Shown: piece after piece, positions 1 to 64,000 of the stretch
Layout: every line of letters starts with the position of its first letter
How positions within the stretch are numbered: position 1 is the first letter of the stretch
Origin: Nannocystis pusilla
GTDB taxonomy: Bacteria > Myxococcota_A > Polyangia > Nannocystales > Nannocystaceae
Length of the DNA stretch: 64,000 bases
NCBI RefSeq assembly: GCF_051105105.1
Contig: NZ_CP185339.1
Reading direction: 5' to 3' (one strand)
Program-made: the position numbers and the translations under genes
Notes under the pieces: generated by a model
Told to the model about the DNA's origin: nothing
Database searches by the model: none
Seen by the model: only the letters and a program-made list of their open reading frames with translations

Positions 1-19
1 GTTCAGTTACTCTCCCCGC

Positions 20-2144
20 ATGGCCCTCGATAGGGATCTGATCGGCGCCGTGATCGCGGAGCGTTGGGAGGTGGTCGAGCACCTCGGCGCAGGCGCCATG
101 GGAATGGTCTATCGCGCCCGCCACATCCAGCTCAAGATCGACGTGGCGATCAAGGTGCTGAAGAAGACGGCCGGCCTGACAGCCTCCGATATCGCCCGGT
201 TTTATCGCGAGTCGCAGCTCATAGCCTCGCTCGACCATGACCACATCGTCCGCGTCCAGGACACCGGCAAGACCGCGAACGACGATCTGTTCTTCGTGAT
301 GGAGTACCTGCGGGGGCCGAACCTGCGCACGCTGCTGCACCGCGAAGGGCCCCTGTCCTGGGCGCGCACCCGGACGATCCTCCTGCAGGTCTGCGACGCT
401 TTGAGCGCGATTCACGGTAGCGGCATGGTCCACCGCGATCTCAAGCCGCACAACATCGTCCTCGACCCGCGGCGAAACCATCCCGACTTCGTCAAATTGC
501 TCGACTTCGGCGTCGCCAAACCGCTCGGGGAGGACCGCCAGCACCTCACGCAAACCGGCTTCATCGTCGGGACTCTGCCGTACATGTCCCCCGAATATCT
601 GCTGGGCCACCCGGTCAACGTCCGGATCGACATCTACGCGCTGGGCACCATCGCCTTCGAGCTCGTCACCGGGCGCCTGCCTACGACCAACCCGGCCACC
701 AATGAGGCGATGCTCCGATCGCACGGCGTGCCCGCCGCGGCCCAGGTTGTCATCGCGCGGGCCATGGCCCGCGACCTCGAGCAGCGCTACGAAGACGCGG
801 ATACCCTGGCCGCCGCGCTGAGCGCGACGCCGGCCGACGCCGGAACCGAACCCGAGGAGTCCACCACGACGCGATTCACCGCCAGCCCCGGTAAAGGGCT
901 CCTGGCTGCCGATCGCTTGACCGTGTCGGTCCCGGACGGTGACTCCCAGGCGATTACGAACGCGAACCCGGAGCCGCTGCCGTTGACCCCGACGGTCCGC
1001 CGCCAGCCGTCGCTGCGCCTGGCCGACAAACTCTTGCCCCCTCCCGACCGCTCGGACCCGGCTCGTACCACCGTGCACGAAGCGATATCGGCCTCGTCCA
1101 CGGACCACTTGCCGCCTCCCACCACCCCGGTCGCCCGTCTCGCACCGTCCCATGCCGAGCCCCGCCCGAAGGACGTCGCGAGCGAGCCCACGGCACCCGC
1201 GTCCGCACCGACGGAACTAGCCGCGACACGGCCCACTATCGCAAGCCCGTCTCCGATCTCGCCGCATTCGCCCCACCGCTCGGCCCCGTCGCCCTCGCCG
1301 CCGAGCCCGGTCTCCGCCACACCGGCCTCGCGCCTCGGGACGCTCGCGCCGACCACGACGCGAGATCCCGTCCCATCGCCCGCCGCGGCAAAGCCCCGAC
1401 CGCCCGAAGTCCCACCGACCCTCTCGCAATCCGCGGAATCCTCCCGGCGCGAAGCGGTGATCGACCCCGCCCAAACCACCTCCGATCGCACCCCTGCTCG
1501 CTTCTCGCGCGCTCCTGTGCGGTGGGCGACCTATGCGGGGCTCGCCGTGGCGGCTGGCGCGCTCTTCTACAGCCTCGGGAAGGGGCCGCCGGACGAACCG
1601 ACCCCTCCCCCCGTCTCCGCGCCGAAGACGGAGACCCCGGCCCCGCCTCCTCCACACGAGGTCCCGCCGGTCCCTCCCGAGCCCGCGAGCGACCCGACGC
1701 CAGAAGAGGCCTTCCACGACCGGCGAAGAGCCCGGAGCAAGAGGCACCACCGACCCCGACGAATCGCCCGTCTCCGGCGCCCCCGACGGTCTCATCGCGT
1801 CCCCGCCCGCGGCCGACCCCACCGACCCGCCCGAGCCCGCGAAGCCGAAGAGTACGAAGTCACCCTCTCCCGGTTATGCAGCCTTCAAGAAGCTGAGACC
1901 GGCGATTACGAAGGCAGTGTTTGAGTGCGGCGCTCACCATCACGCGTCTCGCGGCGATTATCTCGACATCCACATCACCCTGGACGGCGAGAACGCGAAG
2001 ATCGGCGCCATCGTGCTAGGTCCGCCTTTGCGAAAGAAAGACCCGGTCGCAAGATGCGCCGAAATGCTCATCTCGAATGTCCCGGGCCGAAAATTCCCCG
2101 GCGATAAATACTTGACCGAGAAAGAATTCCTCCTCGCCAAGTAA
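20..2144 (+). CDS. Ser/Thr protein kinase (Hanks-type) with Pro-rich linker, single TM helix and a C-terminal extracytoplasmic domain; apparent +1 frameshift near 1700-1740
   Basis: Kinase motifs GAGAMGMVY, VAIK, HRDLKPHNIVL, DFG, PYMSPE in ORF 20..1924. The tail of that frame is Arg-rich junk with A-rich third positions. A well-formed C-terminal domain (AAFKKLRPAITKAVFECG...KEFLLAK) lies in ORF 1533..2144 in the +1 frame. Confidence 0.7.
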
Positions 2145-2158
2145 ACGCCGTCGAGGCA

Positions 2159-3202
2159 ATGAAGACAGCATGCGACCAGCGCTCGCCGAGAAGCTTCGAG
2201 CTGGGCGTCCCGCCCGAGGCGGCGATCGCCCGCGTGAAGGCACGGCTGTGCGGCACGAACGGGAAGCCCGGGTCCGTCACCTTTCGCGAGCACGCGCAGG
2301 CCAATCGGTTCTACCTCGACCGCTGGTACGCCGCGCAGGGCGTACGCGCCTCGTGCAGCATCCTCGTCACGGTCCGGCCCGAGCGCGACGGGTGCGTCCT
2401 GGCGCTGGCCGCGGCCCACGCCCTCCGCCCGAGCGACGCCAAGCGGGCGACCTTCATGCTCTGGCTTTGGCTCTTTCTCCTGCCCAATGTGCTGTTCACG
2501 GGCGGCCTCGCCTGGCTTCTACTCGGCCCTGGCCTCGTCGGCGTGTTCGCGCGCACCCAGGCGCGGGTGTGGCCAGACGAGCACCACCGCGAGATCGTGG
2601 CCGCGTTGAGCCAGGCGGTGGCGGATGTCCGGCGCGGCGGCTACCGGGCACTGGCGCCCAGCGAGCCGCAGGCTGAGAAAGGCCGGGCACCGGCAGGCGA
2701 CCTGGTCCTGTCGCCGCTGGACGCGGTGGCCCACGCCGCGGCGCACGTCGGCGATGGCGACCGGATCGTCTATCAACCGCACTTCGAGCCGGGCTGCTTT
2801 CAGGTCGAGCGCCGGCGTCGCCCCGGCGATCCGCTCGGCTCGACCCTCGTCGAGGTGAGGGCCCACGGCGACGCCTCTGGTTGTCACCTCGAGCTGCGCC
2901 CGCACGAGCCGAACCTGTGGGTGGGGGCCAGCTGGGTCGCGCTGGGGGTCCTGAGCCTTGTCAGCCTGTTTTGCAGCCCGATCGTGCTGCACGTCTTCGT
3001 GCCCCTCACGGTGGTCGTCCACTTCGCGCTGAAGCGAAGGCGACTCCACCTGCAGCCACGTACCGACCTCGACTGCAGCGAAATCGAATCTGCAGTGAAT
3101 CGTGCGTTCGCCTCGGTCCGCCGGCACCCGAGCGCGGGTTCTGGCGCGTCGCCGACGATTGCACACACCGAGGATTCCGCGCCGCCCGATCGGTGCAAAT
3201 AA
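2159..3202 (+). CDS. hypothetical membrane protein
   Basis: Stop-free 347-aa ORF with strong GC3 bias and several hydrophobic helices (FMLWLWLFLLPNVLFTGGLAWLLLGPGLVGVF; VALGVLSLVSLFCSPIVLHVFVPLTVVV). No recognisable domain. Confidence 0.5.
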   Translation: MKTACDQRSPRSFELGVPPEAAIARVKARLCGTNGKPGSVTFREHAQANRFYLDRWYAAQGVRASCSILVTVRPERDGCVLALAAAHALRPSDAKRATFMLWLWLFLLPNVLFTGGLAWLLLGPGLVGVFARTQARVWPDEHHREIVAALSQAVADVRRGGYRALAPSEPQAEKGRAPAGDLVLSPLDAVAHAAAHVGDGDRIVYQPHFEPGCFQVERRRRPGDPLGSTLVEVRAHGDASGCHLELRPHEPNLWVGASWVALGVLSLVSLFCSPIVLHVFVPLTVVVHFALKRRRLHLQPRTDLDCSEIESAVNRAFASVRRHPSAGSGASPTIAHTEDSAPPDRCK

Positions 3203-3337
3203 GACGAGGCCCCCTCGAGCCTCGCTCGACGAGACCTCGCCCCCGGGCGCCTCTTCAGCAGTATCCACCGCTTCTTCGCCCACCCGAGGGGCGCGGTGCG
3301 GGCACCTGGCGTGCGCCTCGCCGGGATCCCCGGCGCG

Positions 3338-3814
3338 CTACGTGATCGGCAGCGCGTCGTCCCCGCCCGCCTTCACGTCTCTTCGCCGGGGGCGGGTCGT
3401 GCGTCGCTCGACGGCTTCACCGCGGAGACTGCGTCCGCGCTGAAACACGAACACCCGGCCGAACACGCCGACGGCGACGGTCGCGGCCCCGGTGGTCGCC
3501 GAAACCAGGAGGTAGTCCCCGTGGACGAGCGCGGGATCGTTCAATGAGGCGGCCGCGCGGAGCGCCGTCAAATGCTGCGTCCGGTCCGGCTTCGTGAGCA
3601 GGGCCAACATCACCAGCGCCACCACTGCCGCCTTGTCGAGCCAGCGAGGGCGGGCCCGGTGCCTCGCCCGCAACGCGAACCAGAGCAGCGCCAGGAAGGC
3701 GACGAACACCGGGATCACGACCGCCTGCTTCATGAGAGGGCTGATCGCGCCCCCCGTCAGCGCAGCGTTGATGAGGGTCGGAACGGACTGCGAGTCCAAC
3801 AGGCTTGGTTGCAT
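3338..3814 (-). CDS. hypothetical small membrane protein
   Basis: Start placed at internal ATG (MQPSLLDS...) of ORF 3338..3916. Hydrophobic segments VVIPVFVAFLALLWFAL and AAVVALVMLALL. No known domain. Confidence 0.35.
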   Translation of the reverse strand: MQPSLLDSQSVPTLINAALTGGAISPLMKQAVVIPVFVAFLALLWFALRARHRARPRWLDKAAVVALVMLALLTKPDRTQHLTALRAAASLNDPALVHGDYLLVSATTGAATVAVGVFGRVFVFQRGRSLRGEAVERRTTRPRRRDVKAGGDDALPIT

Positions 3815-4677
3815 CGGGATCGTCTTCCGCGATCGCTCCTGCGATCTGCGGAATGGCGGCCCGACCACTCCAGAACCTGTGACGGACCTCCCGCCACACC
3901 CTACGCGGATACGCACCGCGTACTACGTACGTACTGCACCACGGCTCAGCATGCAAGCGGCTTCCGACTGCCATGAACAGAGCGCCCCCCGCGCCCCGCT
4001 CCAGGCCCACTCGCTCGATTGATTACCCGAATGTCATCTTCGGCTCGCGGCTTGGACAGCTCGCGGCTCGCGGTCGCGGCGCTCGCGGGAGGTCCTCCAC
4101 GGGCCGCCGTCGTCGCTCGCCGCGCTGCTCCGCGCCCTCCGGCGCTCGGGCCGGCCGCGAGGCATCGCCAGCCGCCTCTGCAAGGCGGCGCAGCCGCCGC
4201 GGCAACCGGGGCACAACGCTCCGAGCCGGGGGTCGATGAGCACGCAGCGACTCCTGGCGCATGCCCGCCGAGATGACCCTGCGGGCCGACGGACGGGGTC
4301 CGGAGCGCATCGAGGGCCTCAGCCCGCAGGCGCCCTCCCGAGCGTCGGCGGACTGCCGACAGGAACCCCCCAGGCGCGAGCACCGAGCGCTCGCGGCGGC
4401 GGTCGACCGCCGCGAGCCGTCGCACCGACGACCGGGCTCGGACCCGCTCTGCAGAATGAACGATCGAGCGAGCCCGGGACCACGCAAGCGCCGAGAGTGG
4501 CGAACGGCAGGAGCTCCTCCGACCCACCGGAAAATCATCGCAGCCCGCCGCAATCCGGCGCCGCGAGGTCACACCATTCGCTGCAGCAGCGCGCCTCGGC
4601 GCAGCCGGCACGTGCTCGGCTGGAAGACACAGCTCGCCCGCTCCACATTGAACATAGTCGCAGTCGGTGTTTTGCCG

Positions 4678-5634
4678 CTATCCCGCGAGCTCTGCCACGA
4701 GTCGCCTCGCCTCCTCGCGCACGCTGGGCTCCGGATCGTCGAGGAACCGCCGCATCCTCTCGATGCAATCGGCTGGCCGCCGCTGGAACACGCCCTGAAG
4801 CACCGCGAGGCGGATGTTGGCTGCTTCGTCGCGGCGAAACGACCAGAGCAGCTCCAGCGCGCCCGGGTGCGGGTTGGCGCCGAGCCCGAGCACGACCTCG
4901 TACGAGCGATACGCCGGCGAGGCGAGCGCCTGACCCAGGGCATGGAGCGCTTCGTCGGTTCCGTGGCGAGACAACCGCTTCAGCGCCACGAAGGGCCGCT
5001 CCCCGGGGTGTCGCAGCAGCCGCACGTAGTGCGAGACCACGCGGCTGTCTTCGACGGTGGCGAGCGCCTGCTCCGCCTCGCGCCAGACGGTGTCGTCGGC
5101 GGACAGCGTCTGGCGTCCCAGCTCGTCGATGACCGAGCCCAGCGCCGCGCGATCGGGCGGCTGGACCGCGAGCGTGGTCGAGACCTGGACGCCGATCTCC
5201 GCTGCCGGTCTTCGCAAGCTCTCCGCGGACCACGGCTCTTCGGCGCATCGCAGCTGCTTGGCGATCACGATCCGGTGCGCGCCGGCAGCCTCGAAGCGGA
5301 CCCAGTGCGCGAGCAGCAGCCGCCTCCGGAACGGCCTGTCGCCGGTGAGACGCCGGCCGCTGACCACACCTCCCAGCTGGGGTCCTGCGTCGCGGATCGG
5401 CAGGCTGCGCCCGCGCTCCACGTCGATCGCCGCCAGTTCGTAGCTCTCGGGCCGGCCCAGGCGGTTGCGGTAGTCGCCGCCCTCGATCAGGATGAGCGGC
5501 TCGCCCGCGACGAGCCGCACCTGGAAGGTCAGGTAGAGCGGCTCGCCCTGTCGAAGCGTCCACCGATCGGGCGCGACAGACACGGCGAGCTCGCGCGCGA
5601 GCACGTCCACGTGAAACGACGACTCGGGCGTCAT
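4678..5634 (-). CDS. HEAT/PBS-lyase repeat-containing protein
   Basis: C-terminal helical repeats (EALHALGQALASPAYRSYEVVLGLGANPHPGALELL; ANIRLAVLQGVFQRRPADCIERMRRFLDDPEPSVREEARRLV) typical of HEAT-like repeats. Coherent GC3. Confidence 0.5.
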   Translation of the reverse strand: MTPESSFHVDVLARELAVSVAPDRWTLRQGEPLYLTFQVRLVAGEPLILIEGGDYRNRLGRPESYELAAIDVERGRSLPIRDAGPQLGGVVSGRRLTGDRPFRRRLLLAHWVRFEAAGAHRIVIAKQLRCAEEPWSAESLRRPAAEIGVQVSTTLAVQPPDRAALGSVIDELGRQTLSADDTVWREAEQALATVEDSRVVSHYVRLLRHPGERPFVALKRLSRHGTDEALHALGQALASPAYRSYEVVLGLGANPHPGALELLWSFRRDEAANIRLAVLQGVFQRRPADCIERMRRFLDDPEPSVREEARRLVAELAG

Positions 5635-6206
5635 GCGCCGAGGATGTCAGACCCGGCGGGCGACCGCCAGCAGCGCCGCCCGCCGATGCGTCCCATGCAG
5701 GGAACGTCCTCGGCCATGCGCTCGTCGGAGCCATCGCCGAACATCTGCTCGTGGAGCGTCTTGGCCAGGTCGTCGCAGCGCTGCATCGCCACCCAGCGAT
5801 GGGTCACGGTGAGGGCCGCGCCGCGCTCCGGGTCACCTGTCTTCACGGCCAGGCGGGTCGCCAGTGGCGGTCATGGCCAGCAGAGAGACCCAAACGAAGG
5901 AGTCACGCAGGTGCATGCAATTGCTCGCTCGAGCAGTTCGAGGCCGCGTTCTCGGGCCCGCGGGTGTGGATGGGTCCGCTCGATCCGGATTCGTCTCAGG
6001 ACGACCGGCCAGCGCGCGCTCCACGGTGAAGCGCCGGGACCCTCCTGCTTGCGATCCAAAACAGTTCGAACTTTGCTCGCGCGCCTGCCAGGCGCACCCG
6101 AATGCGTTGACGGGGCGAGCGATCTCGCTCAGACTGCCGCCGCATGGGCTCAGGACCGTCCCCACGGAGGGCGACGCGCCGCAATGGCCCGGGCGAGGAG
6201 GATCCC

Positions 6207-6860
6207 ATGATCACGCTCTACGGCTTCGGCCGGGTCCATCCAAAGGTCATCGGCGAGACGCGCGACCTGCGGGTCCAGTGGGCGCTCGAGGAGCTCGGGC
6301 TGCCGTACCGCGTCCATCCGCTCGATCACACCGGCGGCGAGTTCGACGGCCCGGCGTTCGCGGCGATCAGCCCGTTCCACCAGGCGCCGGTGATCGACGA
6401 CGACGGCCTCGTCATCGCCGAGACGGGCGCCATCCTGCTCTACCTGGCGGACAAGGCCGGCGCGCTGCCGGCAGACGCCGCCGGTCGGGCCGCGGTCGAC
6501 CAGTGGTGCTTCGCCGCGCTCACCACGGTCGAGCCGCCGCTCGCGATGATTCAGCTGTCCGACGCCGGCGGCCTGCCGAGCTCCGGCGAACAGAGGGCCG
6601 CGCTGGTCCGCTGGTCCCACCGCGTGCTCGACGGGCTCGAGCGCCGGCTCGACGGACGGACCTGGATCGCGGCCGACGCCTTCACGGTCGCCGACATCCT
6701 CCTCACGAGCGTCCTGCGCGAGATCCGTCGGACCGACCTCCTCGCCGACTACCCGCGGCTGCGGGCCTATTTCGAGCGGACCCAGGCGCGCCCGGCCTGG
6801 CAGCGGACGCTCAAGCGCTACGCCGAGCGGCTCGGCGTGACCGTCGCGGACATCCGCTGA
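6207..6860 (+). CDS. glutathione S-transferase family protein
   Basis: MITLYGFGRV...FHQAPVIDDDGLVIAETGAILLYLADKAG (GST N-terminal thioredoxin-like fold). C-terminal helical domain ends ADYPRLRAYFERTQARPAWQRT. Confidence 0.8.
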   Translation: MITLYGFGRVHPKVIGETRDLRVQWALEELGLPYRVHPLDHTGGEFDGPAFAAISPFHQAPVIDDDGLVIAETGAILLYLADKAGALPADAAGRAAVDQWCFAALTTVEPPLAMIQLSDAGGLPSSGEQRAALVRWSHRVLDGLERRLDGRTWIAADAFTVADILLTSVLREIRRTDLLADYPRLRAYFERTQARPAWQRTLKRYAERLGVTVADIR

Positions 6861-7097
6861 TCACGACGATCGCAGCCGGCGGGGCTCGGTGGTTCAGGCG
6901 CAGCAACCTTTGAGGCGCTCCGCCGCGAGCTCGGGTTCCTTACAAACACCCGAGGGTGTGCATCCCGTCACCTGGGTGTCCGTCATCGCAGCGCCTCTCG
7001 TGAATCATGGTCCGCGCCAAAGCGCGTCCGGCCGCACCCTTCGCAGCGGCAGCGCCCGAAGCTTCGGGCCGCTCGCCCCCGCGGTCGTCCTCTGCTG

Positions 7098-8030
7098 TCA
7101 GGTCGCGCTCCGTCGCAGCGTGCCCGTCGCCCCGCGCCGCCGCGCCCGCAGAAACTCGACCAGCGCGCGCAGCTTCGGCGGCACCTGCGTGCGGCTCGGG
7201 TAATACAAGAACAGCCCCGGGAACGGCGGGCAGTACGACGTCAGCACCCGGACCAGGCGCTTCTCGGCCAGCGCCTCCGTCACCGAGTTCTCGAGCAGAT
7301 ACGCCAGCCCGACCCCGTCGAGGGCCGCGCGCACCATCACGTCGTACTCGTTGGTGACCAGCCGACCCTCGACCGCCAGGCTGATGTCGCGGCCCTTCTC
7401 GGTGAACTCCCAGCGGTACACCGCCCCGCTGGAGACCTGACGGTAGTTGATGCATTCGTGCGCGAGCAGCTCGCGCGGGTGCCTCGGCTTCGGGCGCGTG
7501 GCGAAGTACGCCGGCGAGCCGACCACCGCCGAGCGCATGTCGCCCGTCAGGCGGACCGCGACCACGTCCTTGTCGAGCATCTCGCCGATCCGGACGCCCG
7601 CGTCGAAGCCCTGCGCGACGATGTCGGCGAACCCGTCGTCGGTCGTGATCTCGAGGCGGATCTCCGGGTGCGCCGCCAGGAACGGGGCCAGGATCGGCTC
7701 CAGCACCCAGCGGCTCGCCACCCGCGGCACGTTCAGGCGCAGCGTCCCCGTCGGGCGCCCGCGCACCTGATCGAGCGCTTCGAACGCCGCCTCGACGCCG
7801 GCCATCGCCGGCCGCAGCTGGCCGACGAAGCGCTCCCCCGCCTCGGTCAGCCCGACGCTCCGGGTCGTGCGCTGGAGCAGCCGCACCCCCACGCGCTCCT
7901 CGAGCGCGCGGACGCTCTGGCTCACCGCCGACGGGGTCACGCGCAGCTCCGCCGCCGCGGCCGTGAAGCTGCGCTTGTCGGCCACCACCAGCAGCGCCGT
8001 CAGACCCGAGAGATCGTGCATCGCCGCCAC
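7098..8030 (-). CDS. LysR-family transcriptional regulator
   Basis: N-terminal HTH (DLSGLTALLVVADKRSFTAAAAELRVTPSAVSQSVRALEERVGVRLLQRTTRSV) plus LysR substrate-binding domain. Divergently arranged with the SDR gene at 8118, a classic LysR layout. Confidence 0.85.
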   Translation of the reverse strand: MAAMHDLSGLTALLVVADKRSFTAAAAELRVTPSAVSQSVRALEERVGVRLLQRTTRSVGLTEAGERFVGQLRPAMAGVEAAFEALDQVRGRPTGTLRLNVPRVASRWVLEPILAPFLAAHPEIRLEITTDDGFADIVAQGFDAGVRIGEMLDKDVVAVRLTGDMRSAVVGSPAYFATRPKPRHPRELLAHECINYRQVSSGAVYRWEFTEKGRDISLAVEGRLVTNEYDVMVRAALDGVGLAYLLENSVTEALAEKRLVRVLTSYCPPFPGLFLYYPSRTQVPPKLRALVEFLRARRRGATGTLRRSAT

Positions 8031-8117
8031 TTTTTAGCAGAACTAAAAAGCGAGCGGCAATTCGCGCGCTTCTCCCTCGCGGCGCGGGCGCCTAGCTTCT
8101 TCCGCCAGGAGACCGCC

Positions 8118-8984
8118 ATGAGCACTCGCCCCGCCCCCACCTCCGCGACCGCCAAGGTCTGGTTCGTCACCGGCTCGTCCTCCGGCTTCGGCCGCGCCCT
8201 CGTCGAGGAGGTCCTCGCCCGCGGCGACAGCGTCGTCGCCACCGCGCGCCGGCCCGACGCCCTCGCCGACCTGGCCGCCCGCGCCCCCGATCGCGTCCAT
8301 CTCGCCGAGCTCGACATCACCCGCCCCGAGCAGGTGCGCGCCGCCGTCGCCGCCGCCCTGGCCCGCTTCGGCCGCATCGACGTCCTCGTCAACAACGCCG
8401 GCTTTAGCATCCTCGGCGCGCTCGAAGAGACCGACGACGACGCCCTGCGGGCGACGATGGAGCTGATGTTCTTCGCCGCGGTCGCCACCACCCGCGAGGT
8501 CCTGCCGCACATGCGCGCGCGCAAGAGCGGCACGATCGTCCAGATCACCAGCGTCGGCGGCATCACCACCGCGCCCGGGTTCGGGGCCTACTGCGCGGCC
8601 AAGCACGCGCTCGAGGCGGTGTCCGAGAGCCTCGCCGCCGAGGTCGAGCCGCACGGCGTCCGCGTCCTCGTGGTCGAGCCGGGCGCCTTCCGCACCGCCC
8701 TGTTCGGCGCCGCCTTCCGTCACATGCCGGCCATGGACGCCTACGCCGCCACCGTCGGGGCGATGCGCTCGTGGGTGACGCAGACCCATGGCGAACAGGG
8801 CGGCGATCCGGCCAAGGCCGCGCGCGCGATCGTCAACGTCGTCGGCCGCTCCGTCGTCCCGCTGCGCCTCCCGCTCGGCGGCGACGCGGTCGACCAGATC
8901 CGCGCCAAGCTGGCCAAGATCGCCGCAGACGTCGACCAAGCCGAGGCGCTGGCCCGCGCCACCGACTTCGACCCGCAGGCCTGA
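8118..8984 (+). CDS. short-chain dehydrogenase/reductase (SDR) family oxidoreductase
   Basis: VWFVTGSSSGFGRAL (TGxxxGxG), NNAG, YCAAKHALE (YxxxK). RBS AGGAGA precedes the ATG at 8118. Confidence 0.85.
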   Translation: MSTRPAPTSATAKVWFVTGSSSGFGRALVEEVLARGDSVVATARRPDALADLAARAPDRVHLAELDITRPEQVRAAVAAALARFGRIDVLVNNAGFSILGALEETDDDALRATMELMFFAAVATTREVLPHMRARKSGTIVQITSVGGITTAPGFGAYCAAKHALEAVSESLAAEVEPHGVRVLVVEPGAFRTALFGAAFRHMPAMDAYAATVGAMRSWVTQTHGEQGGDPAKAARAIVNVVGRSVVPLRLPLGGDAVDQIRAKLAKIAADVDQAEALARATDFDPQA

Positions 8985-9061
8985 GCCGCCGGCAGGCCGC
9001 TCAGCGCCCGCCGCGTCCCGCGAGCACCCGCTCCGAAGCGACGCCGCGCCCCGACCCCGTC

Positions 9062-9331
9062 ACTGCGCCGGCGGCGTCGCGTAGGTCACCGCGGTCGCGC
9101 CGTTCTTCTTGAGCGCCTCGCCGATCGCGAACACCCACGTCCTTTGGCCGTCCAGCTCGCACGGATCGTGGCTGATGTCCTCGCACAGGTGGAACGGCAG
9201 CGGCGACCCCTGTCCGGGGACCACTGCGAAGCCGGTCCAGCGCGGGCACCCGCCGTACTGCAGATTGAGGAGCAGCTTGTCGCCCTCGAGCGGGGTCGGG
9301 CCCCTGCCGCGAGGCGGCGGAGCCTACAACG
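9062..9331 (-). CDS. small hypothetical protein (C-terminal part clear, start codon not identified)
   Basis: Minus-strand frame translating ...GPTPLEGDKLLLNLQYGGCPRWTGFAVVPGQGSPLPFHLCEDISHDPCELDGQRTWVFAIGEALKKNGATAVTYATPPAQ* has strong GC3 bias. No ATG/GTG at the 5' end of the frame, so the N-terminus is uncertain or frameshifted. Lies immediately downstream of the CATGTCC-N7-CATGTCC motif. Confidence 0.25.
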
Positions 9332-9383
9332 AAACTCCGCGCCGAGTCACCCCGCGCCAGGTCTCCGGACCCGCGATTTTGAA

Positions 9384-9404
9384 CATGTCCGTTCGAGCAT
9401 GTCC
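9384..9404. promoter_or_regulatory. CATGTCC-N7-CATGTCC direct-repeat motif (copy A)
   Basis: gaaCATGTCCgttcgagCATGTCCtatc. The same 7+7+7 arrangement recurs at 22172..22192 and 33769..33789. Confidence 0.4.
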
Positions 9405-9698
9405 TATCAATCCACCCCGCGAGCCGCGTCGCGCCGCCGCGCGCAGGAAGCTGGCGGCGGCTCGTGGCGAGCGGGTCCTCGAAGCCCCATCGCAGTCGTT
9501 CGGCGATCGTGAGTTTGCGAGCGGCCGCGCCCGCGAGCCACCGCATCCACGACGCGGGTGCTGCACCACGCGCGGGGAGCCCTCGCCCGCCGGCCCGTCG
9601 CTCGCTCGCGCTGCCCGGTCCGAAGCCCGTCCGATCGCTCGCGTGCACGGCCGGAAGATCGGTGAGCCGCCGCGATCGGCTCGCGCGACTGCAGCATC

Positions 9699-11142
9699 AT
9701 GACTCGCCTTCACCACTGCCCACCGCGCCGCCTGCTCGGCGCCGTGCTCCTCGCTTTCAGCGCTTGCAAGCCTGTCACGCTCGATCCCTTCGAGACCGAC
9801 GGCGCCACCGTCGATCCCGGCAGCACCGGCGGCAGCGGGGGCGACGACACCGGCGCCGCCGACTCGGGCCCGAGCACGACCGCCGACCTCACCACCACCG
9901 GCGACGAGCCGCTGCCGAGCTGCGACGGGCCGGTCACCGATTGCAAGCTGGACCAGGACCGCGACGGCTTCATGGCCCATTGCGACAACGCCCCCGATCA
10001 CTTCAACCCCGATCAGTCGGACGTCGACGGCGACGGCCTCGGCAACGTCGCCGACCTGTGCCCCACCCTCCCGGTCGGCGAGCCCAAGGCCGACAGCGAC
10101 AAGGACGGCATCGGCAACGCCTGCGACCTGTGCGCGAAGGCGGCCGCGCACTACAACGACCCCGACGCCCCGATCTCCGAGCGCATGAAGGTGCGCAACA
10201 TCCCGAGCACCGCCGACAGCGACCGCGACGGCATCGGCGACGCCTGCGACAACTGCGTGCGCACCCCCAATTGCGGCGACTACGGCGAGGGCCTCGACCC
10301 GTACGAGCCTCGGCGACCCGATCGCCGTGGACGGTCCTGACTGTCAGATCGACGCCGACAACGACCTCGTCGGCGACGCCTGCGCCGGCACCATGTTGCC
10401 CGGCGCCGCCGGCCCGGTCGGCTTCCTTCTCACGGACGACTTCGACCAGGACGGCCTGGCCAACAGCGACGACGCCTGCCCGCGCCAGCCCGTGCCCCTG
10501 CAAGCGTGCGACGACGACGCCGACTGCCCGGCGGCCAGCAAGTGCGTCCAGGGCCAGTGCGGCCACGCCGACTTCGACGGCGACAACGTCGGCAACGTCT
10601 GCGACACCTGCCCCTTTGACAAGAACCCGCAGCAGGTCCAGCCCGGCCAGGCGGAGGAGAGCGACCAGGACGGCGACTTCGTCGGCTTCCACTGCGAGTC
10701 CACGCCGGACGCCGACCTCATTCGCGACCCGCGCCGGATCGGCTTCTACGACCTCAGCGCCAACGGCTATTGCTGCGTCCGCCTCCACCCTGACGCCACC
10801 ACTCTGGATCCCGACGGCGCCACCGTGCCACTGACCCCCAAGGTCCTCGACCAACCGGGCGTCGTCCAGCTCCCGCCCGGCTGCGCCCAGGAGGGCCAGC
10901 CGCTGAACGGCACCGTCGACCTTGCGACCCTGTGGGCCAGCTTCTGCCTCATGCCGCAGTGGGACCAGGACTTCGACGGCATCGGCGACGCCCTCGACCT
11001 CTGCCCCTACTCGTTCGACCCCGTCAACACCCTCTACGTCGACGACGAGGACATGCAGTGGGAGCACTACGGCGAGTTCTGCCACGGCGAGTACAGCCCG
11101 GAACACCTCGACCCGGCGATGATGTGCCTCCCCGGCACCTGA
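9699..11142 (+). CDS. secreted thrombospondin type-3 (Ca-binding DxDxDGxxDxxD) repeat protein; +1 frameshift near 10300
   Basis: Signal peptide/lipobox (LLGAVLLAFSAC). Repeated DQDRDGF, DVDGDGLGNVADLC, DSDKDGIGNACDLC, DSDRDGIGDACDNC, DFDGDNVGNVCDTC, DQDFDGIGDALDLC. ORFs 9699..10340 and 10327..11142 join if a C is removed from gagCctc at about 10305. Confidence 0.7.
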
Positions 11143-11199
11143 TCGACGAGCTTGCCGCCACGCGTACCACCGCGTCGCGGCGGCGACCGCCGCCTCGCG

Positions 11200-12753
11200 T
11201 CACGGACACAGCTTCATCAGCACCATGTCGTAACCGTCGATCTCCTCGAGCGCGTGACCGTCGATCGTCAGCGAGTCGCGGAAGGCCCCCACGACGTACA
11301 CTGCCCCGTCGACGTCGATCCCGACCTCGGAGGCGTCGCCCCACTGCGCCGTCCCCAGCGCCCGCGCCCACAGCGGCGACCCGTCGGCGTCGAGCTTGGC
11401 CACGTAGCCGTCGACCCCGAGATTTCCGGCCAGGGAGACGTCGCCGCCGAAATCGATCGCGGTCTCGAAGTCGCCCGCGATCGCCGTCCTGCCGGCGGGG
11501 TCGCTGGCGATGTCGAAGAGGCGCTGCGCCGGGTCCTCGCCCGCGCCGAAGGCCCGGTGCCACAGCGGCGCGCCCCCGCCGTCCAGCGCGACCACGAACC
11601 CGTCTTGCCTCCCGGTGCTCGTCAGCGTTGAGCCGCCGAATTCCAGCTCACCCGAGAACGAGCCGCCGAGGTAGAGGCGGCCGTCGTGGTCGGTCACCAG
11701 CGCCGACGCGTACGGCGCGTGGGTGGTCGCCTGGCTCGCGGGCGACAGGACCTCCAGGAGCTGGCCGCCCGCCGTGAAGTGGCTGACGTACAGGCTCGTC
11801 TCCGCGACCGGGACCGGCGGGCCGCCGCCGAAGTTCGCCTCCTTCTCGAACCGGCCGGTCACCCACACCTCGCCCGCGACGTTGACCGCGACGCCGCTCG
11901 ACTCGAAGCTCCACGGGCCGCCGCTGCCCATCGCGTGGCTCCACACGTGCCCGCCGCCGGCGTCGAGCTTCACGACGAAGCTGTTGAGGCTGTCGGGCAG
12001 GCCGAGCGGCCCCCCGCCGAAATCGCTGCTGTCCTGGAGGTCGGCCGTCAGGACCGTCTCGCCGCCGGCGATCGCGATCTCGGTCACCAGCCCCGTGGTG
12101 AACTCGTCCGAGCTGGTGAAGTTCCGGCTCCACACGTGCTCGCCGTCGGGCGTCAAATTGGCGACGACCACATCCATGAAGCTGACGGACGTGAGCGGCC
12201 CGCCGCCCACATCGATCTCCCCGCTGAACCGCCCGCCGAGCGCGATCGTGCCGTCCTCGTCGACCGCCACCACGTCGATGCGCTGCTCGCCGGGCCCGCC
12301 GAAGTGGCGGCTCCACACATGGTTGCCCCCGGTGTCGAACTTGGCCACGAACGCGTCGGAGTGAGGGTCCGTGACGACGAAGGTCTCGCCGCCGAAGTCG
12401 GCCGTGCCGAAGAACGCGCCGACGAGGATCACGTTGCCCGCGCCGTCGACCGCCAGGCTCGTCGCGTTGTGGCCCGTGTCTGGATACGCGTCGAACTGGC
12501 GGATCCACCGCACCTGCCCCGGATCTCCGCAAATCGCCCCGGCCGAGTCGCTGTCGGTGCCGTCGTCGCCCGTCGTCGAGTCCCCCGAGTCCTCCTGCGT
12601 CGTCAACGTCGTCGGTGTGGCGCCCGTCGTCGACGCGTCGTCGGGGCCCGTCGAGGTGCTCGTCGCCTCCGTGGCCGAGCCCGGATCGTCGGGCGGGCCA
12701 CAGGCCACGAGGGTCGCGCTGGTCGTCCACAACGATAATTTGGCGATCGTCAT
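11200..12753 (-). CDS. secreted lipoprotein with SBBP-type beta-propeller repeats
   Basis: Start at internal Met (MTIAKLSLWTTSATLVACG, lipobox). Ser/Thr/Asp-rich linker. At least 7 repeats of the form FGG..DFGGG....DAFVAKLD.GG..VWSR.FG. Confidence 0.6.
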   Translation of the reverse strand: MTIAKLSLWTTSATLVACGPPDDPGSATEATSTSTGPDDASTTGATPTTLTTQEDSGDSTTGDDGTDSDSAGAICGDPGQVRWIRQFDAYPDTGHNATSLAVDGAGNVILVGAFFGTADFGGETFVVTDPHSDAFVAKFDTGGNHVWSRHFGGPGEQRIDVVAVDEDGTIALGGRFSGEIDVGGGPLTSVSFMDVVVANLTPDGEHVWSRNFTSSDEFTTGLVTEIAIAGGETVLTADLQDSSDFGGGPLGLPDSLNSFVVKLDAGGGHVWSHAMGSGGPWSFESSGVAVNVAGEVWVTGRFEKEANFGGGPPVPVAETSLYVSHFTAGGQLLEVLSPASQATTHAPYASALVTDHDGRLYLGGSFSGELEFGGSTLTSTGRQDGFVVALDGGGAPLWHRAFGAGEDPAQRLFDIASDPAGRTAIAGDFETAIDFGGDVSLAGNLGVDGYVAKLDADGSPLWARALGTAQWGDASEVGIDVDGAVYVVGAFRDSLTIDGHALEEIDGYDMVLMKLCP

Positions 12754-13231
12754 CGCCCCGCAGTCTACACGGGCCCGTCTGCCGCGGACGGACGCGCCTC
12801 GGACCCTGGCGCGGCTCCTCGTCGTTCTGCCCGCGGATACTGGGTTTCTCGCCGGATCGCCCGCGAGCTCGCCACCGGTCACGACGAGGTAGCCGCTCGT
12901 GCCACCGCGCCCGGTCGCCAGCACCCATTTACCTGTCCTTCGCAACATGCCCCATGGAGCATAAGGCTCGCACCGGCCCGCTCGACCACGCGACCCATCG
13001 GCTCCCTGTCGCTCGAGCGACGCGCGGCACCCACCCGTGAATCAGCACGCGCGCGACGAAATGCCTCGACCGCCGCCGGGACCCCTGAAGCGGTGTGATG
13101 AATGGCGGATCGTCGAAACTGCCCGCGCATTGGCGAAAGCAGCCGCGCCGCGCGCATCACCGCTGCGGGTAACGCGTGCGGCCAGCGGAGCGGCCGCGGC
13201 GCATGTCACGGGCGACGCAAAAACGACGCGG

Positions 13232-13270
13232 CGCGCCTGCAGGTCACGGGACCTGCAGGCGCGCCGAATC
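13232..13270 (-). terminator. probable intrinsic terminator of csbD-like gene
   Basis: Perfect 16-bp inverted repeat ggcgcgcctgcaggtc-acggg-gacctgcaggcgcgcc. On the minus strand it is followed by a T-run (cgtcgTTTTTgcg), 34 bp downstream of the CsbD stop. Confidence 0.5.
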
Positions 13271-13303
13271 GCATCGCAGAGCGGCGCGGAGCGCCGACAA
13301 TCG

Positions 13304-13510
13304 TCACAGGTTGCTGTTGTTTTCGGCCTTGTAGCCGAGCTTGCGCTCGATCTCTTCGCGGCGCTCACCCGAGCGCTCCTGAATGATCCCGCACAGCTTG
13401 TCGGCGTTGCCTTCGGCCTTGAGGAAATCGTCGTCGGTCAGGTTCCCCCAGAACTGCTTCGCCTTGCCCTTGAGCTGCTCCCACTTCCCCTGAATTTGAT
13501 CGCGGTTCAT
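13304..13510 (-). CDS. csbD: CsbD-family general stress protein
   Basis: 68 aa: [48 protein letters not shown]...; canonical CsbD pattern. Confidence 0.8.
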
Positions 13511-14012
13511 GGTCGGTTTCTCCGCTCACCAGTTTGATCGTGGTTGCACCGCGCGCTCGCCCGACTAGCGCCACGAAACGGCGCCAGGCGCTCGGCGAAG
13601 GGCCTTGTCGGCCGTCGATTTCGGCGGCGCGTTCGCCATTCCCACCGTTCGCGCGCATGACGCAGGCCGATCGTACGAATCGGACCGCAGCGGGCTCGGC
13701 CGTCAGAACCTCTTCCTCCTCGGCCTCCGGGGCCGTTCTGTCGGGGACGCGGGCGTGCTGACGGGGGTATCGCCGGGCCCGCAGGGGAGACACCGATCGT
13801 CGCAGCGCCTTTCATGCGCGTCATGCGAAAGATCACCCGTCCTGCCGCGCTCGGCCCCCCTGCGCGCCCCACCACGAATCACCATTCGTGCGAATCATGG
13901 ACCCTCACGGGCTGCCGCGGCCGGGCCGGCCACGCGCTCGTCGGGGGTTCGCCGCGCCGCGGCCATCGGCCGGCGGGGCGCCTCGGGCACCGCGGACACC
14001 AAGGAGCATCGG

Positions 14013-17000
14013 GTGAACCTCACCAGGGACGAGCAGCGCACGTCGCTCACCAAGCGGCTCACCGTCGCGATCGCCACGCCGATCGCGCTCCTGTTGCTGC
14101 TCGGCGTCGTCCTCGGCCGGCAGATCCTCCTGATGGCGGACGACGCCGCCTGGGTCAACCACAGCAACGAGGTCATCTCGCAGGCCAACGCGACGATGCT
14201 CGAGATCGTCGATCAGGAGACCGCGCTGCGCGGCTATCTGCTGTCCGGCGATCGCCAGTACCTGGGGCCCTTCGAGCGGGCGCACCCGGACGGCAAGTTC
14301 GAGCGCCTGCACGAGCTCGTCGCCGACAGCCCCTCGCAGCAGGCTCAGTTCGATCAGGCCCACCAGCACTACCGCGAGTGGTACGCCACCTGCGAGGCCG
14401 CGCTGAGCGGTCACGACCTCGACCAGGCGCGCAGCCCCGCCGCCATGCTCGCGCGCAAGGCCCGGATGGACGCCATCCGCGAGGCCATGGCCGTGGCCAC
14501 CGACATCGAGAAGGACCTGCTGCGCGCCCGCGCCGTCGCCTCGGAGCGCTCCACCGCGATCGCGCGGACCGCCTTCGTCGCGCTGCTCGCCGGCGTCGCC
14601 CTCCTGCTCGCGTTCCTCTCTCGCCGCCAGCTCGCCTCGATCGCCAGCATCTTCGGCACCGCCCTCGACGCCGAGCAGCAGGCCCGCGCCGCGCTCGAGG
14701 CCGAGGCGTGGATCCGCGAGGGTCACACGCGCGTCGCCGAGGTCGTGCAGGGCGAGAAGAGCACCGTGCAGGTCGGCCACGACTGCCTGGCCGCGCTCGC
14801 CGCCCACGCCGGCGCCGACGTCGGCGCCTTCTTCGTGCGTGACGGCGGCGACTGGGTGCGCCGCGTCGGCCTCGCGCTCGACTCGCGGGTCGCCGGGCCG
14901 GAGACGTTCGCCGCCGGCGAGGGCGTCGTCGGCCGCGCCGCTGCCGGCGGCCAGGTCGTCGAGCTGCGCGACGCCGACGAGCTGCCCCTGCGCACCGGCA
15001 CCAGCGAGCGCTTCCCCGCCCACGTGCTCGTCCTGCCCGCGCGCGTCGACGGCGTCACCATCGCCGTGCTCGAGCTCGGCTTCCTCCGCCCGGCCGAGCC
15101 GCGCGTGCGCGCCTTGCTCGAGCGGATCGGCGAGACCGTCGCGCTCGCGGTCCGCAGCTCGGAGCAGAAGGAGCGGCTCGCCGCCCTGCTCGAGGAGACC
15201 CAGCGTCAGGCCGAGGAGCTGCAGACCCAGCAAGAAGAGCTGCGGGTCCAGAACGAGGAGCTCGAGCAGCAGACCCGCGCGCTCGAGGAGTCGCGGGCGC
15301 GCCTCGGCAATCAGCAGGCCGAGCTCGAGCAGATCAACGCCCACCTCGAGGAGCAGACGCAGGCGCTGCAGGCCGAGCGCGACACCCTCACGCAGGCGCA
15401 GATCCAGCTCAAGAGGACCTCGGCCTTCAAGTCCGAGTTCCTCGCCAACATGTCGCACGAGCTGCGCACCCCGCTCAACAGCTCGCTGATCCTCGCGCGC
15501 CTGCTGGCCGACAACCGCCAGGGCAACCTCGACGCCGAGCAGGTCAAGTTCGCCGAGACCATTTACTCGGCCGGCAACGACCTCCTCACCCTCATCAACG
15601 ACATCCTCGACCTGTCGAAGATCGAGGCCGGCATGCTCGAACGTCCGGCCCGAGACCATCTCGCTGGCGCGGGTCACCGACCAGATGATGTCGACCTTCC
15701 GCCCGGTCGCCCGCGACCGGCGGCTCGCCCTCGACCTCAACGTCCAGCGCAACGTCCCGGGCGCGCTGCAGACCGATCCGACGCGGCTGTCGCAGATCCT
15801 GCGCAATCTATTGTCGAACGCGCTCAAGTTCACCGAGAAGGGCGGCGTCAAGCTCACGGTGCGCGCCGCCGGGGCCGGTGTGGTCGCCTTCAACGTCACC
15901 GACACCGGCATCGGCATCCCGCCCGATCAGCAGGAGCTGATCTTCGAGGCGTTCCGCCAGGCCGACGGCACGACCAACCGCAAGTACGGCGGCACCGGCC
16001 TCGGTCTCTCGATCTCACGCGACCTGGCGCGCCTGCTCGGCGGCGAGCTCACCGTCGCCAGCGTCGTCGGCCGCGGCAGCACCTTCACCCTCACGATCCC
16101 CGCGCAGCTCGTCGCGCACGGTTCGGCCCCGGCGCCGACCCTCGCGCCTTTGCCACCTCCGGCGCCGATCCCTCCCTTGCGTCGCCTCCCCGCGCCGCCG
16201 CCCCCGCCCCAGCCGCCGACCGCCGCGCGCTCGATCCTCCTCGTCGAGGACGACCCCACGTTCGCCGGCATCCTCGCCGGCCTCGCCCGCGAGCTCGACT
16301 TCCACCCCCTCCTCGCCGACACCGCCGAGGAGGGCCTGGCGCTCGCGCGTCAGCAGCGGCCGAGCGCCATCGTCCTCGAACGTCTCCCTCCCCGATCGCT
16401 CCGGCCTCAGCGTCCTCGACGCGCTCAAGCACGACCCCGCGACCCGGCACATCCCGGTCCACGTCATCTCCGCCAGCGACCACACGCGCACCGCGCTCGA
16501 GATGGGCGCGGTCGCCTACGCGATAAAGCCCGTCGTCCGCGATCAGCTGGTCGCGGCCCTGCGGCGGCTCGAGTCGAAGGCCACGCAGTCGCTGCGGCGC
16601 GTCCTCGTCGTCGAGGACAACGTCGTCCACCGCGAGAGCACCTGCAAGCTGCTCGCGGCCGACGACGTCGAGACCGTGCCGGTCGGCACCGCCGCCGACG
16701 CGCTCCGCGCGTTGCGCACCACGACCTTCGACTGCATGGTCCTCGACCTCAGCCTGCCCGACAGGTCCGGCTTCGAGCTGCTGCGGGAGATGGCCCAGGG
16801 CGAGCAGTACGGCTTCCCGCCCGTCATCGTCTACACCGGCCGGGCGATCAGCCGCGCCGAGGAGCAGGAGCTCGGGCGCTTCTCGCAGTCCATCATCATC
16901 AAGGGCGCCCGCTCGCCGGAGCGGCTGCTCGACGAGGTCACCCTGTTCCTCCACCAGGTCGAGACCAGCCTCCCGCCCGAGCGGCAGCGCATGCTGCGGG

Positions 17001-17399
17001 ACGCTCGCCACCGCGACGCCGTGTTCGAGGGTCGGCGCGTGCTCGTCGTCGAGGACAACGTCCGCAACGTGTTCGCCTTGACCAGCGTGCTCGAGCCGCG
17101 CGGGGCCAAGGTGGAGATCGCGCGCAACGGCAAGGAGGCGCTGCAGCACCTGAAACTCAAGCCGGGCGTCGACCTGATCCTGATGGACCTCATGATGCCG
17201 GAGATGGACGGCCTCACCGCCACGCGGGCGATCCGCGCCGACCCGGCGACCGCCAAGATCCCGATCATCGCCCTCACCGCCAAGGCCATGGCCGACGATC
17301 GCGCCAGCTGCCTCGCCGCCGGCGCCAACGACTACATCGCCAAGCCGCTCGAACGTCGACAAGCTGCTGTCGCTGGCGCGGGTGTGGATGCCCAAATGA
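14013..17399 (+). CDS. hybrid sensor histidine kinase: TM-CHASE3-TM-GAF-coiled coil(EEL heptads)-HisKA-HATPase-REC-REC-REC; three +1 frameshifts (about 15640, 16380, 17350)
   Basis: GTG start with AAGGAG RBS. CHASE3 signature ([40 protein letters not shown]). GAF domain. H-box [15 protein letters not shown], then (next frame) N/G1/G2 boxes [31 protein letters not shown]. Three receiver domains with DxxxP...D...K patterns continue in successive frames. Each frame change sits at ctcgaACGTC. Confidence 0.75.
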
Positions 17400-18211
17400 C
17401 GACCGCGCCCGACCCCGAGCTGACCGCGCTGCTCGACGCGGTCTACCACCGCTATCACTACGACTTCCGCGGCTACGCCGAGGCCTCGCTGCGCCGGCGG
17501 ATCGGCGCCGCCCTGACCCACCTCCGCTGCCCCACGGTGAACGACCTGCGCGAGCGCGTGCTCGCCGAGCCGCGCGGCTTCAGCGAGCTGCTCCGCTTCC
17601 TCACCGTCCAGGTCAGCGACCTGTTCCGCGACCCCTCGTATTATCGGGCGATCCGCGAGCGCGTCGTGCCGTACCTGCGCACTTATCCCTCGCTCAAGGT
17701 GTGGGTCGCCGGCTGCGCCACCGGCGAGGAGGCCTACTCGCTCGCCATCGTGTTCGCCGAGGAGGGCCTGCTCGACCGCACCCTCATCTACGCCACCGAC
17801 ATCCACCCCGAGAGCCTGCGCGCCGCCGAGGCCGGCGTCTACGACCTCGACCGCTTCGCCCGCTTCTCCGACAGCTACCGGCAGGCCGGCGGGCGCGGCT
17901 CGCTGTCCGACTTCTACACCGCGCAGTACTCGTCGGCGATCCTCGATCGTCGGCTCAAGCAGGCGATCCTGTTCTCCGACCACAGCCTCGCCACCAACGT
18001 CGCCTTCGCCGAGGTCGAGCTGGTGTCGTGCCGCAACGTCCTGATCTACTTCGACCGCCCGCTGCAGGACCGGGCGATCGGCATCTTGCGCGACTCGGTG
18101 CGGCGCAAGGGGTTCCTCGGCCTGGGCGCCAAGGAGACCCTGCGGTTCTCGTCGCACGCCGAGGCGTTCACCGAGCTCGTCCCCGAGGACCGGATCTATC
18201 AACGGCGGTAG
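17396..18211 (+). CDS. cheR: chemotaxis-type protein-glutamate O-methyltransferase CheR
   Basis: CheR N-terminal and SAM-MTase signatures (VWVAGCATGEEAYSLAIV, LVSCRNVLIYFD). Start ATG overlaps the kinase stop (ATGA). Confidence 0.85.
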   Translation: MTTAPDPELTALLDAVYHRYHYDFRGYAEASLRRRIGAALTHLRCPTVNDLRERVLAEPRGFSELLRFLTVQVSDLFRDPSYYRAIRERVVPYLRTYPSLKVWVAGCATGEEAYSLAIVFAEEGLLDRTLIYATDIHPESLRAAEAGVYDLDRFARFSDSYRQAGGRGSLSDFYTAQYSSAILDRRLKQAILFSDHSLATNVAFAEVELVSCRNVLIYFDRPLQDRAIGILRDSVRRKGFLGLGAKETLRFSSHAEAFTELVPEDRIYQRR

Positions 18212-18214
18212 GCC

Positions 18215-18811
18215 ATGGCGACGCGCGACATTCACATGATCGTGATCGGCGGCTCGTCGGGGGCGCTCGACGCTCTCGCCGCCCTGCTGCCGGCGCTGCC
18301 GCCGGGCTATCCGCTGCCGCTGGCCGTGGTCCTGCACCTGCCGCCGACCCAGCCCAGCCACCTCGTCGAGGTCCTGCGGACGAAGGACTCGCTGCCGACG
18401 CGGGAGCCCGACGACAAGGAGCCGATCGTGCCCGGCACGGTCTACGTGGCCCCGCCGAACTACCACCTGCTCGTCGAGCGCGGGCGCAGCTTCGCCCTCT
18501 CGGTCGACGGCCCCGTGCTGTTCTCGCGGCCCTCGATCGACGTGCTGTTCGAGTCGGCCGCCGACGCCTTCGGCCCGCACCTCGCCGGCGTCCTGCTCAG
18601 CGGCGCCAACGAGGACGGCGCCCGCGGCCTCTCGCGCATCGCCGAGGCCGGCGGCCTCACCGTCGTCGAGTCGCCGGCCACCGCCGCGGTCCCGATCATG
18701 CCGGCGGCCGCGCTGCAGCGGGTCGCCATCGACCACGCCGCGCCGGCGGCCGCCATCGGCACCTTGCTCGCGCGGCTCGCCGCGCCCACGCGCTCCGGGG
18801 AGGCGACATGA
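18215..18811 (+). CDS. cheB: protein-glutamate methylesterase CheB catalytic domain (no receiver domain)
   Basis: IVIGGSSGALDAL, PGTVYVAPPNYHLLV, VLLSGANEDGARGL: the CheB methylesterase Ser-His-Asp fold. Only 198 aa, so it lacks the usual N-terminal REC. Confidence 0.8.
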   Translation: MATRDIHMIVIGGSSGALDALAALLPALPPGYPLPLAVVLHLPPTQPSHLVEVLRTKDSLPTREPDDKEPIVPGTVYVAPPNYHLLVERGRSFALSVDGPVLFSRPSIDVLFESAADAFGPHLAGVLLSGANEDGARGLSRIAEAGGLTVVESPATAAVPIMPAAALQRVAIDHAAPAAAIGTLLARLAAPTRSGEAT

Positions 18812-20281
18812 ACCTCGAACCGATCAACTTCCTCCTCGTCGACGACACCGAGCAGAACCTCATCGCCCTCGAGGCGCTCCTGCGGCGCGACGGCCTCAAC
18901 ATCCTCACCGCGCGCAGCGGCTTCGAGGCGCTCGAGCTGCTGCTCGTCCACAACGTCGCCCTGGCGTTCCTCGACGTGCAGATGCCGGGGATGGACGGCT
19001 TCGAGCTGGCCGAATTGATGCGGGGCACCGAGCGCACCAAGAACGTCCCGATCATCTTCATCACCGCCGGCGCGCGCGACAGCGAGCGGGTGTTCCAGGG
19101 CTACGAGTCGGGCGCGGTCGACTTCCTGCACAAGCCGATCGACCCGCGGGTGCTGCGGAGCAAGGCCGACGTGTTCTTCGAGCTGTCGCGGCAGCGCCGC
19201 GACTGCACCCACGCCCTGCGCCTCAACGAGATGTTCGTCGGGATCCTCGGCCACGACCTGCGCACCCCGCTGTCGGCGATCCAGACCGGCACCGAGATCC
19301 TCGAGCAGCTGGTGGAGGACGACGACCAGCGCGGCATCTTGCGGCGCATGTTCGTCTCGAGCCACCGCATGAACGAGATGATCGAGCAGCTGCTCGACCT
19401 GACGCGGGCGCGGCTGGCCGGCGGCCTCGGCTTCGCCCGCGCGCGCGGTCGCGTCAACGTCGTCGAGCTGGTGCAGCGCGCCGTCGACGAGCTGCGCACC
19501 ACCCATTCGCAGCGCGAGGTCCGGGTCGAGACCCTCGGCGACACCGTCACCGCCGGCGATCCCGACCGCCTGGTCCAGGCGCTGTCGAACCTGATCGGCA
19601 ACGCGATCCAGCACGGCCTGCCCGACGGCCCGATCGGGATCCGCGTGTACGAGGACGGGCACCAGATCGCGGTCGAGATCCGCAACCGCGGCGTCATCCC
19701 GGCCGAGGCTCGTGCCGGTGCTGTTCGACCCGTTCCGCGGCCGCGACCACTCGCCGTCGCGCACCAACGCCCGCGGCCTCGGCCTCGGCCTCTACATCGC
19801 CCAGCAGATCGCCCAGGCCCACGGTGGCACCGTCTCGGTGATCTCGAGCGACGAGACCGACACGGTGTTCACGCTCCGCCTGCCGCGCGTCTCGCCCGAG
19901 CCCACGCTCGCCGATCGCCCGCCGCGCGGCCACACGGTGCTGATCGCCGACGACGACGAGGCGACCCGCGAGAGCCTGCGCGAGGCCTTCGCCGGCGAGG
20001 GCTACGCGACCATGACCGCGGCCAACGGGCGCGACGCGCTCGACCAGTTGCTGCACGCGCGGGTCAAGCCCGACCTCGTGATCCTCGACCTGGTGATGCC
20101 GCTGCTCGAGGGCGGGCAGGTCTATCAGGCCATGCAGGCCGTCCCCGAGCTGGCGCGGATCCCCGTGATCGTGTCGACCTCCGATCCGGCCCGCGCCCCC
20201 GCCGGCACGATCCTGATCCCCAAGCCGGTCAAGCTCGGCCGCCTGCTCGACACCGCCGGGCGCCTCGTCCGCTCGCGCTGA
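18808..20281 (+). CDS. hybrid histidine kinase REC-HisKA-HATPase-REC; +1 frameshift near 19705
   Basis: N-terminal receiver (FLLVDDTEQNLIALEALL...FLDVQMPGMDGFEL...GAVDFLHKP). H-box ILGHDLRTPLSAIQ. ATPase boxes LSNLIGNAIQHG and (next frame) GLGLGLYIAQQIAQAHGG. C-terminal receiver (VLIADDDEATRE...LDLVMP). Start overlaps CheB stop (ATGA). Confidence 0.75.
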
Positions 20282-20285
20282 CGCG

Positions 20286-20807
20286 CTACTTCTGCCCCGC
20301 CTCGACGAGCGAGCGGGCCGCCTCGGGGCCGAGCATGCCGAGCACGCGGAAGCGCCTCCCCTCGAGCTCGTTGTAGTGGACGAAGAACTGCTCGAGGTCG
20401 GCCAGCGCGCGCGGGCTGATGTCCTGCACCCGCCGCAGCTGCTCGTACGTGCGGGACGCCGCGCTGACCGCGAGGAAGCGGTCGTTGCGGACCGGCTCCT
20501 CGCCGGCGACCGATTGCTCGGCGGTCATCACCCCGAGCAAGCGGGCCCGCACCAGGCAGCCGGCGAACGTCGGTTCGTCGGTGAGGACGAGCGCGTCGAG
20601 CGGGTCGCCGTCGCCGCCCTTGGTGCCGGGGATGAACCCGAACTCGAGCGGGAACGCCATCCCGGCCGGCAGCACCTTGTGCAGGGTGAAGGTCTCGAGC
20701 GCCGGGTCCCACTTGAACTTGCTGCGACTGCCGGCCGGCGACTCGATCACTGCGTGGACATCGCCCTCGACGAACGCCGGGATCCTTGCGAATTTGTCGC
20801 GCGACAT
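20286..20807 (-). CDS. ppa: inorganic pyrophosphatase
   Basis: MSRDKFARIPAFVEGDVHAVIESPAGSRSKFKWDP...GDGDPLDALVLTD...: family I PPase signature. Confidence 0.85.
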   Translation of the reverse strand: MSRDKFARIPAFVEGDVHAVIESPAGSRSKFKWDPALETFTLHKVLPAGMAFPLEFGFIPGTKGGDGDPLDALVLTDEPTFAGCLVRARLLGVMTAEQSVAGEEPVRNDRFLAVSAASRTYEQLRRVQDISPRALADLEQFFVHYNELEGRRFRVLGMLGPEAARSLVEAGQK

Positions 20808-20942
20808 GCTCGCCTCATAGCACTCGCTCGCAAGCGGTCGAATCGCCGGACTCATCTTTGAAGGCCCGGACGAGCGATCGGGCGGTCGAGCCCGCCCTGG
20901 GATAATTCCCGGGGCTCCTACCGTCCAGGCCGCGCTCGAGTC

Positions 20943-22124
20943 ATGCACTGCCTCATGAAAGCACTGCGCTACCACGGGGCCCGCGACGTGCGGGTCGAGA
21001 CCGTCCCCGATCCGCAGCTCGTCGACGCCAAGGACATGATCGTCAAGGTCACCGCTTGCGCGATCTGCGGGTCCGACCTCCACCTCTACGACGGCCTTAT
21101 CCCGACGCTGCAGAAGGGCGACGTCCTCGGCCACGAGTTCATGGGCGAAGTGCTCGAGGTCGGCCGCGAGGTGCATGGCGTGCAGAAGGGCGACCGCGTG
21201 GTCGTCCCGTTCAACATCAGCTGCGGCGACTGCTTCTTCTGCAAGCGCCAGCTGTGGTCGCTGTGCGATCGCAGCAACCCCAACGCCGCCCTGGCGACCA
21301 AGCAATTCGGCGCCGCGCCGGCCGGGCTGTTCGGCTATTCGCACATGTTCGGCGGCTACCCGGGCGGGCAGGCCGAGTACGTGCGGGTGCCGTTCGCCGA
21401 CATCAACCACGTCAAGGTCGAGACCGACCTCAGCGACGAGCAGGCGCTGTTCATCGGCGACGTCTTCGCCACCGGCTTCATGGCGGTCGACGTGTGCGGC
21501 GTCCAGGAGGGCGACGTCGTCGCGGTGTGGGGCTGCGGGCCGGTCGGGCTGTTCGCGCTGAAGAGCGCCCTGATGCTGGGCGCCAGGCGGGTGATCGCCA
21601 TCGACCGCTTCCCCGAACGCCTCGAGCTGGCGCGGACGAAGTGCGAGGCCACCCCGGTCAACTACGAGAAGTCCGACGTCATCGAGGTCCTCAAGGAGCT
21701 GACCAGCGGGCGCGGGCCCGACATCTGCATCGACGCCGTCGGCATGGAGGCGCACGGCCACGGCCTCGAGTTCTGGTACGACCGGGTCAAGCAGGCCGTC
21801 GGGCTGCAGTCGGACCGCCCGACCGCGCTGCGCCAGGCGGTGATGGCCTGCCGCAAGGGCGGCACCGTCTCGGTCCCCGGCGTCTACGGCGGCCCCATCG
21901 ACCACTTCCCGTTCGGCGCCGCCTTCAACAAGGGGCTGACGATCAAGATGGGCCAGACGCACACCCACCGCTACGCCCCGGCCCTGCTGCAGCGGATCGC
22001 CGCCGGCGAGATCGACCCGTCCTTCATCGTCACCCACCGCCTCCACCTCGAGGAGGCGCCCAAGGGCTACGACATCTTTCAGAACAAGAAGGAAGGCTGC
22101 ATCAAGGTCGTGCTGCGGCCGTGA
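20943..22124 (+). CDS. Zn-dependent alcohol dehydrogenase (MDR superfamily, formaldehyde/threonine dehydrogenase-like)
   Basis: CAICGSDLH, GHEFMGEV, CGDCFFC (structural Zn), GCGPVGL Rossmann motif. Confidence 0.85.
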   Translation: MHCLMKALRYHGARDVRVETVPDPQLVDAKDMIVKVTACAICGSDLHLYDGLIPTLQKGDVLGHEFMGEVLEVGREVHGVQKGDRVVVPFNISCGDCFFCKRQLWSLCDRSNPNAALATKQFGAAPAGLFGYSHMFGGYPGGQAEYVRVPFADINHVKVETDLSDEQALFIGDVFATGFMAVDVCGVQEGDVVAVWGCGPVGLFALKSALMLGARRVIAIDRFPERLELARTKCEATPVNYEKSDVIEVLKELTSGRGPDICIDAVGMEAHGHGLEFWYDRVKQAVGLQSDRPTALRQAVMACRKGGTVSVPGVYGGPIDHFPFGAAFNKGLTIKMGQTHTHRYAPALLQRIAAGEIDPSFIVTHRLHLEEAPKGYDIFQNKKEGCIKVVLRP

Positions 22125-22158
22125 GCCAGGCGTGCCCTCTCGGGCACGTCGATCCGAC

Positions 22159-22192
22159 CATGTTTTAAGGGCATGTCCTCCGTGACATGTCC
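22159..22192. promoter_or_regulatory. CATGTTTTAA + CATGTCC-N7-CATGTCC motif (copy B)
   Basis: ccATGTTTTAAgggCATGTCCtccgtgaCATGTCCtttc, lying between convergent adh and kinase genes. Confidence 0.4.
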
Positions 22193-22194
22193 TT

Positions 22195-23523
22195 TCAGGT
22201 GTGCGACGCCGGCCCGCCGTCGCTTGGGCGCCGGCCCTCGCTCCCGCCGCCCGTCACCGCGACGGCCTCGCCGCCGGGCGGCTCGTACATCGGCAGCGCC
22301 AGGCGGAAGCAGGCCCCGGGCCCGTCCGCGTCCTCGACCACCAGCGAGCCGCCGTGCGCCTGGACGATGCTGCGCGCCAGGTAGAGGCCGAGGCCGAGGC
22401 CGGACGACTTCGGCCCGAGGGCGAAGCGGTCGAACAGCGTCGGCAGGAGCTCGGCGGGGATGCCGGGCCCGAAGTCGCGGACGCGGACGAGGCTCCAGTT
22501 GGCGCCGTCGAAGCGATCGCGGCGGATCGTCAGCGACAGCCCCGCCCCCTCCGGGGAGTGGGTGATCGCGTTGTGCAGCAGGTTCTCGAGCGCCTGCCGC
22601 AGCGCGTCGGGATCGGCTCGCGCCAGCACCTGCGGCGGCGCCTCGATCTCGATCGCCTGCCCGTCGGTGGCGAACAGCGCGGCGGTGCTGCGCGTGAGCT
22701 CGACGAGGTCGACGACCTGCAACCGGAGGTCGAACATGCCGCGCTCGATCCGCTCGACGCTGAGGAGGTTGGTCAGCACCCGCGCCAGCCGCTCGACCCC
22801 GCGGCTCGCCTTGCTCAGCTCGTCGACGTCGGCCGCGCGCCCCTCCGCCTCCGCCCGCACCGTCAGCACGTCCAGCCGCCCTGCCAGCGGCGTGATCAGG
22901 TTGCGCAGGTCGTGCGCCACGACCGCGACCAGCTCCTCGGCCGTCCGCTGGCGCGCGCGCTCGGCGGCCGCGCGGGTGGCCTCCTCGACCAGCTCGGCGC
23001 GGTGCGTCACCACCCCGACCCAGTGGGCCACCGCGGCCAGGAACTCGAGGTCGCTCCAGCGGTACTGGTTCCGGGTCGCCGACGTCACCATCAGCACCCC
23101 GCGGCGCTTGCCTTGCACCTCGATGGGCACGGCGATCGCCGACTGCACCTTGAGCCCCTCCTTGACCCCCTGCAGCTCCCCGGCGTCGGCCTGCACGTCG
23201 TCGCAGAAGTAGCGCTTGCCGGTCTGGAACACCTCGGCGGCGCGGCCCCCGTTGCTCAGCGGCATGTGGTCGAGGCCGAGCGCGCGCTGGGTGCGGGACA
23301 TCGGGGAATCGTTGGTCCCGAGCGCCACCAGCGAATCGCGGGCGGCGTCGTGCAGGAACGCGTCCACCTTGTCGGTCTCGATCACCGCGGCCACGACCTC
23401 GCAGGCCTCGACGAGGGTCTCGCGGACCGACGTGACCGGCAGCGCGAGCAGCCGCGTCAGCGCCACGAACAGCGGCGGTTCGGGCGGGCGTTCACCGACG
23501 GGGGTTTCGGGCAGATCGACCAT
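22195..23523 (-). CDS. GAF-domain sensor histidine kinase
   Basis: Start at internal Met (MVDLPETPV...). GAF region, H-box VVAHDLRNLITPL, N box LENLLHNAITHS, G boxes DFGPGIP, GLGLGLYLARSIVQAHGG. Confidence 0.75.
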   Translation of the reverse strand: MVDLPETPVGERPPEPPLFVALTRLLALPVTSVRETLVEACEVVAAVIETDKVDAFLHDAARDSLVALGTNDSPMSRTQRALGLDHMPLSNGGRAAEVFQTGKRYFCDDVQADAGELQGVKEGLKVQSAIAVPIEVQGKRRGVLMVTSATRNQYRWSDLEFLAAVAHWVGVVTHRAELVEEATRAAAERARQRTAEELVAVVAHDLRNLITPLAGRLDVLTVRAEAEGRAADVDELSKASRGVERLARVLTNLLSVERIERGMFDLRLQVVDLVELTRSTAALFATDGQAIEIEAPPQVLARADPDALRQALENLLHNAITHSPEGAGLSLTIRRDRFDGANWSLVRVRDFGPGIPAELLPTLFDRFALGPKSSGLGLGLYLARSIVQAHGGSLVVEDADGPGACFRLALPMYEPPGGEAVAVTGGGSEGRRPSDGGPASHT

Positions 23524-23884
23524 GGGCACACGGACGTGCAGGCCCGGACCATATGGACCCGACTCCGGCGATGGGCGAGCTCGCGCTTTCTGGCGGGCAG
23601 CGGGCGCGGAGAGCAACTCGCCCGCCGCATCGCTGCCCGGGTGCGGCGCGCCCGGGCGCATGAGACGCACCGTCCACCGCCTGCGCCCGGGCCGGGAAAA
23701 ACCCCGGCGAACCGCCCCCGCGGGCCCATGGCTCCGTCGCCCGATCGAAGCCCGCCCCATGCCCCGGGCGCCCCGGCGCCCTGCTGTGATTGCCTCGAGG
23801 ACATGTCCGATCGGTCCTGTCATGCATGGCCGAGCCCGCCGGCCCTCGCTGGCGCCCCGGCGAATCGCCCGCATACTGCGCGAG

Positions 23885-24877
23885 ATGAGGCGCGCGGGCG
23901 AATCGAGGGTCGCGGTCGTCACCGGCGCGTCGAGCGGGCTCGGGCGGGCGACCGCCTACGGCCTGGCGGAGCGCGGCTGGCGGGTCGCCGTGGCGGCGCG
24001 CCGCGAGGGCGAGCTCGAGCGCACCGCCGCGGGCTGCCGCGAGCGCGGCGGCGAGGCGCTGGTGGTCCCGACCAACGTCACCCACGAGGACGCGGTGATG
24101 CACCTGGCCGAGGCGACCCTGTCCTGCTGGGGTCACATCGACGCGTGGATCAACAACGCCGGCGTGACCCTGTTCGCCCCGCTCGAGGGCGGCTCGCTCG
24201 CGGATCACCGGCAGGTGATCGAGACCAACCTCCACGGCGCCCTGCACGGCGCGCGCGCGGTGGTCCCGGTGTTCCGCCGCCAGGGCCACGGCACGCTTAT
24301 CAACATCGGCTCGGTGCTCAGCAAGATCGGCCACGCCTTCGTGCCCTCCTACGTGATCAGCAAGTTCGCGCTGCACGGCCTGTCCGAGGCCCTGCGCGTC
24401 GAGCTGGCCGAGTACCCCGACATCCACGTGTGCACCGTCTTCCCCTACGCGATCGACACGCCGCACTTCCAGGTCGCGGCCAACGATCTCGGTCGCCACG
24501 TCAACGCCATGCCCCCGGTGCAGTCGCCCGACGAGGTCGCGGGCGCGGTCGTCGACCTCGTCGAACACCCCCGGCGCCAGCGCTTCGTCCCGCGGATCGC
24601 CGAGCTCGGCCTTTTGATTCACCGCGTCTTCCCGCGCACCATGGAGCGGCTGCTCTACCGCGCGCTCGGACGGTTTCACCTCGGCGCGCCCGAGCCGCCC
24701 GTCGAGGGCAACCTGTTCCGCCCCACCGGCGAGCACGCGGCGGTCCGCGGCCATCGCCCGCCGCGGCTCGGCACCCCGGCGTTCCTCGCCTGGACCGCGC
24801 GCGAGCTGCTGCGCATCGAACTCGACGCCGTCCGCCACCGCCTCAAAAAATGGCACGTGACGCGTACGACGCAGTGA
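23885..24877 (+). CDS. SDR-family oxidoreductase
   Basis: VAVVTGASSGLGRA, NNAG, YVISKFALHGL. An alternative start at 23822 is possible. Confidence 0.75.
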   Translation: MRRAGESRVAVVTGASSGLGRATAYGLAERGWRVAVAARREGELERTAAGCRERGGEALVVPTNVTHEDAVMHLAEATLSCWGHIDAWINNAGVTLFAPLEGGSLADHRQVIETNLHGALHGARAVVPVFRRQGHGTLINIGSVLSKIGHAFVPSYVISKFALHGLSEALRVELAEYPDIHVCTVFPYAIDTPHFQVAANDLGRHVNAMPPVQSPDEVAGAVVDLVEHPRRQRFVPRIAELGLLIHRVFPRTMERLLYRALGRFHLGAPEPPVEGNLFRPTGEHAAVRGHRPPRLGTPAFLAWTARELLRIELDAVRHRLKKWHVTRTTQ

Positions 24878-26275
24878 TCGTCGGCGCCGGGCCCAACGGC
24901 CTGGCCGCCGCCATCACCCTCGCCGCCGCGGGTCACTCGACCCTCGTCGTCGAGGCCGGCGCGACCCCGGGCGGCGGCTGTCGCTCGGCCGAGCTCACCC
25001 TGCCCGGCTTCGTCCACGATCCCTGCGCCTCGATCCACCCGCTCGGCCTGGCCTCGCCGTACTTCCGCACCCTGCCGCTCGCGCGTCACGGCCTTTCGTG
25101 GATCGAGCCGCCGACCCAGCTCGTCCACCTGCTGAACGACGGCCGGGCCGTGCGCCTCGAGCGGTCGATCGCCGCCACCGCGGAGCAGTTCGGCGCCGAC
25201 GCCCCGGCCTACCGCGACCTCGTCGCGCCGTTCGTCGAGCGCTTCGACACCCTGTTGCCGATGATCTTGAGCGCGCTGCGCTGGCCCGCCGATCCGCTGC
25301 TCCTGGCTCGCTTCGGCGTGGTCGGCCTGCGCTCGATGCAGGGCCTCGCGCGGCGCTTCACCGGCGAGCCCGCGCGCGCCTTGCTGGCCGGCATCGCCGC
25401 CCACGCCATGGTCCCGCTGGACGCCCCTGCCACCGCCGCCTTCGCCCTCGTGCTGACGATCGCCGCCCACGCGGTCGGCTGGCCGCTCGCCCGCGGCGGC
25501 TCGCAGGCGATCGTCGACGCCCTCGTCGCGCACCTGCGCGAGCTCGGCGGCGAGCTCGAGCTGAACCACGAGGTCGCCCACATCTCCGAGCTGCCGCCGG
25601 CCCGCGCATACTTGTTCGAACGTCTCGCCGCGGCGCCTCGCCTCGATCACGGCCGGCCGCCTGCCCTCCGCTTACCTGCGCCGGCTCGGCCGCTTCCGCT
25701 ACGGCCCCGGCGTCTACAAGCTCGACTGGGCCTTGCAGGCGCCGATCCCCTGGCGCGATCCGGCCTGTGCGCGCGCCGGCACCGTCCACCTCTCGGGCTC
25801 CCTCGAGGCCGTCGCCGACACCCTCGTCCACGTCCACCGCGGCGCCCTCGCGGCCGAGCCGTTCGTCTTGCTCGCGCAGCCGACCCTGTTCGACGCCGGC
25901 CGCGCACCGCCGGGCATGCACATCGCCTGGGCCTACTGTCACGTGCCGCACGGCTCGGCGATCGACGCCGGCGCGCAGATCGAGGCCCACATCGAGCGCT
26001 TCGCCCCCGGTTTCCGCGACACCATCCTCGCCCGCTCGGCCCGCACCGCCGTCGACATGGCCCGCTACAACCCCAACTACGTCGGCGGCGACATCAACGG
26101 CGGCCTCGCCGATGTGCGCCAGCTGTTCTTTCGCCCGCTCGTCCGCGCCGATCCGTACACCACCCCCGCGCCCGACATCTTCCTCTGCTCGTCGTCGACC
26201 CCGCCCGGCGGCGGCGTCCACGGGATGTGCGGCCACGCCTGCGCGCGCAGCGTGCTCGCGCGGGTGTTCGCGTGA
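24850..26275 (+). CDS. FAD/NAD(P)-dependent oxidoreductase, phytoene-desaturase (CrtI)-like; +1 frameshift near 25620
   Basis: YDAVIVGAGPNGLAAAITLAAAGHSTLVVEA dinucleotide-binding fold. C-terminal half continues in ORF 25733..26275 (GTVHLSGS...YVGGDINGG...). Frames join when the extra A in ttcgaACGTC is removed. Confidence 0.7.
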
Positions 26276-26293
26276 TCGATCACCCTGTCGGGC

Positions 26294-27067
26294 ATGACCC
26301 GGATCCTGTCCCTCAACATCGGCGGCTACGGCGATCGTCACGGCCCGTGGAGCGCTCGCCGGCCGCTCGTCGCCGCCATGCTCGCCGAGCAGCGGCCCGA
26401 CCTCGTCGCCTTGCAGGCGGTCGCGCGCGACCCGGCGATCGAAGGCGGCAGCGACCAGGCGAGCCAGCTCGCGCGCGACGTGGGCGGCTACCAGGTCGTC
26501 TGGCGCCCCGCGGCGGCGGACGCGGACGGCCCTGAGCTCGGCCTCGCCTTGCTGTCGCGGGCGCCCGCGATCGCCACGCACGTCCGCCCGCTGACGCGTC
26601 GCCGCGACGCCGACGACCCGACGGACCGCGTCCTGCTGCACGGCGTGTTCCCGTGGCCGCGCGGCCCGCTGCACGTCGTGTGCGCCCACCTGTCGTGGAC
26701 CGAGGCGCAGGCGCGCGACAACGTCGGCGAGGTCCTCGCCTACCTCGCCGGCGTCCCCGGCCCCAGGCTCCTCCTCGGCGACTTCAACCAGACGCCCACC
26801 AGCGACGCGCTCGCCCGCCTGCTGGCCGCCGGCCTCGTCGACGCCTGGGCCGCGCTGCACCCCGACCTCCCCGGTCACACCTTTTACGAGCGCGGCGCCC
26901 TGCGCAAACGCATCGATTATCTGCTGCTCGATCGCCACCTCGCCGCGCGGCTCGGCGACGTCTCGCTCGTCCTCGACGGGCCCGGCGAGCGTCGGGCCTC
27001 CGATCACGCCGGCCTCCTCGCGCGGCTCGCCAGCGGCGACGAGCGGGCGGACGTCGTGCAATCATAA
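26294..27067 (+). CDS. endonuclease/exonuclease/phosphatase (EEP) family protein
   Basis: ILSLNIGG, LVALQAV, LLGDFNQTP and ASDHAGL: the EEP catalytic motif set. Confidence 0.7.
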   Translation: MTRILSLNIGGYGDRHGPWSARRPLVAAMLAEQRPDLVALQAVARDPAIEGGSDQASQLARDVGGYQVVWRPAAADADGPELGLALLSRAPAIATHVRPLTRRRDADDPTDRVLLHGVFPWPRGPLHVVCAHLSWTEAQARDNVGEVLAYLAGVPGPRLLLGDFNQTPTSDALARLLAAGLVDAWAALHPDLPGHTFYERGALRKRIDYLLLDRHLAARLGDVSLVLDGPGERRASDHAGLLARLASGDERADVVQS

Positions 27068-27191
27068 GACCCGGGTTTTCGCCAGCCCGCGCCCCGCTGA
27101 CCCGAATCGGCGCAGTCGGCGACAATCACACGACCTTGCGAGATGCACCGACCGGGCGGGATTCGACTGGCCCCATCCGATAGGCCGTGTC

Positions 27192-27674
27192 ATGAACGGC
27201 CCGATGATCGAAACCGCTCAAGACCCCACCATCTACCAGGTGATCCGCGAGCAGCACCGCGCCGTCGCGGAGCTGCTCGCCGCGCTGTCGCGCGAGCGGG
27301 ACGTCGCGCGCGGGCAGCAGCTGTTCGGCCAGGTCCGCGACGCGCTCGAGCGCCACGCGCGGGCCGAGGAGGCCGTGTTCTACGACATCCTCGCCCAGCA
27401 GGACGCGCAGGGCAAGGCGCTGGCCAAGGACGCCGAGCGCGACCACGCGCAGGTCCGGCAGCAGCTGGCCGAGCTCGAGGCGATGCGGGCCGACGACGCG
27501 AAATGGGCGACGAAGGTCGAGGCGCTGACGCGCAGCGTCACCGAGCACGTCGCGTTCGAGGAGAGCACGATCTTCGCCGCCGTCGAGGCCATCCTCGACG
27601 ACGATCAGGCGCGCACCCTCGCCGAGACCTTCGAGGCGCTCGAGTCGCGGGTCGAGCCCGAGGCCGCCGCCTGA
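27192..27674 (+). CDS. hemerythrin-like (HHE cation-binding) domain protein
   Basis: Four-helix pattern with His/Glu ligands (IREQHRAV, LERHARAEEAVFYDIL, ERDHAQVRQQLAELE, VTEHVAFEESTIF). Confidence 0.6.
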   Translation: MNGPMIETAQDPTIYQVIREQHRAVAELLAALSRERDVARGQQLFGQVRDALERHARAEEAVFYDILAQQDAQGKALAKDAERDHAQVRQQLAELEAMRADDAKWATKVEALTRSVTEHVAFEESTIFAAVEAILDDDQARTLAETFEALESRVEPEAAA

Positions 27675-27719
27675 TCGCCCGACTGTGATGATTCGAGGTT
27701 CGCCGGGCAGGGGTCGCCA

Positions 27720-28805
27720 ATGAGCGGAGTCGTATCACCGGAGTTCGCGCTCCCCTCGCCGGCGAGGGAGCCGGAGCTGCGCGCGCGGATCGGCGGACAG
27801 GTCCGCCCGCCGCGCGAGGTCGTGGTCATGCGCGCCCTGCCGGGCCTCGGCGACTTCCTGTGCGCCACCCCGGCGCTGCGGGCCCTGCGAGCCGCGCTGC
27901 CGCGGGCCAGGATCACCCTCTTGGGCCTCGCGCGGACCCGCGAGCTCGTCGCCCGCTACCCGCACCTCGTCGACGACCTGCTCGAGTTCCCCGGCTTCCC
28001 CGGCCTGCCCGAGACGCCCGCCGACGTGCGCGCCCTGCCCGACTTCCTGCGCGCCGTCCAGGGCCGCTTCGACCTCGCCCTGCAGATGCACGGCGACGGC
28101 CTCGTCAGCAACATCTTCGTTCAGCTGCTGGGCGCGCGCGCCAGCGCCGGCTTCTACGCCCCGCCGCAGCCGTGCCCCGATCCTGCGACCTTCGTGCTCT
28201 ACCCCGGCGACTTCGCCGAGCCGCGGATCCTCCTCGCCTTGCTCGCCGCGCTCGGCATCGAGGCGCGCGGCGAGCGGCTCGAGTTCCCGCTCGCGCCGGG
28301 CGACGCGCACCAGTGCGACGCGCTGCTGCAGGCCGCCGGCCTCTCGCCCGACGCCGCGTTCGCGGTCGTCCACCCCGGCGCCGCCGAGCCGCACCGCCGC
28401 GTCGACCCCGGCGTGCTCGGGCAGGTCGCCGACGGCCTGGTGACGCGCGGCCTCGCGGTCGTCCTCACCGGCGCCGCCGACGAGGCCGACCTCGCCGCCG
28501 CGGTCCGCCGCCACGCCGGACGCGACCTCGTCGATCTGGTCGGCCGCACCGGCCTCGGCTCGCTCGGCGCGCTGGTCGAGCGCGCCCGCCTCGTCGTCGC
28601 CGGCGACACCGGCGTCTCGCACCTGGCCAGCGCGCTGTCCACCCCGAGCGTCGTCGTCTTCCGCAGCACCGCGCCGGGCCGCTGGGCGCCCCTCGATCGC
28701 GAGCGTCACCGCGTCGTCGACGCCCGCGCGGTCCCGCCGACTTCCGCGGCCATCCTCGCCGAGGCCGACGCCGCCCTGTTCCTCGCGGGGGTGGATCGTG
28801 CTTGA
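27720..28805 (+). CDS. glycosyltransferase family 9 (LPS heptosyltransferase-like)
   Basis: VVVMRALPGLGDFLCATPALRALRAA, AVVHPGAAEPHRR, VAGDTGVSHLASALSTPSVVVF: the GT9 pattern. Confidence 0.75.
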   Translation: MSGVVSPEFALPSPAREPELRARIGGQVRPPREVVVMRALPGLGDFLCATPALRALRAALPRARITLLGLARTRELVARYPHLVDDLLEFPGFPGLPETPADVRALPDFLRAVQGRFDLALQMHGDGLVSNIFVQLLGARASAGFYAPPQPCPDPATFVLYPGDFAEPRILLALLAALGIEARGERLEFPLAPGDAHQCDALLQAAGLSPDAAFAVVHPGAAEPHRRVDPGVLGQVADGLVTRGLAVVLTGAADEADLAAAVRRHAGRDLVDLVGRTGLGSLGALVERARLVVAGDTGVSHLASALSTPSVVVFRSTAPGRWAPLDRERHRVVDARAVPPTSAAILAEADAALFLAGVDRA

Positions 28806-29320
28806 CCCGCGGGTCGCCCTCCGCCGCGCTCGCCGGCTGCTCGTCGTCCCGCCGGCGGCCGGCTGCGACGAGCTCGGGCCGGCGCTCGTGCGCCTGCGCG
28901 TCGCGGTGCCGCAGGCGATGGTGGTCCTGTTGGCCGACGCGCGCGCGGCCGGGCGCGTCGCCGCCTTCGTCGACCAGGTCGTGCCTGCCGGCGCCCTGAC
29001 GCGGTGCGACGCCCCGCACCTCTCGACCCTGGTCGAGCGGCTGGCCGCGGCGCGCCTCGACGCCGCTTCTGGTGTTTACGGCCGTCGGCGAGACCGCCTT
29101 CGAGGTCGCCTACCTCGCCTATCTCGCCGGCATCCCGGTGCGCGCCGGCTTCGCCGGCGAGTTCGGCGGCGGCGTGCTCGCGCCGGCCGTCCCGCCCCCG
29201 TCGGCCCGCGTCATCGGTCCGGGGCGTCACCTCTCCCTGCTCGACGCGCTCGACCTGAGCGCGGCGCTCGCCCCCGCGAGCGCGAAAGCGAGGCCCTCGT
29301 GCGACGACTCCGCGTCCTGA
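28798..29320 (+). CDS. GT9-like N-terminal-domain protein, short and internally frameshifted (possible gene fragment)
   Basis: Segments LLVVP...VVLLADARAAGRV and (next frame) VFTAVGETAFEVAYLAYLAGIPVRAGF resemble the first GT9 Rossmann domain. Only ~170 aa, and the frame changes near 29066. Confidence 0.3.
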
Positions 29321-30430
29321 CCTGGCACGTTCACGGCAGCTACCTCTACTACCTCACCCAGGCGCCGCACGAGTTCTACCTGCCCGTAAAGCCAGGTCGA
29401 CCCGAGGGCTACGGCGGGCGCAGCGGCAGCTTCGCCTGGGGCGCCAACGTCCACGAGGTCCCGGTGGAGGCCCTCGCGCAGCAGCAGTTCGACGTCGTCC
29501 TGTTCCAGTCGCGCCGCAACTACGAGTGCGACCAATTCGAGGTCCTCGGCGCCGCCCAGCGCCGGCTGCCGCGCGTCTACCTCGAGCACGATCCGCCGCG
29601 CGAGTCGCCGACCGACACCCGCCACCCGGTCGACGACCCCGACGTCTCTGCTCGTCCACGTCACCCCGTTCAACGCCCTGATGTGGGACGCCGGGCGCAC
29701 CCCCGTGCGGGTCGTCGAGCACGGCGTCGTCGTCCCCGACGACGCCGCCTACAGCGGCGAGCTCGCGCGCGGCATCGTCGTCGTCAACGACCTCGCGCGG
29801 CGCGGGCGTCGGCTCGGCCGCGACGTGTTCGACCGCGTGCGCGCCCACGTCCCGCTCGACCTCGCCGGCATGGACTCGGCCGCGCTCGGCGGCCTCGGCG
29901 ACCTGCCGCTGCGCGAGCTCCACGCCCGGCTCGGCCGCTACCGCTTCTTCTTCAACCCGATCCGCTACACCAGCCTCGGCCTGGCGGTGTGCGAGGCGAT
30001 GATGATCGGCCTGCCGATCCTCGGCCTCGCCACCACCGAGATGAGCACCGCCGTGCAGAGCGGCGTCAACGGCTACGTCGAGACCGACCTCGACCGCCTG
30101 CTCGCGCACATGCGGCGCCTGCTCGCCGACCCCGCCGAGGCCGCCGAGCTGGCCGCCGGCGCGCGCCGGATCGCCCGCCAGCGGTTCGGCATCGGCCGCT
30201 TCGCCGCCGATTGGTCGCGGGTCCTGGGCGAGGTCACCGGATGTCCCGAGGGACAGCTCGTCGCGCCGATACCGGGATGTCCCGAGGGACAGCTCGTCGC
30301 GCCCGCCGCCGGATGTCCCGAGGGACAGCTCGTCGCGCCCGCCACCGGATGCCCCGAGGACCAGCTCGTCCCGCCGATCACCACCTGTCCCGCGGGACAG
30401 GCCCCCGAGCCGGCCCGGAGGACCGCGTGA
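29299..30430 (+). CDS. glycosyltransferase family 4 with C-terminal GCPEGQLVAPxx 12-aa tandem repeats; +1 frameshift near 29655
   Basis: GTG start (VRRLRVLTWHVHGSYLYY). GT4 C-terminal domain FFNPIRYTSLGLAVCEAMMIGLPILGLATTEMSTAVQSGVNGYV in ORF 29681..30430. The two ORFs join at gacgtcTctg. Confidence 0.65.
30239..30410 (+). repeat. 36-bp in-frame tandem repeat (x4.5) encoding GCPEGQLVAPxx
   Basis: ggatgtcccgagggacagctcgtcgcgcc repeated with 36-bp period inside the 3' end of the GT4 gene. Confidence 0.8.
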
Positions 30431-32298
30431 AGCCGCTGCCGTTCGAGACCGGCGCGGGCGTCGGTCAGCCGCAGAGCCCGCTGCGGATCGCCATGATCAG
30501 CGAGCACGCCTCGCCGCTCGCCCCGCTCGGCGGGCGCGACAGCGGCGGCCAGAACGTCTACGTCGCCCAGGTCGCGCGCCACCTCGGCCGCCTCGGCCAC
30601 CGCGTCGACGTGTTCACCCGCCGCGACAGCCCGACCTTGCCGACGGTCGTCGAGCTGGCCGACGGCGTGCGCGTGATCCCGGTCGACGCCGGCCCGCCCG
30701 CGCCGCTGGCCAAGGAGTCGCTGCTGCCGCTCATGCCCGCGTTCACCCGCGAGGTCGCGGCCCACGCCCGGCGCGAGCGCTACGACCTGGCCCACGCCAA
30801 CTTCTTCATGAGCGGCCTCGTCGCCGCCGACCTCAAGCGCGAGCTCGGCGTCCCGTTCGCGGTCACCTTCCACGCGCTCGGCAAGGTCCGGCGCCAGCAC
30901 CAGGGCCAGGCCGACGGCTTCCCCGACGAGCGCTTCGCCATCGAGGAGCGGGTCGTCGGCGAGGCCGACGTGATCGTCGCCGAGTGTCCGCAGGACGAGG
31001 TCGACCTCATGACCCTCTACTCGGCCGACCCCGAGAAGCTCGTCATGGTCCCGTGCGGCTTCGACCCCGAGGAGTTCTGGCCGGGCGGACGCGCCGAGGC
31101 CCGCGCCGCGCTCGGCCTCGCCGACGGCGACCGCATCATCTTGCAGCTCGGGCGCATGGTCCCGCGCAAGGGCGTCGACAACGTCATCCGCGCGCTCGCG
31201 CGGCTGCCGGGCGAGCTGCGGGCGCGGCTCGTCGTCGTCGGCGGCGAGTCGCGCCGGCCCGACCCGGCGCTCACCCCCGAGATCGGCCGATTGATGGCAG
31301 TCGCCCGCGACGAGGGCGTCGCGGATCGCGTCACCTTCGTCGGCAGCCGCGGCCGCGGCGAGCTGCGCGACTACTACGTCGCCGCCGACGTGTTCGTCAG
31401 CACCCCCTGGTACGAGCCGTTCGGCATCACCCCGCTCGAGGCCATGGCCTGCGGCGTCCCCGTCATCGGCGCCAACGTCGGCGGCATCGCCCACACCGTC
31501 GCCCACGGCGAGACCGGCTACCTCGTCCCGCCGAGCGACCCCGACGCCCTGGCCGACAAGCTCGCGCTCGTGTTGTCGCAGCCGCGCCTGGCCCGGCGCC
31601 TGGCCCAGCTCGGCCTGCAGCGCGTCCACGCCCTCTTCACCTGGGAGAAGGTCGCCGCGCGCCTGGCCGACGCCTTCGCCGCGGCCGCCGGCCGGCGCCC
31701 CGCCCAGGCGCCCACCGCCGCCTTCGCCGCCGTCGACCGCGGCTTCGACGACCTGCTCGCGGTGCTCTCGCGCGCCAAGACCTGCCTGCGCGACGACATC
31801 GTCCGCGCCGCCGACCTCGTCAGCGGCGCCTTCGCCCGCGGCGGCAAGGTGCTCGTGTGCGGCAACGGCGGCAGCGCCACCGACGCCCAGCACTTCGCCG
31901 CCGAGCTCGTCGGCCGCTTCCTCGCCCCCGACCGCGCCGCCTTGCCGGTCATCGCCCTCAACGCCGACACCGCGGTGCTGACCGCCTGGGCCAACGACGT
32001 TGGCTACGCCGACGTGTTCGCCCGCCAGGTCCGCGCCTACGGCCGCCCCGGCGACGTGGTGTTCGGCATCTCGACCAGCGGTCGCTCGGCCAACGTCGTC
32101 GCCGCCCTCAAGACCGCGCGCGACTGCGGCCTGCGCACCTTCGCCTTGCTCGGCGGCACCGGCGGCGAGGCCGGCGACCTCGCCGACTGCGCCCTCATCG
32201 TCCCCTCGCCCGACACACAGCGCATTCAGGAGGTCCACACATTGGCCCTGCACCTGATCTGCGAGCTGGTCGAGGCGCGGGTCGCCCCGCTATCCTGA
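30421..32298 (+). CDS. fusion protein: GT4 glycosyltransferase (MshA-like) + SIS-domain sedoheptulose-7-phosphate isomerase (GmhA)
   Basis: N-terminal part RIAMISEHASPLAPLGGRDSGGQNVYVAQVARHLGRLGHRVDVFTRR ... EPFGITPLEAMACGVPVI (GT4 E-x7-E). C-terminal 190 aa GGKVLVCGNGGSATDAQHFAAELVGRF...VFGISTSGRSANVV...IQEVHTLALHLICELVE matches GmhA. One continuous frame, no stop between the two domains. Confidence 0.75.
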   Translation, partial: DRVKPLPFETGAGVGQPQSPLRIAMISEHASPLAPLGGRDSGGQNVYVAQVARHLGRLGHRVDVFTRRDSPTLPTVVELADGVRVIPVDAGPPAPLAKESLLPLMPAFTREVAAHARRERYDLAHANFFMSGLVAADLKRELGVPFAVTFHALGKVRRQHQGQADGFPDERFAIEERVVGEADVIVAECPQDEVDLMTLYSADPEKLVMVPCGFDPEEFWPGGRAEARAALGLADGDRIILQLGRMVPRKGVDNVIRALARLPGELRARLVVVGGESRRPDPALTPEIGRLMAVARDEGVADRVTFVGSRGRGELRDYYVAADVFVSTPWYEPFGITPLEAMACGVPVIGANVGGIAHTVAHGETGYLVPPSDPDALADKLALVLSQPRLARRLAQLGLQRVHALFTWEKVAARLADAFAAAAGRRPAQAPTAAFAAVDRGFDDLLAVLSRAKTCLRDDIVRAADLVSGAFARGGKVLVCGNGGSATDAQHFAAELVGRFLAPDRAALPVIALNADTAVLTAWANDVGYADVFARQVRAYGRPGDVVFGISTSGRSANVVAALKTARDCGLRTFALLGGTGGEAGDLADCALIVPSPDTQRIQEVHTLALHLICELVEARVAPLS

Positions 32299-32424
32299 AA
32301 TCATCGCACTCGGAGGACCGATGACCCTCGTGATCGCATCACCCCTCGTCACCGGCGGCCCGGGCCTCTGCCTGAAATCATCGCACTCGGAGGACCGATG
32401 ACCCTCGTGATCGAATCACCCCTC
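32294..32424 (+). repeat. 77-bp-period direct duplication of the RBS/start region of the downstream SDR gene
   Basis: cctgaaatcatcgcactcggaggaccgATGaccctcgtgatcg(c/a)atcacccctcg occurs at 32294..32347 and 32371..32424. Confidence 0.85.
32321..32401 (+). CDS. 26-aa upstream ORF created by the duplication (MTLVIASPLVTGGPGLCLKSSHSEDR), stop overlapping the SDR start (ATGA)
   Basis: Same RBS (GGAGGA) and first 6 codons as the SDR gene. The stop TGA at 32399..32401 overlaps the ATG at 32398..32400. Confidence 0.3.
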   Translation: MTLVIASPLVTGGPGLCLKSSHSEDR

Positions 32425-33139
32425 GCGGACAAGATCGTGCTCGTCACCGGCGGCGGCTCGGGCCTCGGCGCCGAGATCGCCCGCACCCTCGCGGCCGCCG
32501 GCGCGCACGTGATCGCCGCCGACATCCAGACCGGCCCGCTCGCCCGCCTCGTCGCCGAGGTGCGCGACCTCGGCGGCCACATCGAGGCCGCCGAGCTCGA
32601 ACGTCCGCGACGCCGACGCCGGGCAGTCCTTGATCGACGCCATCGTCGCCCGCCACGGCCGGTTCGACGTCCTCGTCAACAACGCCGGCACCGACAAGAC
32701 CCTCGCCGTCGACGAGCTCAGCGTCGACGACATCGACCGCGTCCTCGCGGTCAACCTGCGCGGCCCGTTCGTCCTCAGCCGCGCCGCCTTCCCCCAGCTG
32801 CGCGCCCAGGGCGGCGGCTACATCGTCAACATCGTCTCGACCGCCGCCAAGCGGGCCTGGCAGAACGCCAGCGCCTACCACGCCAGCAAGTGGGGCCTCC
32901 TCGGCCTGTCGCACGCCCTGCACGTCGAGGGCCGCCCGTTCGGCATCAAGGTCACCGCCCTGCTGGCCGGCGGCATGCGCACCCCCTTCATCCTCGACCG
33001 CTTCCCCGACACCCCGATCACCAACCTTCAGGACCCGCGCAACGTCGCCGAGACCATCCGCTTCCTCCTCGCCATGCCCGGCGAGTCGGTCATCCCCGAG
33101 CTGATGGTCGTGCCGATGCGCGAGACGAGCTGGCCATGA
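32398..33139 (+). CDS. SDR-family oxidoreductase (LPS/sugar-modification cluster); +1 frameshift near 32598
   Basis: IVLVTGGGSGLGAEIAR. Second half in ORF 32630..33139 (VLVNNAGT, YHASKWGLLGL). The halves join when the extra A in ctcgaACGTC is removed. Confidence 0.7.
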
Positions 33140-33721
33140 CCCGCCTCCGCCCCGCCGCCTTCCTCGACAAGGACGGCACCCTCATCGACGACGTCCCCTA
33201 CAACGTCGACCCCGCCCACGTCCGCCTCACCCGCGGCGCCCGCGACGGCGCCTGGTCGCTGCGGGCCGCCGGCTACGCGCTCGTCGTCGTCACCAACCAG
33301 TCCGGCGTCGCCCGCGGCCTGTTCAGCGCCCACGACCTGCTCGGCGTCCAGGCCCGCGTCGAGGACCTGCTCGGCCTCGAGCTCGACGGCTTCTACTGGT
33401 GCCCGCACCTGCCCGCCGGCGTCGTCGCCGAGTACGCCGTCGTCTGCGGCTGCCGCAAGCCCGCGCCCGGCCTGCTCACCCGCGCCGCCGCCGAGCCTCG
33501 GCCTCGACCTGGCGCGCTCGTGGATGATCGGCGACATCGCCAGCGACGTCGAGGCCGGCCGCCGCGCCGGCTGCCGCACCGCCCTGCTCGCCGCCGCGCC
33601 GCCCCCGACGCTCCGCCCCGCGCCCACCCTCGTCGCCGCCGACCTCGCCGAGGCCGCCCGCCGGATCGTCGGCGACTCCCCCCGCAGCGACCACGACGAG
33701 CACCCCGCGCCCCTCGCCTGA
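33136..33721 (+). CDS. gmhB: D-glycero-beta-D-manno-heptose-1,7-bisphosphate 7-phosphatase (GmhB, HAD family); +1 frameshift near 33497
   Basis: AAFLDKDGTLIDD (HAD motif I), VVVTNQSGVARG, CPHLPAGVVAEYAVVCGCRKP (Zn-binding Cys cluster). Continues in ORF 33524..33721 (MIGDIASDVEAGRRAG). Junction at gagCctc. Start overlaps the SDR stop (ATGA). Confidence 0.7.
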
Positions 33722-33768
33722 GCGCCCGCGATGTCCCCCCGACGCCCACGATCGCCGGACCGTTCAGA

Positions 33769-33834
33769 CATGTCCTTTTCGACATGTCTAAAAAACAACG
33801 TCCGAACGGACATGTTCTCGGCGGCATGTTTTAA
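33769..33834. promoter_or_regulatory. motif cluster upstream of hldE (copy C): CATGTCC-N7-CATGTCT, GGACATGTTC and CATGTTTTAA
   Basis: cagaCATGTCCttttcgaCATGTCtaaaaaacaacgtccgaacGGACATGTTctcggcggCATGTTTTAAaag. Ends 28 bp before the hldE ATG. Confidence 0.45.
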
Positions 33835-33861
33835 AAGACACCTTCACCCGGAGCGCCCGCG

Positions 33862-35325
33862 ATGACTCACGTCCTGCTCCCCGTGCTCGACGCCTTCGCC
33901 GACCTGCGGACCCTCGTGATCGGCGAGGCCATGCTCGACGCCTACCTCGACGGCCACAGCGAGCGGCTGTGCCGCGAGGCCCCGGTGCCCGTCGTCGACG
34001 TCGACGCGCGCCGCAACGTCCCCGGCGGCGGCGCCAACACGGCCGTCAACGCGGCCGCGCTCGGGGCCCGGGTCACCTTCCTCTCCGTCGTCGGCGGCGA
34101 CGACGAGGCCGACCGTCTGGCCCGCGCCCTGGCCGCCCTCGGCGTGCCCGCCCACGGCCTCGTGCGCGCCGGCGGGCGCCGCACGCTCGTCAAGCAGCGC
34201 GTCCTCGCCGGCGGCCAGATCCTCCTGCGCCTCGACGCCGGCAGCCGCGACGACCTCGACCCCGTCACCGAGGCGCGCCTGTGCGAGCGCCTGCGGGCCG
34301 CCTGGGGCGACGTCGACGCGGTCATCGTCTCCGACTACGGCTACGGCGTCCTCACGGGCGGCGTGATCGACGAGATCGCCGCGCTGCAGGCCGCCCACCC
34401 GCGCGTGCTCGTGGCCGACGCCAAGGACCTGCGCCGGCTCGCGCGCGCCCGGCCCACCGCCGTCAAGCCCAACTACTGCGAGGCCGCGCGCCTGCTCGGC
34501 CTCAGCAACGGCCACGGCGACGGCCGCGTCGAGCAGATCGCCGCCCACGAGGCCGAGTTCCTGCAGATCACCGGCGCGCGGATCGCCGCCGTCACCCTCG
34601 ACTGCGCCGGCGCCCTGGTCTTCGAGACAGGTCAGCCCGCCTACCGCACCTACGCCCGGCCCTCGTCCGACGCCAACGCCACCGGCGCCGGCGACACCTT
34701 CGTCGGCGCCCTCGCCCTCGCCCTCGCCGCCGGCGCCCCGACCCACGCCTGCGCCGACCTGGCCTCCAGCGCCGCCAGCCTGGTGGTCGCGCGCGACGGC
34801 ACCACCGCCTGCAGCGCCGCCGAGCTGCGGGTCCACCTGGCCTCGCAGGACAAGCTGCTCGGCCACGACGACCTCGCCCTGCTCGCCGACTGCCTGCACC
34901 GCGCCGGCAAGCGGCTCGTGTTCACCAACGGCTGCTTCGACATCCTCCACCGCGGCCACATCACCTGCCTCAGCCGCGCCAAGGCGCTCGGCGACGTCCT
35001 GATCGTCGGCCTCAACGCCGACGCCAGCGTCCGCCGGCTCAAGGGCGCCGCCCGCCCGATCAACTGCGCCGCCGATCGGGCCCAGGTGCTGGCCGCCCTC
35101 TCGTGCGTCGACCACATCGTCGAGTTCGCCGACGACACCCCGACCCGCCTCATCGAGCTCGCGCGGCCCGACGTCTACGTCAAGGGCGGCGACTACAGCC
35201 TCGACAAGCTGCCCGAGGCCCCGCTCGTGTCGCGCCTCGGCGGCGAGGTCTGCTTCATGCCGTACCTCGACGACTTCAGCACCACCGGGCTTTTGGCCCG
35301 GCTCGGCGAACGGGGCCCGGGATGA
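33862..35325 (+). CDS. hldE: bifunctional D-beta-D-heptose 7-phosphate kinase / D-beta-D-heptose 1-phosphate adenylyltransferase
   Basis: N-terminal ribokinase-like domain (VLVIGEAMLDAY, ATGAGDTFVGAL). C-terminal cytidylyltransferase domain (LVFTNGCFDILHRGHITCLSRAKALGDVLIVGLN). Confidence 0.85.
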   Translation: MTHVLLPVLDAFADLRTLVIGEAMLDAYLDGHSERLCREAPVPVVDVDARRNVPGGGANTAVNAAALGARVTFLSVVGGDDEADRLARALAALGVPAHGLVRAGGRRTLVKQRVLAGGQILLRLDAGSRDDLDPVTEARLCERLRAAWGDVDAVIVSDYGYGVLTGGVIDEIAALQAAHPRVLVADAKDLRRLARARPTAVKPNYCEAARLLGLSNGHGDGRVEQIAAHEAEFLQITGARIAAVTLDCAGALVFETGQPAYRTYARPSSDANATGAGDTFVGALALALAAGAPTHACADLASSAASLVVARDGTTACSAAELRVHLASQDKLLGHDDLALLADCLHRAGKRLVFTNGCFDILHRGHITCLSRAKALGDVLIVGLNADASVRRLKGAARPINCAADRAQVLAALSCVDHIVEFADDTPTRLIELARPDVYVKGGDYSLDKLPEAPLVSRLGGEVCFMPYLDDFSTTGLLARLGERGPG

Positions 35326-36425
35326 GCTGGTCGTCCGCCCGCCGCGTCCTCGGCGTCCGCCTCGACACCGTCGGCGACGTGCTCATGACCACCCCGGCCC
35401 TGCGCGCGCTCAAGGAGGGCCACCCGCAGCGCCACCTCACCCTTCTCACCTCGAGCCCCGGCGCCGTCGCCGGCCGCCTCGTGCCCGAGATCGACGACGT
35501 CTGGACCTACGACGCCGCCTGGCTCAAGGCCAGCCCCGCGCGCCGCGACGCCAGCCTCGACCGCGGCGTGATCGACCGCCTCCGCGCCGCCCGCTTCGAC
35601 GCCGCCGTCGTCTTCACCGTCTACAGCCAGAACCCGCTGCCCGCCGCCCTCCTCACCTACCTCGCCGACATCCCGCTGCGCCTGGCCCACTGCCGCGAGA
35701 ACCCCTATCAGCTCCTCACCGACTGGGTCCCCGAGACCGAGCCCGAGCGCGGCGTGCGGCACGAGGTCACCCGCCAGCTCGACCTCGTCGCCGCCGTCGG
35801 CCTGCGCCCCTCGCATCACCGCCTGTCTCTCCGGCCATGTCCTGAAGACCACCTCGCAGCCGAGGCCGAGCTCCGCCGCCTGTCCCTCGGCCGGCGCTGG
35901 GCCGTCGTCCACCCCGGCGCCACCGCCAGCTCGCGCCGCTACCCGCCCGCCGCCTTCGCCGTGGTCGCCCGCGCCCTCGTGCGCGACCACGGCGTGGGCC
36001 TCGTGTTCACCGGCGCTGGCGACGAGGTCTCCCTGGTCGAGCAGATCCGCGGCGCCGCCGGCGTCCCCACCCACTCGCTCGCCGGCCGCCTCTCGCTCGG
36101 CGCCCTCGCGGCCGTGATCGGCCGCGCCGGCCTGCTCATCAGCAACAACACCGGCCCCGCCCACGTCGCCGCCGCCATGGGCACCCCCGTCGTCGACCTC
36201 TACGCCCTCACCAACCCGCAGCACACCCCCTGGGCCGTCCCCGCGCGGGTCCTGAGCCACCCGGTCCCGTGCGCCCCCTGCTACCGCTCGACCTGTCCCG
36301 AAGGCCATCACCTGTGCCTGCGCGGCGTCGCCCCGGCCGCGGTCGTCGCCGCCGCCCTCGAGCTGCTGCGCCCCGGCGCCCGCGAAGCCTCCACCGCCGC
36401 GCCGGTCCCCCTCGTCCTCTCGTGA
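35322..36425 (+). CDS. GT9 ADP-heptose:LPS heptosyltransferase (WaaF/WaaC-like)
   Basis: VLGVRLDTVGDVLMTTPALRALKEG, AVVHPGATASSRRYP, ISNNTGPAHVAAAMGTPVVDLY. Start overlaps hldE stop (ATGA). Confidence 0.8.
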   Translation: MSWSSARRVLGVRLDTVGDVLMTTPALRALKEGHPQRHLTLLTSSPGAVAGRLVPEIDDVWTYDAAWLKASPARRDASLDRGVIDRLRAARFDAAVVFTVYSQNPLPAALLTYLADIPLRLAHCRENPYQLLTDWVPETEPERGVRHEVTRQLDLVAAVGLRPSHHRLSLRPCPEDHLAAEAELRRLSLGRRWAVVHPGATASSRRYPPAAFAVVARALVRDHGVGLVFTGAGDEVSLVEQIRGAAGVPTHSLAGRLSLGALAAVIGRAGLLISNNTGPAHVAAAMGTPVVDLYALTNPQHTPWAVPARVLSHPVPCAPCYRSTCPEGHHLCLRGVAPAAVVAAALELLRPGAREASTAAPVPLVLS

Positions 36426-36696
36426 CGCATCGCCCAGGCCCCCGACCGCTCCGAATCGCCCTCCACAATCTCATGAGCACGCCCCCCGCTGTCGCTTGCG
36501 ACCTCGCAATGTCATGAGTCCACCCGCTCACATCGCCGCCCCGAGCCACCGAGCCCGCCGCTCCCCAAGCCACGAGTCAGCTCGCTCTCCGCGGCTCAAC
36601 ACGGTGCCCTGCGTTCGCCCGAGCGACCATCTCCCCCTGCTCACCGCTCCCCGTCACCCATCCCGCGCAATGCCATGACCTGCCCGACGTGAGCCC

Positions 36697-37885
36697 ATGC
36701 CTCCACGCAACGACCTGCTCCCCGACGTCGCCCCGCTCGCCCTCGATCCCCGGCCGCGGCTCGGCCGCGACTACTCGCGGGTCGCCGCGCCGGGCCCCGC
36801 CGCGTCTCTCGATCGCGCGCGTCCCCTCGACTGGTCGCGCGTGCGGCGGATCCTCGTCGTCCGGCTCGACAACCTCGGCGACGTCATCCTCACCGGCCCG
36901 GCCCTGCGCGCGCTCAAGGCTCATCTCCCGCACCTCCACCTCACCCTGCTCGCCAGCCCCGGCGGCGCCGCGGCGGCCGCCCTGCTGCCGTGGGTCGACG
37001 ACGTTCGAGCCCTGCCGCGCCCTGTGGCAGGACCTGGGCCGCCTCGCCTTCGATCCTGCGCGCGAGCGCGAGCTCATCGCCACCCTGCGGCGCGGCGAGT
37101 ACGACCTCGCCCTCATCCTCACCAGCTTCAGCCAGACCCCGCACCCGGCCGCCCTCGCCTGCGCCCTGGCCGGCATCCCGATGCGGGTCGGCGAGTCGCG
37201 CGAGCGCGGGCGGGCCCTCACCCTCGCCCTGCCGCACGCCGACGACGGTCTCCACCAGTGCGAGCGCAACCTCCAGCTCGTCGAGCGCCTCGGCGTGCCG
37301 GTCGTCGATCGCCGGCTCGAGATCCGGCTCCCGCGACCGGCCTGGAGCGCCGCCCAGGCCCGCCTGGCCGCCCACGGCGTCGCCGGCGACTACCTCGTGT
37401 GGAACCCCTTCGCCAGCTGCGCCGCGCGCACCTACGACCCCCTGCGCCACGCCCTCGCCGCCCGCGCCCTGGCCGAGTACGCCGACCTGCGCCTCGTCGT
37501 CTGCGGCGCCGCCCGCGACCGCGAGCGCGCCCGCGAGCTCCTCCCGCTGCTCGGCCCGCGCGGCCTCGACCTGGTCGGAGAGACAGATCTACCCGAGTTC
37601 GCCGCCCTCCTCGCCGGCGCCCGCCTCGTCCTCACCAACAACACCGCCGCCCTCCACCTCGCCGACGCCCTCGCGGTGCCCCAGCTCGTCACCTACGCCG
37701 GCACCGACCGCGACAGCCAGTGGAGGCCCCGCACCTCGCCCCACCGCCTGCTGCGCCGCCCCACCGCCTGCACTCCTTGCTATCGCTTCGCCTGCCCGAC
37801 CGGCCACGAGTGCCTCGCCCTGGCCCCCGCCGAGGTCCTCGCCGCCGGCCTCTCGCTGCTCGCCGAGACCGCCGTGCGCACCTGA
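36697..37885 (+). CDS. GT9 heptosyltransferase-family glycosyltransferase; +1 frameshift at about 37003
   Basis: ILVVRLDNLGDVILTGPALRALKAHLP in ORF 36697. Remainder (YLVWNPFASCAARTYDP, LTNNTAALHLADALAVPQLVTY) in ORF 36689..37885. The two join when the extra T in gacgTtcgag (reverse complement ctcgaACGTC) is removed. Confidence 0.7.
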
Positions 37886-37999
37886 AGCCCGGTCCACCTG
37901 CGGCGTGCGCGAGAGCTGAGAGCGAGCCGCAGCGTCGCCGCGACGGCAGGCCGCTGACCTGCCGCGCGTCCGACCGAGCTCGCTACGAGCGCGGCGCCG

Positions 38000-38542
38000 C
38001 TACGGCGCGGGGCACATGCCCTTGTCGTTGTACCCGTTGTAAAACAGCCCGCGGCAACGTCCGCAGTAGCGCCATTGCCCCTGGCCGATCGAGCTATTGC
38101 CGCCTTGATGGTCATTCGGCAGGTAGAACACCCAACCGACGGGGGAGTGCTCCCCGCCTGCGGGACATACCGAGCCGAGGCTCTGATTGCCTGGTGCCCA
38201 GAACAGGCCGTGGCACTTGCCGCAGAACCGCCAGTCTCGTTGGCCCGTGCTGTCGGTCGCGCCCATCTGATCGTTCGGGAGATAGAAGTTCAACCCCTGG
38301 AGAGCGTGTTCCCCTCCGGACGGGCATACGGTGCCGACTGTCTCCCCATTTTGCGCATAGAACATCCCGAAGCACTTGCGGCAGAACCGCCAGTCCTCCT
38401 GGCCGGGGAGCGCGGGGGCCCCCGCGGCGTCATTGGGGATGAAGAACTCCCAGCCCGCGGCGACGTGCCCGCCGACTCTGGAATGTTGGCACCCGTCGCG
38501 CCGATCGGCGAAAGGCGCGCCGTTCGAATGGTCTTTCGTCAT
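38000..38542 (-). CDS. small Cys-rich protein with three ~49-aa tandem repeats of unknown function
   Basis: Repeat pattern Q.DWRFC.KC.G(L/M)F.......G.VCP.GGEH...G..FYLPND occurs three times (WRFCRKCFGMFY, WRFCGKCHGLFW, WRYCGRCRGLFY). Each repeat carries C-x2-C...C-x4-H, suggesting a metal-binding knuckle. Good GC3. No signal peptide. Confidence 0.55.
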   Translation of the reverse strand: MTKDHSNGAPFADRRDGCQHSRVGGHVAAGWEFFIPNDAAGAPALPGQEDWRFCRKCFGMFYAQNGETVGTVCPSGGEHALQGLNFYLPNDQMGATDSTGQRDWRFCGKCHGLFWAPGNQSLGSVCPAGGEHSPVGWVFYLPNDHQGGNSSIGQGQWRYCGRCRGLFYNGYNDKGMCPAP

Positions 38543-39139
38543 GGTCTCCTCCGATTCCAGGAAACGATGCCTCGAGACGGACCCCCGGCCGGCCGAATCG
38601 TGGTGCCGACCACAGCAGCGCCACGAAATCGCTCGCCCCGCGGAAGACATCGCGCTTTGTCGCCACGACACGGCGGAGCCTTCTCGGTCGGAGCGCAGCA
38701 GCGAACCTCGGAGCGCGCGAGGAGCACGCAGGGCCCGGCCCGGGCGCCGAGGACGACGCACGAGCGCTCCCGCAGCGCCGGTCTTACGGCCTCGCGCCGC
38801 CGCCCCGGACCGATTTCGCGCCCTTCCTGGGCCGGCCGCGCCACGGGGTCCCGCCTGCGAGCACCCGGACTCGCATCATTCGCAAATCTCGAGTCTGCTG
38901 CAGCAGCCTGAAGTATCGACGCCCCGAGCTGCGGCTGAGACCGTCCCACGGCCCGCGGCGCACCGATCGATCCGGCCGCCGCGCACCGTGCGCGATCGCC
39001 TGAGACCCGGCATCGAGCGCAAACGGGACCCCCAGCAGAGCGGCCCGCACACCCCTCTACGCCCCATCCCCTGCGATTAGTGGGAACCGCCGCGCAGGCA
39101 ACTGCCAACAAAATCTCCCCCGAGGAGGGAACACTCGCC

Positions 39140-39325
39140 ATGCATCTCGAACGAGTCGAAACCCGATCGGAACAGAGCCACGGCACCGCCGTGGAGCCGT
39201 GGAGCAACCTCGACGAGGACGACTTTCTCCTCGCGGCCGAGGCCAGCCTCGAAGCGCTGTACGAAGGTGAGGACGAGGAGGAGCTGTCCCCGGACGACAT
39301 CGAGGAATTGCCCGAAGATCCGTAG
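39140..39325 (+). CDS. small acidic hypothetical protein
   Basis: MHLERVETRSEQSHGTAVEPWSNLDEDDFLLAAEASLEALYEGEDEEELSPDDIEELPEDP. Short and compositionally biased; may be spurious. Confidence 0.25.
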   Translation: MHLERVETRSEQSHGTAVEPWSNLDEDDFLLAAEASLEALYEGEDEEELSPDDIEELPEDP

Positions 39326-39641
39326 GCCGATCTTGCCGTCCGGTCCGACATCCGGGACCCGCCGCTCTACATAATCTCTACATCACCCAGACTTGCTCAC
39401 CGCCGGGCACCGCGCAGACCGCTGATACCCATCATGGCCCTCGCCCCGAGGAGTGATTGCCACCCGGACTGACGCCCGCGCCATGGCTCGGAGCCTCGCC
39501 TCGGCGCCTGCCTGACGCAGCGCGCCGCGGGACGCCCGGCGCCTCGGCGCCTGCCTGATGCAGCTCCCCGCGCGACGCCCGGCCGGGACTCTCACAGCGG
39601 CTCCGCCGTCCCGCCCCGTCCTGCGGCATCATGGCGCTGCC

Positions 39642-40454
39642 ATGCGGTTCGGTCCCGGACAGTTTTTCGGCCGCTTCGAGCGACGGCGTACGGCTCACGG
39701 CCTGGCGCTCGCCGATCTGCGGCCGACCGTGCCCGAGCACGAGGTTCACCGGCACACCCACGAGGACGCCCACTTTCTGCTCTTGCTCGCCGGTCGCTAT
39801 CTCAGCAGCGCGCGCGGCATGCCGGCCGTCTGCGAGCACCCCGCGCTCGTCCTCAACCCGCCGGGCACCACCCACCAGGATCGCTTTCGCGGCCTCGACG
39901 GCCGCTTCTTCACCCTGTCCATCCCGGTCGCGGCCTGGCGAACCGCCGCCAACACCTGCCCGCTCCCCGACCACCCCGTGCGGCTGGGGACGGCGGCCCT
40001 GCTCGCGGGCTATCGCCTGTGCCACGAATTGCCGCGCTGGGACGATGCCTCGGCGCTCGTCGTCGAGTCCGAATATCACCTGCTCCTCGGCGAGGCCGCG
40101 CTCGACGCCCGCGAGCGGCGCTCGTCCGGACCGCCCTGGCTGGCTCGCGCGCGCGAGCAGCTGCACGACACCGGCGCCGCCACTCCGCGCCTGGCCGAGC
40201 TCGCCGCTGCCGCCGACGTCCACCCCGTGCACTTCTCGCGCGCCTTCCGGGCCCGCTACGGCCGCTCCCCCGGCGAGTACCTGCGCCACTGTCGCCTCGA
40301 GCGCGCCAGCGCCATGCTGCGGGACCTCCGCAACTCCCTCGCCGACATCGCGGCCCAGTGCGGCTACGTCGATCAGAGTCACTTCAGCCGCGCCTTTCAC
40401 CGCGCCTATCGGCTCACGCCCGCCGCCTTCCGCCGGCTCGTGCGGCCGGCCTGA
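39642..40454 (+). CDS. AraC-family transcriptional regulator
   Basis: C-terminal double HTH ([43 protein letters not shown]...[30 protein letters not shown]). Confidence 0.8.
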
Positions 40455-40521
40455 CACGTTCACTGCGTACAAGACCGGGCCCCGCCGCGCGGTTAGCCTC
40501 GCGCCCTCTCGAGACGGCCCG

Positions 40522-41613
40522 ATGCCCGCCTTCAAGCTGTTCGCCGCCTGCCCCCTCGCCCTGCTGCTCCTCGTCGACGCCACCGCGGCGTCTTGCACCG
40601 CCGACGCTCCGGCCCCGCTCGCCTCGCCTCCGCCGCCGCGCCTCGAGGACGCCACGAGCGCCGTCGAGGCCGGCGAATTCGGCCACATCACCAGCGTCCT
40701 GGTCGCGCGCGACGGCCAGCTACTCTACGAGCATTACTTCGACGACGGCGGACGCGAGGCCGCGCGCAACACCCGGTCCGCCACCAAGACCCTCGCCGGC
40801 ATCCTGGTCGGCCAGGCCATCGCCGACGGCAAGCTGCCCGGTCCGCAAGCCCCGATCCTCGATTATCTCGCGTCATACGGCCCGCCCGAGCACCCCGATC
40901 CGCGCAAGGCGGAGATCACCGTCGAGGACCTGCTGACGATGTCGTCGCTGCTCGAATGTCACGACGAGAACCAGTTCTCGCGCGGCCATGAGGAGCGCAT
41001 GTACCTCGTCGAGGATTGGGTCAAGTTCTACCTCGACCTGCCGATCCAGGGCTTCCCGGCCTGGATGCCGAAGCCGGCCGATTCACCGTACGGCCGCAGC
41101 TTCCGCTATTGCACCGCCGGCGTGACCACGCTCGGCGCGGTGCTGCAGGCCGCGACCGGCGAGCGCCTCGACGCCTACGCCCAGCGCCGGCTGCTCACGC
41201 CGCTCGGCATCGCCGCTCCCAAATGGCAATACTCGCCGCTGGGTCTGCCGCAGGCCGGCGGCGGGCTCGGCCTGCGCAGCCGCGACCTGCTGGCGCTCGG
41301 CCAGCTCTACCTCGACGGCGGCCGCCATGCCGGCCAGCAGCTCGTGCCCGCCGAGTGGGTCGCGCGCTCCGTGCAGCCGCACGCCCGCGTCGACGAGGGC
41401 GTCGAGTACGGCTACCTGTGGTGGCTGATGCAGTTCCCGGTCGGCGACCAGATCTGGCACTCGTGGGCGATGAACGGCAGCGGCGGCAACACCGTGCAGG
41501 TGTTTCCGGCCCAGCGAGTCGTCGTGGTCATCACCACCACCAACTTCGACCGCCCCCAGCCGCATCGCCTCACCGCCAAGCTGCTGACCGACAAGCTCCT
41601 CCCGGCCCTGTGA
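40522..41613 (+). CDS. secreted serine hydrolase, beta-lactamase/transpeptidase-like fold
   Basis: Signal peptide ([24 protein letters not shown]). S-x-x-K motif (RSATKTLAG). YGYLWW and [19 protein letters not shown] typical of class-C beta-lactamase-like proteins. Confidence 0.75.
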
Positions 41614-41681
41614 GCGGCGACGAAGCGAGGGACGCATCGCCGGCAGGCGACGCGCCCCTCTCGCGCCCGCAGCTCGCCGGC

Positions 41682-43517
41682 TCAGGCCAGCTCGCAGGCC
41701 ATGTGCGGGCGCTCGTCGGGCAGCGCGAACAGCGGCCGCTCGCGCGGGTGCTGCGACGGCGACAGCTCGTGCACGGCGCCGTCCTCGACGAACAGCACCC
41801 GGTCGAACAGCGACAGCAAGCTCCAGCGGTGGCACGCGGCCAGCACCGTCGCCTCGGGCGACGACTGGAAGATCGCGGCCAGCACCTCGCGCTCGGTCGG
41901 CGGATCGAGGGCCGCGGTCGGCTCGTCGAGCAGCAGCAAGTCCCGCGAATGCGCCCGCAGCAGCCCGCGGGCCAGCGCGATCCGCTGGCGCTCGCCGCCG
42001 GACAGGTTGAGGCCGCTCTGGGCCAGGTGCGTGTCCCAGCCCGCCGACAGCTTGGCGATCACCGGCCCCAGACGCGCCAGGCGGATCACCTGCGCCAGCA
42101 CCTCCTCCGGCACGGCTTCGCCGAGCGTCACGTTGTAGCGCAGCGTCTCCGAGAAGATCTGCGGCTCCTGCGGGATCAGCAGCGTGCGCTGGGCCAGCGC
42201 CTCGAACGAGCTGCGGCGGCCGTCGAACGCCACCTCGCCGGCCTCCGGGCGCAGCATCCCCGCCAGCAGCTTGAGCAGCGTCGACTTGCCGCCGCCGCTC
42301 GTGCCGACCACCGCGATCTTCTCGCCGCGGCGGATCGTCAGCGACCCGCAGCGGAGGGCCCGCTCGTCGCCCGCGTAGCTGAACGCCAGCGCGTCGAGCT
42401 GGAGCTCGCGCCAGCGCGGCGCGGCCGTCGACGCCGGGATCGCCGTCGGCGACCCGCGCAGCAGCTCGCTGGCGTCTTCGTAGGCCGTGCAGGCCTCGAC
42501 GATGTTGCCGTAGTAGGCCGAGAAGGAGCTGATCGCCCCGAAGATCTTGTCGAGGTAGGCGATGAGCACGTAGACCTGCGCCACGTCGAGCGCGGTGCCC
42601 TTCAGCCCGGCGCCGTGGAAGTACCATAGCAGCGACGTTGCCATCACCAGCGCGTAGCCGCAGCTCACCGCCCCCCACTTGAGCTCGCTGAAGCGCGACA
42701 CCCGGCGCACCAGCTCGCCGCCCTCGGCCCGCTGGCGCCCGAGGTCGGCGCAGGCCAGCGCCTCGAGGTTCAGCGTCTTCACCGTGACGACGTTCGTCAG
42801 GTAATCGACGCACACCCGGCCGACCTTGTTGTCGAATTGATTGACCAGGCGGATGTTGTCGACCATGCGGCGGTTGAAGTACAGCATCGCCGCGATCGTG
42901 ACCCCGCCCATGACCACCACGTTGGCGGCCACGCGCACGTCGAGGGCCCACAGCGCCACGCTGGCGAGCACCACCTTGACGCTGCCCTCCAGCACCTGCC
43001 ACGAATACTGGCCGACCACGTTGCCGACCGCGAGCGCCGAGCGGTTGAGCTTGGCCAGGTTCTCGCCGGTGTGGCGCTCGACGTGCCAGTGCAGCCCGTA
43101 GCCGAGCAGCGCCTGGAACACCCCCGTCATCGTCGTCATACGCGCCTGGTAGGCCACCCCGCTCTGCAGGTAGCGCCCCAGGTGGTGCAGCAGGATGCTG
43201 GCGAAGCGCAGCCCGAGGTAGGCGCCGATGCCGAGCAGCGCCCCCTCGTAGGCGACCTGCGAGAAGCCGTGCTCGACGAACACCCCGACCGTGTAGCCGA
43301 TGGCCCAGGGGACCAGCAGCTCGGCCGTGTTGGCGGCGATGAACAGGGCGACGAACGCCCAGAACCGCGACCGGCTGGGAGCCAGGGCCACCCAGGCGGC
43401 CCGCAGCAGCGGCGCCAGCCCGCGCACGGGCGGCAGCGGCCGCGCCGGCCCGGCCTGTTCGCGGGCGCCGACGCCCGCCCAGGACAACGGCGAGAGGAAA
43501 CGAGCGAGTGCGTGCAT
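41682..43517 (-). CDS. ABC transporter fused permease/ATP-binding protein (type I exporter, MsbA/peptide-exporter-like)
   Basis: Six TM segments N-terminally. Walker A GTSGGGKST. Signature LSGGERQRIALARGL. Walker B LLLLDEPTAALD. Confidence 0.85.
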   Translation of the reverse strand: MHALARFLSPLSWAGVGAREQAGPARPLPPVRGLAPLLRAAWVALAPSRSRFWAFVALFIAANTAELLVPWAIGYTVGVFVEHGFSQVAYEGALLGIGAYLGLRFASILLHHLGRYLQSGVAYQARMTTMTGVFQALLGYGLHWHVERHTGENLAKLNRSALAVGNVVGQYSWQVLEGSVKVVLASVALWALDVRVAANVVVMGGVTIAAMLYFNRRMVDNIRLVNQFDNKVGRVCVDYLTNVVTVKTLNLEALACADLGRQRAEGGELVRRVSRFSELKWGAVSCGYALVMATSLLWYFHGAGLKGTALDVAQVYVLIAYLDKIFGAISSFSAYYGNIVEACTAYEDASELLRGSPTAIPASTAAPRWRELQLDALAFSYAGDERALRCGSLTIRRGEKIAVVGTSGGGKSTLLKLLAGMLRPEAGEVAFDGRRSSFEALAQRTLLIPQEPQIFSETLRYNVTLGEAVPEEVLAQVIRLARLGPVIAKLSAGWDTHLAQSGLNLSGGERQRIALARGLLRAHSRDLLLLDEPTAALDPPTEREVLAAIFQSSPEATVLAACHRWSLLSLFDRVLFVEDGAVHELSPSQHPRERPLFALPDERPHMACELA

Positions 43518-44254
43518 GATCACCAATCGGCGCCGGAGGACCGGGTCGAAGGGGCGCTCAGCCCCGCAGCTCCACGAGGTTCGCAACGAACGATCGTGCG
43601 CGGATAAAAGAGGTTCTCGGGCAGGGACGGCGCGTCGGCGTGATCATGAGGAATGAACGTCGGTGCGAAGGCATCGAAATGCGTAGAGTCCAGGGAAGGC
43701 GAGGACGTCCTCCGACGATCGCTCGCAGCAGCAGAGGCGGCTCACTATAACAGACGGCCGTCCGCCGCCGCCACCCATGAATCGCAGCGGCGGCGGCTCC
43801 GCCGGCGGAGCGAGCGCCGCGCCGCCCCGCGCCTATGATCATAGCGCTCTCGCCGATCGCCCTGCGTCCGCGAATGAGAGACCCTCTCACGGATCGCGAC
43901 AATCGGTCGCAGCCTCGCCGCACCGAGCATGCACCAGCGCCAATCGCCGCGATCTCACGCCGTGCTGGCGCGCGGGCCCCAGACGGCCCTCTCTGCCGGC
44001 ATTTGCCCCCGCTTCGCTGTTGCGGCCCGCCGGCGCGTGTTCTCCTCGGCAGAGTCCGCTGACTCACCGGTCCCGGCGCCGGGGAAGCCCCCGAATCGCG
44101 CCTCGCCCGGCCCTGCGAACCCTACCGGCGTTCCCCCCAGCGCGGGGGTATTTGCCAGGTTGACCCCTGTCCCCGCCGCGATTTAGCCCGGTACGATGCC
44201 CCCCGCGACGAGCAAACCCGGCAGCGCTCCCGCGACGAGACCATCGTCTGCAAT

Positions 44255-44788
44255 TTGACGTATCAAGCCCGGCGCTTCCTGGTGCTCCGCGGCGACCTCG
44301 CGTCGACGGGCGACGATCGAGCGCTGCAGCCGCGCTCGGAGATCGAGGCGAGGTTCGAATCACTGTGGCAGACGGCGCTCGAGCCGGCGCTGCGAGACGG
44401 TCACGAGCTTACGTTCGCCGAGGTCGAGGCGCGGCTGGGACCGCATCCGCTGCTCAAGTCGAAGCGCCGCTACCGCGAATGCGACTGGCTCGGCGCGGTG
44501 TTCATCGCGCGGCTCAGCCCGGACGGAGCCTCCTGCGAGCACCTGTGGCCGGTCTCGCCGCGGCCCGATCCGCGCCGGCTCGAGATCCACTTCCCCGACG
44601 CCGCCGCCCTGGCCCGCTTCCGCGCCGCCGCCCACCGCGCCCGACGCGAGCCCGACGAGCTGGCCGCCTGTCTCCTCGACGGCTTCGCTGCCGACGCCCC
44701 CGCCGGTCAAGTCGCCGACGACGCCGCCCAGGACCCTTCCTCGGGCCCGGAAGCCGCCGACCACGCCCCGCGCCGCCTCCCCTCGTGA
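44255..44788 (+). CDS. hypothetical protein
   Basis: 177-aa ORF with strong GC3 bias. No recognisable domain. Confidence 0.4.
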   Translation: MTYQARRFLVLRGDLASTGDDRALQPRSEIEARFESLWQTALEPALRDGHELTFAEVEARLGPHPLLKSKRRYRECDWLGAVFIARLSPDGASCEHLWPVSPRPDPRRLEIHFPDAAALARFRAAAHRARREPDELAACLLDGFAADAPAGQVADDAAQDPSSGPEAADHAPRRLPS

Positions 44789-45219
44789 CCGCCCGGAACG
44801 CTCGCCCCGACCGCTCGCGGCGCCACGACGATTCGGAGCCACGCGCGCCGACCTCGCCCTCGCGGTGATTCGCGGCGACGACCTCACGATCGGCCTCGGA
44901 GCGCGTCGCCGCGGATGACTCGCGCTACGAGCCGAGCGTGACGACACGGGTGACTCGGCGGCCGAGCCGACGCGCCTGCGATTGCTCGCGGCGACTCGCC
45001 AAAGCCATTCAACGCACCGGGAGCGCACCGGACTCCTCGGTCCGCGTCCCCAGCGTGCTGATGCGACGAACCCGGCCGCCGCTCCCAAAATCACCGCTCG
45101 GCCAGGCGACGATGCTTTGCGCCCGCCTGACTCCCCGCTCGCGGCAATGCCATGATTCCCCCGCGCTTCGACGCTGCGGATGACGCCGCGAATATCGCCT
45201 CGCGGCCGCCCGCGCGACC

Positions 45220-45810
45220 AGCCCGTGCCGCCATGCCGACGAGACCCCACTCCTTCGCGGCCGTCCGCCCCGCCCGACCGGCCCGTGCCGCAGGCCGCCC
45301 TGATGCCGACGACACCGCGATCCCTCAATTCGCGGCCGCCCGCCCGCCCGACCGGCCCATGCCGCAATGCGAACAGGCGGCCTGATTCCGACGAAGCCCC
45401 AATTCCCTCCATTTGCGGCCGTCCCCCCGCCCGACCCGTGCCGCAATGCGAACAGGCGGCCTTGATGCCGAGCGAACAGGCAGCCCTGACGCCGACGGCG
45501 CGCCGATTCCTCAATCTGCGGCCGGCCACCCGCCCGACGGAGCCGCAATGCGAACAGGCGGCCCTGATGCCGAGCGAACAGGTAGCCCTGATGCCGACGA
45601 CGCGCCGATTCCTCAATCTGCGGCCGGCCACCCGCCCGACCGGAGCCGCCATGCGAACACGCCGCCCTGATACCGACGACGCCGCAATTCGTCAATTCGC
45701 TGCTCCACGGATTGGCGCCCGTCCGCCCCGCCCGCACAACCCTGGCCGCAATGCGAACAACCGCCTTGACGAGACGGCGCCGCGATTCGCGGCCGGCCGC
45801 CCGCGCGGCC
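45220..45810. repeat. tandem repeat array 1 (~100-110 bp units, 24-bp sub-repeats gcgaacagg(c/t)rgccctgatgccga), core CGCAATGCGA
   Basis: About 5 imperfect units, each containing cgccgattcctcaatctgcggccggccacccgcccgac and gccgcaatgcgaacaggcggccctgatgccgagcgaacagg. Confidence 0.8.
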
Positions 45811-45884
45811 GGCCGTACCGCAGGCGGTCCCGGCACCGCACGAGGAGAAGCCGGAGCTCGCGCGATGGAGGTCCGCCGAGACTG

Positions 45885-46289
45885 TCAGCGCTGGCGGTGC
45901 CCGCCGCCCTGTCCGCCGCCCTGCCCGCCGCCGCGCTGTTGCGACTGCGACGAGCGGCGCTCACGCTCCTCGTCCGTCCCGCGGCCTCCCTCCTCGCCGC
46001 GGCCCTCGCCGGAGCGGCGGCCGCCGTGCGACGCGTGGCCGCCTTTGGCGCCGATCTCCGCCATGTGCTCGCGATCCTGGCTGACCGCCTCGCCGCCCTT
46101 GCGTCCGGCCTCGCGCGCCTCCTCGGACGTGAACTCGTGCGCGGTGCCCTTCTCGTGGGCGGCGTGGCCGCCCTTGCTGGCGATCTCGCGTTGTTTGTCC
46201 TCGTCCATTCCGGCGAAGCCGCGCCCACCGCCGCGCTGGCCCTTGTTCTCGCCCTTGTTCTCGTTGCGGTTGTCGTCCCTGGTAGGCAT
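45885..46289 (-). CDS. KGG-repeat general stress protein (YciG/con-10-like)
   Basis: IASKGGHAAHEKG, AGRKGGEAV, IGAKGGHASHGG: KGG repeats, Gly/Glu/Arg-rich tail. Confidence 0.7.
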   Translation of the reverse strand: MPTRDDNRNENKGENKGQRGGGRGFAGMDEDKQREIASKGGHAAHEKGTAHEFTSEEAREAGRKGGEAVSQDREHMAEIGAKGGHASHGGRRSGEGRGEEGGRGTDEERERRSSQSQQRGGGQGGGQGGGHRQR

Positions 46290-46582
46290 GACGTCCTCGT
46301 ATTCCCTGGCGCGGGCGCGCCGGCCTCCGGACATCGGAGACCCGCCGCGACCGCATTGCGGGGTGGAGTATGGCGCGCTACCGCCCCGGGACAAGCTCGA
46401 CTATGACGATTTGCCGACCGCGGCGAATCATAGTACTCCCCAGTTCGCCCCATTTGCCCAGGCCGAGGGCGGTGGACCGCAGGCGGGGGCTCCGGCGGGG
46501 GCTGGCGACCGAGGGAAAATCCGAGGGTTGCCGAGCGTGCGGACCCGACCATACCTGGGACATGAGAGCCGGTCTCGAAGGT

Positions 46583-47728
46583 ATGTTGAACGAAATGGAT
46601 CGGCCTCCGCCGGCGCAGACGAGCGCCGCGGGCCATCCGGTCCTGTGGGTCTCGCAGCTCGCCTGGGACGCCATACCCCGGCGCCTACGGCACCTCCTGG
46701 CCCGCGGCGCGCGGCAACGGCGCGTCGTCTTCGTCGAGGCCGTGGTGCCGACCGCCGGCCCGCCGCGGATGGACTTCGATCACCGCGAGGGCCTCGTGGT
46801 CGCCACTCCCTTCGTGCCGCGCGGCTTGACCGGCGACGAGGCGACCGCCCTGCTGCGCGGCCTGCTCGACGGCGTCGTCCGCGACCTCGGCCTCGGGGGC
46901 TTCGTCCTGTGCCACGATTCGCCGCGGGCCCTGGCCGCCTGCCGCCTCAAGCCGATCGCCACCATCTATTACGATTGTCCGGGCGGGCCGCGGTCGCCGC
47001 TCGAGGGCGACGAGGCCCTGCGGGAAGAGGCCCTGCGCCGCGCCGACGCCGTGTTCGTCGACGCCGGCCACGACCCGCTCGGTCCGGAGTTCGGCCCGGC
47101 CACCCACCTCCTGCCGAGCGGGGTCGACGTGGCCCACTTCGTCAGCGCCCGCGCCGGCAGCCCCGACCCGGCCGATCAGCGCGACATCCCCCACCCCCGC
47201 CTCGGCTTCTACGGCGCCATCGACCGCGACGTCGACGTCGACCTCCTCGTCGCCGTCGCCGACCTGCGGACCGACTTCCACATCGTCCTCATCGACCACG
47301 AGGGCGGCCCCGACCGGCCCCGCCTGCCCGCCCGGCCCAACATCCACGAGCTCGGGCCCAAGTCGTACGCCGAGCTGCCGGCCTACCTCGCCGGCTGGGA
47401 CGTCGCCCTCCTCCCCTTCGACCACGAGGCCGCCGTTCGCCGCGCCAAGCCCTCCCAGACCCTCGAGTATTTGGCCGCCGGCAAGCCGGTGGTGGCCACC
47501 CCGCTGCGCAACGTCATCAACCCGTACGCCATCCAGGGCATGGTCTCGATCGCCGAGGGCGCCGAGGACTTCGTGATCGCCGTCCAGTGCGAGCTCCACC
47601 GCGCCGACCGGCGCCGCTGGCTGCAGCGCGTCGACACCTGCCTGCGCGGCAGCTCGTGGGACGACACCTGGGGCGTCATGGAGGCCGTGCTGACGCGCCT
47701 CGTCGCCCCGCCCGTCGCTACCCCCTGA
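46583..47728 (+). CDS. glycosyltransferase family 1/4-like protein
   Basis: C-terminal domain with KPSQTLEYLAAGKPVVATP (E-x7-E-like) and FYGAIDRDVDVDLL. Start uncertain (alternative ATG at 46562). Confidence 0.5.
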   Translation: MLNEMDRPPPAQTSAAGHPVLWVSQLAWDAIPRRLRHLLARGARQRRVVFVEAVVPTAGPPRMDFDHREGLVVATPFVPRGLTGDEATALLRGLLDGVVRDLGLGGFVLCHDSPRALAACRLKPIATIYYDCPGGPRSPLEGDEALREEALRRADAVFVDAGHDPLGPEFGPATHLLPSGVDVAHFVSARAGSPDPADQRDIPHPRLGFYGAIDRDVDVDLLVAVADLRTDFHIVLIDHEGGPDRPRLPARPNIHELGPKSYAELPAYLAGWDVALLPFDHEAAVRRAKPSQTLEYLAAGKPVVATPLRNVINPYAIQGMVSIAEGAEDFVIAVQCELHRADRRRWLQRVDTCLRGSSWDDTWGVMEAVLTRLVAPPVATP

Positions 47729-47829
47729 GCGGCGTCGCCTGCGCGCTCTCGGCCGTCCGAGGCTCCAGTTCGCCGCACGGCGAGCCGAACCTCGCGCGGC
47801 CCCCTCGTCCGCCAGGCGCGGCGCGTATC

Positions 47830-48530
47830 GCCTGCTCGCATTGTCCGGCCGCCTGCTCGCATTGCCGGCGGCCGACTCGCATTGCGCGGTCGCTCGTGAG
47901 CGGTGAAATCCCGACCGCCTGCTCGCATTGCCGGGCTGCCGCATGGCCTGGCCGCTTGCTCACGTTGCGCAGGCCCTCGCCCGCGAGGCGCGGCCCGGCC
48001 GCTTGCTCACGTTGCGCAGGCCCTCGCCCGCGAGGCGCGGCCTGGCCGCCCGCATTGCGCAATCGCTCGTCCGTGATGCGAGCTTGGCCGCCCGCATTGC
48101 GCAATCGCTCATCAGCGATGCGAGCCTGGCCGCTCGCTCGCATTGCGCAGTCCCTCGCCCGCGGCCCCCGCTCGCATTGCGCAGTCCCTCGCCCGCGATG
48201 CGAGCCGGCCCCCTCGCATTGCGCAGTCGCTCGTCCGCGATGCGAGCCCGGCCGCCCCCTCGCATCGCGCAGTCCCTCGCCCGCGATGCGAGCCCGGCCG
48301 CCCCCTCGCATTGCGCAGACGCTCGCCCGCGATGCGAGCTCGGCCACCCCCTCGCATTGCGCAGTCGCTCGTCCGCGATGCGGCCTGGCCGCCCGCTCGC
48401 ATCGCGCAGTCCCTCGCCCGCGATGCGAGCCCGGCCGCCCCCTCGCATCGCGCAGTCCCTCGCCCGCGATGCGAGCTCGGCCGCCCCCTCGCATCGCCTG
48501 GCCGCCCGCTCGACGCCCGCCCAATCGCCG
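47830..48530. repeat. tandem repeat array 2 (~47-bp units x ~14) with internal imperfect hairpin CTCGCATTGCG...CGCGATGCGAG; inverted relative to array 1
   Basis: Unit ctcgcattgcgcagtccctcgcccgcgatgcgagcccggccgccccc. Both the hairpin-forming part and the spacer-like part are conserved. Confidence 0.85.
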
Positions 48531-48808
48531 AGCCCGCCCGTCGCCGGCCCGAAAGTCATTCAACGTAGCAGCCGCCGGGTCGGGGGCCAGCGCGGCGCGC
48601 TCGTCCGATCGGGGGTGGCTCGCGCCGCGGCGTCTCGGGCGTGCCGAGCCCGACGTTGCGTTCGTGCGCCACCTACGCCGAGGCATTCGCGGCCAGCGAG
48701 GCCATGCACGCGGCCCGTGGCTCGCGCGCCGCGGCTCCGATCGAGTCGCACGAATGGTGGCCCGCGCGGGCGATTCGATCAAAGACCTGCGCGACCGGAG
48801 AATTCATC

Positions 48809-49345
48809 ATGAACGAGAACAAGCGCAATCAAGAGCCCCTGAGCAACCTCGCCTACGATTGGGTCACCATCGTCCAGCACAAATCGGAGGCCCTCCGCGC
48901 CTACGAGCAGTACATTCAGGACGCGCAGCAGGCGAACTCGCCCGAGTGCGTCGAGCTCATGCAGCAGATCTACGAGCAGGACGCCCGGCACATCGAGCAG
49001 GCCACCCGCCACCTCATGGAGGTCCTGCGCAGCGGCCGGATGGGCCAGACTCAGGGCGAGAGCCAGACCGGCCAGGGCGAGGGCGGCCGCATGGGCCAGA
49101 CGAGCGGCCAGGGCGGTCGCGCAGGCACGAGCCAGGGCGAGAGGGGCGGCGCAGGCACCAGCCAGGCGGCCAGCCAGGGCCGCATGGGCGGCATGAACCA
49201 GGGCGAGGGCGGCCAGGGCCGCATGGGCCAGACGAGCGGCCAGGGCGGCATGGCCGGCGGCAGCGGCATGACGCAGGGCGAGAACCCCCGCGAGTCGATG
49301 CAGGGCGAGTCGACCGAGCGACGCGGCCAGCGGAACCCTCGCTAG
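48809..49345 (+). CDS. hypothetical protein with N-terminal helical domain and Gly/Gln/Met-rich repetitive tail (stress-protein-like)
   Basis: MNENKRNQEPLSNLAYDWVTIVQHKSEALRAYEQYIQDAQQ...; tail repeats GRMGQTSGQGG. Confidence 0.45.
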   Translation: MNENKRNQEPLSNLAYDWVTIVQHKSEALRAYEQYIQDAQQANSPECVELMQQIYEQDARHIEQATRHLMEVLRSGRMGQTQGESQTGQGEGGRMGQTSGQGGRAGTSQGERGGAGTSQAASQGRMGGMNQGEGGQGRMGQTSGQGGMAGGSGMTQGENPRESMQGESTERRGQRNPR

Positions 49346-49531
49346 GATTCGTGCCAGCGGACTGGACCGCTGCATGCAATCGTCCCGCGAGCGCATCACG
49401 CGCTCGCGGTCGACGGCAGACACGACATTGACTGACGAAAGTGTAAACCGGATCACAAATCCGGCGCCTCATTCGCATTGTTCACGATTTGGCTTGCCCA
49501 GGGCCCGCGAGGATGAACTATAAGCGTCACC

Positions 49532-50587
49532 TTGACGAGAGCAAACCCCACGGCCTCACGCGACATCGTCGTGATGGGGGCGTCCGCCGGCGGCCTCACC
49601 GCGTTGTTCGACATCGTGCGGGGGCTGCCGCGCGACTTCCCGGCCGCGGTGTTCGTGGCGATGCACATGTCACCGGACAACCCGGGCGTGCTGTCGGACC
49701 TGCTGGGGCGCGTCGCCGCCTTGCCGACCGCGCTGGCTGAAGATCGTCAGGCGATCGAGCGCGGCCGGATCTACATCGCCCGCCCCGATCACCACCTGCT
49801 GATCAAGCGGGCCCACGTGCGGGTCACTCGCGGCCCCAAGGAGAACGGGTTCCGCCCCGCGGTCGACCCGTTGTTCCGCAGCGCCGCGCTGGCCTACGGC
49901 GCGCGCGTCATCGGCGTCGTCCTCTCGGGCGGCCTCAACGACGGCACCGAGGGCCTGCTGCGGATCACCGAGGCGGGCGGCCTGGCGATCGCCCAGGACC
50001 CGGCCGAGGCCACCATCCCCAGCATGCCGCTCAGCGCCATCCAGAACGTCGAGGTCCACAGCGTGCTGAAGGCCGCCGCGATCCCCGAGGTGCTGAGCCA
50101 GCTGGTCGTGCAATCCGTGGACGACCCCAACGCGCTCGGCGCCCCCGAGGTCGAGGACACCGCCGAGACCGGGCGCGCCCTTCAGCAGAGCCAGCCGGTC
50201 GGCGCCCGCTCGCCGTACACCTGCCCCGAATGCGGCGGCGCGCTGTGGGAGCTGGCGGAGCACGACAAGCTGCTGAAGTTCCGCTGTCACGTCGGCCACG
50301 GCTTCACCGCCGAGGCGCTGCTGGCCGAGCAGGGCGCCAAGCTCGAGGGCGCGCTGTGGGGCGCCCTGCGGGCCCTCGAGGAGAACGCCGCCCTGTACCG
50401 CCAGCAAGCGGAGCGCACCGGCTCGGCCGGCTACCTCGCGCTGTCGCTACAGTACGGCAAGAGCGCCGCCGAGATCGAGGAGTACGCCAGCACCCTGCGG
50501 CCGCTGCTGCACCGGACCTCCGTGCAGTTGACCCCGCCCGCTCCGACTGCGCCGCCGCCCGAACCACCGGAAGGGATTGAGGACTGA
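49532..50587 (+). CDS. cheB: CheB-type methylesterase domain protein with C-terminal zinc-ribbon-like extension (no receiver domain)
   Basis: IVVMGASAGGLTALFDIV, IYIARPDHHLLI, VVLSGGLNDGTEGL. C-terminal YTCPECGGALWE...FRCHVGHGF. Confidence 0.75.
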   Translation: MTRANPTASRDIVVMGASAGGLTALFDIVRGLPRDFPAAVFVAMHMSPDNPGVLSDLLGRVAALPTALAEDRQAIERGRIYIARPDHHLLIKRAHVRVTRGPKENGFRPAVDPLFRSAALAYGARVIGVVLSGGLNDGTEGLLRITEAGGLAIAQDPAEATIPSMPLSAIQNVEVHSVLKAAAIPEVLSQLVVQSVDDPNALGAPEVEDTAETGRALQQSQPVGARSPYTCPECGGALWELAEHDKLLKFRCHVGHGFTAEALLAEQGAKLEGALWGALRALEENAALYRQQAERTGSAGYLALSLQYGKSAAEIEEYASTLRPLLHRTSVQLTPPAPTAPPPEPPEGIED

Positions 50588-50638
50588 CCGGCCCTCTCGT
50601 CGCCGGCTCGGCCGCTCGATTACGCTGTACCTGTCATC

Positions 50639-55258
<4,620 letters not shown>

Positions 55259-55415
55259 CCGTCACGACGGCATCCGCGTCGAGCTGCACATCCCGCTCGC
55301 CGACGGCGGACCGTCACGACGGCATCCGCGTCGCGCTGCACATCCCGCGCGCCGAGAGCGGACCGTCACGACGGCACGCGGCGAGCTGCACATCGCCCTC
55401 GCCGAGGGCGGCTCG

Positions 55416-56057
55416 TCAGTCGCGCTTGCGCAGCGGCGCCAGCCCGTGCTCGAGCGCGTAGCGGGTCATCGCCGCCCGCGAGCGCAGCCCGAGCTGCTGG
55501 GAGATCCGCGCCTTGTGGAACTCGACCGTCTTGAGCGCGATGCCGAGGTCGCCGGCGATCTCCTTGCCCGCCATGCCGGAGGCGACGCGGACCAGGATCT
55601 CGCGCTGACGCGTGGTGAGCAGGTTGCCCCCGCGCCGCCGCGGCGCCGTCTCGCTCGTCCCCTTGAGCAGCGCCTCGATCGGCGGGCTGACGTGGCTGCC
55701 GCCGGCGGCGACCGTGCGCACCCCGGCGACCAGCTCCTCGGGCGACGCGTCCTTGAGCACGTACCCGCGGGCCCCCGCGGCCAGGGCCGAGTGGGCCCAC
55801 TGCGGATCGGCGTGGCGAGTGACGACGACCGCGCGGGTCGCCGAGCTCGTCTGCAGCGCGCGCAGCAGATCGAGCCCGCCCAGCGTCGGCAGCTCGAGCT
55901 CGAGCGCCACCACGTCGGGCTGCAGCTCACGCGCGGCCGCCAGCGCCTTCGCGCCGTCGGTGAACGCCCCGACGACCTCGAACTCGACGCCGAGCAGGAC
56001 GCTCAGGCACTCGAGCACCATCGCCTGGTCGTCGACGAGGATCACCCGCGGTCGCAT
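55416..56057 (-). CDS. NarL/FixJ-family response regulator (REC + LuxR HTH)
   Basis: Start at internal Met (MRPRVILVDDQ). REC motifs (VVALELELPTLGG, RGYVLKD). C-terminal LTTRQREILVRVASGMAGKEIAGDLGIALKTVEFHKARI. Confidence 0.8.
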   Translation of the reverse strand: MRPRVILVDDQAMVLECLSVLLGVEFEVVGAFTDGAKALAAARELQPDVVALELELPTLGGLDLLRALQTSSATRAVVVTRHADPQWAHSALAAGARGYVLKDASPEELVAGVRTVAAGGSHVSPPIEALLKGTSETAPRRRGGNLLTTRQREILVRVASGMAGKEIAGDLGIALKTVEFHKARISQQLGLRSRAAMTRYALEHGLAPLRKRD

Positions 56058-56133
56058 GCAAGCTTCGGTGAACACCGTACCCGATCGACCATGAAGTTCA
56101 AGCACGTGTCCGCTCCTCTCGTGACATGGACCC

Positions 56134-56819
56134 TCAGCGACCCGGAAGCAACCCGTGTTCGACCGCGTAGCGGGTCAGCTCGGCGACGGTGCGGAGGCCC
56201 AGCACTCGCATGAGTCGCGCCTTGTGAAACTCGACCGTCTTGCGCGAGATGCCGAGGATGTCGCCGATCTCGCGGGCCGGCCGGCCCTCTGCGACCAGCT
56301 GCAGCACCTCGCGCTGGCGCGACGACAGCTCGCCCCCGGCCAGCCCCTCTTCGAGCGCGCCGGGTCGCGGCTCGTAGACCAGCCCCGGCGACACGTACGT
56401 GCCGCCGGCCAGCACCTTGCGGATCGCCACCAGCAGCTCCGACGAGGCGGCCGTCTTCACCACGTAGCCGTGCGCCCCGGCGCGGAACGCCTCCTGCACG
56501 TAATCAGGCTCGGCGTGGACCGTGACGAAGATGATCCGCCCCCGCGGACACGCGCGCTGCAGCTGGCGCACCGCGTCGAAGCCGTTGAGCAGCGGCATCG
56601 TCACGTCGACGAGCACCACGTCGGGTTGACATTGTTCGGCCGCGGCGACGAGCGCGCGGCCGTCGGCCACCGCCCCCACGATCTCGAGCTCGGCCGCCAA
56701 CAAGCGCACCAGGCCCTCACGGACCAGCGTGTGGTCGTCGGCCAAAAGCACCCGCGGGCGCGCCCGCGAGGGGGATGCGTCCGCGCCAACGTCCGCGTGA
56801 CTGGCTGCGTCCTCGTTCA
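56134..56819 (-). CDS. NarL/FixJ-family response regulator (REC + LuxR HTH)
   Basis: VLLADDHTLVREG...VVLVDVTMPLLNG...HGYVVK. LSSRQREVLQLVAEGRPAREIGDILGISRKTVEFHKARL. GTG start inferred; the upstream 1.5 kb of ORF 56134..58404 is repeat DNA, not coding. Confidence 0.7.
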
Positions 56820-57949
56820 CCCCAGCTCCGAAAGCGTCGCCGTCCCCGACGCTAACAAACACCTCGAAGACGTTCAGCCCGGAAAAACCCCTGACCCCGA
56901 GCTCGCCTCGTGGACGGGCTCGGTCGTGCGGCTCGCCCGCCCCGCAGGCGAGGCGCGCACTACAGTTCGGTGACGACGCATCGTCGACATCAGGCTCGGC
57001 GTCGACCGCCACCGAGCGCCCGCGCAGCCCGCATGCACCGCTCTCGTGATCGCGGGCGGACGACGCACCGACTGGGGCCTCGCCGGACTCCCGCTCATCC
57101 TCGAACCCGTCGACGATGCGGAGAGCCCCGCCGCGGGCGCCAGGGGTGAGCACAAACGTTTTTTCGCCGCCGACGCCGCTCGCGCCCGGCGGTCTCGGCC
57201 CATCGATCGAGGAGGCGCCCAATTCGCCTGACTCACAGGCGACCGCGCCGCCCCCGGAATTCTCCGGGGAGACCGTCCTGCGCGGACTCGACACGATGGG
57301 CCGCGGCCCGTGAGCCGAATGGACATTCGCCACGCCGGCCCGCTCGCGGGCCTTGCGCCGATTTTCCCGGCTCGTGTCCGGTCCCTGCAGCCTGTGGGGC
57401 CGTATTGCGGTAGCGATTTCGCGCATCGTCGACCGGCCAACCTTGGTCGAGCCGGCCGGGGCGGCAACCGCTCCGCGCCGTACGAAAGAGGGAATACGCG
57501 GCGCTCTTCGTCGGCGGAGATTAGAGTTGGAGCATGGATCACAGCCTCGCATTCCCGGGGTTCTTCCCAGATGTGGCGCGATTCGCGGCGGCGAGGCGAG
57601 CGCACCGACGCCCGCGGCTCGAGCGTGCCGCGGAGCGATTGCTCCGAGTCCGCGGCCGGCCTGTATCTCTGAAATCACCGCCGCCTTGCACCCCGGGCGC
57701 CCTCTCCCAAGATTGCGCCGCAGTCGTCGGCCTCGCGAGCTCACGGGATTATGCGCACCCGCTGCGGAGCGAGCAGGCGCAGGCCGACGACTGCAAGCGG
57801 CGGAATTCGCCGCGACTGCCGACGTCATCGCCTCGTCTCGCTCCTCGGCCGCCGAACGACCGGCCATCCTCGACCTGCTCGAAAGACCAGGTAAGAGCGC
57901 GCCGCTCCTGGCCCGCGGCCCTGAAGACGCCGACCTTCGGTTCCTGTCG

Positions 57950-58330
57950 CGAAGAGCCCCGCTCTCCTCCGCCCGCCGGGCAACATCACTGTCCGCGGAG
58001 AGCTCCGCCCTTCGCCCGTCAGGAAACATCACAGTCCGCGAAGGACCCCGCCCTCCCTCCTGCGCCGCACTCCTCCGCCCGCCAGGAAACATCACGGTCC
58101 GCAAAAAGCCCCGCCCTCCCTCCTGCGCCGCACTCCTCACGCCCGTCGGGAAACATCGCTGTCCGTGAAGAGCCCCGCCCTCCTCCTCCGCCCGCCGGGA
58201 AACATCCCTGTCCGCCGAGAGCCCCACGCTCTCTGCTTCGCCCGCCGGGAAACATCCCTGTCCGCGCAGGACCCCGCCTCCCTCCTTCGCCGCTCTCCTC
58301 CGCCCGCCGGGCCGAAGCCAGCCTCGTCGC
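57950..58330. repeat. tandem repeat array 3 (~57-bp units x ~6), core CCGCCCGCCGGGAAACATCCCTGTCCGC
   Basis: Units separated by gagccccgccctccctcctgcgccgcactcct. Contains short palindrome GGGAaacaTCCC. Confidence 0.8.
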
Positions 58331-58629
58331 GCCCCCTCGCCCCGGCGCCGGCGCCCGCCCGGAAAAACCCCCGCCCTCGGCTCCCACCCCCCGTCGCGGC
58401 GCACCCATCAGAGCTCTCTTTCACGAGCTGCCCCAAAGCACAGGCGCTCGCCCTCGCGGCGCCGCTCGACCGCACCTCGCGCATCGCCGAGGGCCGCGAC
58501 CGACCGGCAACTCTCGCCGTCGTTCGCACCAGCGTCTCGCAGCAGTCTCGCGGCCGGCGAACAACGATTCGTCACACCCGCGACTTGCGACCTCGCGCGC
58601 ACCCGAACACGCTGGTCTTCAGCGCCGTC

Positions 58630-59514
58630 ATGACCCCCGCCCGCTCCTCGGCTCTCTCTCCGCGCGCGCTGGCCCCGGCGGGACGGGACCGGCCCCTCGA
58701 CGCGCTGCCCGTCTCGCGCCACCCGTCCACCGGCGCCGCCGTCCGCTGCTTCGAGCTGCGCGCCGAGCTGTGGCGCGCGCTGCTCGGTCAGCCCGCCGCG
58801 CTCGCCTCGATCGTCGAGCTCGCGCACCGGGCCCTGCACCCCGAGCTGCGCCCCGAAGGCCCCCTGCGGCGCCTCGAAGCCGCCGCCCAGGTCCTCGGCT
58901 GCGGCGACGACCTCGGCGCGCGCCTGGCCTACGACGCGGCGCGCCGGGCCGCCTCCGACGCGCTGGGGCCCGCCAATCCCGACCGCTGCCTGGTCCGCCG
59001 CCTCGTCGGCGACATCCTGGCCCGTCGCTCGGTCCCCCTCGCCGAGCCCGCCCTCGGCCGCTGGTGCGACATCTTGGAGCGGCGCCAGGCGGCGCTGGAC
59101 GCCGCCCTGAACCTCCTGCGCGCCCGCGACGAGCAGATCGGCCGCATCGTCCGCGCCTTGCGGCCGCCCGGGGGCGGCTGCGCCGAGTTGGTCGTGGTCG
59201 CCAGCCAGGGGCTGCAGTGGGCCGTGGGGCGCTACGATCCCCGCCGCGGCGTCCGCTTCGACCGGTTCGCCGAGTGGTGGATCCGGCGCATGCTCCGTCG
59301 TCACCTCGCGCCGCCGCCGGCGCCCGGACCTCGCCCGCGGGCCGAGCTGCGCAGCACCTGCGCGCAATTCACCACCCTCCACGGACGGGCCCCGACCGAG
59401 GAGGAACTGATGGCATTGACAGGCGAACCACTGGAGCAGGTCCGCCTTGCCCGGTCGCTCGACTCGCACCATCGCTACGCCCGCGAGAGAGACATCGACC
59501 CCGCGCCCCCATGA
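58630..59514 (+). CDS. sigma-70-family-like protein retaining region 2.3/2.4 and 3 motifs but lacking region 4 (truncated or pseudogene)
   Basis: YDPRRGVRFDRFAEWWIRRMLRRHL resembles the sigma region 2.3-2.4 core (FD..RG.KFSTYA.WWIR). GRAPTEEELMALTGEPLEQVRLAR resembles region 3.0. The ORF stops before any region-4 HTH. Confidence 0.4.
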   Translation: MTPARSSALSPRALAPAGRDRPLDALPVSRHPSTGAAVRCFELRAELWRALLGQPAALASIVELAHRALHPELRPEGPLRRLEAAAQVLGCGDDLGARLAYDAARRAASDALGPANPDRCLVRRLVGDILARRSVPLAEPALGRWCDILERRQAALDAALNLLRARDEQIGRIVRALRPPGGGCAELVVVASQGLQWAVGRYDPRRGVRFDRFAEWWIRRMLRRHLAPPPAPGPRPRAELRSTCAQFTTLHGRAPTEEELMALTGEPLEQVRLARSLDSHHRYARERDIDPAPP

Positions 59515-59563
59515 CGCCGCCACAGGTCGTGCCATCGGGACGCGCACGAGAAAGGAACCGACC

Positions 59564-59890
59564 ATGCGCTCCCATCGAACTTCTACCCTCCGGCTCGGCC
59601 TCGCCTGCCTGATCGGGCTCGCGGCCTGCGGCGACCGCACGAAAGAGACCCCGCCGGCGAACCGCAATCCAGGGCCGGGGACCCCGGCGCCGGCCGACAC
59701 GCGCACCAACCCCCATCCCACGGCCCAGCCCGCGAACAGCGGCACCCCCGGGCCCTCCGCCGGCGCCGCCAACCCGAGCAACGTCCACACCCCCGACCCG
59801 GGCCACGAGCCGCCCGGCGGGGCCGCGGGCGCCGCTTCGCCCGACAAGCCCGCCGGCGAGCCCGCCCCGACCAAGGGCCAGGCGAACTAG
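59564..59890 (+). CDS. small Pro-rich lipoprotein
   Basis: RBS GAAAGGAAC. Lipobox LIGLAACG. Low-complexity Pro/Gly/Ala tail. Confidence 0.45.
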   Translation: MRSHRTSTLRLGLACLIGLAACGDRTKETPPANRNPGPGTPAPADTRTNPHPTAQPANSGTPGPSAGAANPSNVHTPDPGHEPPGGAAGAASPDKPAGEPAPTKGQAN

Positions 59891-60701
59891 CAGCCCGCCT
59901 TCGCGGGTCCACACGGCCGGCCGACGCCCTCGCGCGTCGGTCGGCCGATTCGCGCCAGGCGAGCGCCGCGGCGCGAGCATCCTCGTCACGACCGCCAGCC
60001 GCGACGAATCACGGCTGCGGGCGCACCAGGCCCACGCGCACGACCGTCCCCCCGCGAGCTCCGGCGAAGCATCCCCTCGTCATTCGGGCCCGGCCCGGCT
60101 TCTCGTCACTGCCGACGCCGCCTCCCGCGATCCGACGAATCACCGATCTTCGTCCCACGCACCGCGGACACGACGCGCATTCCTCTCATTCGACCGCTGC
60201 CGCCCCGCTCCCCCGAATCACCGCATCCTCGTCGGCCACCGCTCGCATTCTCATCCTTCGCCCAGCCGACGCGGCCCCGCGACTCTGTCGAATCGCCGGC
60301 GTCCCCGCGGACAGGACTCGCATCCACCTCGCCTGCAGTTCGCGCTCTCGCCAGCGGCGATCGCTGCAGCGAAACCACAGCGAGTAGCCGGCGCGGCAGC
60401 ATCTCGTTTTCGCTTTTGATTCTTTTTAAGTGGAAAAAGAAAACCAATGGATTGTCCGAGGTCGCGTCCTGCGCGCGAAGCTCGACCGTGGTCGCAGTGA
60501 CCTTCGTCGTCGCGGCTGCGGCGGCGGACTCTTCTGCCTCACACTCCCGCGGCTTCGCCCCGTCGAGCGATCGACCGCCGCTGTGCGCGACCGCGACGTC
60601 GTTCGGCCGCCGTCTCTTGCCCATGCAACAAATCCGCGCACCCTCGTTCCAGGCCGCCGGATCGGTATCGCCGAGCTCGCGGAGGCCGGAGGAGCGTCAT
60701 C

Positions 60702-61211
60702 ATGGCCTCGATCTTCCAGCACCTGCGCGAGGAGCACGAGCGGCTCCAGCGCTCGATCGTCCGCCTCCGCGGCGTCGAGCCCGGGGCTGACCGACTGCAG
60801 CCGTTCAATCAGCTGCGCCGCCAGTACGTCGCCTACGCGCGCGCCGCCGCCGGCGTCCTCTACAGCTACCTGATCCACGTCAAGACCACCCAGCAGCGGG
60901 CCCTCCAGGGCCTCGAGGAGCACAAGCGCCTCGAAGTGCGCCTCCTCGACGCCGAGCGCGCCCTCGCCGACGACGATCACTGGCGCCCCACGATCGTCTC
61001 GCTGTGCGAGGAGCTGGCCCGGCACCTGGACGAGGAGCGCGGCCTGTTCTCCACAGCGAGGGTCGCGCTCAGCGACCGCGAGGCCACCGGCCTCGGCGCC
61101 TGCTTCGCGGCCGAGCGCGCTCGCTTGCACGGCGATCTCAGCAACCTGACCGGCAGTCCCCCCGAACCACTCGCATCGGCGGCCGGGACCGGACGCCTGC
61201 CGATCCACTGA
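60702..61211 (+). CDS. hemerythrin-like (HHE) domain protein
   Basis: FQHLREEHERL, YLIHVKTTQQRALQGLEEHKRLE, ELARHLDEERGLF: His/Glu ligand pattern. Confidence 0.6.
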   Translation: MASIFQHLREEHERLQRSIVRLRGVEPGADRLQPFNQLRRQYVAYARAAAGVLYSYLIHVKTTQQRALQGLEEHKRLEVRLLDAERALADDDHWRPTIVSLCEELARHLDEERGLFSTARVALSDREATGLGACFAAERARLHGDLSNLTGSPPEPLASAAGTGRLPIH

Positions 61212-61240
61212 CCGACCCCAAAACCACAAGGAACACGACC

Positions 61241-61771
61241 ATGCCCAAGAATCAGCCCCAGCCCCAGATCCAGATCTACGACATCCTGAAGCGCGAACAC
61301 GAGGAGGTGAGCGAGCTGCTGCACCAGCTCAAGGAAGCCAAGGGCAACGCCGCCCAGAAGCTGTTCGCCGAGATCCAGCTCAAGCTCGTGCCACACTCGC
61401 GCGGCGAGGAGGCGACCGTCTACTCGCGGCTGCTCAACGAGAAGACCGCCTCGGAGAAGATCCGCGTCAGCCTCGAAGAGCACCGCCAGGTCAACGTCCT
61501 GCTCGAGGAGCTGGGCGACATGTCCCCGCGCGACGAGGAGTGGTCGGCGAAGGTCCACGTGCTCGCCGACATGGTCGGCCACCATGTCGACGAGGAGGAG
61601 GGCGAGCTGTTCCCGATGGCTCGCGCAGTGCTCTCCGACCGCGAGGCCGCCCAGGTCGCCGCGGAGTACGAGCAGGCCCGCGACGAGGCCATGCAAGCCA
61701 TGACCGGCGAACTCGAAGCGGGCGAAGAAGTCGAAGAAGGCGGAGAGGAAGAAGAGCGCGGCGCCGCATGA
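61241..61771 (+). CDS. hemerythrin-like (HHE) domain protein with acidic tail
   Basis: ILKREHEEVSELL, LVPHSRGEEATVYSRL, LEEHRQVNVLLEEL, VGHHVDEEEGELF. Confidence 0.65.
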   Translation: MPKNQPQPQIQIYDILKREHEEVSELLHQLKEAKGNAAQKLFAEIQLKLVPHSRGEEATVYSRLLNEKTASEKIRVSLEEHRQVNVLLEELGDMSPRDEEWSAKVHVLADMVGHHVDEEEGELFPMARAVLSDREAAQVAAEYEQARDEAMQAMTGELEAGEEVEEGGEEEERGAA

Positions 61772-62171
61772 CCCCACTCGCCGCACCGACGCCTCTCGCC
61801 GCGAGCGCTTGACCGCCCTCGCTGCACCGTGGGTTCTTGGCGCGAGCCCGCCGGGGCGCGCGCTTGACGAACCCCTCGTTCGCCGGCGTCGCACGACTCC
61901 TCGCCGTCACCGGCCTGCGGCGGCTCTCGCCAGGGTCGCCGCACGCGCGTCGCGGCGCCTCGCTCCGACGCGCGTTCGCCCGGGAGGCGGCCGTGTTGCC
62001 GTCCAAGCCGACGACCATGAGCCGCTGAGCCGCGATCACGATCATTAGTGGATCAGCGGCTCAGCGCCCCGAACGCGCCGGCCACGACACCCGCGAGAAT
62101 CGCCGCGGCGACACGATATGTCCCAAAGGCCATCCACGCCAATCGCCGCTCACGTGGCTCGCGCCCCGCGC

Positions 62172-62543
62172 TCATTCGCCGAACACGCACGATAGCCCGT
62201 CGCGCGTCAGCAGCTCGCGCGACACCGATTGGCCGGTCCGCCACGTCAGCGTGACCGCGGCCACGCGCTCGTACGAGCCGTCCTGCCCCGGCCGCAGCGC
62301 CGCGCCGTCGCCGTCGCGGGTGGCCACCGAATACGTCGGCGCCCAGCCCGAATGAAACCAGCGATTGGCGCGGCACAGCGCCTTCGTCTCCTCGCTCGCG
62401 GTGGACGCCGCCGCGATCGATCGCGCCAGATACGCCACCACCGCGTACGGGTACACGAAGTACGCCCCGGCCGCGAGCCCGACGACGATTGCGATCACGA
62501 GCTTGCGCGCGCGCAGCCGAGCCATGGGCGCCCAGTCTAGCAC
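62172..62543 (-). CDS. hypothetical small membrane protein
   Basis: N-terminal TM helix LVIAIVVGLAAGAYFVYPYAVVAYL. GC3 consistent. Confidence 0.4.
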   Translation of the reverse strand: MLDWAPMARLRARKLVIAIVVGLAAGAYFVYPYAVVAYLARSIAAASTASEETKALCRANRWFHSGWAPTYSVATRDGDGAALRPGQDGSYERVAAVTLTWRTGQSVSRELLTRDGLSCVFGE

Positions 62544-62596
62544 CCGCGCCCGCGGCCCGACGCCACGGTCTCGCCCGGGGAACGCACCTCGGCGTC

Positions 62597-63982
62597 ATGA
62601 CCTCGTCCGCCACGCCGGACGCCGGTCGGCGCGTCCGCGGGGCGCCGCCTCGGCCGCAGCGTGATACCGTGCCCGCCATGCTGATGACGGTGTCCTGCTC
62701 GCGCTGGTCCGACGTCGATCCGGTCGGGCGCGAGTTCGATCTCGAGCCGGCGCGGCGGATCGTCGAGCGTCTCGTCCAGGCGACGGTCGCGCATCGCGGG
62801 CCGGACTGGCGCGCAGTCCCCCAGAACGTCCGGGACGCCCTCATCGAGCAGTTCGACCGCGAGTTCGTCGCCGAGTACGGCGCGTGGGCGTCCGGCTGGC
62901 ACTGGGCCGCCAGCGAGCCCGGCGGCGGCGGTCCGGTGCGCGGCTGGTGCTGCTCGCGCGACAGCCTGTTCCGCCGCGACGACCCCGACCCTCAGGCGAC
63001 CGTCGAGCGCGTCGTCGCGGCGCTCGGCGAATGGCAGCAGTTCCTCGTCGACCTCGCCGCGGCCTTCGCCGACCTGTACCAAGAGACAGCCGACCTCCCG
63101 CTCGCCCAGCAGGTCGAGCGCGCCGCGGCCCGCCTGCTGCCGCTCGTCGTCGAGCGCACGGGCGCCGAGGACGCCTGGTACCACACCTTCACCCGCGCGC
63201 TCCTGTGGTGCCTCGAGTCGTTCGGCCGCGCCGATCGCGACGTCCAGCTCGCCGTGGAGTACGTCGTCGGCGGCCACTTCTCGAGCTGGTGCGCGCCTGA
63301 CCCGGACGCCGCCCGCGAGGCCTGCGTCCGCCTCGGTCTCGCCGTCGCCGACGCCGCCCGTGACTCGGACACGGCTCCGCGCCCCGACGCCCTCGCTGCC
63401 TGGCTCGAGACCCGCGTCGCCGCCTTCCGCGACCCTCCGCGCTCGCGGCGGCGGACCCCGCTCCACCGCGACGGTCACCTCCTCTTCATCGAACAGCGCG
63501 ATCGGCCCCGCGATCCGGTCCGCGCCGATCGCATGCTCGCCGCGCTGACGGCCTGCCGGGCCCACGCCCGCTCCGGTGATTCGCTGACCTTCGACGCCCT
63601 CGCCTCCTGGCAGGCGCAGGTGCTCGGCGTCGACGCGCCCCGCTTCCGCATCACCGAGGCCTTCGCCCGCGGCGGTCACGACCGCTACGGCCTGGCCGCC
63701 GACACCTTCGAGCGCTTCACCGCCTGCCTCGCCGAGACCGCCTCCGCGGAGCCTTTGACCGTCCGCGCCGCCCGCGTCTACCTCGACGTCTGCTTCTTCC
63801 ACCCCTTCGTCGACGGCAACGCCCGCGCCGCCCGCCTCGCCCTCGACCACGTGATCACCCGCGCCGGCCTCGGCCTGCACAGCGTCGAGCCGCTGTTCAT
63901 CATCGCCCGCGACGCCCACGACGCCCGCGGCGCCTGGGGCCTCGCCCGCGCGCTCGAGCAGCTGCTCGGCTCGCCCGCTTGA
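62597..63982 (+). CDS. Fic/DOC-family protein (C-terminal Fic domain with variant motif HPFVDGNARAARL) with large N-terminal domain of unknown function
   Basis: Fic core H-P-F-x-D-G-N-[A]-R-x-x-R at the C-terminus (FFHPFVDGNARAARLALDHVI). No domain recognised in the first ~350 aa. Confidence 0.6.
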   Translation: MTSSATPDAGRRVRGAPPRPQRDTVPAMLMTVSCSRWSDVDPVGREFDLEPARRIVERLVQATVAHRGPDWRAVPQNVRDALIEQFDREFVAEYGAWASGWHWAASEPGGGGPVRGWCCSRDSLFRRDDPDPQATVERVVAALGEWQQFLVDLAAAFADLYQETADLPLAQQVERAAARLLPLVVERTGAEDAWYHTFTRALLWCLESFGRADRDVQLAVEYVVGGHFSSWCAPDPDAAREACVRLGLAVADAARDSDTAPRPDALAAWLETRVAAFRDPPRSRRRTPLHRDGHLLFIEQRDRPRDPVRADRMLAALTACRAHARSGDSLTFDALASWQAQVLGVDAPRFRITEAFARGGHDRYGLAADTFERFTACLAETASAEPLTVRAARVYLDVCFFHPFVDGNARAARLALDHVITRAGLGLHSVEPLFIIARDAHDARGAWGLARALEQLLGSPA

Positions 63983-64000
63983 CCGCGCGCCCCACGAATC

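What the first reader, a model, noticed from the sequence alone, without database searches (positions are those of the whole stretch)
9384..33834. Recurrent intergenic motif: CATGTCC-N7-CATGTCC direct repeat accompanied by CATGTTTTAA / GGACATGTTC
Three separate loci carry two CATGTCC heptamers at exactly 14-bp spacing. These are 9384..9404 (CATGTCCgttcgagCATGTCC), 22172..22192 (CATGTCCtccgtgaCATGTCC, preceded by CATGTTTTAA at 22159) and 33769..33789 (CATGTCCttttcgaCATGTCt, followed by GGACATGTTC at 33808 and CATGTTTTAA at 33825). In a ~70+% GC genome the AT-rich CATGTTTTAA decamer is very improbable by chance. Locus C sits 28-95 bp upstream of hldE, and locus A is directly upstream of a small minus-strand ORF. 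Together they look like an operator/promoter family for an unidentified regulator, or a miniature repeat element. A 7-bp direct repeat with a 7-bp spacer is typical of response-regulator or NarL/LuxR-type half-site arrangements, and several such regulators are encoded in the window.
Basis: seen in the sequence. Interest (0 to 1): 0.6.

Follow-up and report, generated by a model that had tools for sequence, protein, structure and literature searches.

The report
Nannocystis palindromic 14-bp repeat arrays
The motif is real, but it is one family of short palindromic repeats scattered through Nannocystis genomes, mostly just after gene ends, so it resembles known hairpin repeats near stop codons rather than the binding sites of a gene regulator.

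Summary
CATGTCC-N7-CATGTCC occurs at 9384, 22172 and 33769, and the pattern with up to 2 mismatches gives 10 hits against 0.36 expected.

The real unit is a 14-bp repeat: a self-palindromic core GGACATGTCC plus 4 variable bases, in tandem arrays of 2-8 units. Core pairs peak sharply at a 14-bp period. CATGTTTTAA and GGACATGTTC are degenerate units of the same arrays. The window holds more copies at 23799 and 12929, and a 36-bp derivative at 30235-30400.

The organism is a Nannocystis (Myxococcota). Small samples of Plesiocystis and Enhygromyxa have none.

Across the family the arrays favour convergent intergenic regions, lie a median of 13 bp from a stop codon, are rare in divergent (promoter) regions, and sometimes sit in frame inside genes. 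Unit number differs between species. Sites B and C fold into stable hairpins.

Best reading: a lineage-specific repeat like REP elements or the mycobacterial TRIT terminator motif, not a response-regulator operator set. A sequence-specific factor remains possible, because the core is conserved without compensatory changes.

The parts
9381..9404 (.). Site A: two 14-bp-phased units, GAACATGTCC gttc GAGCATGTCC. It lies in a divergent intergenic region between a small minus-strand ORF (9060-9224) and a TSP3-repeat lipoprotein gene (from 9699).
   Evidence: The orthologous copy in N. pusilla is at L082 240-263. The whole ~430-bp segment 9080-9510 is absent from strain ILAH1 (L081). Its RNA fold is not better than shuffles.
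12929..12952 (.). Site E: a degenerate two-unit array, TTACCTGTCC ttcg CAACATGCCC.
   Evidence: The orthologue in N. pusilla is intact (L082 2047-2070, GGACATGTCC ttcg AGACATGCCC) and sits 22 bp after a stop codon between convergent genes. It is absent from L081.
22156..22192 (.). Site B: three units, (GA)CCATGTTT taa / GGGCATGTCC tccg / TGACATGTCC. The first is degenerate and 13 bp from the next. The site lies between the stop codons of the convergent alcohol-dehydrogenase gene (stop 22124, + strand) and the GAF histidine-kinase gene (stop 22195, - strand).
   Evidence: The RNA hairpin on the + strand gives -34.8 kcal/mol for 22125-22200, z = -4.35. Orthologous arrays have 3 units (L081), 4 units (L082) and 2 units (L083), with different spacers.
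23799..23822 (.). Site D: a perfect core GGACATGTCC, spacer gatc, then a degenerate unit GGTCCTGTCA. It lies in the divergent region between the GAF histidine-kinase gene (start about 23529, - strand) and a short-chain dehydrogenase gene (start 23885, + strand).
   Evidence: The first core is invariant in L081, L082 and L083. No significant fold.
30235..30400 (+). A related 36-bp tandem repeat (4.6 copies). Each copy contains TGTCC-cgag-GGACA. It lies inside the 3' end of a glycosyltransferase gene (29681-30430) and encodes TGCPEGQLVAPx repeats.
   Evidence: TRF. Copy number is 1 in N. punicea, 3 in ILAH1, 5 here and about 8 in N. pusilla. The same 36-bp architecture occurs in metagenome loci L151, L097 and L086.
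33766..33835 (.). Site C: five 14-bp slots. They are AGACATGTCC tttt / CGACATGTCT aaaa / AACAACGTCC gaac (degenerate) / GGACATGTTC tcgg / CGGCATGTTT taaa. The array starts 45 bp after the stop codon of a HAD-hydrolase-like gene fragment (33721) and ends 27 bp before the hldE start codon (33862).
   Evidence: Two adjacent-unit hairpins are predicted on the + strand, -26.8 kcal/mol, z = -3.27.

Best explanation
The three loci belong to an abundant interspersed repeat family specific to Nannocystis and close relatives.

Shown:
- The unit is 14 bp: a self-complementary 10-bp core (consensus GGACATGTCC) plus 4 variable bases. Units stand head to tail in arrays of 2-8.
- Two neighbouring cores can pair into a 10-bp stem with a 4-base loop. 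This gives a simple reason for the fixed 14-bp period.
- Many arrays sit at the tip of longer palindromes.
- Arrays lie mainly just downstream of stop codons, above all between convergent genes.
- Unit number differs between species at the same locus.

Inferred mechanism:
- The arrays act chiefly as 3'-end hairpins, either bidirectional terminator-like structures or transcript-end-protecting structures. The model is REP elements in enterobacteria and the TRIT motif in mycobacteria.
- Arrays grow and shrink by replication slippage or unequal recombination. Copies in promoter regions (sites A and D) or inside genes are tolerated by-products.

The core sequence is kept without compensatory changes. 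Something that reads the sequence itself therefore probably also acts on it. That could be a protein binding the duplex or hairpin, or a copying or homogenising enzyme. Its identity is unknown.
For: Phasing and lineage specificity:
- Core pairs at a 14-bp period number 15, against 0-3 at every other period from 8 to 30.
- Control DNA from other phyla has 2 arrays in 1.32 Mb, against about 14 in 85 kb of Nannocystis sequence.
- The organism is a Nannocystis: its alcohol dehydrogenase is 95% identical to those of strain ILAH1 and N. pusilla.
- The motif recurs in loci L081-L084.
About 105 have GC 0.66-0.80, and many carry several arrays.
- Plesiocystis and Enhygromyxa samples have no arrays, and a related Myxococcales MAG has one, 19 bp after a stop codon.

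Position:
- Arrays by context: 70 convergent, 47 unidirectional, 9 divergent. The numbers of such regions are 122, 263 and 109.
- Arrays not used to select the loci give 0.89 per kb convergent, 0.23 unidirectional, 0.08 divergent and 0.019 coding.
- Median distance to the nearest stop codon is 13 bp. In unidirectional regions 38% of arrays lie within 25 bp of the upstream stop, against 19 +/- 5% for random placement.
- With the public gene calls for N. pusilla locus L084, arrays start 22-25 bp from stop codons or overlap them.

Hairpin:
- Sites B and C fold with z = -4.35 and -3.27.
- Flanks of arrays, mostly two-unit ones, are more complementary than permuted flanks: 3.57 against 2.85 +/- 0.13 of 8 positions, and a contiguous run of 1.61 against 0.62 +/- 0.09.
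- Examples include a 60-bp perfect palindrome in L164 and an A-run/T-run-flanked hairpin in L189.

Turnover:
- Site B has 2-4 units in four species.
- The 36-bp derivative has 1, 3, 5 and about 8 copies.
- Some arrays have identical spacers in neighbouring units.

Precedents:
- TRIT is a sequence-conserved, palindromic, genus-restricted motif tightly linked to stop codons (PMC3152330).
- REPs lie mostly between unidirectional and convergent ORFs, and some lie inside genes (PMC3733652).
Against: - No transcript data exist, so termination or 3'-end protection is inferred from position and folding only.
- T-runs after the arrays are rare (2 of 204 arrays have a run of 4 or more T within 10 nt), so they are not canonical intrinsic terminators.
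- Adjacent cores show no compensatory covariation (31 double changes against 37.6 +/- 4.9 expected). The spacer profile is strand-symmetric. Pairing alone therefore does not explain why the same sequence is kept.
- Part of the flank complementarity comes from decayed palindromic units on both sides.
- In the window itself two of six arrays (A and D) lie in divergent regions, and A, D and E do not fold better than shuffles.
- The large positional sample comes from metagenome contigs chosen for holding a perfect two-unit array. The unbiased subset is small: 6 convergent, 8 unidirectional and 2 divergent arrays.
- Gene calls on those contigs are my own. The caller reproduced the public calls on L082.
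Confidence: 0.5

Rival explanations
1. The arrays are tandem binding sites for one sequence-specific DNA-binding protein, such as a global regulator, a nucleoid or roadblock protein, or a topoisomerase. The protein could read each palindromic core as a dimer. Alternatively it could read the 14-bp palindrome TGTCC-N4-GGACA formed across two units, which also fits the PadR-type pattern ATGT-N8-ACAT. Binding would be cooperative along the array, as with MetJ or the omega repressor on tandem repeats.
For: - The core sequence is conserved at orthologous site B in four species while spacers, flanks and unit number differ.
- The first core of site D is invariant in four species, 63 bp upstream of a gene start.
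- Deviations in neighbouring cores are independent, with no compensatory changes.
- The motif is strand-symmetric and strictly phased.
- TGTCC-N4-GGACA is enriched (10 against 1.36 expected), whereas GGACA-N4-TGTCC is not.
- The authors of the TRIT study also proposed a factor binding that conserved motif (PMC3152330).
Against: - Arrays are rarest where promoters are, in divergent regions.
- Density is far above a normal regulon: 8 arrays in the 21 kb of L084.
- Some arrays lie in frame inside genes.
- No candidate protein was identified.
- The resemblances to PadR, MetJ and omega operators rest on recalled consensus patterns and were not tested.
Confidence: 0.2
2. The arrays are purely selfish miniature mobile elements, comparable to REPIN or MITE elements. 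A dedicated enzyme such as a RAYT-type tyrosine transposase would copy them into tolerated sites, with no host function. The 3'-end bias would then reflect only where insertions do least harm.
For: - High copy number and lineage restriction.
- Enrichment between convergent genes, the least harmful location.
- Presence or absence at orthologous places: site E is in L082 and the window but not in L081.
- In-frame copies lie in loops or linkers of NadA, an MFS transporter, a SpoU methylase and QueA.
- A perfect copy sits in one NadA gene and a decayed copy in its 88%-identical orthologue. More distant NadA sequences lack it.
Against: - No target-site duplication and no terminal inverted repeats beyond the units.
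- No GTAG or CGTC tag.
- No transposase was found or could be searched for.
- The NadA case is not a clean 24-bp insertion: outgroups are only 3 codons shorter.
- Unit-number changes and identical neighbouring spacers point to local slippage rather than transposition.
Confidence: 0.15
3. The arrays are promoter elements. A GGACA would serve as the -35 element and the AT-rich edge (TTTTAA or CAAAAT) as the -10 element, driving hldE and the small ORF at site A.
For: By eye, AGGACA-N18-CAAAAT at site A (minus strand) and CGGACA-N17/18-TTTAAA at site C face genes. The AT-rich decamer is highly unusual in 72% GC DNA.
Against: - The sigma-70 scan finds no promoter-like site at any of the three loci.
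- Site B faces only gene 3' ends.
- The AT-rich box is not conserved at orthologous site B.
- The family is depleted in divergent regions.
- Spacing to the AT box is inconsistent in L084 (inspection of the output).
Confidence: 0.03
4. The core is a DNA-uptake-type self-recognition sequence, like the neisserial DUS, which also accumulates as paired copies in terminators.
For: It is a short lineage-specific 10-mer at high density, paired in hairpins just after genes and also present in coding DNA. [quoted passage not shown]
Against: - Strict 14-bp tandem arrays of up to 8 units are not a DUS feature.
- Density in coding DNA is very low (0.019 per kb), whereas uptake sequences are common in genes.
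- Nothing was examined about competence in Nannocystis.
Confidence: 0.03

Closest known systems
TRIT (Tuberculosis Rho-independent terminator) motif of Mycobacterium (Gardner et al. 2011, PMC3152330)
   Same: Both are sequence-conserved palindromic motifs present in many copies, mostly bidirectional. Both are restricted to one genus or lineage and are tightly associated with annotated stop codons in a high-GC genome poor in canonical terminators. In both cases the sequence conservation suggests an unknown binding factor.
   Different: The sequence and the lineage are unrelated. TRIT is a single longer hairpin, not a tandem array of a self-palindromic 10-mer with a 14-bp period. TRIT centres about 8 nt inside the coding sequence, whereas these arrays lie mostly 0-50 bp after the stop codon. 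Unit-number variation is not a described TRIT feature.
REP / BIME / REPIN elements with RAYT transposases (PMC3733652, PMC3337134)
   Same: Both are short palindromic interspersed repeats in high copy number. Both lie predominantly between unidirectional and convergent ORFs and downstream of coding regions, with occasional copies inside genes. Both often occur as paired units that fold into hairpins.
   Different: REPs are 20-40 bp imperfect palindromes tagged by GTAG or CGTC, and pairs are inverted with variable linkers. Here the unit is a perfect 10-bp self-palindrome without such a tag, arranged head to tail at exactly 14 bp. No RAYT association is known.
Paired DNA uptake sequences in Neisseria terminators (PMC2397512)
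   Same: A lineage-specific 10-mer occurs as closely spaced complementary pairs forming hairpins just downstream of genes.
   Different: The DUS is not self-palindromic, is frequent inside genes, and does not form phased multi-unit arrays. A link to DNA uptake is untested here.
Tandem-operator repressors (MetJ met-boxes, omega repressor heptads); PadR operators ATGT-N8-ACAT (recalled from general knowledge, not tested)
   Same: Short units repeated head to tail at a fixed phase, in arrays of 2-8, each unit or junction being a small palindrome. ATGT-N8-ACAT is present across most unit junctions, for example at sites B and C1.
   Different: Those operators sit in promoters of a limited regulon. 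These arrays are mostly at gene 3' ends and far more numerous.
Rickettsia palindromic elements (RPE; mentioned in PMC3733652, in-frame insertion recalled from general knowledge)
   Same: Palindromic repeats that can lie in frame inside protein-coding genes, adding a short peptide in loops or linkers.
   Different: RPEs are 100-150 bp, carry a CGTC tag and are not tandem 14-bp arrays.

Membership tests
Response-regulator (NarL/OmpR-type) direct-repeat operators | Asymmetric half-sites in direct repeat | tested here: not met
   The unit is a self-palindrome, GGACATGTCC. The position counts from 45 units are symmetric, and the spacer profile is strand-symmetric.
Response-regulator (NarL/OmpR-type) direct-repeat operators | Sites lie in promoter regions of the regulated genes | tested here: not met
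   Site B lies between convergent genes. Across the family, density is 0.89 per kb in convergent regions against 0.08 per kb in divergent ones.
Sigma-70-type promoters | -35 and -10 hexamers at 16-18 bp spacing | tested here: not met
   The consensus scan found 0 promoter-like sites at each of the three loci.
REP / REPIN | Short palindromic repeat in high copy number, mostly extragenic | tested here: met
REP / REPIN | Preferential location between convergent and unidirectional ORFs, downstream of coding regions | tested here: met
REP / REPIN | GTAG (or CGTC) tetranucleotide tag at one end | tested here: not met
   Tag frequencies within 12 bp of array ends are at or below those at random places: GTAG in 0.5% of arrays against 3.1%, and CGTC in 11% against 17%.
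REP / REPIN | Association with a single-copy RAYT (IS200/IS605-like tyrosine transposase) flanked by the repeats | not testable with these tools
   No whole Nannocystis genome or annotation was available. No such gene was seen in the loci fetched, but they were not scanned systematically.
TRIT-like conserved terminator motif | Sequence-conserved palindromic hairpin | tested here: met
   (sites B and C).
TRIT-like conserved terminator motif | Narrow distribution relative to stop codons | tested here: met
   Median distance to the nearest stop codon is 13 bp. The enrichment over random placement in unidirectional regions is 38% against 19 +/- 5%.
TRIT-like conserved terminator motif | Transcripts actually end there | not testable with these tools
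   No RNA data were available.
TRIT-like conserved terminator motif | Sequence homology to the mycobacterial motif | tested here: not met
   No Rfam family reached its gathering score at any site. The organism is a myxobacterium, so the resemblance is by analogy only.
Canonical intrinsic terminator | GC-rich hairpin followed by a U-tract | tested here: inconclusive
   The hairpin is present at B and C. The scan flagged one weak terminator-like site at each. Across the family, T-runs of 4 or more follow only 2 of 204 arrays.
MITE | Terminal inverted repeats plus target-site duplication | tested here: not met
   Beyond the units there are no conserved ends and no duplicated flanks in the aligned examples.
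DNA uptake sequences | High density throughout the genome including coding DNA; a competence system that recognises it | tested here: inconclusive
   The lineage-specific 10-mer is paired in hairpins near gene ends, but density in coding DNA is only 0.019 per kb. Competence was not examined.
PadR-type operator | ATGT-N8-ACAT inverted repeat in the promoter of the regulated gene | tested here: inconclusive
   The pattern is present across unit junctions (B: ATGTcctccgtgACAT; C1: ATGTccttttcgACAT), but the location is mostly not in promoters. The consensus is recalled from memory and no protein was tested.

The most novel reading that the evidence does not exclude
Nannocystis and its close relatives have a dedicated, sequence-specific system acting at gene ends. 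An unknown protein would recognise the GGACATGTCC duplex or hairpin, in DNA or RNA, and use phased arrays of it to stop or process transcripts. That requirement would keep the same 10-mer at hundreds to thousands of loci. This would be a factor-dependent termination or 3'-end signal of a kind proposed for the mycobacterial TRIT motif but never demonstrated.
Probability: 0.15. Interest if true: 0.7.

Novelty: new variant of a known kind. Interest (0 to 1): 0.45.

Why it matters
High-GC bacteria such as myxobacteria and mycobacteria have few canonical terminators, and how their transcripts end is poorly understood. A conserved, easily recognisable, phased palindromic array right after stop codons gives a concrete handle for Term-seq, reporter and pull-down experiments in Nannocystis.

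It also matters for annotation and regulon prediction. Motif finders will keep reporting this repeat as a "regulator site" upstream of genes such as hldE unless it is masked.

The arrays are hypervariable between species, and even change the length of a glycosyltransferase. They could therefore serve as typing markers and are a source of protein-length variation.

I found no description of this family in the searchable literature.

Tried and rejected
- **Exact-protein look-up of the window's hldE:** not on record.
- **Rfam at gathering threshold:** nothing at the sites. There are no tRNA genes in the window.
- **Promoter scans:** empty at all three loci.
- **Literature:** the string GGACATGTCC returns only p53 response-element papers, a coincidence. 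Searches pairing Nannocystis with "palindromic" and myxobacteria with "repetitive extragenic palindromic" returned nothing relevant.
- **-35/-10 reading:** considered and rejected because spacing is inconsistent and the position bias is wrong.
- **RNA-specific tetraloop test** (YNMG or GNRA loops oriented with the transcript): no strand asymmetry.
- **Compensatory covariation between neighbouring cores:** none.
- **Clean in-frame insertion in NadA against orthologues:** inconclusive. Close orthologues carry a decayed copy, and outgroups differ by 3 codons, not 8.
- **Look-up of N. pusilla Lon (P0136):** failed.
- **Viral contigs:** one hit only, so no sign of a phage origin.
- **Local tblastn of window proteins against the metagenome loci:** no orthologues. 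Taxonomy was therefore obtained from a Lon protease search.


Full report
**1. The observation**

- CATGTCC-N7-CATGTCC with up to 2 mismatches gives 10 hits against 0.36 expected; none of 100 shuffles reaches 10.
- ACATGTCC gives 8 hits against 0.6 expected.
- CATGTTTTAA gives 2 hits against 0.05 expected.

**2. What the repeat really is**

I listed every CATG-centred 10-mer close to GGACATGTCC in the window and in related loci. The heptamer turns out to be the right-hand part of a 10-bp self-palindrome, and the palindromes follow each other at exactly 14 bp.

In the window plus an unrelated N. pusilla locus, pairs of cores at a 14-bp period number 15. Every other period from 8 to 30 gives 0-3. 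Position counts over 45 units give G-G-A/g-C-A-T-G-T-C-C followed by four poorly conserved bases.

So the feature is a 14-bp tandem unit, not a 7+7 direct repeat. This changes the description of several loci:
- Site C is one array of five slots: 33766, 33780, a degenerate slot at 33794, 33808 and 33822.
- "GGACATGTTC" and "CATGTTTTAA" are two of those units with C-to-T changes.
- At site B the CATGTTT unit is 13 bp from its neighbour, not 14.
- The window holds further copies at 23799-23822 (a perfect core plus a degenerate unit) and 12929-12952 (degenerate).
- TRF found a 36-bp tandem repeat at 30235-30400 in which each copy contains TGTCC-cgag-GGACA.
- TGTCC-N4-GGACA is enriched (10 against 1.36 expected), whereas the swapped arrangement GGACA-N4-TGTCC is not (1 against 1.53).

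**3. Organism and spread**

The alcohol dehydrogenase next to site B is 95% identical to those of Nannocystis sp. ILAH1 and N. pusilla, and 90% identical to that of N. punicea. The syntenic loci L081-L083 and a non-syntenic N. pusilla locus, L084, carry the same arrays in their intergenic regions. L084 has eight arrays in 21 kb.

As a control, 1.32 Mb from other phyla (loci fetched in an unsuccessful hldE search) holds two arrays.

About 105 of them have GC 0.66-0.80. Many carry several arrays, with up to 8 units in one array.

Samples of about 22 kb from Plesiocystis pacifica, Enhygromyxa salina and Nannocystaceae strain ST9 have none. One Nannocystis sp. MAG sample has essentially none. A more distant Myxococcales MAG has one array, 19 bp after a stop codon.

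The family is therefore lineage-specific and patchy within the Nannocystaceae. IMG/VR gave a single hit. I found no description of it in the searchable literature.

**4. Where the arrays sit in the window**

I built a codon-usage gene caller trained on the public gene calls of L081, L083 and L084. It reproduced the public calls of L082, which was not in the training set, almost exactly.

| Site | Position | Context |
|---|---|---|
| A | 9381-9404 | Divergent, between a small minus-strand ORF and a TSP3 lipoprotein gene |
| B | 22156-22192 | Between the stop codons of convergent ADH and GAF-kinase genes |
| D | 23799-23822 | Divergent, between the GAF-kinase gene and a dehydrogenase gene |
| C | 33766-33835 | Starts 45 bp after the stop of a HAD-hydrolase-like gene fragment and ends 27 bp before hldE, inside a heptose/LPS-core gene cluster |
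| E | 12929-12952 | Downstream of a gene end in N. pusilla (22 bp after the stop codon) |

**5. Where the arrays sit across the family**

Over 723 kb (the window, L084 and the high-GC metagenome loci; 87% coding), arrays by context were:
- 70 in convergent regions (122 such regions)
- 47 in unidirectional regions (263 regions)
- 9 in divergent regions (109 regions)
- 60 called coding

The metagenome loci were chosen for holding a perfect array. I therefore repeated the count with arrays that do not match the search pattern and lie more than 200 bp from one that does. This gave 0.89 per kb convergent, 0.23 unidirectional, 0.08 divergent and 0.019 coding. The trend is the same, but the numbers are small (6, 8, 2 and 12 arrays).

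The median distance to the nearest stop codon is 13 bp. In unidirectional regions 38% of arrays lie within 25 bp of the upstream stop, against 19 +/- 5% for random placement in the same regions (maximum 0.36 in 1000 trials). Long arrays often fill a convergent gap exactly, as in L176 and L199. With the public gene calls for L084, arrays begin 22-25 bp from stop codons or overlap them.

This is the opposite of what a promoter or operator family should show.

**6. Arrays inside genes**

About 17 strong arrays have good in-frame coding scores on both sides. They encode peptides such as GHVxxDMS. They fall in a loop that interrupts the Pfam match of NadA, in the central loop of an MFS transporter, in the linker of a SpoU methylase, and within QueA.

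The NadA case was followed up. The perfect copy in L096 corresponds to a decayed copy (GGACAGGAATcgggGGACAGGTCG) in an 88%-identical orthologue. More distant NadA sequences lack it but are only three codons shorter. This is suggestive of an old insertion but is not a clean one.

**7. Structure**

Two neighbouring cores can pair into a 10-bp stem with a 4-base loop, which explains the 14-bp period simply.
- Sites B and C fold well: -34.8 kcal/mol, z = -4.35, and two hairpins at -26.8 kcal/mol, z = -3.27.
- Sites A, D and E do not fold better than shuffles.
- The flanks of arrays, mostly two-unit ones, are more complementary to each other than permuted flanks: 3.57 against 2.85 +/- 0.13 of 8 positions, and a contiguous run of 1.61 against 0.62 +/- 0.09.
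- Striking cases include a 60-bp perfect palindrome that includes both stop codons (L164) and an A-run/hairpin/T-run arrangement (L189).
- Part of this signal comes from decayed, GC-shifted units on both sides.

Three results argue against a pure pairing constraint:
- Deviations in neighbouring cores are not compensatory (31 double changes against 37.6 +/- 4.9 expected by permutation).
- Loop bases show no transcript-strand asymmetry.
- T-runs after the arrays are rare.

**8. Turnover**

- Orthologous site B has 2-4 units in four genomes, with unrelated spacers but conserved cores.
- Site E is present in N. pusilla and the window but absent from ILAH1.
- Site A lies on a ~430-bp segment that ILAH1 lacks.
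- The 36-bp derivative inside the glycosyltransferase gene has 1, 3, 5 and about 8 copies in N. punicea, ILAH1, the window and N. pusilla. This changes the protein's length.
- Several metagenome arrays have identical spacers in neighbouring units, a sign of recent tandem duplication.

**9. Interpretation**

The family looks and behaves like the known classes of conserved palindromic repeats at gene ends:
- REP elements lie predominantly between unidirectional and convergent ORFs, with some inside genes (PMC3733652).
- The mycobacterial TRIT motif has 147 palindromic, mostly bidirectional copies. It is genus-restricted and narrowly placed at stop codons, and its authors suspected an unknown binding factor (PMC3152330).
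- Paired DNA uptake sequences in Neisseria terminators are a further parallel (PMC2397512).

It is not a member of the REP family as defined. There is no GTAG or CGTC tag, and a RAYT link could not be tested. It has no sequence relation to TRIT.

I therefore favour a lineage-specific 3'-end hairpin repeat that evolves by slippage. Position, structure and turnover are shown. Termination or mRNA-end protection is inferred.

The sequence conservation without covariation leaves real room for a sequence-specific protein, either as part of that function or as the rival "binding array" model. A purely selfish mobile element is a further rival. The response-regulator operator reading and the promoter reading are poorly supported.

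**10. Caveats**

- The large positional sample is ascertained by the search pattern and relies on my own gene calls.
- Only one metagenome contig was assigned to Nannocystis by a protein search.
- No orthologue of site C could be fetched.
- No RNA or binding data exist.
- The window's assembly carries frequent frameshifts. All five genes I compared with N. pusilla are split across reading frames, so single-base spacings are uncertain.

Noticed in passing
window 30235-30400: A 36-bp tandem repeat (4.6 copies) lies inside the 3' end of a glycosyltransferase gene and encodes TGCPEGQLVAPx repeats. Copy number is 1, 3, 5 and about 8 in N. punicea, ILAH1, the window and N. pusilla, so the protein length varies between species. 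Each copy carries TGTCC-cgag-GGACA, which links it to the 14-bp family.
   Followed up: partly
window 9699-11142, 14013-18211, 18808-20275, 24850-26272, 29299-30415: All five genes compared with their N. pusilla orthologues are split over two or three reading frames (tblastn). The window's assembly seems to carry many single-base indels. This looks like sequencing error rather than mass pseudogenisation, but that was not tested.
   Followed up: partly
window 3851-3901 (-): An nhaA-I riboswitch (Rfam RF03057) matches at 51.6 bits against a gathering score of 37. The match overlaps the 5' end of the open reading frame 3338-3922 on the minus strand.
   Followed up: no
window about 13255-13295: A perfect 15-bp-stem palindrome, GCGCGCCTGCAGGTC-acgg-GACCTGCAGGCGCGC, lies just downstream of the csbD-like gene. 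It is invariant in the window, L081 and L082 and is probably that gene's terminator.
   Followed up: no
window 47965-48497; 45250-45676; 55215-55418; 57944-58291: Several large tandem-repeat arrays of other families are present (periods 46/137 bp, 83/102 bp, 52 bp and 43-63 bp; TRF). They do not contain the GGACATGTCC core.
   Followed up: no
window 9080-9510: A ~430-bp segment holding the small minus-strand ORF and site A is present in the window and N. pusilla (L082, where the ORF belongs to a 179-aa gene). It is missing from strain ILAH1 (L081).
   Followed up: partly
window 22159-22168, 33825-33834, 9374-9382; L084 5153-5163, 5244-5254: AT-rich edges (CATGTTTTAA, GATTTTGAA, GATGTTTAAAA, GATGATAAAAG) sit directly next to arrays in cultured Nannocystis. 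This is very unusual for 72% GC DNA. They are not conserved at orthologous site B, and their role is unknown.
   Followed up: partly
L151 4363-4602; L097 9194-9289; L086 5908-6003: Metagenome Nannocystis-like contigs carry higher-order 36-bp repeats built from two 14-bp units plus 8 bp, both in intergenic DNA and inside ORFs.
   Followed up: no
window 27720-35325: The genes around site C form a heptose/LPS-core cluster. By Pfam they are GT9, GT4 fused to SIS, a short-chain dehydrogenase, a HAD-hydrolase-like fragment (possibly GmhB) and bifunctional HldE. The window's hldE has no close relative among GTDB representative genomes (best 56% identity).
   Followed up: no

Follow-up and report, generated by a model that had tools for sequence, protein, structure and literature searches.

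We found that a widely conserved four-gene signaling operon lies at 14013..20281 of the window, by which we mean the whole 64-kb stretch of DNA analyzed here, and that its CheR and CheB enzymes probably tune a stress-sensing histidine kinase via methylation of the kinase stalk. The operon encodes, in order, a CHASE3-GAF hybrid kinase (HK1), CheR, a receiver-less CheB and a REC-containing kinase (HK2) (Table 1). This gene order and the domain composition had been given in a preliminary description and were corroborated by Pfam searches, but both kinases are intact only once four single-base insertions, three in HK1 and one in HK2, are removed. The earlier reading had missed these frameshifts; all Pfam domains of HK1, CheR, CheB and HK2 were called on frame-corrected translations. 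Corrected HK1 has 1127 residues and starts with GTG, with AAGGAG 7 nt upstream. Its CHASE3, GAF and coiled-coil regions are followed by HisKA (residues 473–540, with the H-box His at 482), HATPase (587–698) and three REC domains, and no HAMP domain was detected with Pfam between TM2 and GAF. Translational coupling by ATGA overlaps, proposed for all four genes, holds at 17396 (HK1/cheR, in the corrected frame only) and at 18808 (cheB/HK2), but not between cheR and cheB, where the junction is TAG-gcc-ATG with a 3-nt gap.

Table 1. Positions of the operon, of its parts and of the second heptad-bearing locus in the window
Feature	Position	Strand	Basis or remark
HK1 hybrid sensor kinase, CHASE3-GAF-coiled coil-HisKA-HATPase-REC x3	14013..17399	+	Pfam on corrected frames
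CHASE3 periplasmic sensor domain, aa 45–173, a hydrophobic segment on each side (two)	14145..14531	+	Pfam E 2.5e-25
GAF, aa 257–380	14781..15152	+	Pfam GAF_2 E 4e-7
HK1 coiled coil, signaling-helix-like stalk from GAF to DHp helix, aa 381–470	15153..15422	+	AF2, Leu periodicity
E-E-L heptad block, aa 394–447	15192..15353	+	Conservation; pattern unique to the HK1-type gene in each locus
HK1 extra base 1, CTCGA[A]CGTC, frame 0>1	15640	+	N. pusilla orthologue one base shorter here
HK1 extra base 2, same 10-mer as base 1, frame 1>2, at REC1 phospho-acceptor L-D-V	16379	+	Comparison with N. pusilla orthologue
HK1 extra base 3, same 10-mer as base 1, frame 2>0	17352	+	Comparison with N. pusilla orthologue
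cheR, CheR-family SAM-dependent methyltransferase, CheR_N + CheR, 271 aa	17396..18211	+	Pfam
cheB, receiver-less methylesterase domain alone, 198 aa	18215..18811	+	Pfam, catalytic motifs
HK2 kinase, REC-HisKA-HATPase-REC, 490 aa once corrected	18808..20281	+	Pfam
HK2 extra base, CCGAG[G]CTC, frame 1>2	~19708	+	Comparison with N. pusilla orthologue
Stand-alone CheB-type methylesterase extended at its C terminus, upstream of the CheBR gene	49526..50587	+	Pfam
CheB-CheR-coiled coil-PAS_10-PAS_4 fusion protein (CheBR), 1008 aa, NEELQS heptads at aa 674–760	50639..53666	+	Pfam
Kinase PAS-PAS-HisKA_3-HATPase, separate gene downstream of CheBR, GTGA overlap	53663..55258	+	Pfam

Since the N. pusilla orthologues in locus L082 are uninterrupted (HK1, 1119 aa; HK2, 489 aa), the four frameshifts most likely arose as errors of sequencing or consensus rather than by gene decay. 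In the raw sequence the HK1 frame runs 0>1>2>0, with all three extra bases inside the identical 10-mer CTCGAACGTC. Taken at face value, these changes and the one in HK2 would describe a decaying pseudogene array; this strain would then produce neither kinase, and the locus would be inactive. Apart from the intact orthologues, several features make this very improbable. Past each shift, codon bias (GC3 0.95–1.0) and protein similarity persist undiminished. Every shift is a +1 insertion, and the same few motifs are affected in unrelated genes window-wide, on both strands. Moreover, the HK1 insertions total +3, and with the third the frame leading into the ATGA overlap is restored.

For the stalk between the GAF domain and the DHp helix of HK1, AF2 predicts one helix spanning residues 363–501, with pLDDT of 94–97 for residues 389–459. 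Leu recurs at each seventh residue from 403 to 452, so that the d position is unbroken over eight heptads; in this register conserved polar residues (Gln or Asn) occupy a, and Glu-Glu pairs fall at the exposed b and c positions. The pairs 394/395, 401/402, 408/409 and 415/416 are spaced by exactly seven residues, and further pairs are found at 425/426 and 446/447. The E-E-L heptads noticed earlier just upstream of HisKA are indeed there, at residues 400–452. As modeled, the stalk is a signaling helix (S-helix), an unbroken heptad-periodic helix leading from the sensor domain to DHp.

The heptads also proved to be conserved in orthologues. The second Glu of a pair is nearly invariant, being retained in 59–64 of 66 sequences, and the conservation map singles out E402, E409, E416, E437 and E447 (HK1 numbering) as candidate methyl-acceptor glutamates. 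In-register EE-L heptads are present in 67 of 68 cheR-adjacent kinases as opposed to none of the 73 other kinases of the same loci, a contrast that mostly represents one orthologous family and not 67 independent events. The strict EE-L pattern occurs once per locus; the window has two occurrences, both adjoining or fused with CheR/CheB.

Methyl-acceptor sites of MCPs follow the consensus [ASTG][ASTG]xx[EQ][EQ]xx[ASTG][ASTG], the half consensus being [EQ][EQ]xx[ASTG][ASTG]. The HK1 heptads had been called methyl-acceptor-like, a label that this comparison does not bear out: the HK1 coiled coil contains no full and no half match, and the half consensus is likewise without a match in 42 of 69 orthologue segments. 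Because the heptads depart from the MCP consensus, substrate recognition would have to differ from that of chemotaxis CheR. The same result favors an alternative in which the EE-L heptads are conserved only as a mechanical GAF–DHp helix and the substrate of CheR/CheB is HK2, a REC domain or MCPs elsewhere. Consistent with such a role, the polar a layer and the Leu d layer are conserved equally with the Glu pairs, and kinases commonly have long heptad linkers before DHp. On the other hand, acidic heptads are absent from HK2. Together with the evidence on chemotaxis partners and experimental precedents given below, this leads us to regard a purely mechanical helix as unlikely, though it deserves serious consideration.

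The cassette as a whole, [CHASE3-GAF-coiled coil-HK-REC]/cheR/receiver-less cheB/[REC-HK], is found across more than 10 phyla, with occurrences in Pseudomonas, Sphingomonas, Burkholderiales, cyanobacteria, Bacteroidota, Deinococcus and myxobacteria. A coiled-coil kinase lies upstream of cheR in 63 of 68 loci, cheB is present in 65 of 70 and an HK2-like gene in 62 of 70; all four genes are found together in 50. Median identity to the window sequences is 51% for the coiled coil, 50% for CheR and 49% for CheB, compared with 31% for GAF and 28% for CHASE3. The design is an ancient cassette and no peculiarity of this organism. Five loci with a cheR orthologue have no HK1-type kinase (L002, L044, L046, L069 and L071), which counts against HK1 as the CheR substrate; L044 and L046, in which cheR, cheB and HK2 are present without it, fit a substrate other than the HK1 stalk.

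The CheR of the cluster has more than 8000 homologues, many of them 70–79% identical, and its SAM-binding and active-site motifs are invariant among homologues; CheB retains the Ser, His and Asp motifs (GGSSGA, LHLP and NEDG). The locus is not a canonical chemosensory (Che) cluster. It lacks MCP, CheA and CheW genes, Pfam assigns CheB_methylest alone to CheB with no receiver domain, and the cheR product scores 55 bits against the NCBIfam chemotaxis CheR equivalog, whose cut-off is 435. The reported absence of MCP, CheA and CheW was upheld by tblastn over the 64 kb with E. coli queries, a search whose positive control retrieved MCPs in loci L006 and L047. We did consider that cheR and cheB might serve a conventional chemosensory pathway with MCP, CheA and CheW just beyond the window, as myxobacteria have many Che clusters and our evidence here is confined to the window. 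This is hardly credible, however, given that tblastn found no MCP or CheW in the DNA around the cluster (~14 kb before it and ~43 kb after it), and that no MCP, CheA or CheW is seen within 10 kb in the syntenic loci of N. pusilla and a 5.6-Mb MAG contig. The nearest genes on either side, as judged by Pfam, have no relation to the operon, and some of them lie on the opposite strand (CsbD-like gene, pyrophosphatase, ADH and GAF-HK among them; the flanks also encode an SDR). CheB is without the receiver that CheA would phosphorylate. Across the wider set, 79 of 81 loci have no MCP within 8–10 kb, and the two MCP matches lie on the opposite strand. The latter count and the low equivalog score also speak against MCPs elsewhere as the substrate, with the stalk serving only mechanically.

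CheR and CheB acting on the neighboring kinase is the best-supported reading because MCP, CheA and CheW are absent from the conserved cassette, because its EE-L coiled coil matches CheR and CheB in degree of conservation, because EE-L heptads set the cheR-adjacent kinases apart from the others, and because there is an experimental precedent in RsbM/RsbK (PMC4574943). We therefore consider it fairly probable, from sequence and analogy, that this single operon is a two-component module complete in itself, equipped with its own enzyme pair for covalent modification, in which CheR and CheB act on the HK1 helix. HK1 would be a membrane hybrid kinase whose CHASE3 domain senses an envelope or ionic-strength type of signal and whose GAF domain receives cytoplasmic input, by comparison with CfcA and RsbK. 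The signal would pass to DHp and the H-box along a continuous dimeric coiled coil of ~90 residues, whose helix and register are shown by the sequence pattern and the AF2 model. The co-transcribed CheR would methylate glutamates of the pairs, most likely the second Glu at the candidate positions, and the receiver-less CheB would strip the methyl groups and may deamidate neighboring Gln. By neutralizing charge on a marginally stable helix, methylation would alter either the balance between kinase and phosphatase activity or the way the HK1 REC domains dock. It would in this way fix the gain or bring about adaptation of the output, a principle known from chemoreceptors and demonstrated for RsbK. 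Phosphoryl groups would probably move to the N-terminal REC of HK2, so that the kinases act in two tiers, and from there to an output regulator whose gene lies elsewhere.

The closest experimental parallel is B. cereus RsbK (WP_002197482.1), a CHASE3-HAMP-GAF hybrid kinase. Its signaling helix, just upstream of the H-box, is methylated in vitro by the CheR-type RsbM, which modulates kinase output and represses signaling; the authors listed 127 RsbK-like kinases across 10 phyla (PMC4574943). Methylation of the equivalent helix argues against a purely mechanical role of the HK1 stalk. It also makes direct methylation of a sensor kinase, as suggested in the preliminary description, plausible, though the idea is not novel and is not confined to this organism. 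Like HK1, RsbK combines CHASE3, GAF, signaling helix, HisKA, HATPase and a C-terminal REC, and its methyltransferase gene lies directly downstream in the same operon, just as cheR here begins in the ATGA overlap. RsbK differs in having HAMP and one REC, whereas HK1 has three REC domains and no detected HAMP. RsbM is an orphan methyltransferase unaccompanied by an esterase; the CheB beside CheR in the present operon implies reversible modification. The output of RsbK is RsbY (PP2C) and sigma-B; no RsbY (REC-PP2C) or sigma-B partner-switching genes were found in the window, and the likeness of HK1 to RsbK is one of domain composition and gene order as published.

A second parallel comes from P. 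putida, whose locus L036 looks like the published cfcABCDE cluster. CfcA is the CHASE3/GAF hybrid kinase PP_3761, in a cluster that also includes CheR3/CheB3 and CfcD; as the L036 strain is not KT2440, we infer the identity of its kinase with PP_3761. The order kinase, cheR, receiver-less cheB and REC-kinase is that of the window operon, and identity to the window is 53% for CheR, 51% for CheB, 67% for the kinase core and 52% for the coiled coil, which shares the block EELQVQQEELKxANEELEEQ with HK1. The kinase His is residue 506 counted from the first ATG, as against 496 in published CfcA, and Pseudomonas CfcD-type HK2 lacks the C-terminal REC of the window HK2. The window yielded no match to CfcR, the diguanylate cyclase that is the known output of P. 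putida CfcA, and no GGDEF motif was found in its 64 kb; CfcR (a REC-GGDEF/EAL regulator) is unlinked in KT2440 too. CfcA is an active kinase, and the P. putida cfcB/cfcC pair plays no chemotaxis role (PMC4951495, citing Garcia-Fontana 2013), which again disfavors a chemoreceptor substrate. The CfcA family has been connected with the sensing of salt and stress (PMC4951495; PMC10950880, citing Tagua 2022). Counting against the methylation reading, mutants in the other cfc genes were stated, as unpublished results, to keep the CfcA-dependent phenotype (PMC4951495), and we found no report of CfcA methylation in the cfc literature examined.

With its cassette already named cfcABCDE in P. putida (PMC4951495), the window by itself adds one further example of a known design, and that cluster is a tractable model for the candidate residues. 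The resemblance to MCP adaptation lies in Glu pairs at seven-residue spacing at exposed sites along an extended coiled coil, with the second residue of the pair the most conserved, and in CheR- and CheB-family enzymes encoded alongside. In contrast, the proposed substrate here is a histidine kinase, CheA and CheW are missing, HK1 does not show the small-residue part of the acceptor consensus, and a receiver-less CheB means no CheA-driven feedback. If CheR and CheB do write and erase methyl marks on HK1-family kinases, adaptation-like tuning would be a general feature of a widespread stress-sensing module; since that module is spread over many bacterial groups, reversible tuning would not be a chemoreceptor specialty. 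The sole tested case, RsbK/RsbM, has a methyltransferase without an esterase (PMC4574943). We see the balance as even on the fuller proposal, that CheR and receiver-less CheB form a complete reversible methylation–adaptation system on a kinase signaling helix, with the second Glu as acceptor and fixed as a cassette in more than 10 phyla. If true, chemotaxis-style sensory adaptation works widely in ordinary two-component signaling.

The second locus, 35 kb away, had been described as a CheBR kinase whose NEELQS heptads are closely mirrored in HK1. The EEL triplet is indeed common to both, but the wording was generous: the coiled coils share 28–40% identity (E 5e-5, composition-corrected), and the triplet is the main shared part. 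Moreover, the heptads sit in a CheB-CheR-PAS fusion, whose gene holds one extra base at 51930, and the kinase has a gene of its own downstream. The idea of two loci that pair CheR/CheB with heptad-bearing kinases consequently had to be dropped. The CheR domains of CheBR and of the cluster are only 27% identical, which makes these two independent associations of heptads with CheR/CheB. The second locus is a member of the CheB/CheR fusion proteins with PAS_10 (JGI label 'two-component system, chemotaxis family, CheB/CheR fusion protein'), a protein family other than that of HK1, with heptads inside an enzyme-bearing protein and not a kinase. In CheBR an EEL heptad coiled coil comes right after the CheR domain and its heptads fit EExx[ST][ST], and the half MCP consensus has 6–7 matches in the CheBR coiled coil as against none in HK1.

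The preliminary description had read this region as a four-gene operon, in the order CHASE3-GAF hybrid kinase (HK1), cheR, receiver-less cheB and a second hybrid kinase (HK2). Pfam searches showed this reading to be largely right (see table), but the kinases are intact only after frameshift correction. Mechanical ORF lists were noisy because the window has a G+C content of 72%, and three-frame reading showed that neither HK1 nor HK2 is a continuous ORF in the raw sequence. HK1 runs in frame 0 to ~15640, in frame 1 to ~16379, in frame 2 to ~17352 and then again in frame 0 for the last 15 codons. All three switches lie within the identical 10-mer CTCGAACGTC, which reads CTC-GAC-GTC (L-D-V) once the extra base is removed. 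Pfam domains were read from translations with the four extra bases (three in HK1, one in HK2) taken out. CheB retains its Ser, His and Asp motifs. The proposed coupling of all four genes by ATGA overlaps holds at 17396 and 18808, but the cheR/cheB junction is TAG gcc ATG, a 3-nt gap with no overlap. A scan upstream of HK1 revealed no sigma-70 promoter. None of the four proteins was assigned to a specific NCBIfam family, representative kinases received only generic names in a cluster look-up, and exact-sequence look-ups of the window CheR and of the N. bainbridge homologue found no record.

Features of the two CheR/CheB loci, the divergent upstream gene and the recurrent insertion sites
Feature	Coordinates	Strand	Details
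CsbD-like general-stress protein, 68 aa	13307-13510	-	Pfam E 1.8e-18
HK1, 1127 aa	14013..17399		GTG start at 14013, AAGGAG 7 nt upstream; TGA 17397-17399 in frame 0; CHASE3 45-173, GAF 257-380, HisKA 473-540, HATPase 587-698, three REC (Pfam, corrected)
CheR, 271 aa	17396..18211		CheR_N + CheR (Pfam)
CheB, 198 aa			methylesterase only, no receiver (Pfam)
HK2, 490 aa	18808..20281		REC-HisKA-HATPase-REC (Pfam, corrected); frame switch ~19708, within GAGGCTC
Stand-alone CheB	49526..50587		C-terminal Cys-rich extension
CheB-CheR-coiled coil-PAS_10-PAS_4 protein (CheBR), 1008 aa	50639..53666		one extra base at 51930
PAS-PAS-HisKA_3-HATPase kinase	53663..55258		separate gene
Recurrent +1 insertion sites	5701, 10305, 15637, 16376, 17349, 19703, 25616, 32597, 33493, 37000, 47757, 51928		fixed motifs

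The nearest genomes to the window cassette are those of Nannocystis, with CheR 88% and 86% identical. The syntenic N. pusilla locus (L082) has cheR and cheB between genes for an intact 1119-aa HK1 and an intact 489-aa HK2, and in a DNA alignment with the window (82% identity) it has exactly one base fewer at all four shift sites. Downstream of every shift, codon bias and protein similarity are undiminished. Every clear shift in the window is +1 and never -1, and the shifts are linked to short motifs: TCGA[A]CGTC or its reverse complement (a +1 shift in 6/6 occurrences in the window), GG[A]ACGTC (2/2) and CCGAG[G]CTC or its reverse complement (four of five). Moreover, motif-linked shifts interrupt unrelated genes of either strand that are otherwise well conserved. 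Recoding by programmed +1 ribosomal frameshifting at CTC-GAA-CGT-C was rejected, because the reverse-complement motif also shifts both a plus-strand gene (37000) and a minus-strand gene (5702), and because a second, unrelated motif acts alike. Taken together, the intact L082 orthologues, the undiminished coding signal and the occurrence of shifts in unrelated genes regardless of strand indicate that the frameshifts most likely reflect systematic (long-read) consensus errors and not decay of the genes or recoding. This falls short of proof because unmodified copies of the parent motifs also occur. Indeed, many unmodified copies of TCGACGTC, GACGTCGA and CCGAGCTC persist, so that a methylation-motif miscall at every copy of one parent motif is unsupported. 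In a metagenome-assembled relative (L001, 8751-8806), the HK1 orthologue is split into two overlapping gene calls (of 756 aa and 417 aa), which suggests that this assembly, too, has a frameshift there, though not at a GAACGTC motif. The left edge of the window (2-1750) cuts through the gene of a Ser/Thr protein kinase that has a long tail rich in Pro, Ser and Thr and an apparent +1 frame change near 1750.

How widespread is the cassette? A CheR-alignment scan, with one genome per species, yielded 80 loci from Planctomycetota, Acidobacteriota, Burkholderiales, Pseudomonas, Sphingomonas, Caulobacterales, Verrucomicrobiota, Bacteroidota, Cyanobacteria, Deinococcus, Gemmatimonadota, Desulfobacterota and Myxococcota. 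Counting only loci with enough flanking DNA, a coiled-coil kinase lies upstream of cheR in 63 of 68, cheB lies downstream in 65 of 70 and an HK2-like gene is present in 62 of 70; the complete four-gene cassette was found in 50 loci. The coiled coil, CheR and CheB have median identities to the window of 51%, 50% and 49%, and the kinase core reaches 61%; values for the sensors are lower (GAF 31%, CHASE3 28%). At L002, L044, L046, L069 and L071, the cheR orthologue is not preceded by a CHASE3-GAF kinase; cheB and an HK2-like gene are retained at L044 and L046, and in the Nostoc loci L069 and L071 cheR is an orphan.

The E-E-L heptads noted upstream of the HK1 H-box (His 482) are indeed present and conserved. 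Glu pairs occupy residues 394/395, 401/402, 408/409 and 415/416, with a spacing of exactly 7, and also 425/426 and 446/447. A single-sequence AF2 model of residues 250-542 has one helix from 363 to 501, with pLDDT 94-97 at residues 389-459. In 66 orthologues, Leu recurs at intervals of seven residues through eight heptads (403 to 452) with no stutter, and position Leu+4 is polar and conserved (N414 in 65/66, N442 in 66/66, Q407 and Q435 in 54/66). The Glu pairs are the two positions preceding each Leu, which from the sequence register would be the exposed b and c positions of the heptad. The second Glu is nearly invariant (E402 59/66, E409 64/66, E416 59/66, E437 63/66, E447 59/66), the first more variable (50–56/66). 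The methylation sites of the Bacillus cereus kinase RsbK are reportedly E439 and E446; if there are no indels, they would fall at the same heptad position as HK1 E416 and in the next heptad, which is a lead but not evidence.

Is the motif specific to cheR-adjacent kinases? These loci contain 141 H-box kinases. Two or more in-register [EQ]E[LIM] triplets precede the H-box in 67 of the 68 that are adjacent to cheR and in 0 of the 73 others, although the 67 are not independent events because they belong to one orthologous family. A strict three-heptad pattern is found once per locus, always in the cheR-adjacent kinase; its two occurrences in the window are those of HK1 and the CheBR protein. When the 92-aa coiled coil served as query in a profile-free search of 1.84 billion representative proteins, only 596 matches had E<=1e-3. 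Of the long matches, 47/49 are GAF kinases and 23/49 have CHASE3; none of the 49 is fused to CheR or CheB.

The preliminary description likened the heptads to methyl-acceptor segments and held that they closely mirror those of a ‘CheBR-kinase’ about 35 kb away. That locus in fact consists of three coupled genes, with the heptads in the CheB-CheR fusion and the kinase separate. ‘Closely’ overstates the resemblance: the two coiled coils are 28–40% identical and the CheR domains 27%. HK1 heptads have 0 matches to the C-terminal half of the MCP acceptor consensus, those of CheBR (NEELQST and variants) 6–7. Judged by sequence, HK1 and CheBR represent two different families that have the EEL theme in common, and their segments are not copies of each other. 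Members of the CheBR family are very numerous and carry the existing annotation ‘CheB/CheR fusion protein’. The coiled coil of the window's CheBR is visible in the DNA as a 21-nt tandem repeat of ~8 copies (52729-52903).

In agreement with the preliminary description, tblastn with fragments of E. coli Tsr, CheW and CheA found no MCP, CheW or CheA in the window; the same search found MCPs in two control loci. All three are likewise absent from the regions that flank the syntenic loci of N. pusilla and of a 5.6-Mb MAG contig, and CheR scores 55 bits against the NCBIfam chemotaxis CheR equivalog (cut-off 435). The cassette is flanked by genes for a thrombospondin-repeat protein, the CsbD-like protein, inorganic pyrophosphatase, Zn-ADH, SDR and a GAF kinase without heptads. 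The CsbD-like gene lies ~500 bp upstream of HK1 in divergent orientation, with a strong hairpin terminator (13266-13229) after it. A stress-regulon link through this gene was rejected, because it occupies the same place in only one other locus (L049).

Experimentally studied systems bear on the function of the cassette. B. cereus RsbK (CHASE3-HAMP-GAF-S-helix-HK-CA-REC; H505) has its signalling helix methylated in vitro, as followed with labelled SAM, by the adjacent CheR-type RsbM, which has no partner esterase; methylation keeps the pathway off, and the authors counted 127 RsbK-like kinases in 10 phyla (PMC4574943). In P. putida KT2440, the products of cfcABCDE include the CHASE3/GAF hybrid kinase CfcA, the REC-containing CfcD and a CheR/CheB pair that plays no part in chemotaxis; the diguanylate cyclase CfcR is activated by CfcA (PMC4951495, PMC6849547). 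CfcA and other CHASE3 kinases have been linked to salt sensing (PMC10950880). A P. putida locus in the scan (L036) and the window are alike in the four genes and the heptad block. The Caulobacter Hmr pathway turned out to be unrelated. We regard direct methylation control of HK1, as first proposed, as the most likely mechanism, with moderate confidence; it extends a published mechanism to a cassette that is already known and widely conserved. With the added CheB, the cassette may be a reversible, adaptation-like system.

The window also contains several repeat arrays. Just upstream of the second cheB locus, an intergenic array (47965-48497) holds ~12 copies of a 46-bp unit; with an inverted repeat (TCGCATCGCG...CGCGATGCGA) in every copy, the units look REP-like. 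Tandem arrays at 45250-45676 and 57944-58291 have units of 83–102 bp and 43–63 bp, respectively. Another array, of ~4 copies of a 52-bp unit (55215-55418), starts in, and repeats, the terminal codons of the gene for the PAS-HisKA_3 kinase. Finally, an in-frame 36-bp tandem repeat of ~4.6 copies (30235-30400) encodes GCPEGQLVAP-type peptides at the end of a glycosyltransferase-like ORF.

Follow-up and report, generated by a model that had tools for sequence, protein, structure and literature searches.

The translation-start region of an SDR gene in the heptose/glycosyltransferase operon of Nannocystis pusilla is duplicated in tandem, placing an extra Shine-Dalgarno (SD) sequence, an extra start codon and a short upstream ORF (uORF) between two operon genes. 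The duplication lies in a stretch of 64,000 nucleotides that was analyzed as a whole (hereafter, the window), and all of the features described below are on the plus strand. It is a tandem duplication or VNTR of the minisatellite type: the units are arranged head to tail at one locus, they are polymorphic in copy number, and they are homologous by descent. On balance, we think it likely that this tandem-duplication polymorphism is tolerated as a side effect of a genome prone to repeats, and that it is not a dedicated regulator.

A repeat search of the window identified two 55-nt blocks, at positions 32294-32348 and 32371-32425, that are identical at 54 of 55 positions and have a start-to-start spacing of 77 nt. 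This bears out an earlier note on the same DNA, which had described a segment of ~54 bp present twice, 77 bp apart. The note also placed the repeat directly after the stop codon of the upstream gene, but the repeat begins 2 nt before that codon (TGA, 32296-32298) and contains it. A 28-nt core of the repeat unit occurs exactly twice in the window and not once in 100 shuffles. The homology runs past the 55-nt blocks, because positions 32294-32370 align with 32371-32468 when deletions of 18 nt and 3 nt relative to the genuine SDR gene are allowed in the first copy. The extra unit (copy 1, 32294-32370) is thus 77 nt long and consists of the last bases and stop codon of the upstream gene, a 22-nt spacer, an SD, an ATG, and decayed versions of SDR codons 1-24. 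The 55-nt block of copy 2, which comprises the genuine spacer, SD and SDR start, matches the single-copy junction of RBIL2/ILAH1 exactly and that of N. exedens almost exactly. In both copies, an SD-like GGAGGA sits 3 nt upstream of the ATG. That of the extra copy (32312-32317, preceding the ATG at 32321) falls within a 17-nt block that is invariant across all extra copies, and that of the genuine SDR gene (32389-32394) is kept in close relatives. Tandem Repeats Finder (TRF), run with its defaults, missed the 77-nt repeat, whose ~1.7 copies are too few and diverge after 55 nt. A dispersed repeat or mobile element was considered and rejected, as the unit is found at only one locus within the window. 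A plasmid origin was likewise rejected: megablast of positions 31500-34000 against PLSDB returned only weak matches of 73-75% identity, in the SIS domain, to Azospirillum plasmids.

The ATG of copy 1 opens a uORF of 26 codons plus stop (32321-32401), whose product, MTLVIASPLVTGGPGLCLKSSHSEDR, has no Pfam match. As the earlier note had proposed, this ORF ends on the genuine start codon: its TGA (32399-32401) overlaps the SDR ATG (32398-32400) in the tetranucleotide ATGA (32398-32401). The same stop-on-start geometry is kept in all six extra copies known from four genomes. Given the ATGA context of the start codon and a unit length of 2 mod 3, every extra copy forms a module of SD, ATG and 26-27 codons that ends on the next ATG. 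When read from the SDR ATG, frame +1 stops immediately at the TGA, whereas frame +2 is open for 439-459 codons, such that an alternative, non-SDR frame of ~440 codons runs through both SDR and the GmhB-like gene that follows it. Termination-reinitiation coupling through the ATGA is a reasonable mechanism to propose from this arrangement.

The gene upstream of the repeat encodes a 623-amino acid fusion of a GT4 glycosyltransferase and a GmhA-like SIS domain (GT4-SIS, 30427-32298). Its extent was established by GC3 phase segmentation and by Pfam matches to Glycos_transf_1, Glyco_transf_4 and SIS_2, and its orthologues are called as 623 amino acids in seven Nannocystis genomes. Translation of the fusion starts at a GTG that shares bases with the stop codon of the gene before it (GTGA, 30427-30430). 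The size of 1166 amino acids previously given for this gene does not agree with these data; at 72% GC, the longer ORF is an off-frame artefact. Nor is the downstream "478-aa ORF" a single gene, as had been assumed, because it joins the N-terminus of SDR, an out-of-frame stretch, and the N-terminus of the GmhB-like protein. According to the frame plot, Pfam and orthologues, the SDR gene (adh_short, 32398-33139) encodes 246 amino acids after removal of one base. In the assembly, an additional A near position 32600 disrupts this frame (CTCGAACGTC versus CTCGACGTC), and the public annotation retains only a 169-amino acid tail. The repaired protein matches positions 1-186 of the 195 in adh_short and is 97-98% identical to intact 246-amino acid orthologues. 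This frame break, 200 nt downstream, was overlooked in the first reading of the sequence. The GmhB-like HAD phosphatase gene (33136-33721) similarly encodes 194 amino acids after removal of an extra C at about 33496, compared with 193-195 in its orthologues, and its ATG overlaps the SDR stop codon (ATGA, 33136-33139). The assembly contains many isolated +1 insertions, some of them context-specific, which shorten conserved genes; further such sites include positions 25619 and 37004. The insertion at 32600 is probably a consensus error. Genuine pseudogenization of the cluster was judged less likely, because each break is an isolated +1 insertion, a phase switch coincides with five of the six TCGAACGT/ACGTTCGA sites, and the genes are intact in every relative. 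For the annotation of 72%-GC genomes this serves as a warning, in that long off-frame ORFs concealed two frame breaks and mis-sized two genes.

Comparison with orthologous loci revealed the duplication in three other assemblies, with the number of extra copies being 0, 1 or 3 across 13 Nannocystis loci and varying among strains of the N. pusilla group. The four independent sequences that carry the module are the window, the Nanopore assembly of strain Na p29, L084, and the soil-metagenome contig L087. Strain Na p29 has three extra modules, of 80, 77 and 77 nt, and two N. pusilla-group sequences besides the window have one extra module each. At the remaining nine loci the module is absent, and spacers of 14-25 nt or overlapping genes are found instead. 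The carriers do not form a monophyletic group, as might be expected if the module is readily lost without a scar via the 55-nt identical block. An exact-pattern scan of metagenome contigs, using a pattern with 26 specified bases, found no further environmental alleles.

All of the extra copies have in common several derived characters, namely a GAA>GCA change at codon 6, the 18-nt deletion, and a GGC>TGC/TCC change; homologous extra units with these characters were identified in L001, L084 and L087. Thus, the extra copies point to a single ancestral duplication of ~98 nt, followed by gains and losses. We propose that an ancestor of the N. pusilla complex tandemly duplicated about 98 nt, extending from the GT4-SIS stop codon, through the 22-nt spacer and SD, to SDR codon 24. 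An 18-nt deletion between two CTCG microhomologies would then have shortened the upstream copy to 80 nt, and later 3-nt deletions would have produced units of 77 nt. Subsequent unequal recombination took the number of extra copies to 0, 1 or 3. The earlier suggestion of a recent slipped-strand duplication is therefore right as to the duplication, which is inherited and copy-variable, but not as to its age, since the divergence of the extra copies between strains amounts to 10-18%. By comparison, the adjacent gene diverges by only 3-7% at third codon positions, which indicates that the uORF peptide is unconstrained and diverges at least as fast as silent sites. The five distinct uORF peptides are different at most positions after residue 7, and 25 of the 38 DNA columns in the 3' half of the unit are variable. 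In Na p29, copies B and C show 100% identity, which marks a very recent expansion there.

Two features of the extra copies might be taken as signs of selection. The first concerns the reading frame. The indels inside the extra copies measure 18, 3 and 3 nt, all multiples of three, whereas an A-run in the untranslated spacer that immediately precedes the first SD varies in length by 1-2 nt. The in-frame pattern has a probability of about 0.04 by chance, a value based on only three events; moreover, one of these is slippage within a (GGC)3 run, which would change the length by 3 nt regardless of selection. Taken together with the alternative frame that stays open for ~440 codons, the in-frame indels suggest that the extra start codons may be used and that only harmless geometry survives. 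The second feature is the invariance of the 17-nt SD-ATG core, which has P = 6e-5 over the whole unit and 0.03 within the conserved 5' part; the boundary between the conserved and variable parts coincides with the site of the 18-nt deletion. We rejected core conservation as an independent sign of selection, because gene conversion from the genuine start explains the invariance equally well. Copies B and C of Na p29 carry the strain-specific leader variant CAT, as does the genuine copy of that strain.

Under the tolerated-duplication reading, ribosomes arriving from GT4-SIS, or loading at the extra SD, would make a junk peptide, reach its stop codon at the next start codon, and there could reinitiate or clear the genuine SD. 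Expression of SDR and GmhB would be preserved because the genuine SD is intact in any case. Selection would act to keep an actively translated duplicate harmless, which is how we read a freely evolving peptide alongside a lack of frame-breaking indels. That three or more lineages have kept a module so easily lost could also reflect a small benefit.

Several other explanations were weighed against this one. The array might be a fully neutral, untranslated minisatellite, in which the extra SD and ATG are not appreciably used, for example owing to bypass by coupled ribosomes or poor mRNA context, and in which the ATGA reflects coincidence and gene conversion. Tandem arrays are indeed common in the window, where we found about seven others with periods of 36-137 nt, including one in which the 3' tail of a gene and its stop codon are repeated four times. 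The rapid evolution of the unit's 3' half, the ability of conversion to account for the invariant core, and the small number of indel events behind the frame conservation also fit this explanation. However, the extra SD-ATG equals the genuine one in six of six copies, which leaves no reason in the sequence for inactivity, and the contrast between in-frame indels within the copies and non-3n length changes in the spacer just upstream would not be expected. We regard strict neutrality as rather unlikely. The array could instead act as a contingency-like rheostat, in which 0, 1 or 3 SD-uORF modules heritably tune translation of SDR and GmhB, and hence the surface glycan, while unequal recombination generates heterogeneity in the population. 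Such a role would suit a copy number that is variable in closely related strains and not monophyletic, the very recent expansion in Na p29, and the retention of the module in at least three lineages; in addition, one of the other tandem arrays of the window, a coding repeat in the next gene upstream, a glycosyltransferase gene of the same glycan cluster, is also strain-variable in copy number. Yet no allele alters the genuine SD or ATG, and one would therefore not anticipate a large effect; moreover, similar arrays at apparently unrelated sites in the window point to a general tendency to mutate in this way, not to a dedicated switch. A phase-variable ON/OFF device is likewise disfavored, as no allele disturbs the genuine SD, ATG or frame, and no promoter-like site was found. 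We consider the rheostat improbable, and slightly more so its most explicit form, a heritable "uORF ladder" in which the copy number (0, 1 or 3) sets the number of termination-reinitiation steps between GT4-SIS and SDR/GmhB. If true, such a ladder would tune surface-glycan synthesis in this social, predatory myxobacterium through its heptose-modifying branch, and would constitute a contingency-type locus that works via translational coupling, not frame or promoter switching.

Because it has a strong SD and immediately precedes a biosynthetic gene, the short ORF also brings to mind a leader-peptide attenuator or cis-regulatory RNA, in which translation of the 26 amino acids would sense a metabolite or charged tRNA and control downstream transcription or translation; the earlier note had raised a leader-peptide-type regulatory device. 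The data do not support this, and we judge it highly improbable. The uORF has neither a conserved peptide nor a run of regulatory codons, no alternative hairpins of the terminator/antiterminator kind were found at it, and a search of the locus for promoter-like or terminator-like sites was negative. The single-strand fold of positions 32285-32440 shows no excess stability relative to shuffled sequences (z = +0.78). An Rfam scan of 31800-32900 gave no relevant match, the sole hit being a viral hairpin model outside the repeat, which scored 17 bits where the gathering threshold is 70 (E = 0.68). Furthermore, the module is internal to the operon, missing from most of the related loci, and demonstrably derived by decay from a copy of the SDR start. 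Finally, the isolated, partly context-specific +1 insertions raise the question of whether the duplication is an artefact of an error-prone long-read assembly. The chance of this is negligible: the two window copies are distinguished by a substitution and by 18-nt and 3-nt deletions that also occur in other strains, and an artefact is excluded because four independent sequences, including the metagenome contig, carry diverged copies. A duplicated start region that is putatively translated but tolerated remains our preferred explanation. If it holds, the locus provides a natural series of alleles that differ in copy number (0, 1 and 3) and have diverged peptides, and would illustrate uORF birth by start-spanning duplication, in which survival is limited to duplications and indels that let the new ORF finish on the real start codon. 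It would also offer a simple system for studying termination-reinitiation and RBS occlusion outside model organisms.

A limited literature search found the mechanistic class to which this arrangement belongs, but no description of an array with variable copy number whose units come from the start region of the gene it precedes. In leader-peptide transcription attenuation of the trpL type, a short translated ORF lies upstream of biosynthetic genes. The Nannocystis locus has a similarly placed, putatively translated ORF, but it differs in lacking alternative hairpins, a terminator, regulatory codons and peptide conservation, and in not being at the 5' end of the transcript. Bacterial uORFs that have their own SD and act by translational coupling have been described, for example, upstream of E. 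coli iraD (PMC5574718) and in a survey of uRBS in S. meliloti (PMC13285730). As in those cases, an SD, a start codon and a short ORF are found just upstream of the main gene, with a stop that overlaps or abuts the main start, such that reinitiation or unmasking of the main RBS is possible. Unlike them, the Nannocystis uORF derives from the start region of the main gene itself, of which it is a decayed paralogue, is variable in copy number, and can be chained head to tail; moreover, it lies between two operon cistrons, is absent in most relatives, and has no evident regulatory input in the form of an RNA-binding protein or RNA structure. Adjacent operon cistrons are also known to be coupled by ATGA or GTGA stop-start overlaps through termination-reinitiation (PMC2268962). 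The same 4-nt overlap is used here, both at the uORF and at the genuine GTGA and ATGA junctions that open the GT4-SIS and GmhB-like genes, although the upstream "cistron" of the module is a 26-codon junk ORF derived from a duplication, not a gene. Bacteria have VNTRs or minisatellites, and repeat-driven contingency loci occur in surface-glycan genes, as in the simple-sequence-repeat phase variation of Haemophilus (PMC12721329). The Nannocystis array departs from these in its long unit of 77-80 nt, which spans a whole translation-start module and leaves the frames and the genuine RBS intact, with no obvious ON/OFF switch. It resembles them in its head-to-tail units, in a copy number that varies among strains and changes by slippage or unequal recombination, and in its location within a glycan cluster.

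A direct repeat of 55 nt (32294-32348 and 32371-32425, 54/55 positions identical) lies at the start of the adh_short-family (SDR) gene, with the copies 77 nt apart from start to start. The 64 kb contain exactly two copies of its 28-nt core, AATCATCGCACTCGGAGGACCGATGACC, and 100 dinucleotide-preserving shuffles contain none; nor is the unit dispersed elsewhere in the window. In each copy, 3 nt separate a GGAGGA motif from the ATG. The ATG at 32321 opens a 26-codon upstream ORF (uORF; MTLVIASPLVTGGPGLCLKSSHSEDR, then stop), whose TGA overlaps the second ATG (ATGA, 32398-32401), and the earlier note's description of a duplicated start region with a uORF whose stop overlaps the SDR start was borne out on reading the sequence. 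The uORF has no Pfam match. Homology extends past the 55 nt: 32294-32370 aligns with 32371-32468 when two deletions are allowed in copy 1, one of 18 nt with CTCG on both flanks and one of 3 nt in a GGCGGCGGC run. On this alignment, copy 1 is a decayed duplicate of ca. 98 nt, comprising the upstream gene's stop codon, a 22-nt spacer with the Shine-Dalgarno (SD) sequence, and SDR codons 1-24.

The repeat lies between two genes within a heptose/glycosyltransferase operon in which genuine junctions take the form of 4-nt stop-start overlaps. The GC content of the window is 72.4%, and a GC3 phase plot with a simple phase HMM showed the long ORFs flanking the repeat to be composites. Upstream, a "1166-aa ORF" was rejected as merely stop-free sequence extending further upstream of the actual gene, a 623-aa fusion of GT4 glycosyltransferase and GmhA-like SIS domains (30427-32298), whose GTG start overlaps the preceding gene's stop. 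Downstream, a "478-aa ORF" from 32398 is not one gene: the SDR N-terminus is followed in it by out-of-frame sequence and then by the N-terminal part of a GmhB-like HAD phosphatase. The NNAG...YxxxK part of the SDR lies in a different frame, closed at 33139 by a stop that shares an ATGA with the GmhB-like start; the public annotation calls only this truncated tail (169 aa, the ORF 32630-33139). Deletion of one A at 32600 (CTCGAACGTC to CTCGACGTC) gives a 246-aa SDR that matches Pfam adh_short positions 1-186 of 195 and is 97-98% identical to intact 246-aa proteins from Nannocystis pusilla and close relatives, and deletion of one C at 33496 gives a 194-aa HAD phosphatase. HldE (33862-35325) and GT9 heptosyltransferases follow. 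Beyond Nannocystis, the GT4-SIS fusion has full-length matches (loci L002-L021, L052, L073, and L079; 45-61% identity) in Cyanobacteria, Chloroflexota, Actinomycetota, Bacteroidota, and others, and many Betaproteobacteria match the GT4 part only. Between a GT9 gene (27720-28805) and the next glycosyltransferase gene, ca. 170 codons (28796-29308) with good GC3 phase and an internal frame switch at ca. 29062-29067 look like an N-terminal heptosyltransferase-like fragment.

In a 14-kb comparison with the orthologous region of N. pusilla Na p29 (95.4% nucleotide identity), the window's coding sequence has ca. nine isolated +1 insertions (25619, 29067, 29648, 30412, 32600, 33496, 33714, 37004, and 38141) and no single-base deletions. 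These break glycosyltransferase, SDR, GmhB-like, and GT9 genes that are intact in all relatives, each of which retains intact 623-, 246-, and 193-195-aa genes. At five of its six occurrences in the window (15637, 16376, 25616, 32597, and 37001, but not 17349), the 8-mer TCGAACGT/ACGTTCGA sits precisely where the GC3 coding phase switches by +1. Na p29 has TCGACGT at all three of these sites that its locus covers, and 41 TCGACGT/ACGTCGA sites are unaffected. Because the breaks are isolated +1 insertions only, relatives are intact, and five of the six 8-mers fall at phase switches, the most likely cause of the frame breaks is context-specific consensus error, not gene decay. The insertion at this 8-mer looks like an error of the public assembly that truncates conserved genes, possibly methylation- or basecaller-related, and the locus is a cautionary example for annotating high-GC, error-containing assemblies.

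When sought at orthologous loci, the duplication was found in three sequences besides the window, which has one extra copy (unit 77 nt). One extra copy of 77 nt is also present in another N. pusilla assembly (L084) and in a soil-metagenome contig (L087), and Na p29 has three, with units of 80, 77, and 77 nt, the last two identical. No extra copy is present at nine loci (RBIL2, ILAH1, soil contig L088, N. exedens, N. punicea, N. bainbridge, the contig encoding protein P0010, L089, and L090), where the junction is a 14-25-nt spacer or overlapping genes. By these comparisons, the duplication is genuine, inherited, and variable in copy number. Three derived characters common to all extra copies, relative to every genuine start (codon 6 GAA to GCA, the 18-nt deletion, and GGC to TGC or TCC near the 3' end), indicate one ancestral duplication, not recurrent events. 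In a neighbour-joining tree built on flanking coding sequence (1441 nt), the N. pusilla complex is star-like with ca. 3% divergence, the carriers are not monophyletic (37/300 bootstraps), and L087, with one extra copy, is nearest to L088, with none; loss or exchange of copies has thus accompanied their gain. Recombination in the 55-nt identical block would remove an extra copy without a scar.

The extra copies differ by 10-18% between strains, compared with 3-7% at third codon positions in the neighbouring fusion gene, and they encode five distinct peptides (MTLVIASPLVTGGPGLCLKSSHSEDR, MTLVIASPLVTCGSGLCLESSHSEDR, MTRVIASTRVPGGARLSLESSPSEDR, MTRVFASSLATTDRSDLCIESSPSEDR, and MTRVIASLVTRGGSGPCIESSPSEDR) that agree mainly where the DNA doubles as the next copy's leader and SD. 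Both observations show that the uORF peptide is not under purifying selection. Variation affects 31 of the 80 unit columns, six in the first 42 and 25 in the last 38, and spares the 17-nt SD-ATG block entirely. We set this invariance aside as evidence of function: the conserved/variable boundary is the position of the 18-nt deletion, and the leader variant CAT, specific to strain Na p29, occurs there in copies B and C and in the genuine copy, so homogenisation by gene conversion or unequal crossover accounts for the pattern no less well than selection.

Tandem arrays abound in the window, with periods of 36-137 nt. The C-terminal tail of the glycosyltransferase gene next upstream of the GT4-SIS fusion (29309-30430) includes a 36-nt coding repeat (30235-30400, ca. 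4.6 copies, peptide GCPEGQLVAP). This stretch is 252 nt longer in Na p29, relatives encode products of 328, 352, or 434 aa, and the repeat is the second in this glycan cluster to vary in copy number. A 52-nt unit (55215-55426, ca. four copies) includes the last 44 nt and stop of a histidine-kinase-like gene (ending in GHGTRVELHVPLADG) and spans the gap to a convergent gene ending at 55416; the first copy has the TGA stop (55256-55258) and later copies have GGA instead. This array is the 3'-end counterpart of the duplicated SDR start. Long, apparently intergenic arrays, in stretches scored non-coding by the GC3 model, lie at 39497-39582 (43 nt, two copies), 45250-45680 (ca. 83-102 nt, three copies), 47945-48550 (46 nt, ca. 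12 copies), and 58009-58297 (49-63 nt, ca. three to six copies). The genome, judged by this window, thus has a general tendency to duplicate the ends of genes, which favours a mutational over a designed origin of the extra SDR start. Six stretches of 1-2.4 kb (843-2193, 12683-13951, 37905-39695, 43499-45887, 56774-58595, and 59297-60694) have no clear GC3 coding phase, which is unusual at 72% GC for a bacterial chromosome; some overlap tandem arrays.

On balance, we lean towards a tolerated, copy-variable tandem duplication of the SDR start with no dedicated regulatory role. The anatomy of the repeat, its distribution and single origin, the rapid divergence of the peptide, and the in-frame indels are shown by the sequences, and from them we infer uORF translation, reinitiation, and selection on frame: each unit would be a self-contained SD-ATG-uORF module passing ribosomes on at the ATGA overlap, its extra start probably used, and selection would remove variants that break this stop-on-start geometry. 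This geometry is kept in each of the six extra copies, whose stops all form an ATGA with the following start, and the three indels within the copies are of 18, 3, and 3 nt; by contrast, the A-run of the untranslated spacer just upstream of the first SD varies by 1-2 nt (TGAATC, TGAAATC, TGAAAAATC). The in-frame indels are suggestive only, because the chance of three is ca. 0.04 and one is triplet-repeat slippage. The geometry is harder to explain away than the invariance of the SD-ATG block, and we consider a wholly untranslated, neutral repeat unlikely. Read from the SDR ATG, frame +1 terminates immediately at the TGA of ATGA, and frame +2 continues without a stop across SDR and GmhB for 439-459 codons. 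This long-open frame is the likely reason for the constraint; an active extra start moved into it would send ribosomes out of frame across two genes.

A leader-peptide-type device, which the earlier note had entertained, fared poorly: 32285-32440 folds with no greater stability than shuffled versions of itself (z = +0.78), and no Rfam match, promoter-like site, or terminator-like site was found at the repeat. Together with the non-conserved peptide, the operon-internal position, and absence from most relatives, these results argue against an attenuator or riboswitch-like device, and we consider any leader-peptide or RNA regulator very improbable. We also consider it doubtful that copy number serves as a rheostat for the heptose branch of glycan synthesis. 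An assembly artefact is virtually excluded, because carriers and relatives were assembled by different technologies (Nanopore/Flye for Na p29, PacBio HGAP for RBIL2 and ILAH1; PMC10435759) and the copies differ in sequence from strain to strain.

A limited literature search found no described array of this type. The locus offers a natural allelic series for studies of uORF birth and reinitiation. By origin, it belongs with the VNTRs/minisatellites. Unlike known translational-coupling uORFs, the SDR uORF is paralogous to the start of the very gene it precedes, forms chains that vary in copy number, and has no evident regulatory input; in contrast to contingency loci, the array leaves all frames and the genuine ribosome-binding site intact.

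What the first reader, a model, noticed from the sequence alone, without database searches (positions are those of the whole stretch)
38000..38542. Small protein made of three Cys-rich ~49-aa repeats (DWRFC-KC-GLF ... CP-GGEH ... FYLPND) of unknown family
The 180-aa product consists almost entirely of 3.5 tandem repeats. Each repeat has conserved Trp/Phe/Tyr positions plus a C-x2-C ... C-x4-H constellation, suggesting a tandem zinc-knuckle or lectin-like beta module. It has no signal peptide or TM segment, and I cannot place it in a described domain family. It sits between the LPS-core cluster and an AraC/serine-hydrolase/ABC-exporter group.
Basis: seen in the sequence. Interest (0 to 1): 0.5.

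Follow-up and report, generated by a model that had tools for sequence, protein, structure and literature searches.

The report
Three-repeat putative zinc-binding domain, family unnamed
This small Nannocystis pusilla gene is real and encodes one compact domain built from three zinc-knuckle-like repeats; the domain belongs to a large, unnamed bacterial family usually attached to secreted proteases, glycosidase-like enzymes and lectins, so it is probably a target-binding module, but its function is untested.

Summary
Window 38000-38542 (minus strand) encodes a 180-aa protein, 100% identical to an N. pusilla 'hypothetical protein'. It is under purifying selection (dN/dS 0.16 against strain Na p29).

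It contains two full 53-aa repeats plus an N-terminal and a C-terminal half-repeat that together make a third unit. Each unit has an invariant W, C-x2-C, C-x5-H pattern, giving three putative Cys3His metal sites.

The family is large: 3152 cluster representatives across many phyla. Repeats occur as 3, 6, 9 or 12, and other sequence interrupts an array only after every third repeat. The functional unit is therefore a closed triplet.

Partner domains are M23, astacin and M6-like peptidases, DUF4185/GH183-like domains, tectonin, tachylectin and TIR. Many stand-alone members carry Tat leaders.

The Nannocystis copy is circularly permuted relative to most members. Its closest relatives (54-56% identity) are triplets inserted inside DUF4185-like proteins.

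Best reading: a metal-stabilised (probably zinc) binding module, probably for a cell-surface polymer. Metal binding and ligand are both inferred, not shown.

The parts
38000..38542 (-). Complete ORF (180 codons plus TAG) for the triple-repeat Cys3His protein
   Evidence: 100% identical to an NCBI hypothetical protein of Nannocystis pusilla. Codon-position GC is 0.61/0.53/0.81. dN/dS is 0.16 against strain Na p29.
38547..38552 (-). Shine-Dalgarno-like GGAGGA, 4 nt upstream of the ATG
   Evidence: Read directly from the sequence. Identical in strain Na p29.
38474..38542 (-). N-terminal 23 residues outside the repeat core. No signal peptide. Contains a non-conserved extra Cys18.
   Evidence: Mean pLDDT is 54-63 over residues 1-20 and below 50 for residues 16-19 in both models. 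Three of the 9 amino-acid differences from Na p29 fall here.
38402..38473 (-). N-terminal half-unit (aa 24-47: GGH26-VAAGWEFFIPND plus linker). It supplies the His ligand and the long beta-strand of the third unit.
   Evidence: H26 is invariant in in-phase alignment A2. Strand 28-35 is modelled at mean pLDDT about 83-95 only with A2. Similarity to the C-terminal halves of repeats 1 and 2 gives z 8-9.
38243..38401 (-). Full repeat 1 (aa 48-100): Q48, W51, C54-x2-C57, C73-x5-H79, NFYLPND
   Evidence: Strands 48-54, 59-62 and 81-88.
38084..38242 (-). Full repeat 2 (aa 101-153): Q101, W104, C107-x2-C110, C126-x5-H132, VFYLPND
   Evidence: Strands 101-107, 112-115 and 134-141.
38003..38083 (-). C-terminal half-unit (aa 154-180): Q154, W157, C160-x2-C163, C177. 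It lacks its own His and long strand, which the N-terminal half-unit provides.
   Evidence: W157, C160, C163 and C177 are invariant in A2. Strands 154-160 and 165-168. The composite of aa 154-180 plus aa 25-47 aligns with a full repeat at z 18-19.

Best explanation
SHOWN:
- The ORF is a genuine, selectively maintained gene of Nannocystis pusilla.
- Its product is a single compact all-beta domain built from three homologous units of about 53 aa.
- Each unit carries an invariant Trp, a C-x2-C knuckle and a C-x5-H half-site.
- The domain belongs to a very large, phylogenetically broad family that no public resource searched here names or models.
- In that family the repeats always act in threes.
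- The Nannocystis copy is circularly permuted relative to most members: it starts with the last third of a unit and ends with the first two-thirds.
- Triplets inserted into DUF4185/GH183-like proteins have the same phase, and these are its closest relatives.

INFERRED, fairly strongly:
- Each unit binds one structural metal ion, most simply Zn2+, through Cys3His. That would give three metals per domain.
- The third site clamps the N- and C-termini together (C160, C163, C177 with H26).

INFERRED, weakly:
- The domain is a non-catalytic recognition module that holds its carrier on a polymeric target, most likely a bacterial cell-surface glycan or cell-wall component.
- In this family it is appended to secreted peptidases, glycosidase-like domains and lectin domains.
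- In N. pusilla it is made as a free, leaderless protein. That protein would bind the same kind of ligand on its own. Its cellular location is unknown.
For: Real gene:
- Homologues reach E 1e-44 in other phyla.
- The syntenic orthologue in strain Na p29 is 95% identical, with 18 synonymous against 11 non-synonymous changes and dN/dS 0.16.

Family size: a profile search found 3152 representatives at E<=1e-3 and 1046 at E<=1e-30. Hosts include Actinomycetota, Acidobacteriota, Bacteroidota, Cyanobacteria, Chloroflexota, Bacillota and Proteobacteria.

The triplet is the unit:
- Motif counts among 205 proteins are 3 (102 proteins), 6 (36), 9 (23) and 12 (4).
- Spacings over 80 aa occur at 31% of junctions after every third repeat and at 0 of 314 junctions inside triplets.
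- Repeat identity is higher at offsets 3, 6 and 9 (0.49-0.61) than at other offsets (0.41-0.47, except 0.33 at offset 11, from 2 pairs).

Metal ligands:
- H26, C54, C57, H79, C107, C110, C126, H132, C160, C163 and C177 are invariant, and C73 is at least 90% conserved.
- W, C, C, C and H are the only invariant columns in 70 single repeats.
- Three Cys per unit is an odd number, which is poorly suited to conserved disulfides.
- The only Pfam and PDB matches, all sub-threshold, are zinc fingers or zinc ribbons: IRF-2BP1, DZR, Zn_Ribbon_1, Rpb9, AccD and BED.
- By a crude count, 42 members have Tat-type leaders against 6 Sec-like. This suits a protein that folds and loads its cofactor before export. 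Another 42 have no leader at all.

Permutation and closure:
- AlphaFold with in-phase alignment A2 gives pLDDT 90.9, pTM 0.82 and 9 strands, 3 per unit, including strand 28-35.
- The out-of-phase alignment left residues 7-43 below pLDDT 50.
- The best relatives are DUF4185-embedded triplets: P0107 at 56%, and P0163, P0068 and P0064 at about 54%.
- DUF4185 profile positions 5-68 lie before the insert and about 190-309 after it.

Binding-module role, from fusion partners:
- Peptidase_M23 (8 of 95), astacin, pro-kumamolisin, LamG, LGFP, tyrosinase and PT-HINT.
- Tectonin and tachylectin.
- DUF4185. [quoted passage not shown]
- An M6-like metalloprotease region, sub-threshold.
Against: - No metal analysis, structure or binding data exist. 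Atomic coordinates of the model could not be inspected, so the site geometry is unverified.
- The Nannocystis protein has no export signal, whereas a cell-surface ligand would be extracellular.
- 42 of 205 family members also start directly with the repeat, so part of the family may work in the cytoplasm.
- TIR, PT-HINT and tyrosinase fusions do not point specifically to glycans.
- About 70 of 95 multidomain members have partner regions with no Pfam match at E<=1e-5, so the partner census is incomplete.
- Gene neighbourhoods are not conserved.
- The Na p29 orthologue carries a 1-nt deletion in a C5 run. If real, the gene is dispensable in that strain.
Confidence: 0.5

Rival explanations
1. Evolutionary by-product. 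The gene is a detached copy of the triplet module that normally sits inside DUF4185-like enzymes. It has little or no independent function and is on its way to decay.
For: - It has the same permuted phase as DUF4185 inserts and 54-56% identity to them.
- Among one-genome-per-species myxobacteria it was found only in N. pusilla.
- GC is 65% against 72% for the window.
- The Na p29 copy has a frameshift.
Against: - dN/dS is 0.16, with all ligand residues and the SD conserved between strains.
- Downstream of the frameshift there are 4 synonymous against 2 non-synonymous changes in the original frame. The deletion lies in a homopolymer of a long-read-sized contig, which is typical of a sequencing error.
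- No DUF4185 remnants flank the ORF.
Confidence: 0.15
2. Cytoplasmic zinc-finger protein that binds nucleic acid or a partner protein (BED or zinc-ribbon style), possibly working with the divergently encoded AraC-type regulator.
For: - No signal peptide.
- Marginal profile hit to the Hermes BED finger (E 0.0095) and zinc-ribbon-like motifs.
- An AraC gene is adjacent here and also in Streptomyces sp. NBC_00091.
Against: - All zinc-finger hits are below threshold.
- Many family members are Tat-exported or fused to secreted peptidases and lectins.
- AraC adjacency is absent from 19 other loci, and the two AraC proteins are alike only in the HTH region.
Confidence: 0.1
3. The Cys3His sites bind something other than structural zinc, for example an Fe-S cluster, iron or copper, making a redox or electron-transfer module. 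Alternatively, in exported members the cysteines form disulfides.
For: - Cys3His ligation also occurs in some Fe-S proteins (general knowledge).
- Tat export is typical of redox-cofactor proteins.
- One tyrosinase fusion.
Against: - No match to CDGSH, rubredoxin or ferredoxin models at E<=10.
- The spacing C-x2-C...C-x5-H with flanking beta-hairpins resembles zinc ribbons.
- The partner domains are hydrolases and lectins, not redox enzymes.
- An odd number of Cys per unit argues against disulfides.
Confidence: 0.1
4. Sensor or effector module of conflict systems (immunity or toxin delivery) that recognises a foreign molecule and signals through attached domains. The free copy would act as a decoy or adaptor.
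For: - TIR-TM-triplet proteins such as P0049 and P0167; the TIR part weakly matches ThsB-like models.
- A PT-HINT toxin fusion.
- A neighbour next to a phage-tail-like gene in L022.
Against: - The triplet itself matches no PADLOC model.
- TIR and toxin fusions are a small minority: 2 and 1 of 95.
- This is still a binding role, so it overlaps the best explanation.
Confidence: 0.1
5. Spurious ORF in GC-rich DNA.
For: Many long artefactual ORFs overlap this region on both strands.
Against: - Homologues in many phyla.
- Purifying selection.
- A ribosome-binding site.
- A confident structure prediction.
Confidence: 0.01

Closest known systems
Zinc-ribbon / rubredoxin-knuckle domains (Pfam DZR, Zn_Ribbon_1; Rpb9/TFIIS N-ribbon; AccD N-terminal ribbon)
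   Same: - An aromatic residue followed by a C-x2-C knuckle on a beta-hairpin, then a second half-site about 15-17 residues later that starts C-P.
- Four putative ligands per unit.
- These are the only kinds of model that give even weak hits.
   Different: - The second half-site is C-x5-H, not C-x2-C.
- Three units are fused into one obligate triplet with an extra long strand per unit.
Beta-trefoil lectins / CBM13 (ricin-B, (QxW)3)
   Same: - A pseudo-threefold domain built from three repeats of about 40-53 aa with a conserved Gln and Trp in each.
- Used as an accessory module on hydrolases.
- A Ricin_B_lectin gene lies near one homologue (L027).
   Different: - The motif is Q-x-x-W, followed by metal-type ligands.
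- The model has 9 rather than 12 strands.
- No Pfam Ricin_B match.
Cell-wall-targeting domains of lytic enzymes (SH3b of lysostaphin-type M23 peptidases, LysM)
   Same: The triplet occupies the same architectural position, C-terminal to Peptidase_M23 (P0129, P0151 and 6 others).
   Different: No sequence or fold similarity. The ligand is unknown.
DUF4185 / GH183 endo-D-arabinofuranases (PMC10115798)
   Same: The query's closest relatives (54-56% identity) are triplets inserted after about profile position 68 of divergent DUF4185 domains.
   Different: The Nannocystis ORF contains no DUF4185 sequence, and none is detectable in its flanks. The characterised GH183 enzymes are not reported to carry this insert in the passages of the paper retrieved.
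BED zinc finger (Hermes transposase, PDB 8eb5)
   Same: A W-x-F-C-x-x-C start. This is the best PDB profile hit (E 0.0095).
   Different: BED is a single C2H2-type DNA-binding finger. The hit covers one knuckle only and is not significant after allowing for the cysteine-rich query.

Membership tests
Unnamed 'W-CxxC...C-x5-H triplet' family (defined here from homologues) | Significant full-length sequence similarity to other members | tested here: met
   58 hits at E 1e-44 to 6e-8. In the profile search the query itself scores E 2e-74.
Unnamed 'W-CxxC...C-x5-H triplet' family (defined here from homologues) | Three units, each with invariant W, C-x2-C, C and H | tested here: met
   - W51, C54, C57, C73, H79.
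- W104, C107, C110, C126, H132.
- W157, C160, C163, C177 plus H26.

Unnamed 'W-CxxC...C-x5-H triplet' family (defined here from homologues) | Canonical phase: the domain starts at QxxWRFC and ends at xFxLPHD | tested here: not met
   The query is circularly permuted. It shares its phase with DUF4185-embedded triplets.
Unnamed 'W-CxxC...C-x5-H triplet' family (defined here from homologues) | Binds three metal ions | not testable with these tools
   Inferred from invariant ligands only.
Any Pfam-A / NCBIfam / PADLOC family | Score at or above the curated cut-off | tested here: not met
   - Best Pfam hit scores 19.4 bits against a cut-off of 26.
- NCBIfam: 0 hits.
- PADLOC: 0 hits.
Zinc ribbon (C-x2-C ... 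C-x2-C) | Two C-x2-C knuckles and a significant HMM or structural match | tested here: not met
   - The first knuckle is present.
- The second is C-x5-H.
- HMM E-values are 0.011-4.3.
- PDB profile E-values are 0.36-6.
Beta-trefoil / ricin-B lectin | (QxW)3 motif, 12-stranded trefoil, structural match | tested here: not met
   - Q-x-x-W motif and 9 strands.
- No Pfam hit.
DUF4185 / GH183 | Match to PF13810 in the ORF or its flanks | tested here: not met
   No PF13810 hit for the ORF. tblastn of eleven DUF4185+triplet proteins matches only 38003-38540, through their repeat parts.
Tat/Sec-exported stand-alone triplets | N-terminal twin-arginine or Sec leader with a hydrophobic region | tested here: not met
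   The N-terminus MTKDHSNGAPFADRRDGCQHSRVGGH has an RR but no hydrophobic stretch. The upstream in-frame extension has none either.

The most novel reading that the evidence does not exclude
The triplet is a previously unrecognised metal-dependent, pseudo-threefold protein fold (three zinc-ribbon-like units closed into one domain). It would constitute a new, widespread family of carbohydrate/cell-wall-binding modules. Soil predators and competitors (myxobacteria, actinomycetes, Acidobacteriota) would use it to aim peptidases and GH183-like arabinanases at prey envelopes. Both circular permutants would have been exploited: one for terminal fusion and one for insertion into enzyme loops.
Probability: 0.25. 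Interest if true: 0.65.

Novelty: new variant of a known kind. Interest (0 to 1): 0.45.

Why it matters
If the inference holds, this is an entry point to a domain family of more than 3000 sequence clusters. The family has no name, no Pfam model and no solved or obviously similar structure. It decorates many secreted peptidases, GH183-like enzymes, lectins and some TIR proteins across at least seven phyla.

Defining its fold, metal content and ligand would annotate thousands of 'hypothetical proteins'. It could also reveal how predatory and competitive soil bacteria target their lytic enzymes.

The 180-aa leaderless Nannocystis protein is a convenient minimal construct, because it is one complete domain and nothing else. 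The family is also a clean natural example of circular permutation linked to domain insertion.

It does not bear on a long-standing open question, and the likely role as an accessory binding module is conventional.

Tried and rejected
- Family scans found nothing. Pfam at E<=10 gave only sub-threshold zinc-finger models. NCBIfam and PADLOC gave nothing for the ORF.
- PDB sequence searches with the single sequence, the triplet profile and the single-repeat profile found nothing significant. The best was the BED finger at E 0.0095.
- The afdb50 library was unavailable, so predicted-structure space was not searched.
- Rfam found nothing on 37800-39700.
- The idea that the ORF is a leftover of a decayed DUF4185 gene was rejected. 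tblastn of DUF4185+triplet proteins finds no DUF4185 sequence anywhere in the window.
- A conserved operon partner was rejected. Neighbourhoods differ in Streptomyces, Actinomadura, Pyrinomonadaceae and a metagenome contig. AraC adjacency recurs only once.
- An intrinsic terminator downstream was not supported. The hairpin at 37945-37963 has no T-run, and the 88-nt downstream stretch containing it (37915-38002) folds no better than shuffles (z -1.4). The only terminator-like hit near the 3' end lies inside the ORF. No sigma-70-like promoter was found.
- The pattern-based genome scan with alignment A2 failed because it had no conserved 7-10-column stretch. The single protein was used instead.
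- Literature searches for the motif or for a zinc-ribbon CBM found nothing relevant.
- P0001 is not on record in the gene-position index.

Full report
**What is there**

The finding's coordinates hold a minus-strand ORF (ATG at 38542, TAG at 38000-38002). A GGAGGA lies 4 nt upstream of the ATG. The 180-aa product is 100% identical to an NCBI 'hypothetical protein' of Nannocystis pusilla on a 12.2-Mb contig. The window is therefore from that myxobacterium.

Codon-position GC (0.61/0.53/0.81) fits this frame. Overall GC of the ORF is 65%, against 72% for the window. The many other ORFs overlapping the region are the usual artefacts of GC-rich DNA.

**The repeat is real**

- Residues 48-100 and 101-153 share 29/53 identities, z = 33 against shuffles.
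- The period is 53 aa (W51, W104, W157).
- Residues 18-47 match the C-terminal half of a unit. Residues 154-180 match the N-terminal half. Joined together they align with a whole unit at z 18-19.
- The protein is therefore two full units plus two complementary halves. That makes three units, not 3.5.
- The second half-site is C-x5-H, not C-x4-H.

**The gene is maintained**

- The species-level genome scan found a syntenic orthologue in N. pusilla strain Na p29. Nucleotide identity is 92-96% over 12.5 kb, and the protein is 95% identical.
- That copy has a 1-nt deletion in a C5 run at codon 134.
- With the deletion corrected, there are 18 synonymous and 11 non-synonymous changes, giving dN/dS 0.16.
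- Downstream of the deletion the changes are still mostly synonymous in the original frame. A homopolymer sequencing error is therefore the more likely explanation, but a very recent frameshift is not excluded.

**Family**

- No Pfam, NCBIfam or PADLOC model reaches threshold. The only weak hits are zinc-finger or zinc-ribbon models.
- The word-indexed search gave 58 homologues in Streptomyces, Nocardia, Actinomadura, Sphaerisporangium, Pyrinomonadaceae, Blastocatellia and metagenomes.
- A profile of these hits scanned against 1.84 billion cluster representatives found 3152 proteins at E<=1e-3 and 1046 at E<=1e-30.
- The genome scan added Cytobacillus, Spirosoma, Nostoc, Actinoplanes, Mycobacterium, Thermoanaerobaculia, Chloroflexia, Saprospiraceae, Hyphomicrobiaceae and a beta-proteobacterium.
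- Wherever a source gives a name it is uninformative: 'hypothetical protein', generic labels such as 'uncharacterized membrane protein' or 'Tat pathway signal protein', or the name of the attached partner domain. None names the triplet.

**The unit is a triplet**

- Among 205 retrieved proteins the W-x2-C-x2-C motif occurs 3, 6, 9 or 12 times in 165 of them.
- In proteins with 6, 9 or 12 motifs, spacings over 80 aa occur at 31% of junctions after every third repeat and at none of 314 junctions inside a triplet.
- Repeats are more alike at offsets 3, 6 and 9 (0.49, 0.57, 0.61 identity) than at other offsets, which run 0.41-0.47 apart from 0.33 at offset 11 (2 pairs).
- This is independent, sequence-only evidence that three repeats form one closed domain.

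**Circular permutation**

- Typical members run from QxxWRFC to xFxLPHD three times.
- The Nannocystis protein instead begins ...GGH-VAAGWEFFIPND and ends ...QWRYCGRCRGLFYNGYNDKGMCPAP.
- The same phase is used by triplets embedded in DUF4185-like proteins. These start HGGHxxxGWxFxLP right after the DUF4185 'LVAWTDD' segment, end at KGxCxGA, and then DUF4185 resumes.
- These embedded triplets are the query's best matches: P0107 residues 107-272 at 56% identity (tblastn E 5e-56, blastp E 2e-61), and P0163, P0068 and P0064 at about 54%.
- The DUF4185 assignment passes Pfam's cut-off in L004 and P0163. Profile positions 5-68 lie before the insert and about 200-309 after it.
- No DUF4185 sequence is detectable anywhere in the window. 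The Nannocystis gene is therefore a free-standing copy, not a visible wreck of a larger gene.

**Conserved positions and structure**

- In an in-phase alignment of 43 sequences the invariant columns are H26, W51, C54, C57, H79, W104, C107, C110, C126, H132, W157, C160, C163 and C177. C73 is at least 90% conserved.
- In 70 single repeats the invariant columns are W, C, C, C and H only.
- This gives three Cys3His constellations. The third joins the N-terminal His to the C-terminal cysteines.
- AlphaFold2 with the out-of-phase alignment modelled residues 45-180 well but left residues 7-43 below pLDDT 50.
- With the in-phase alignment it gave pLDDT 90.9 and pTM 0.82, with nine strands in three equivalent sets that include strand 28-35.
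- Profile searches of PDB sequences gave only marginal zinc-finger or zinc-ribbon hits: BED finger E 0.0095, AccD ribbon E 0.4-0.7 and Rpb9 E 4-6.
- The AlphaFold database could not be searched. I could not inspect coordinates, so the site geometry is unverified.

**Why a structural metal, probably zinc (inference)**

- The ligand set is invariant.
- The number of Cys per unit is odd.
- The first knuckle and its hairpin resemble zinc ribbons.
- The domain occurs both in leaderless proteins (42 of 205) and in exported ones.
- The exported ones overwhelmingly use twin-arginine leaders, 42 against 6 Sec-like by a crude count. This suits a domain that folds around a cofactor before export.
- Fe-S or another metal is not excluded.

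**What it does (weaker inference)**

Fusion partners with significant Pfam matches among 95 multidomain members, plus P0066 scanned separately, are:

- Peptidase_M23 (8 members)
- DUF4185 (3 at E<=1e-5, more at weaker scores)
- astacin (2)
- TIR (2)
- one each of tectonin, tachylectin (in P0066), pro-kumamolisin, LamG, LGFP, tyrosinase and PT-HINT.

A frequent N-terminal partner has sub-threshold similarity to M6 metalloproteases.

DUF4185/GH183 enzymes are endo-D-arabinofuranases acting on mycobacterial cell walls and are found in Myxococcus among others (PMC10115798).

A non-catalytic repeat domain appended to secreted lytic enzymes and lectins is most simply a substrate- or surface-recognition module. 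It would be analogous in role, not in fold, to SH3b, LysM or CBM13.

Points against over-reading this:

- About 70 of the 95 partner regions have no Pfam match at E<=1e-5.
- Neighbourhoods are not conserved, although hydrolase, lipase and lectin genes recur nearby.
- The Nannocystis protein has no leader.

**Context in the window**

- The gene is convergent with a GT9 heptosyltransferase-like gene (36689-37885).
- It is divergent from a small acidic ORF (39140-39325), an AraC-type regulator (39558-40454), a beta-lactamase-family hydrolase (40522-41613) and an ABC exporter.
- No Rfam element, sigma-70-like promoter or convincing terminator was found around it.

**Verdict**

- The 'zinc-knuckle / unknown family' reading is supported at the sequence level. 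It is refined to a closed, circularly permuted, three-site domain.
- The lectin-like role is plausible but circumstantial.
- The finding is a solid lead to an unnamed, very widespread domain family with no detectable solved-structure relative. The likely biology, an accessory binding module, is conventional.

Noticed in passing
window 39140-39325 (+): Small acidic ORF of 61 aa (MHLERVETRSEQ...DDIEELPEDP) with GGAGG about 9 nt upstream. Codon-position GC is coding-like at 0.73/0.40/0.77, measured over the longer 39080-39325 ORF that contains it. Against strain Na p29 it shows 6 synonymous and 2 non-synonymous changes (my count from the alignment), while the stretch upstream of the ATG has frame-breaking indels. 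No Pfam match. It is probably an unannotated small gene between the triplet gene and the AraC gene.
   Followed up: partly
L001 about 6397 (N. pusilla Na p29 orthologue): Single-base deletion in a C5 homopolymer at codon 134 of the orthologue. Sequence downstream is still conserved in the original frame. This is either a long-read assembly error or a very recent frameshift.
   Followed up: partly
L021 6819-8579; window 38000-40454: An AraC-family regulator lies next to the triplet gene in both N. pusilla (divergent) and Streptomyces sp. NBC_00091 (immediately upstream, same strand). The two regulators are alike only in the HTH region, and 19 other loci show no such neighbour.
   Followed up: yes
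L021, L022, L025, L027 and window 40522-41613: Genes for secreted-type hydrolases or lectins recur near stand-alone triplet genes, without conserved order: LIP lipase, Lipase_3, M23 peptidase, GH26, beta-lactamase-family hydrolases and a Ricin_B lectin.
   Followed up: partly
Proteins P0065, P0087, P0093, P0096, P0098, P0099, P0105, P0108, P0113, P0115, P0117, P0127, P0164, P0189, P0194: A recurrent N-terminal partner domain starting '..PWAVILCKFSDV..' carries 6-11 repeats C-terminally. In the two members scanned (P0065, P0096) it has only sub-threshold similarity to the M6 metalloprotease domain TIGR03296 (28-30 bits against a cut-off of 110.8) and no significant Pfam catalytic-domain match. 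P0065 also has no PDB sequence match.
   Followed up: partly
Proteins P0009, P0012, P0018, P0019, P0041, P0051, P0055, P0121 and others; also P0016, P0032, P0083, P0092, P0145, P0149: Two further partner regions; the members scanned had no significant Pfam or NCBIfam match beyond weak sub-threshold hits. One is a C-terminal extension of about 130 aa ending in a hydrophobic tail, found on leaderless triplets. The other is an N-terminal '...AIKxTAEA...RSVVLxIxNxT' region.
   Followed up: no
Repeat sets from P0060-P0205: A distinct sub-type of repeat (QxxWRWCxKCQGLxFAGxxxxGxCPAGGxHDxxGSGNYxL) coexists with the WRFC/...NFVLPHD type. It may mark a functionally different subfamily.
   Followed up: no
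L022 544-1920: In Streptomyces sp. yr375, about 3 kb upstream of the triplet gene, a 458-aa gene has faint zinc-ribbon and NADase_transloc hits. It directly follows a phage-tail-like Tail_P2_I gene. This may be a contractile-injection-system cargo.
   Followed up: no
window 33969-36425 (+): The 818-aa ORF is mostly an Arg/Pro-rich artefact of GC-rich DNA. Only its C-terminal part, roughly from the internal MSWSSARRVLGV sequence onward, looks like the real gene; the GT9 heptosyltransferase domain itself maps to aa 536-780.
   Followed up: partly
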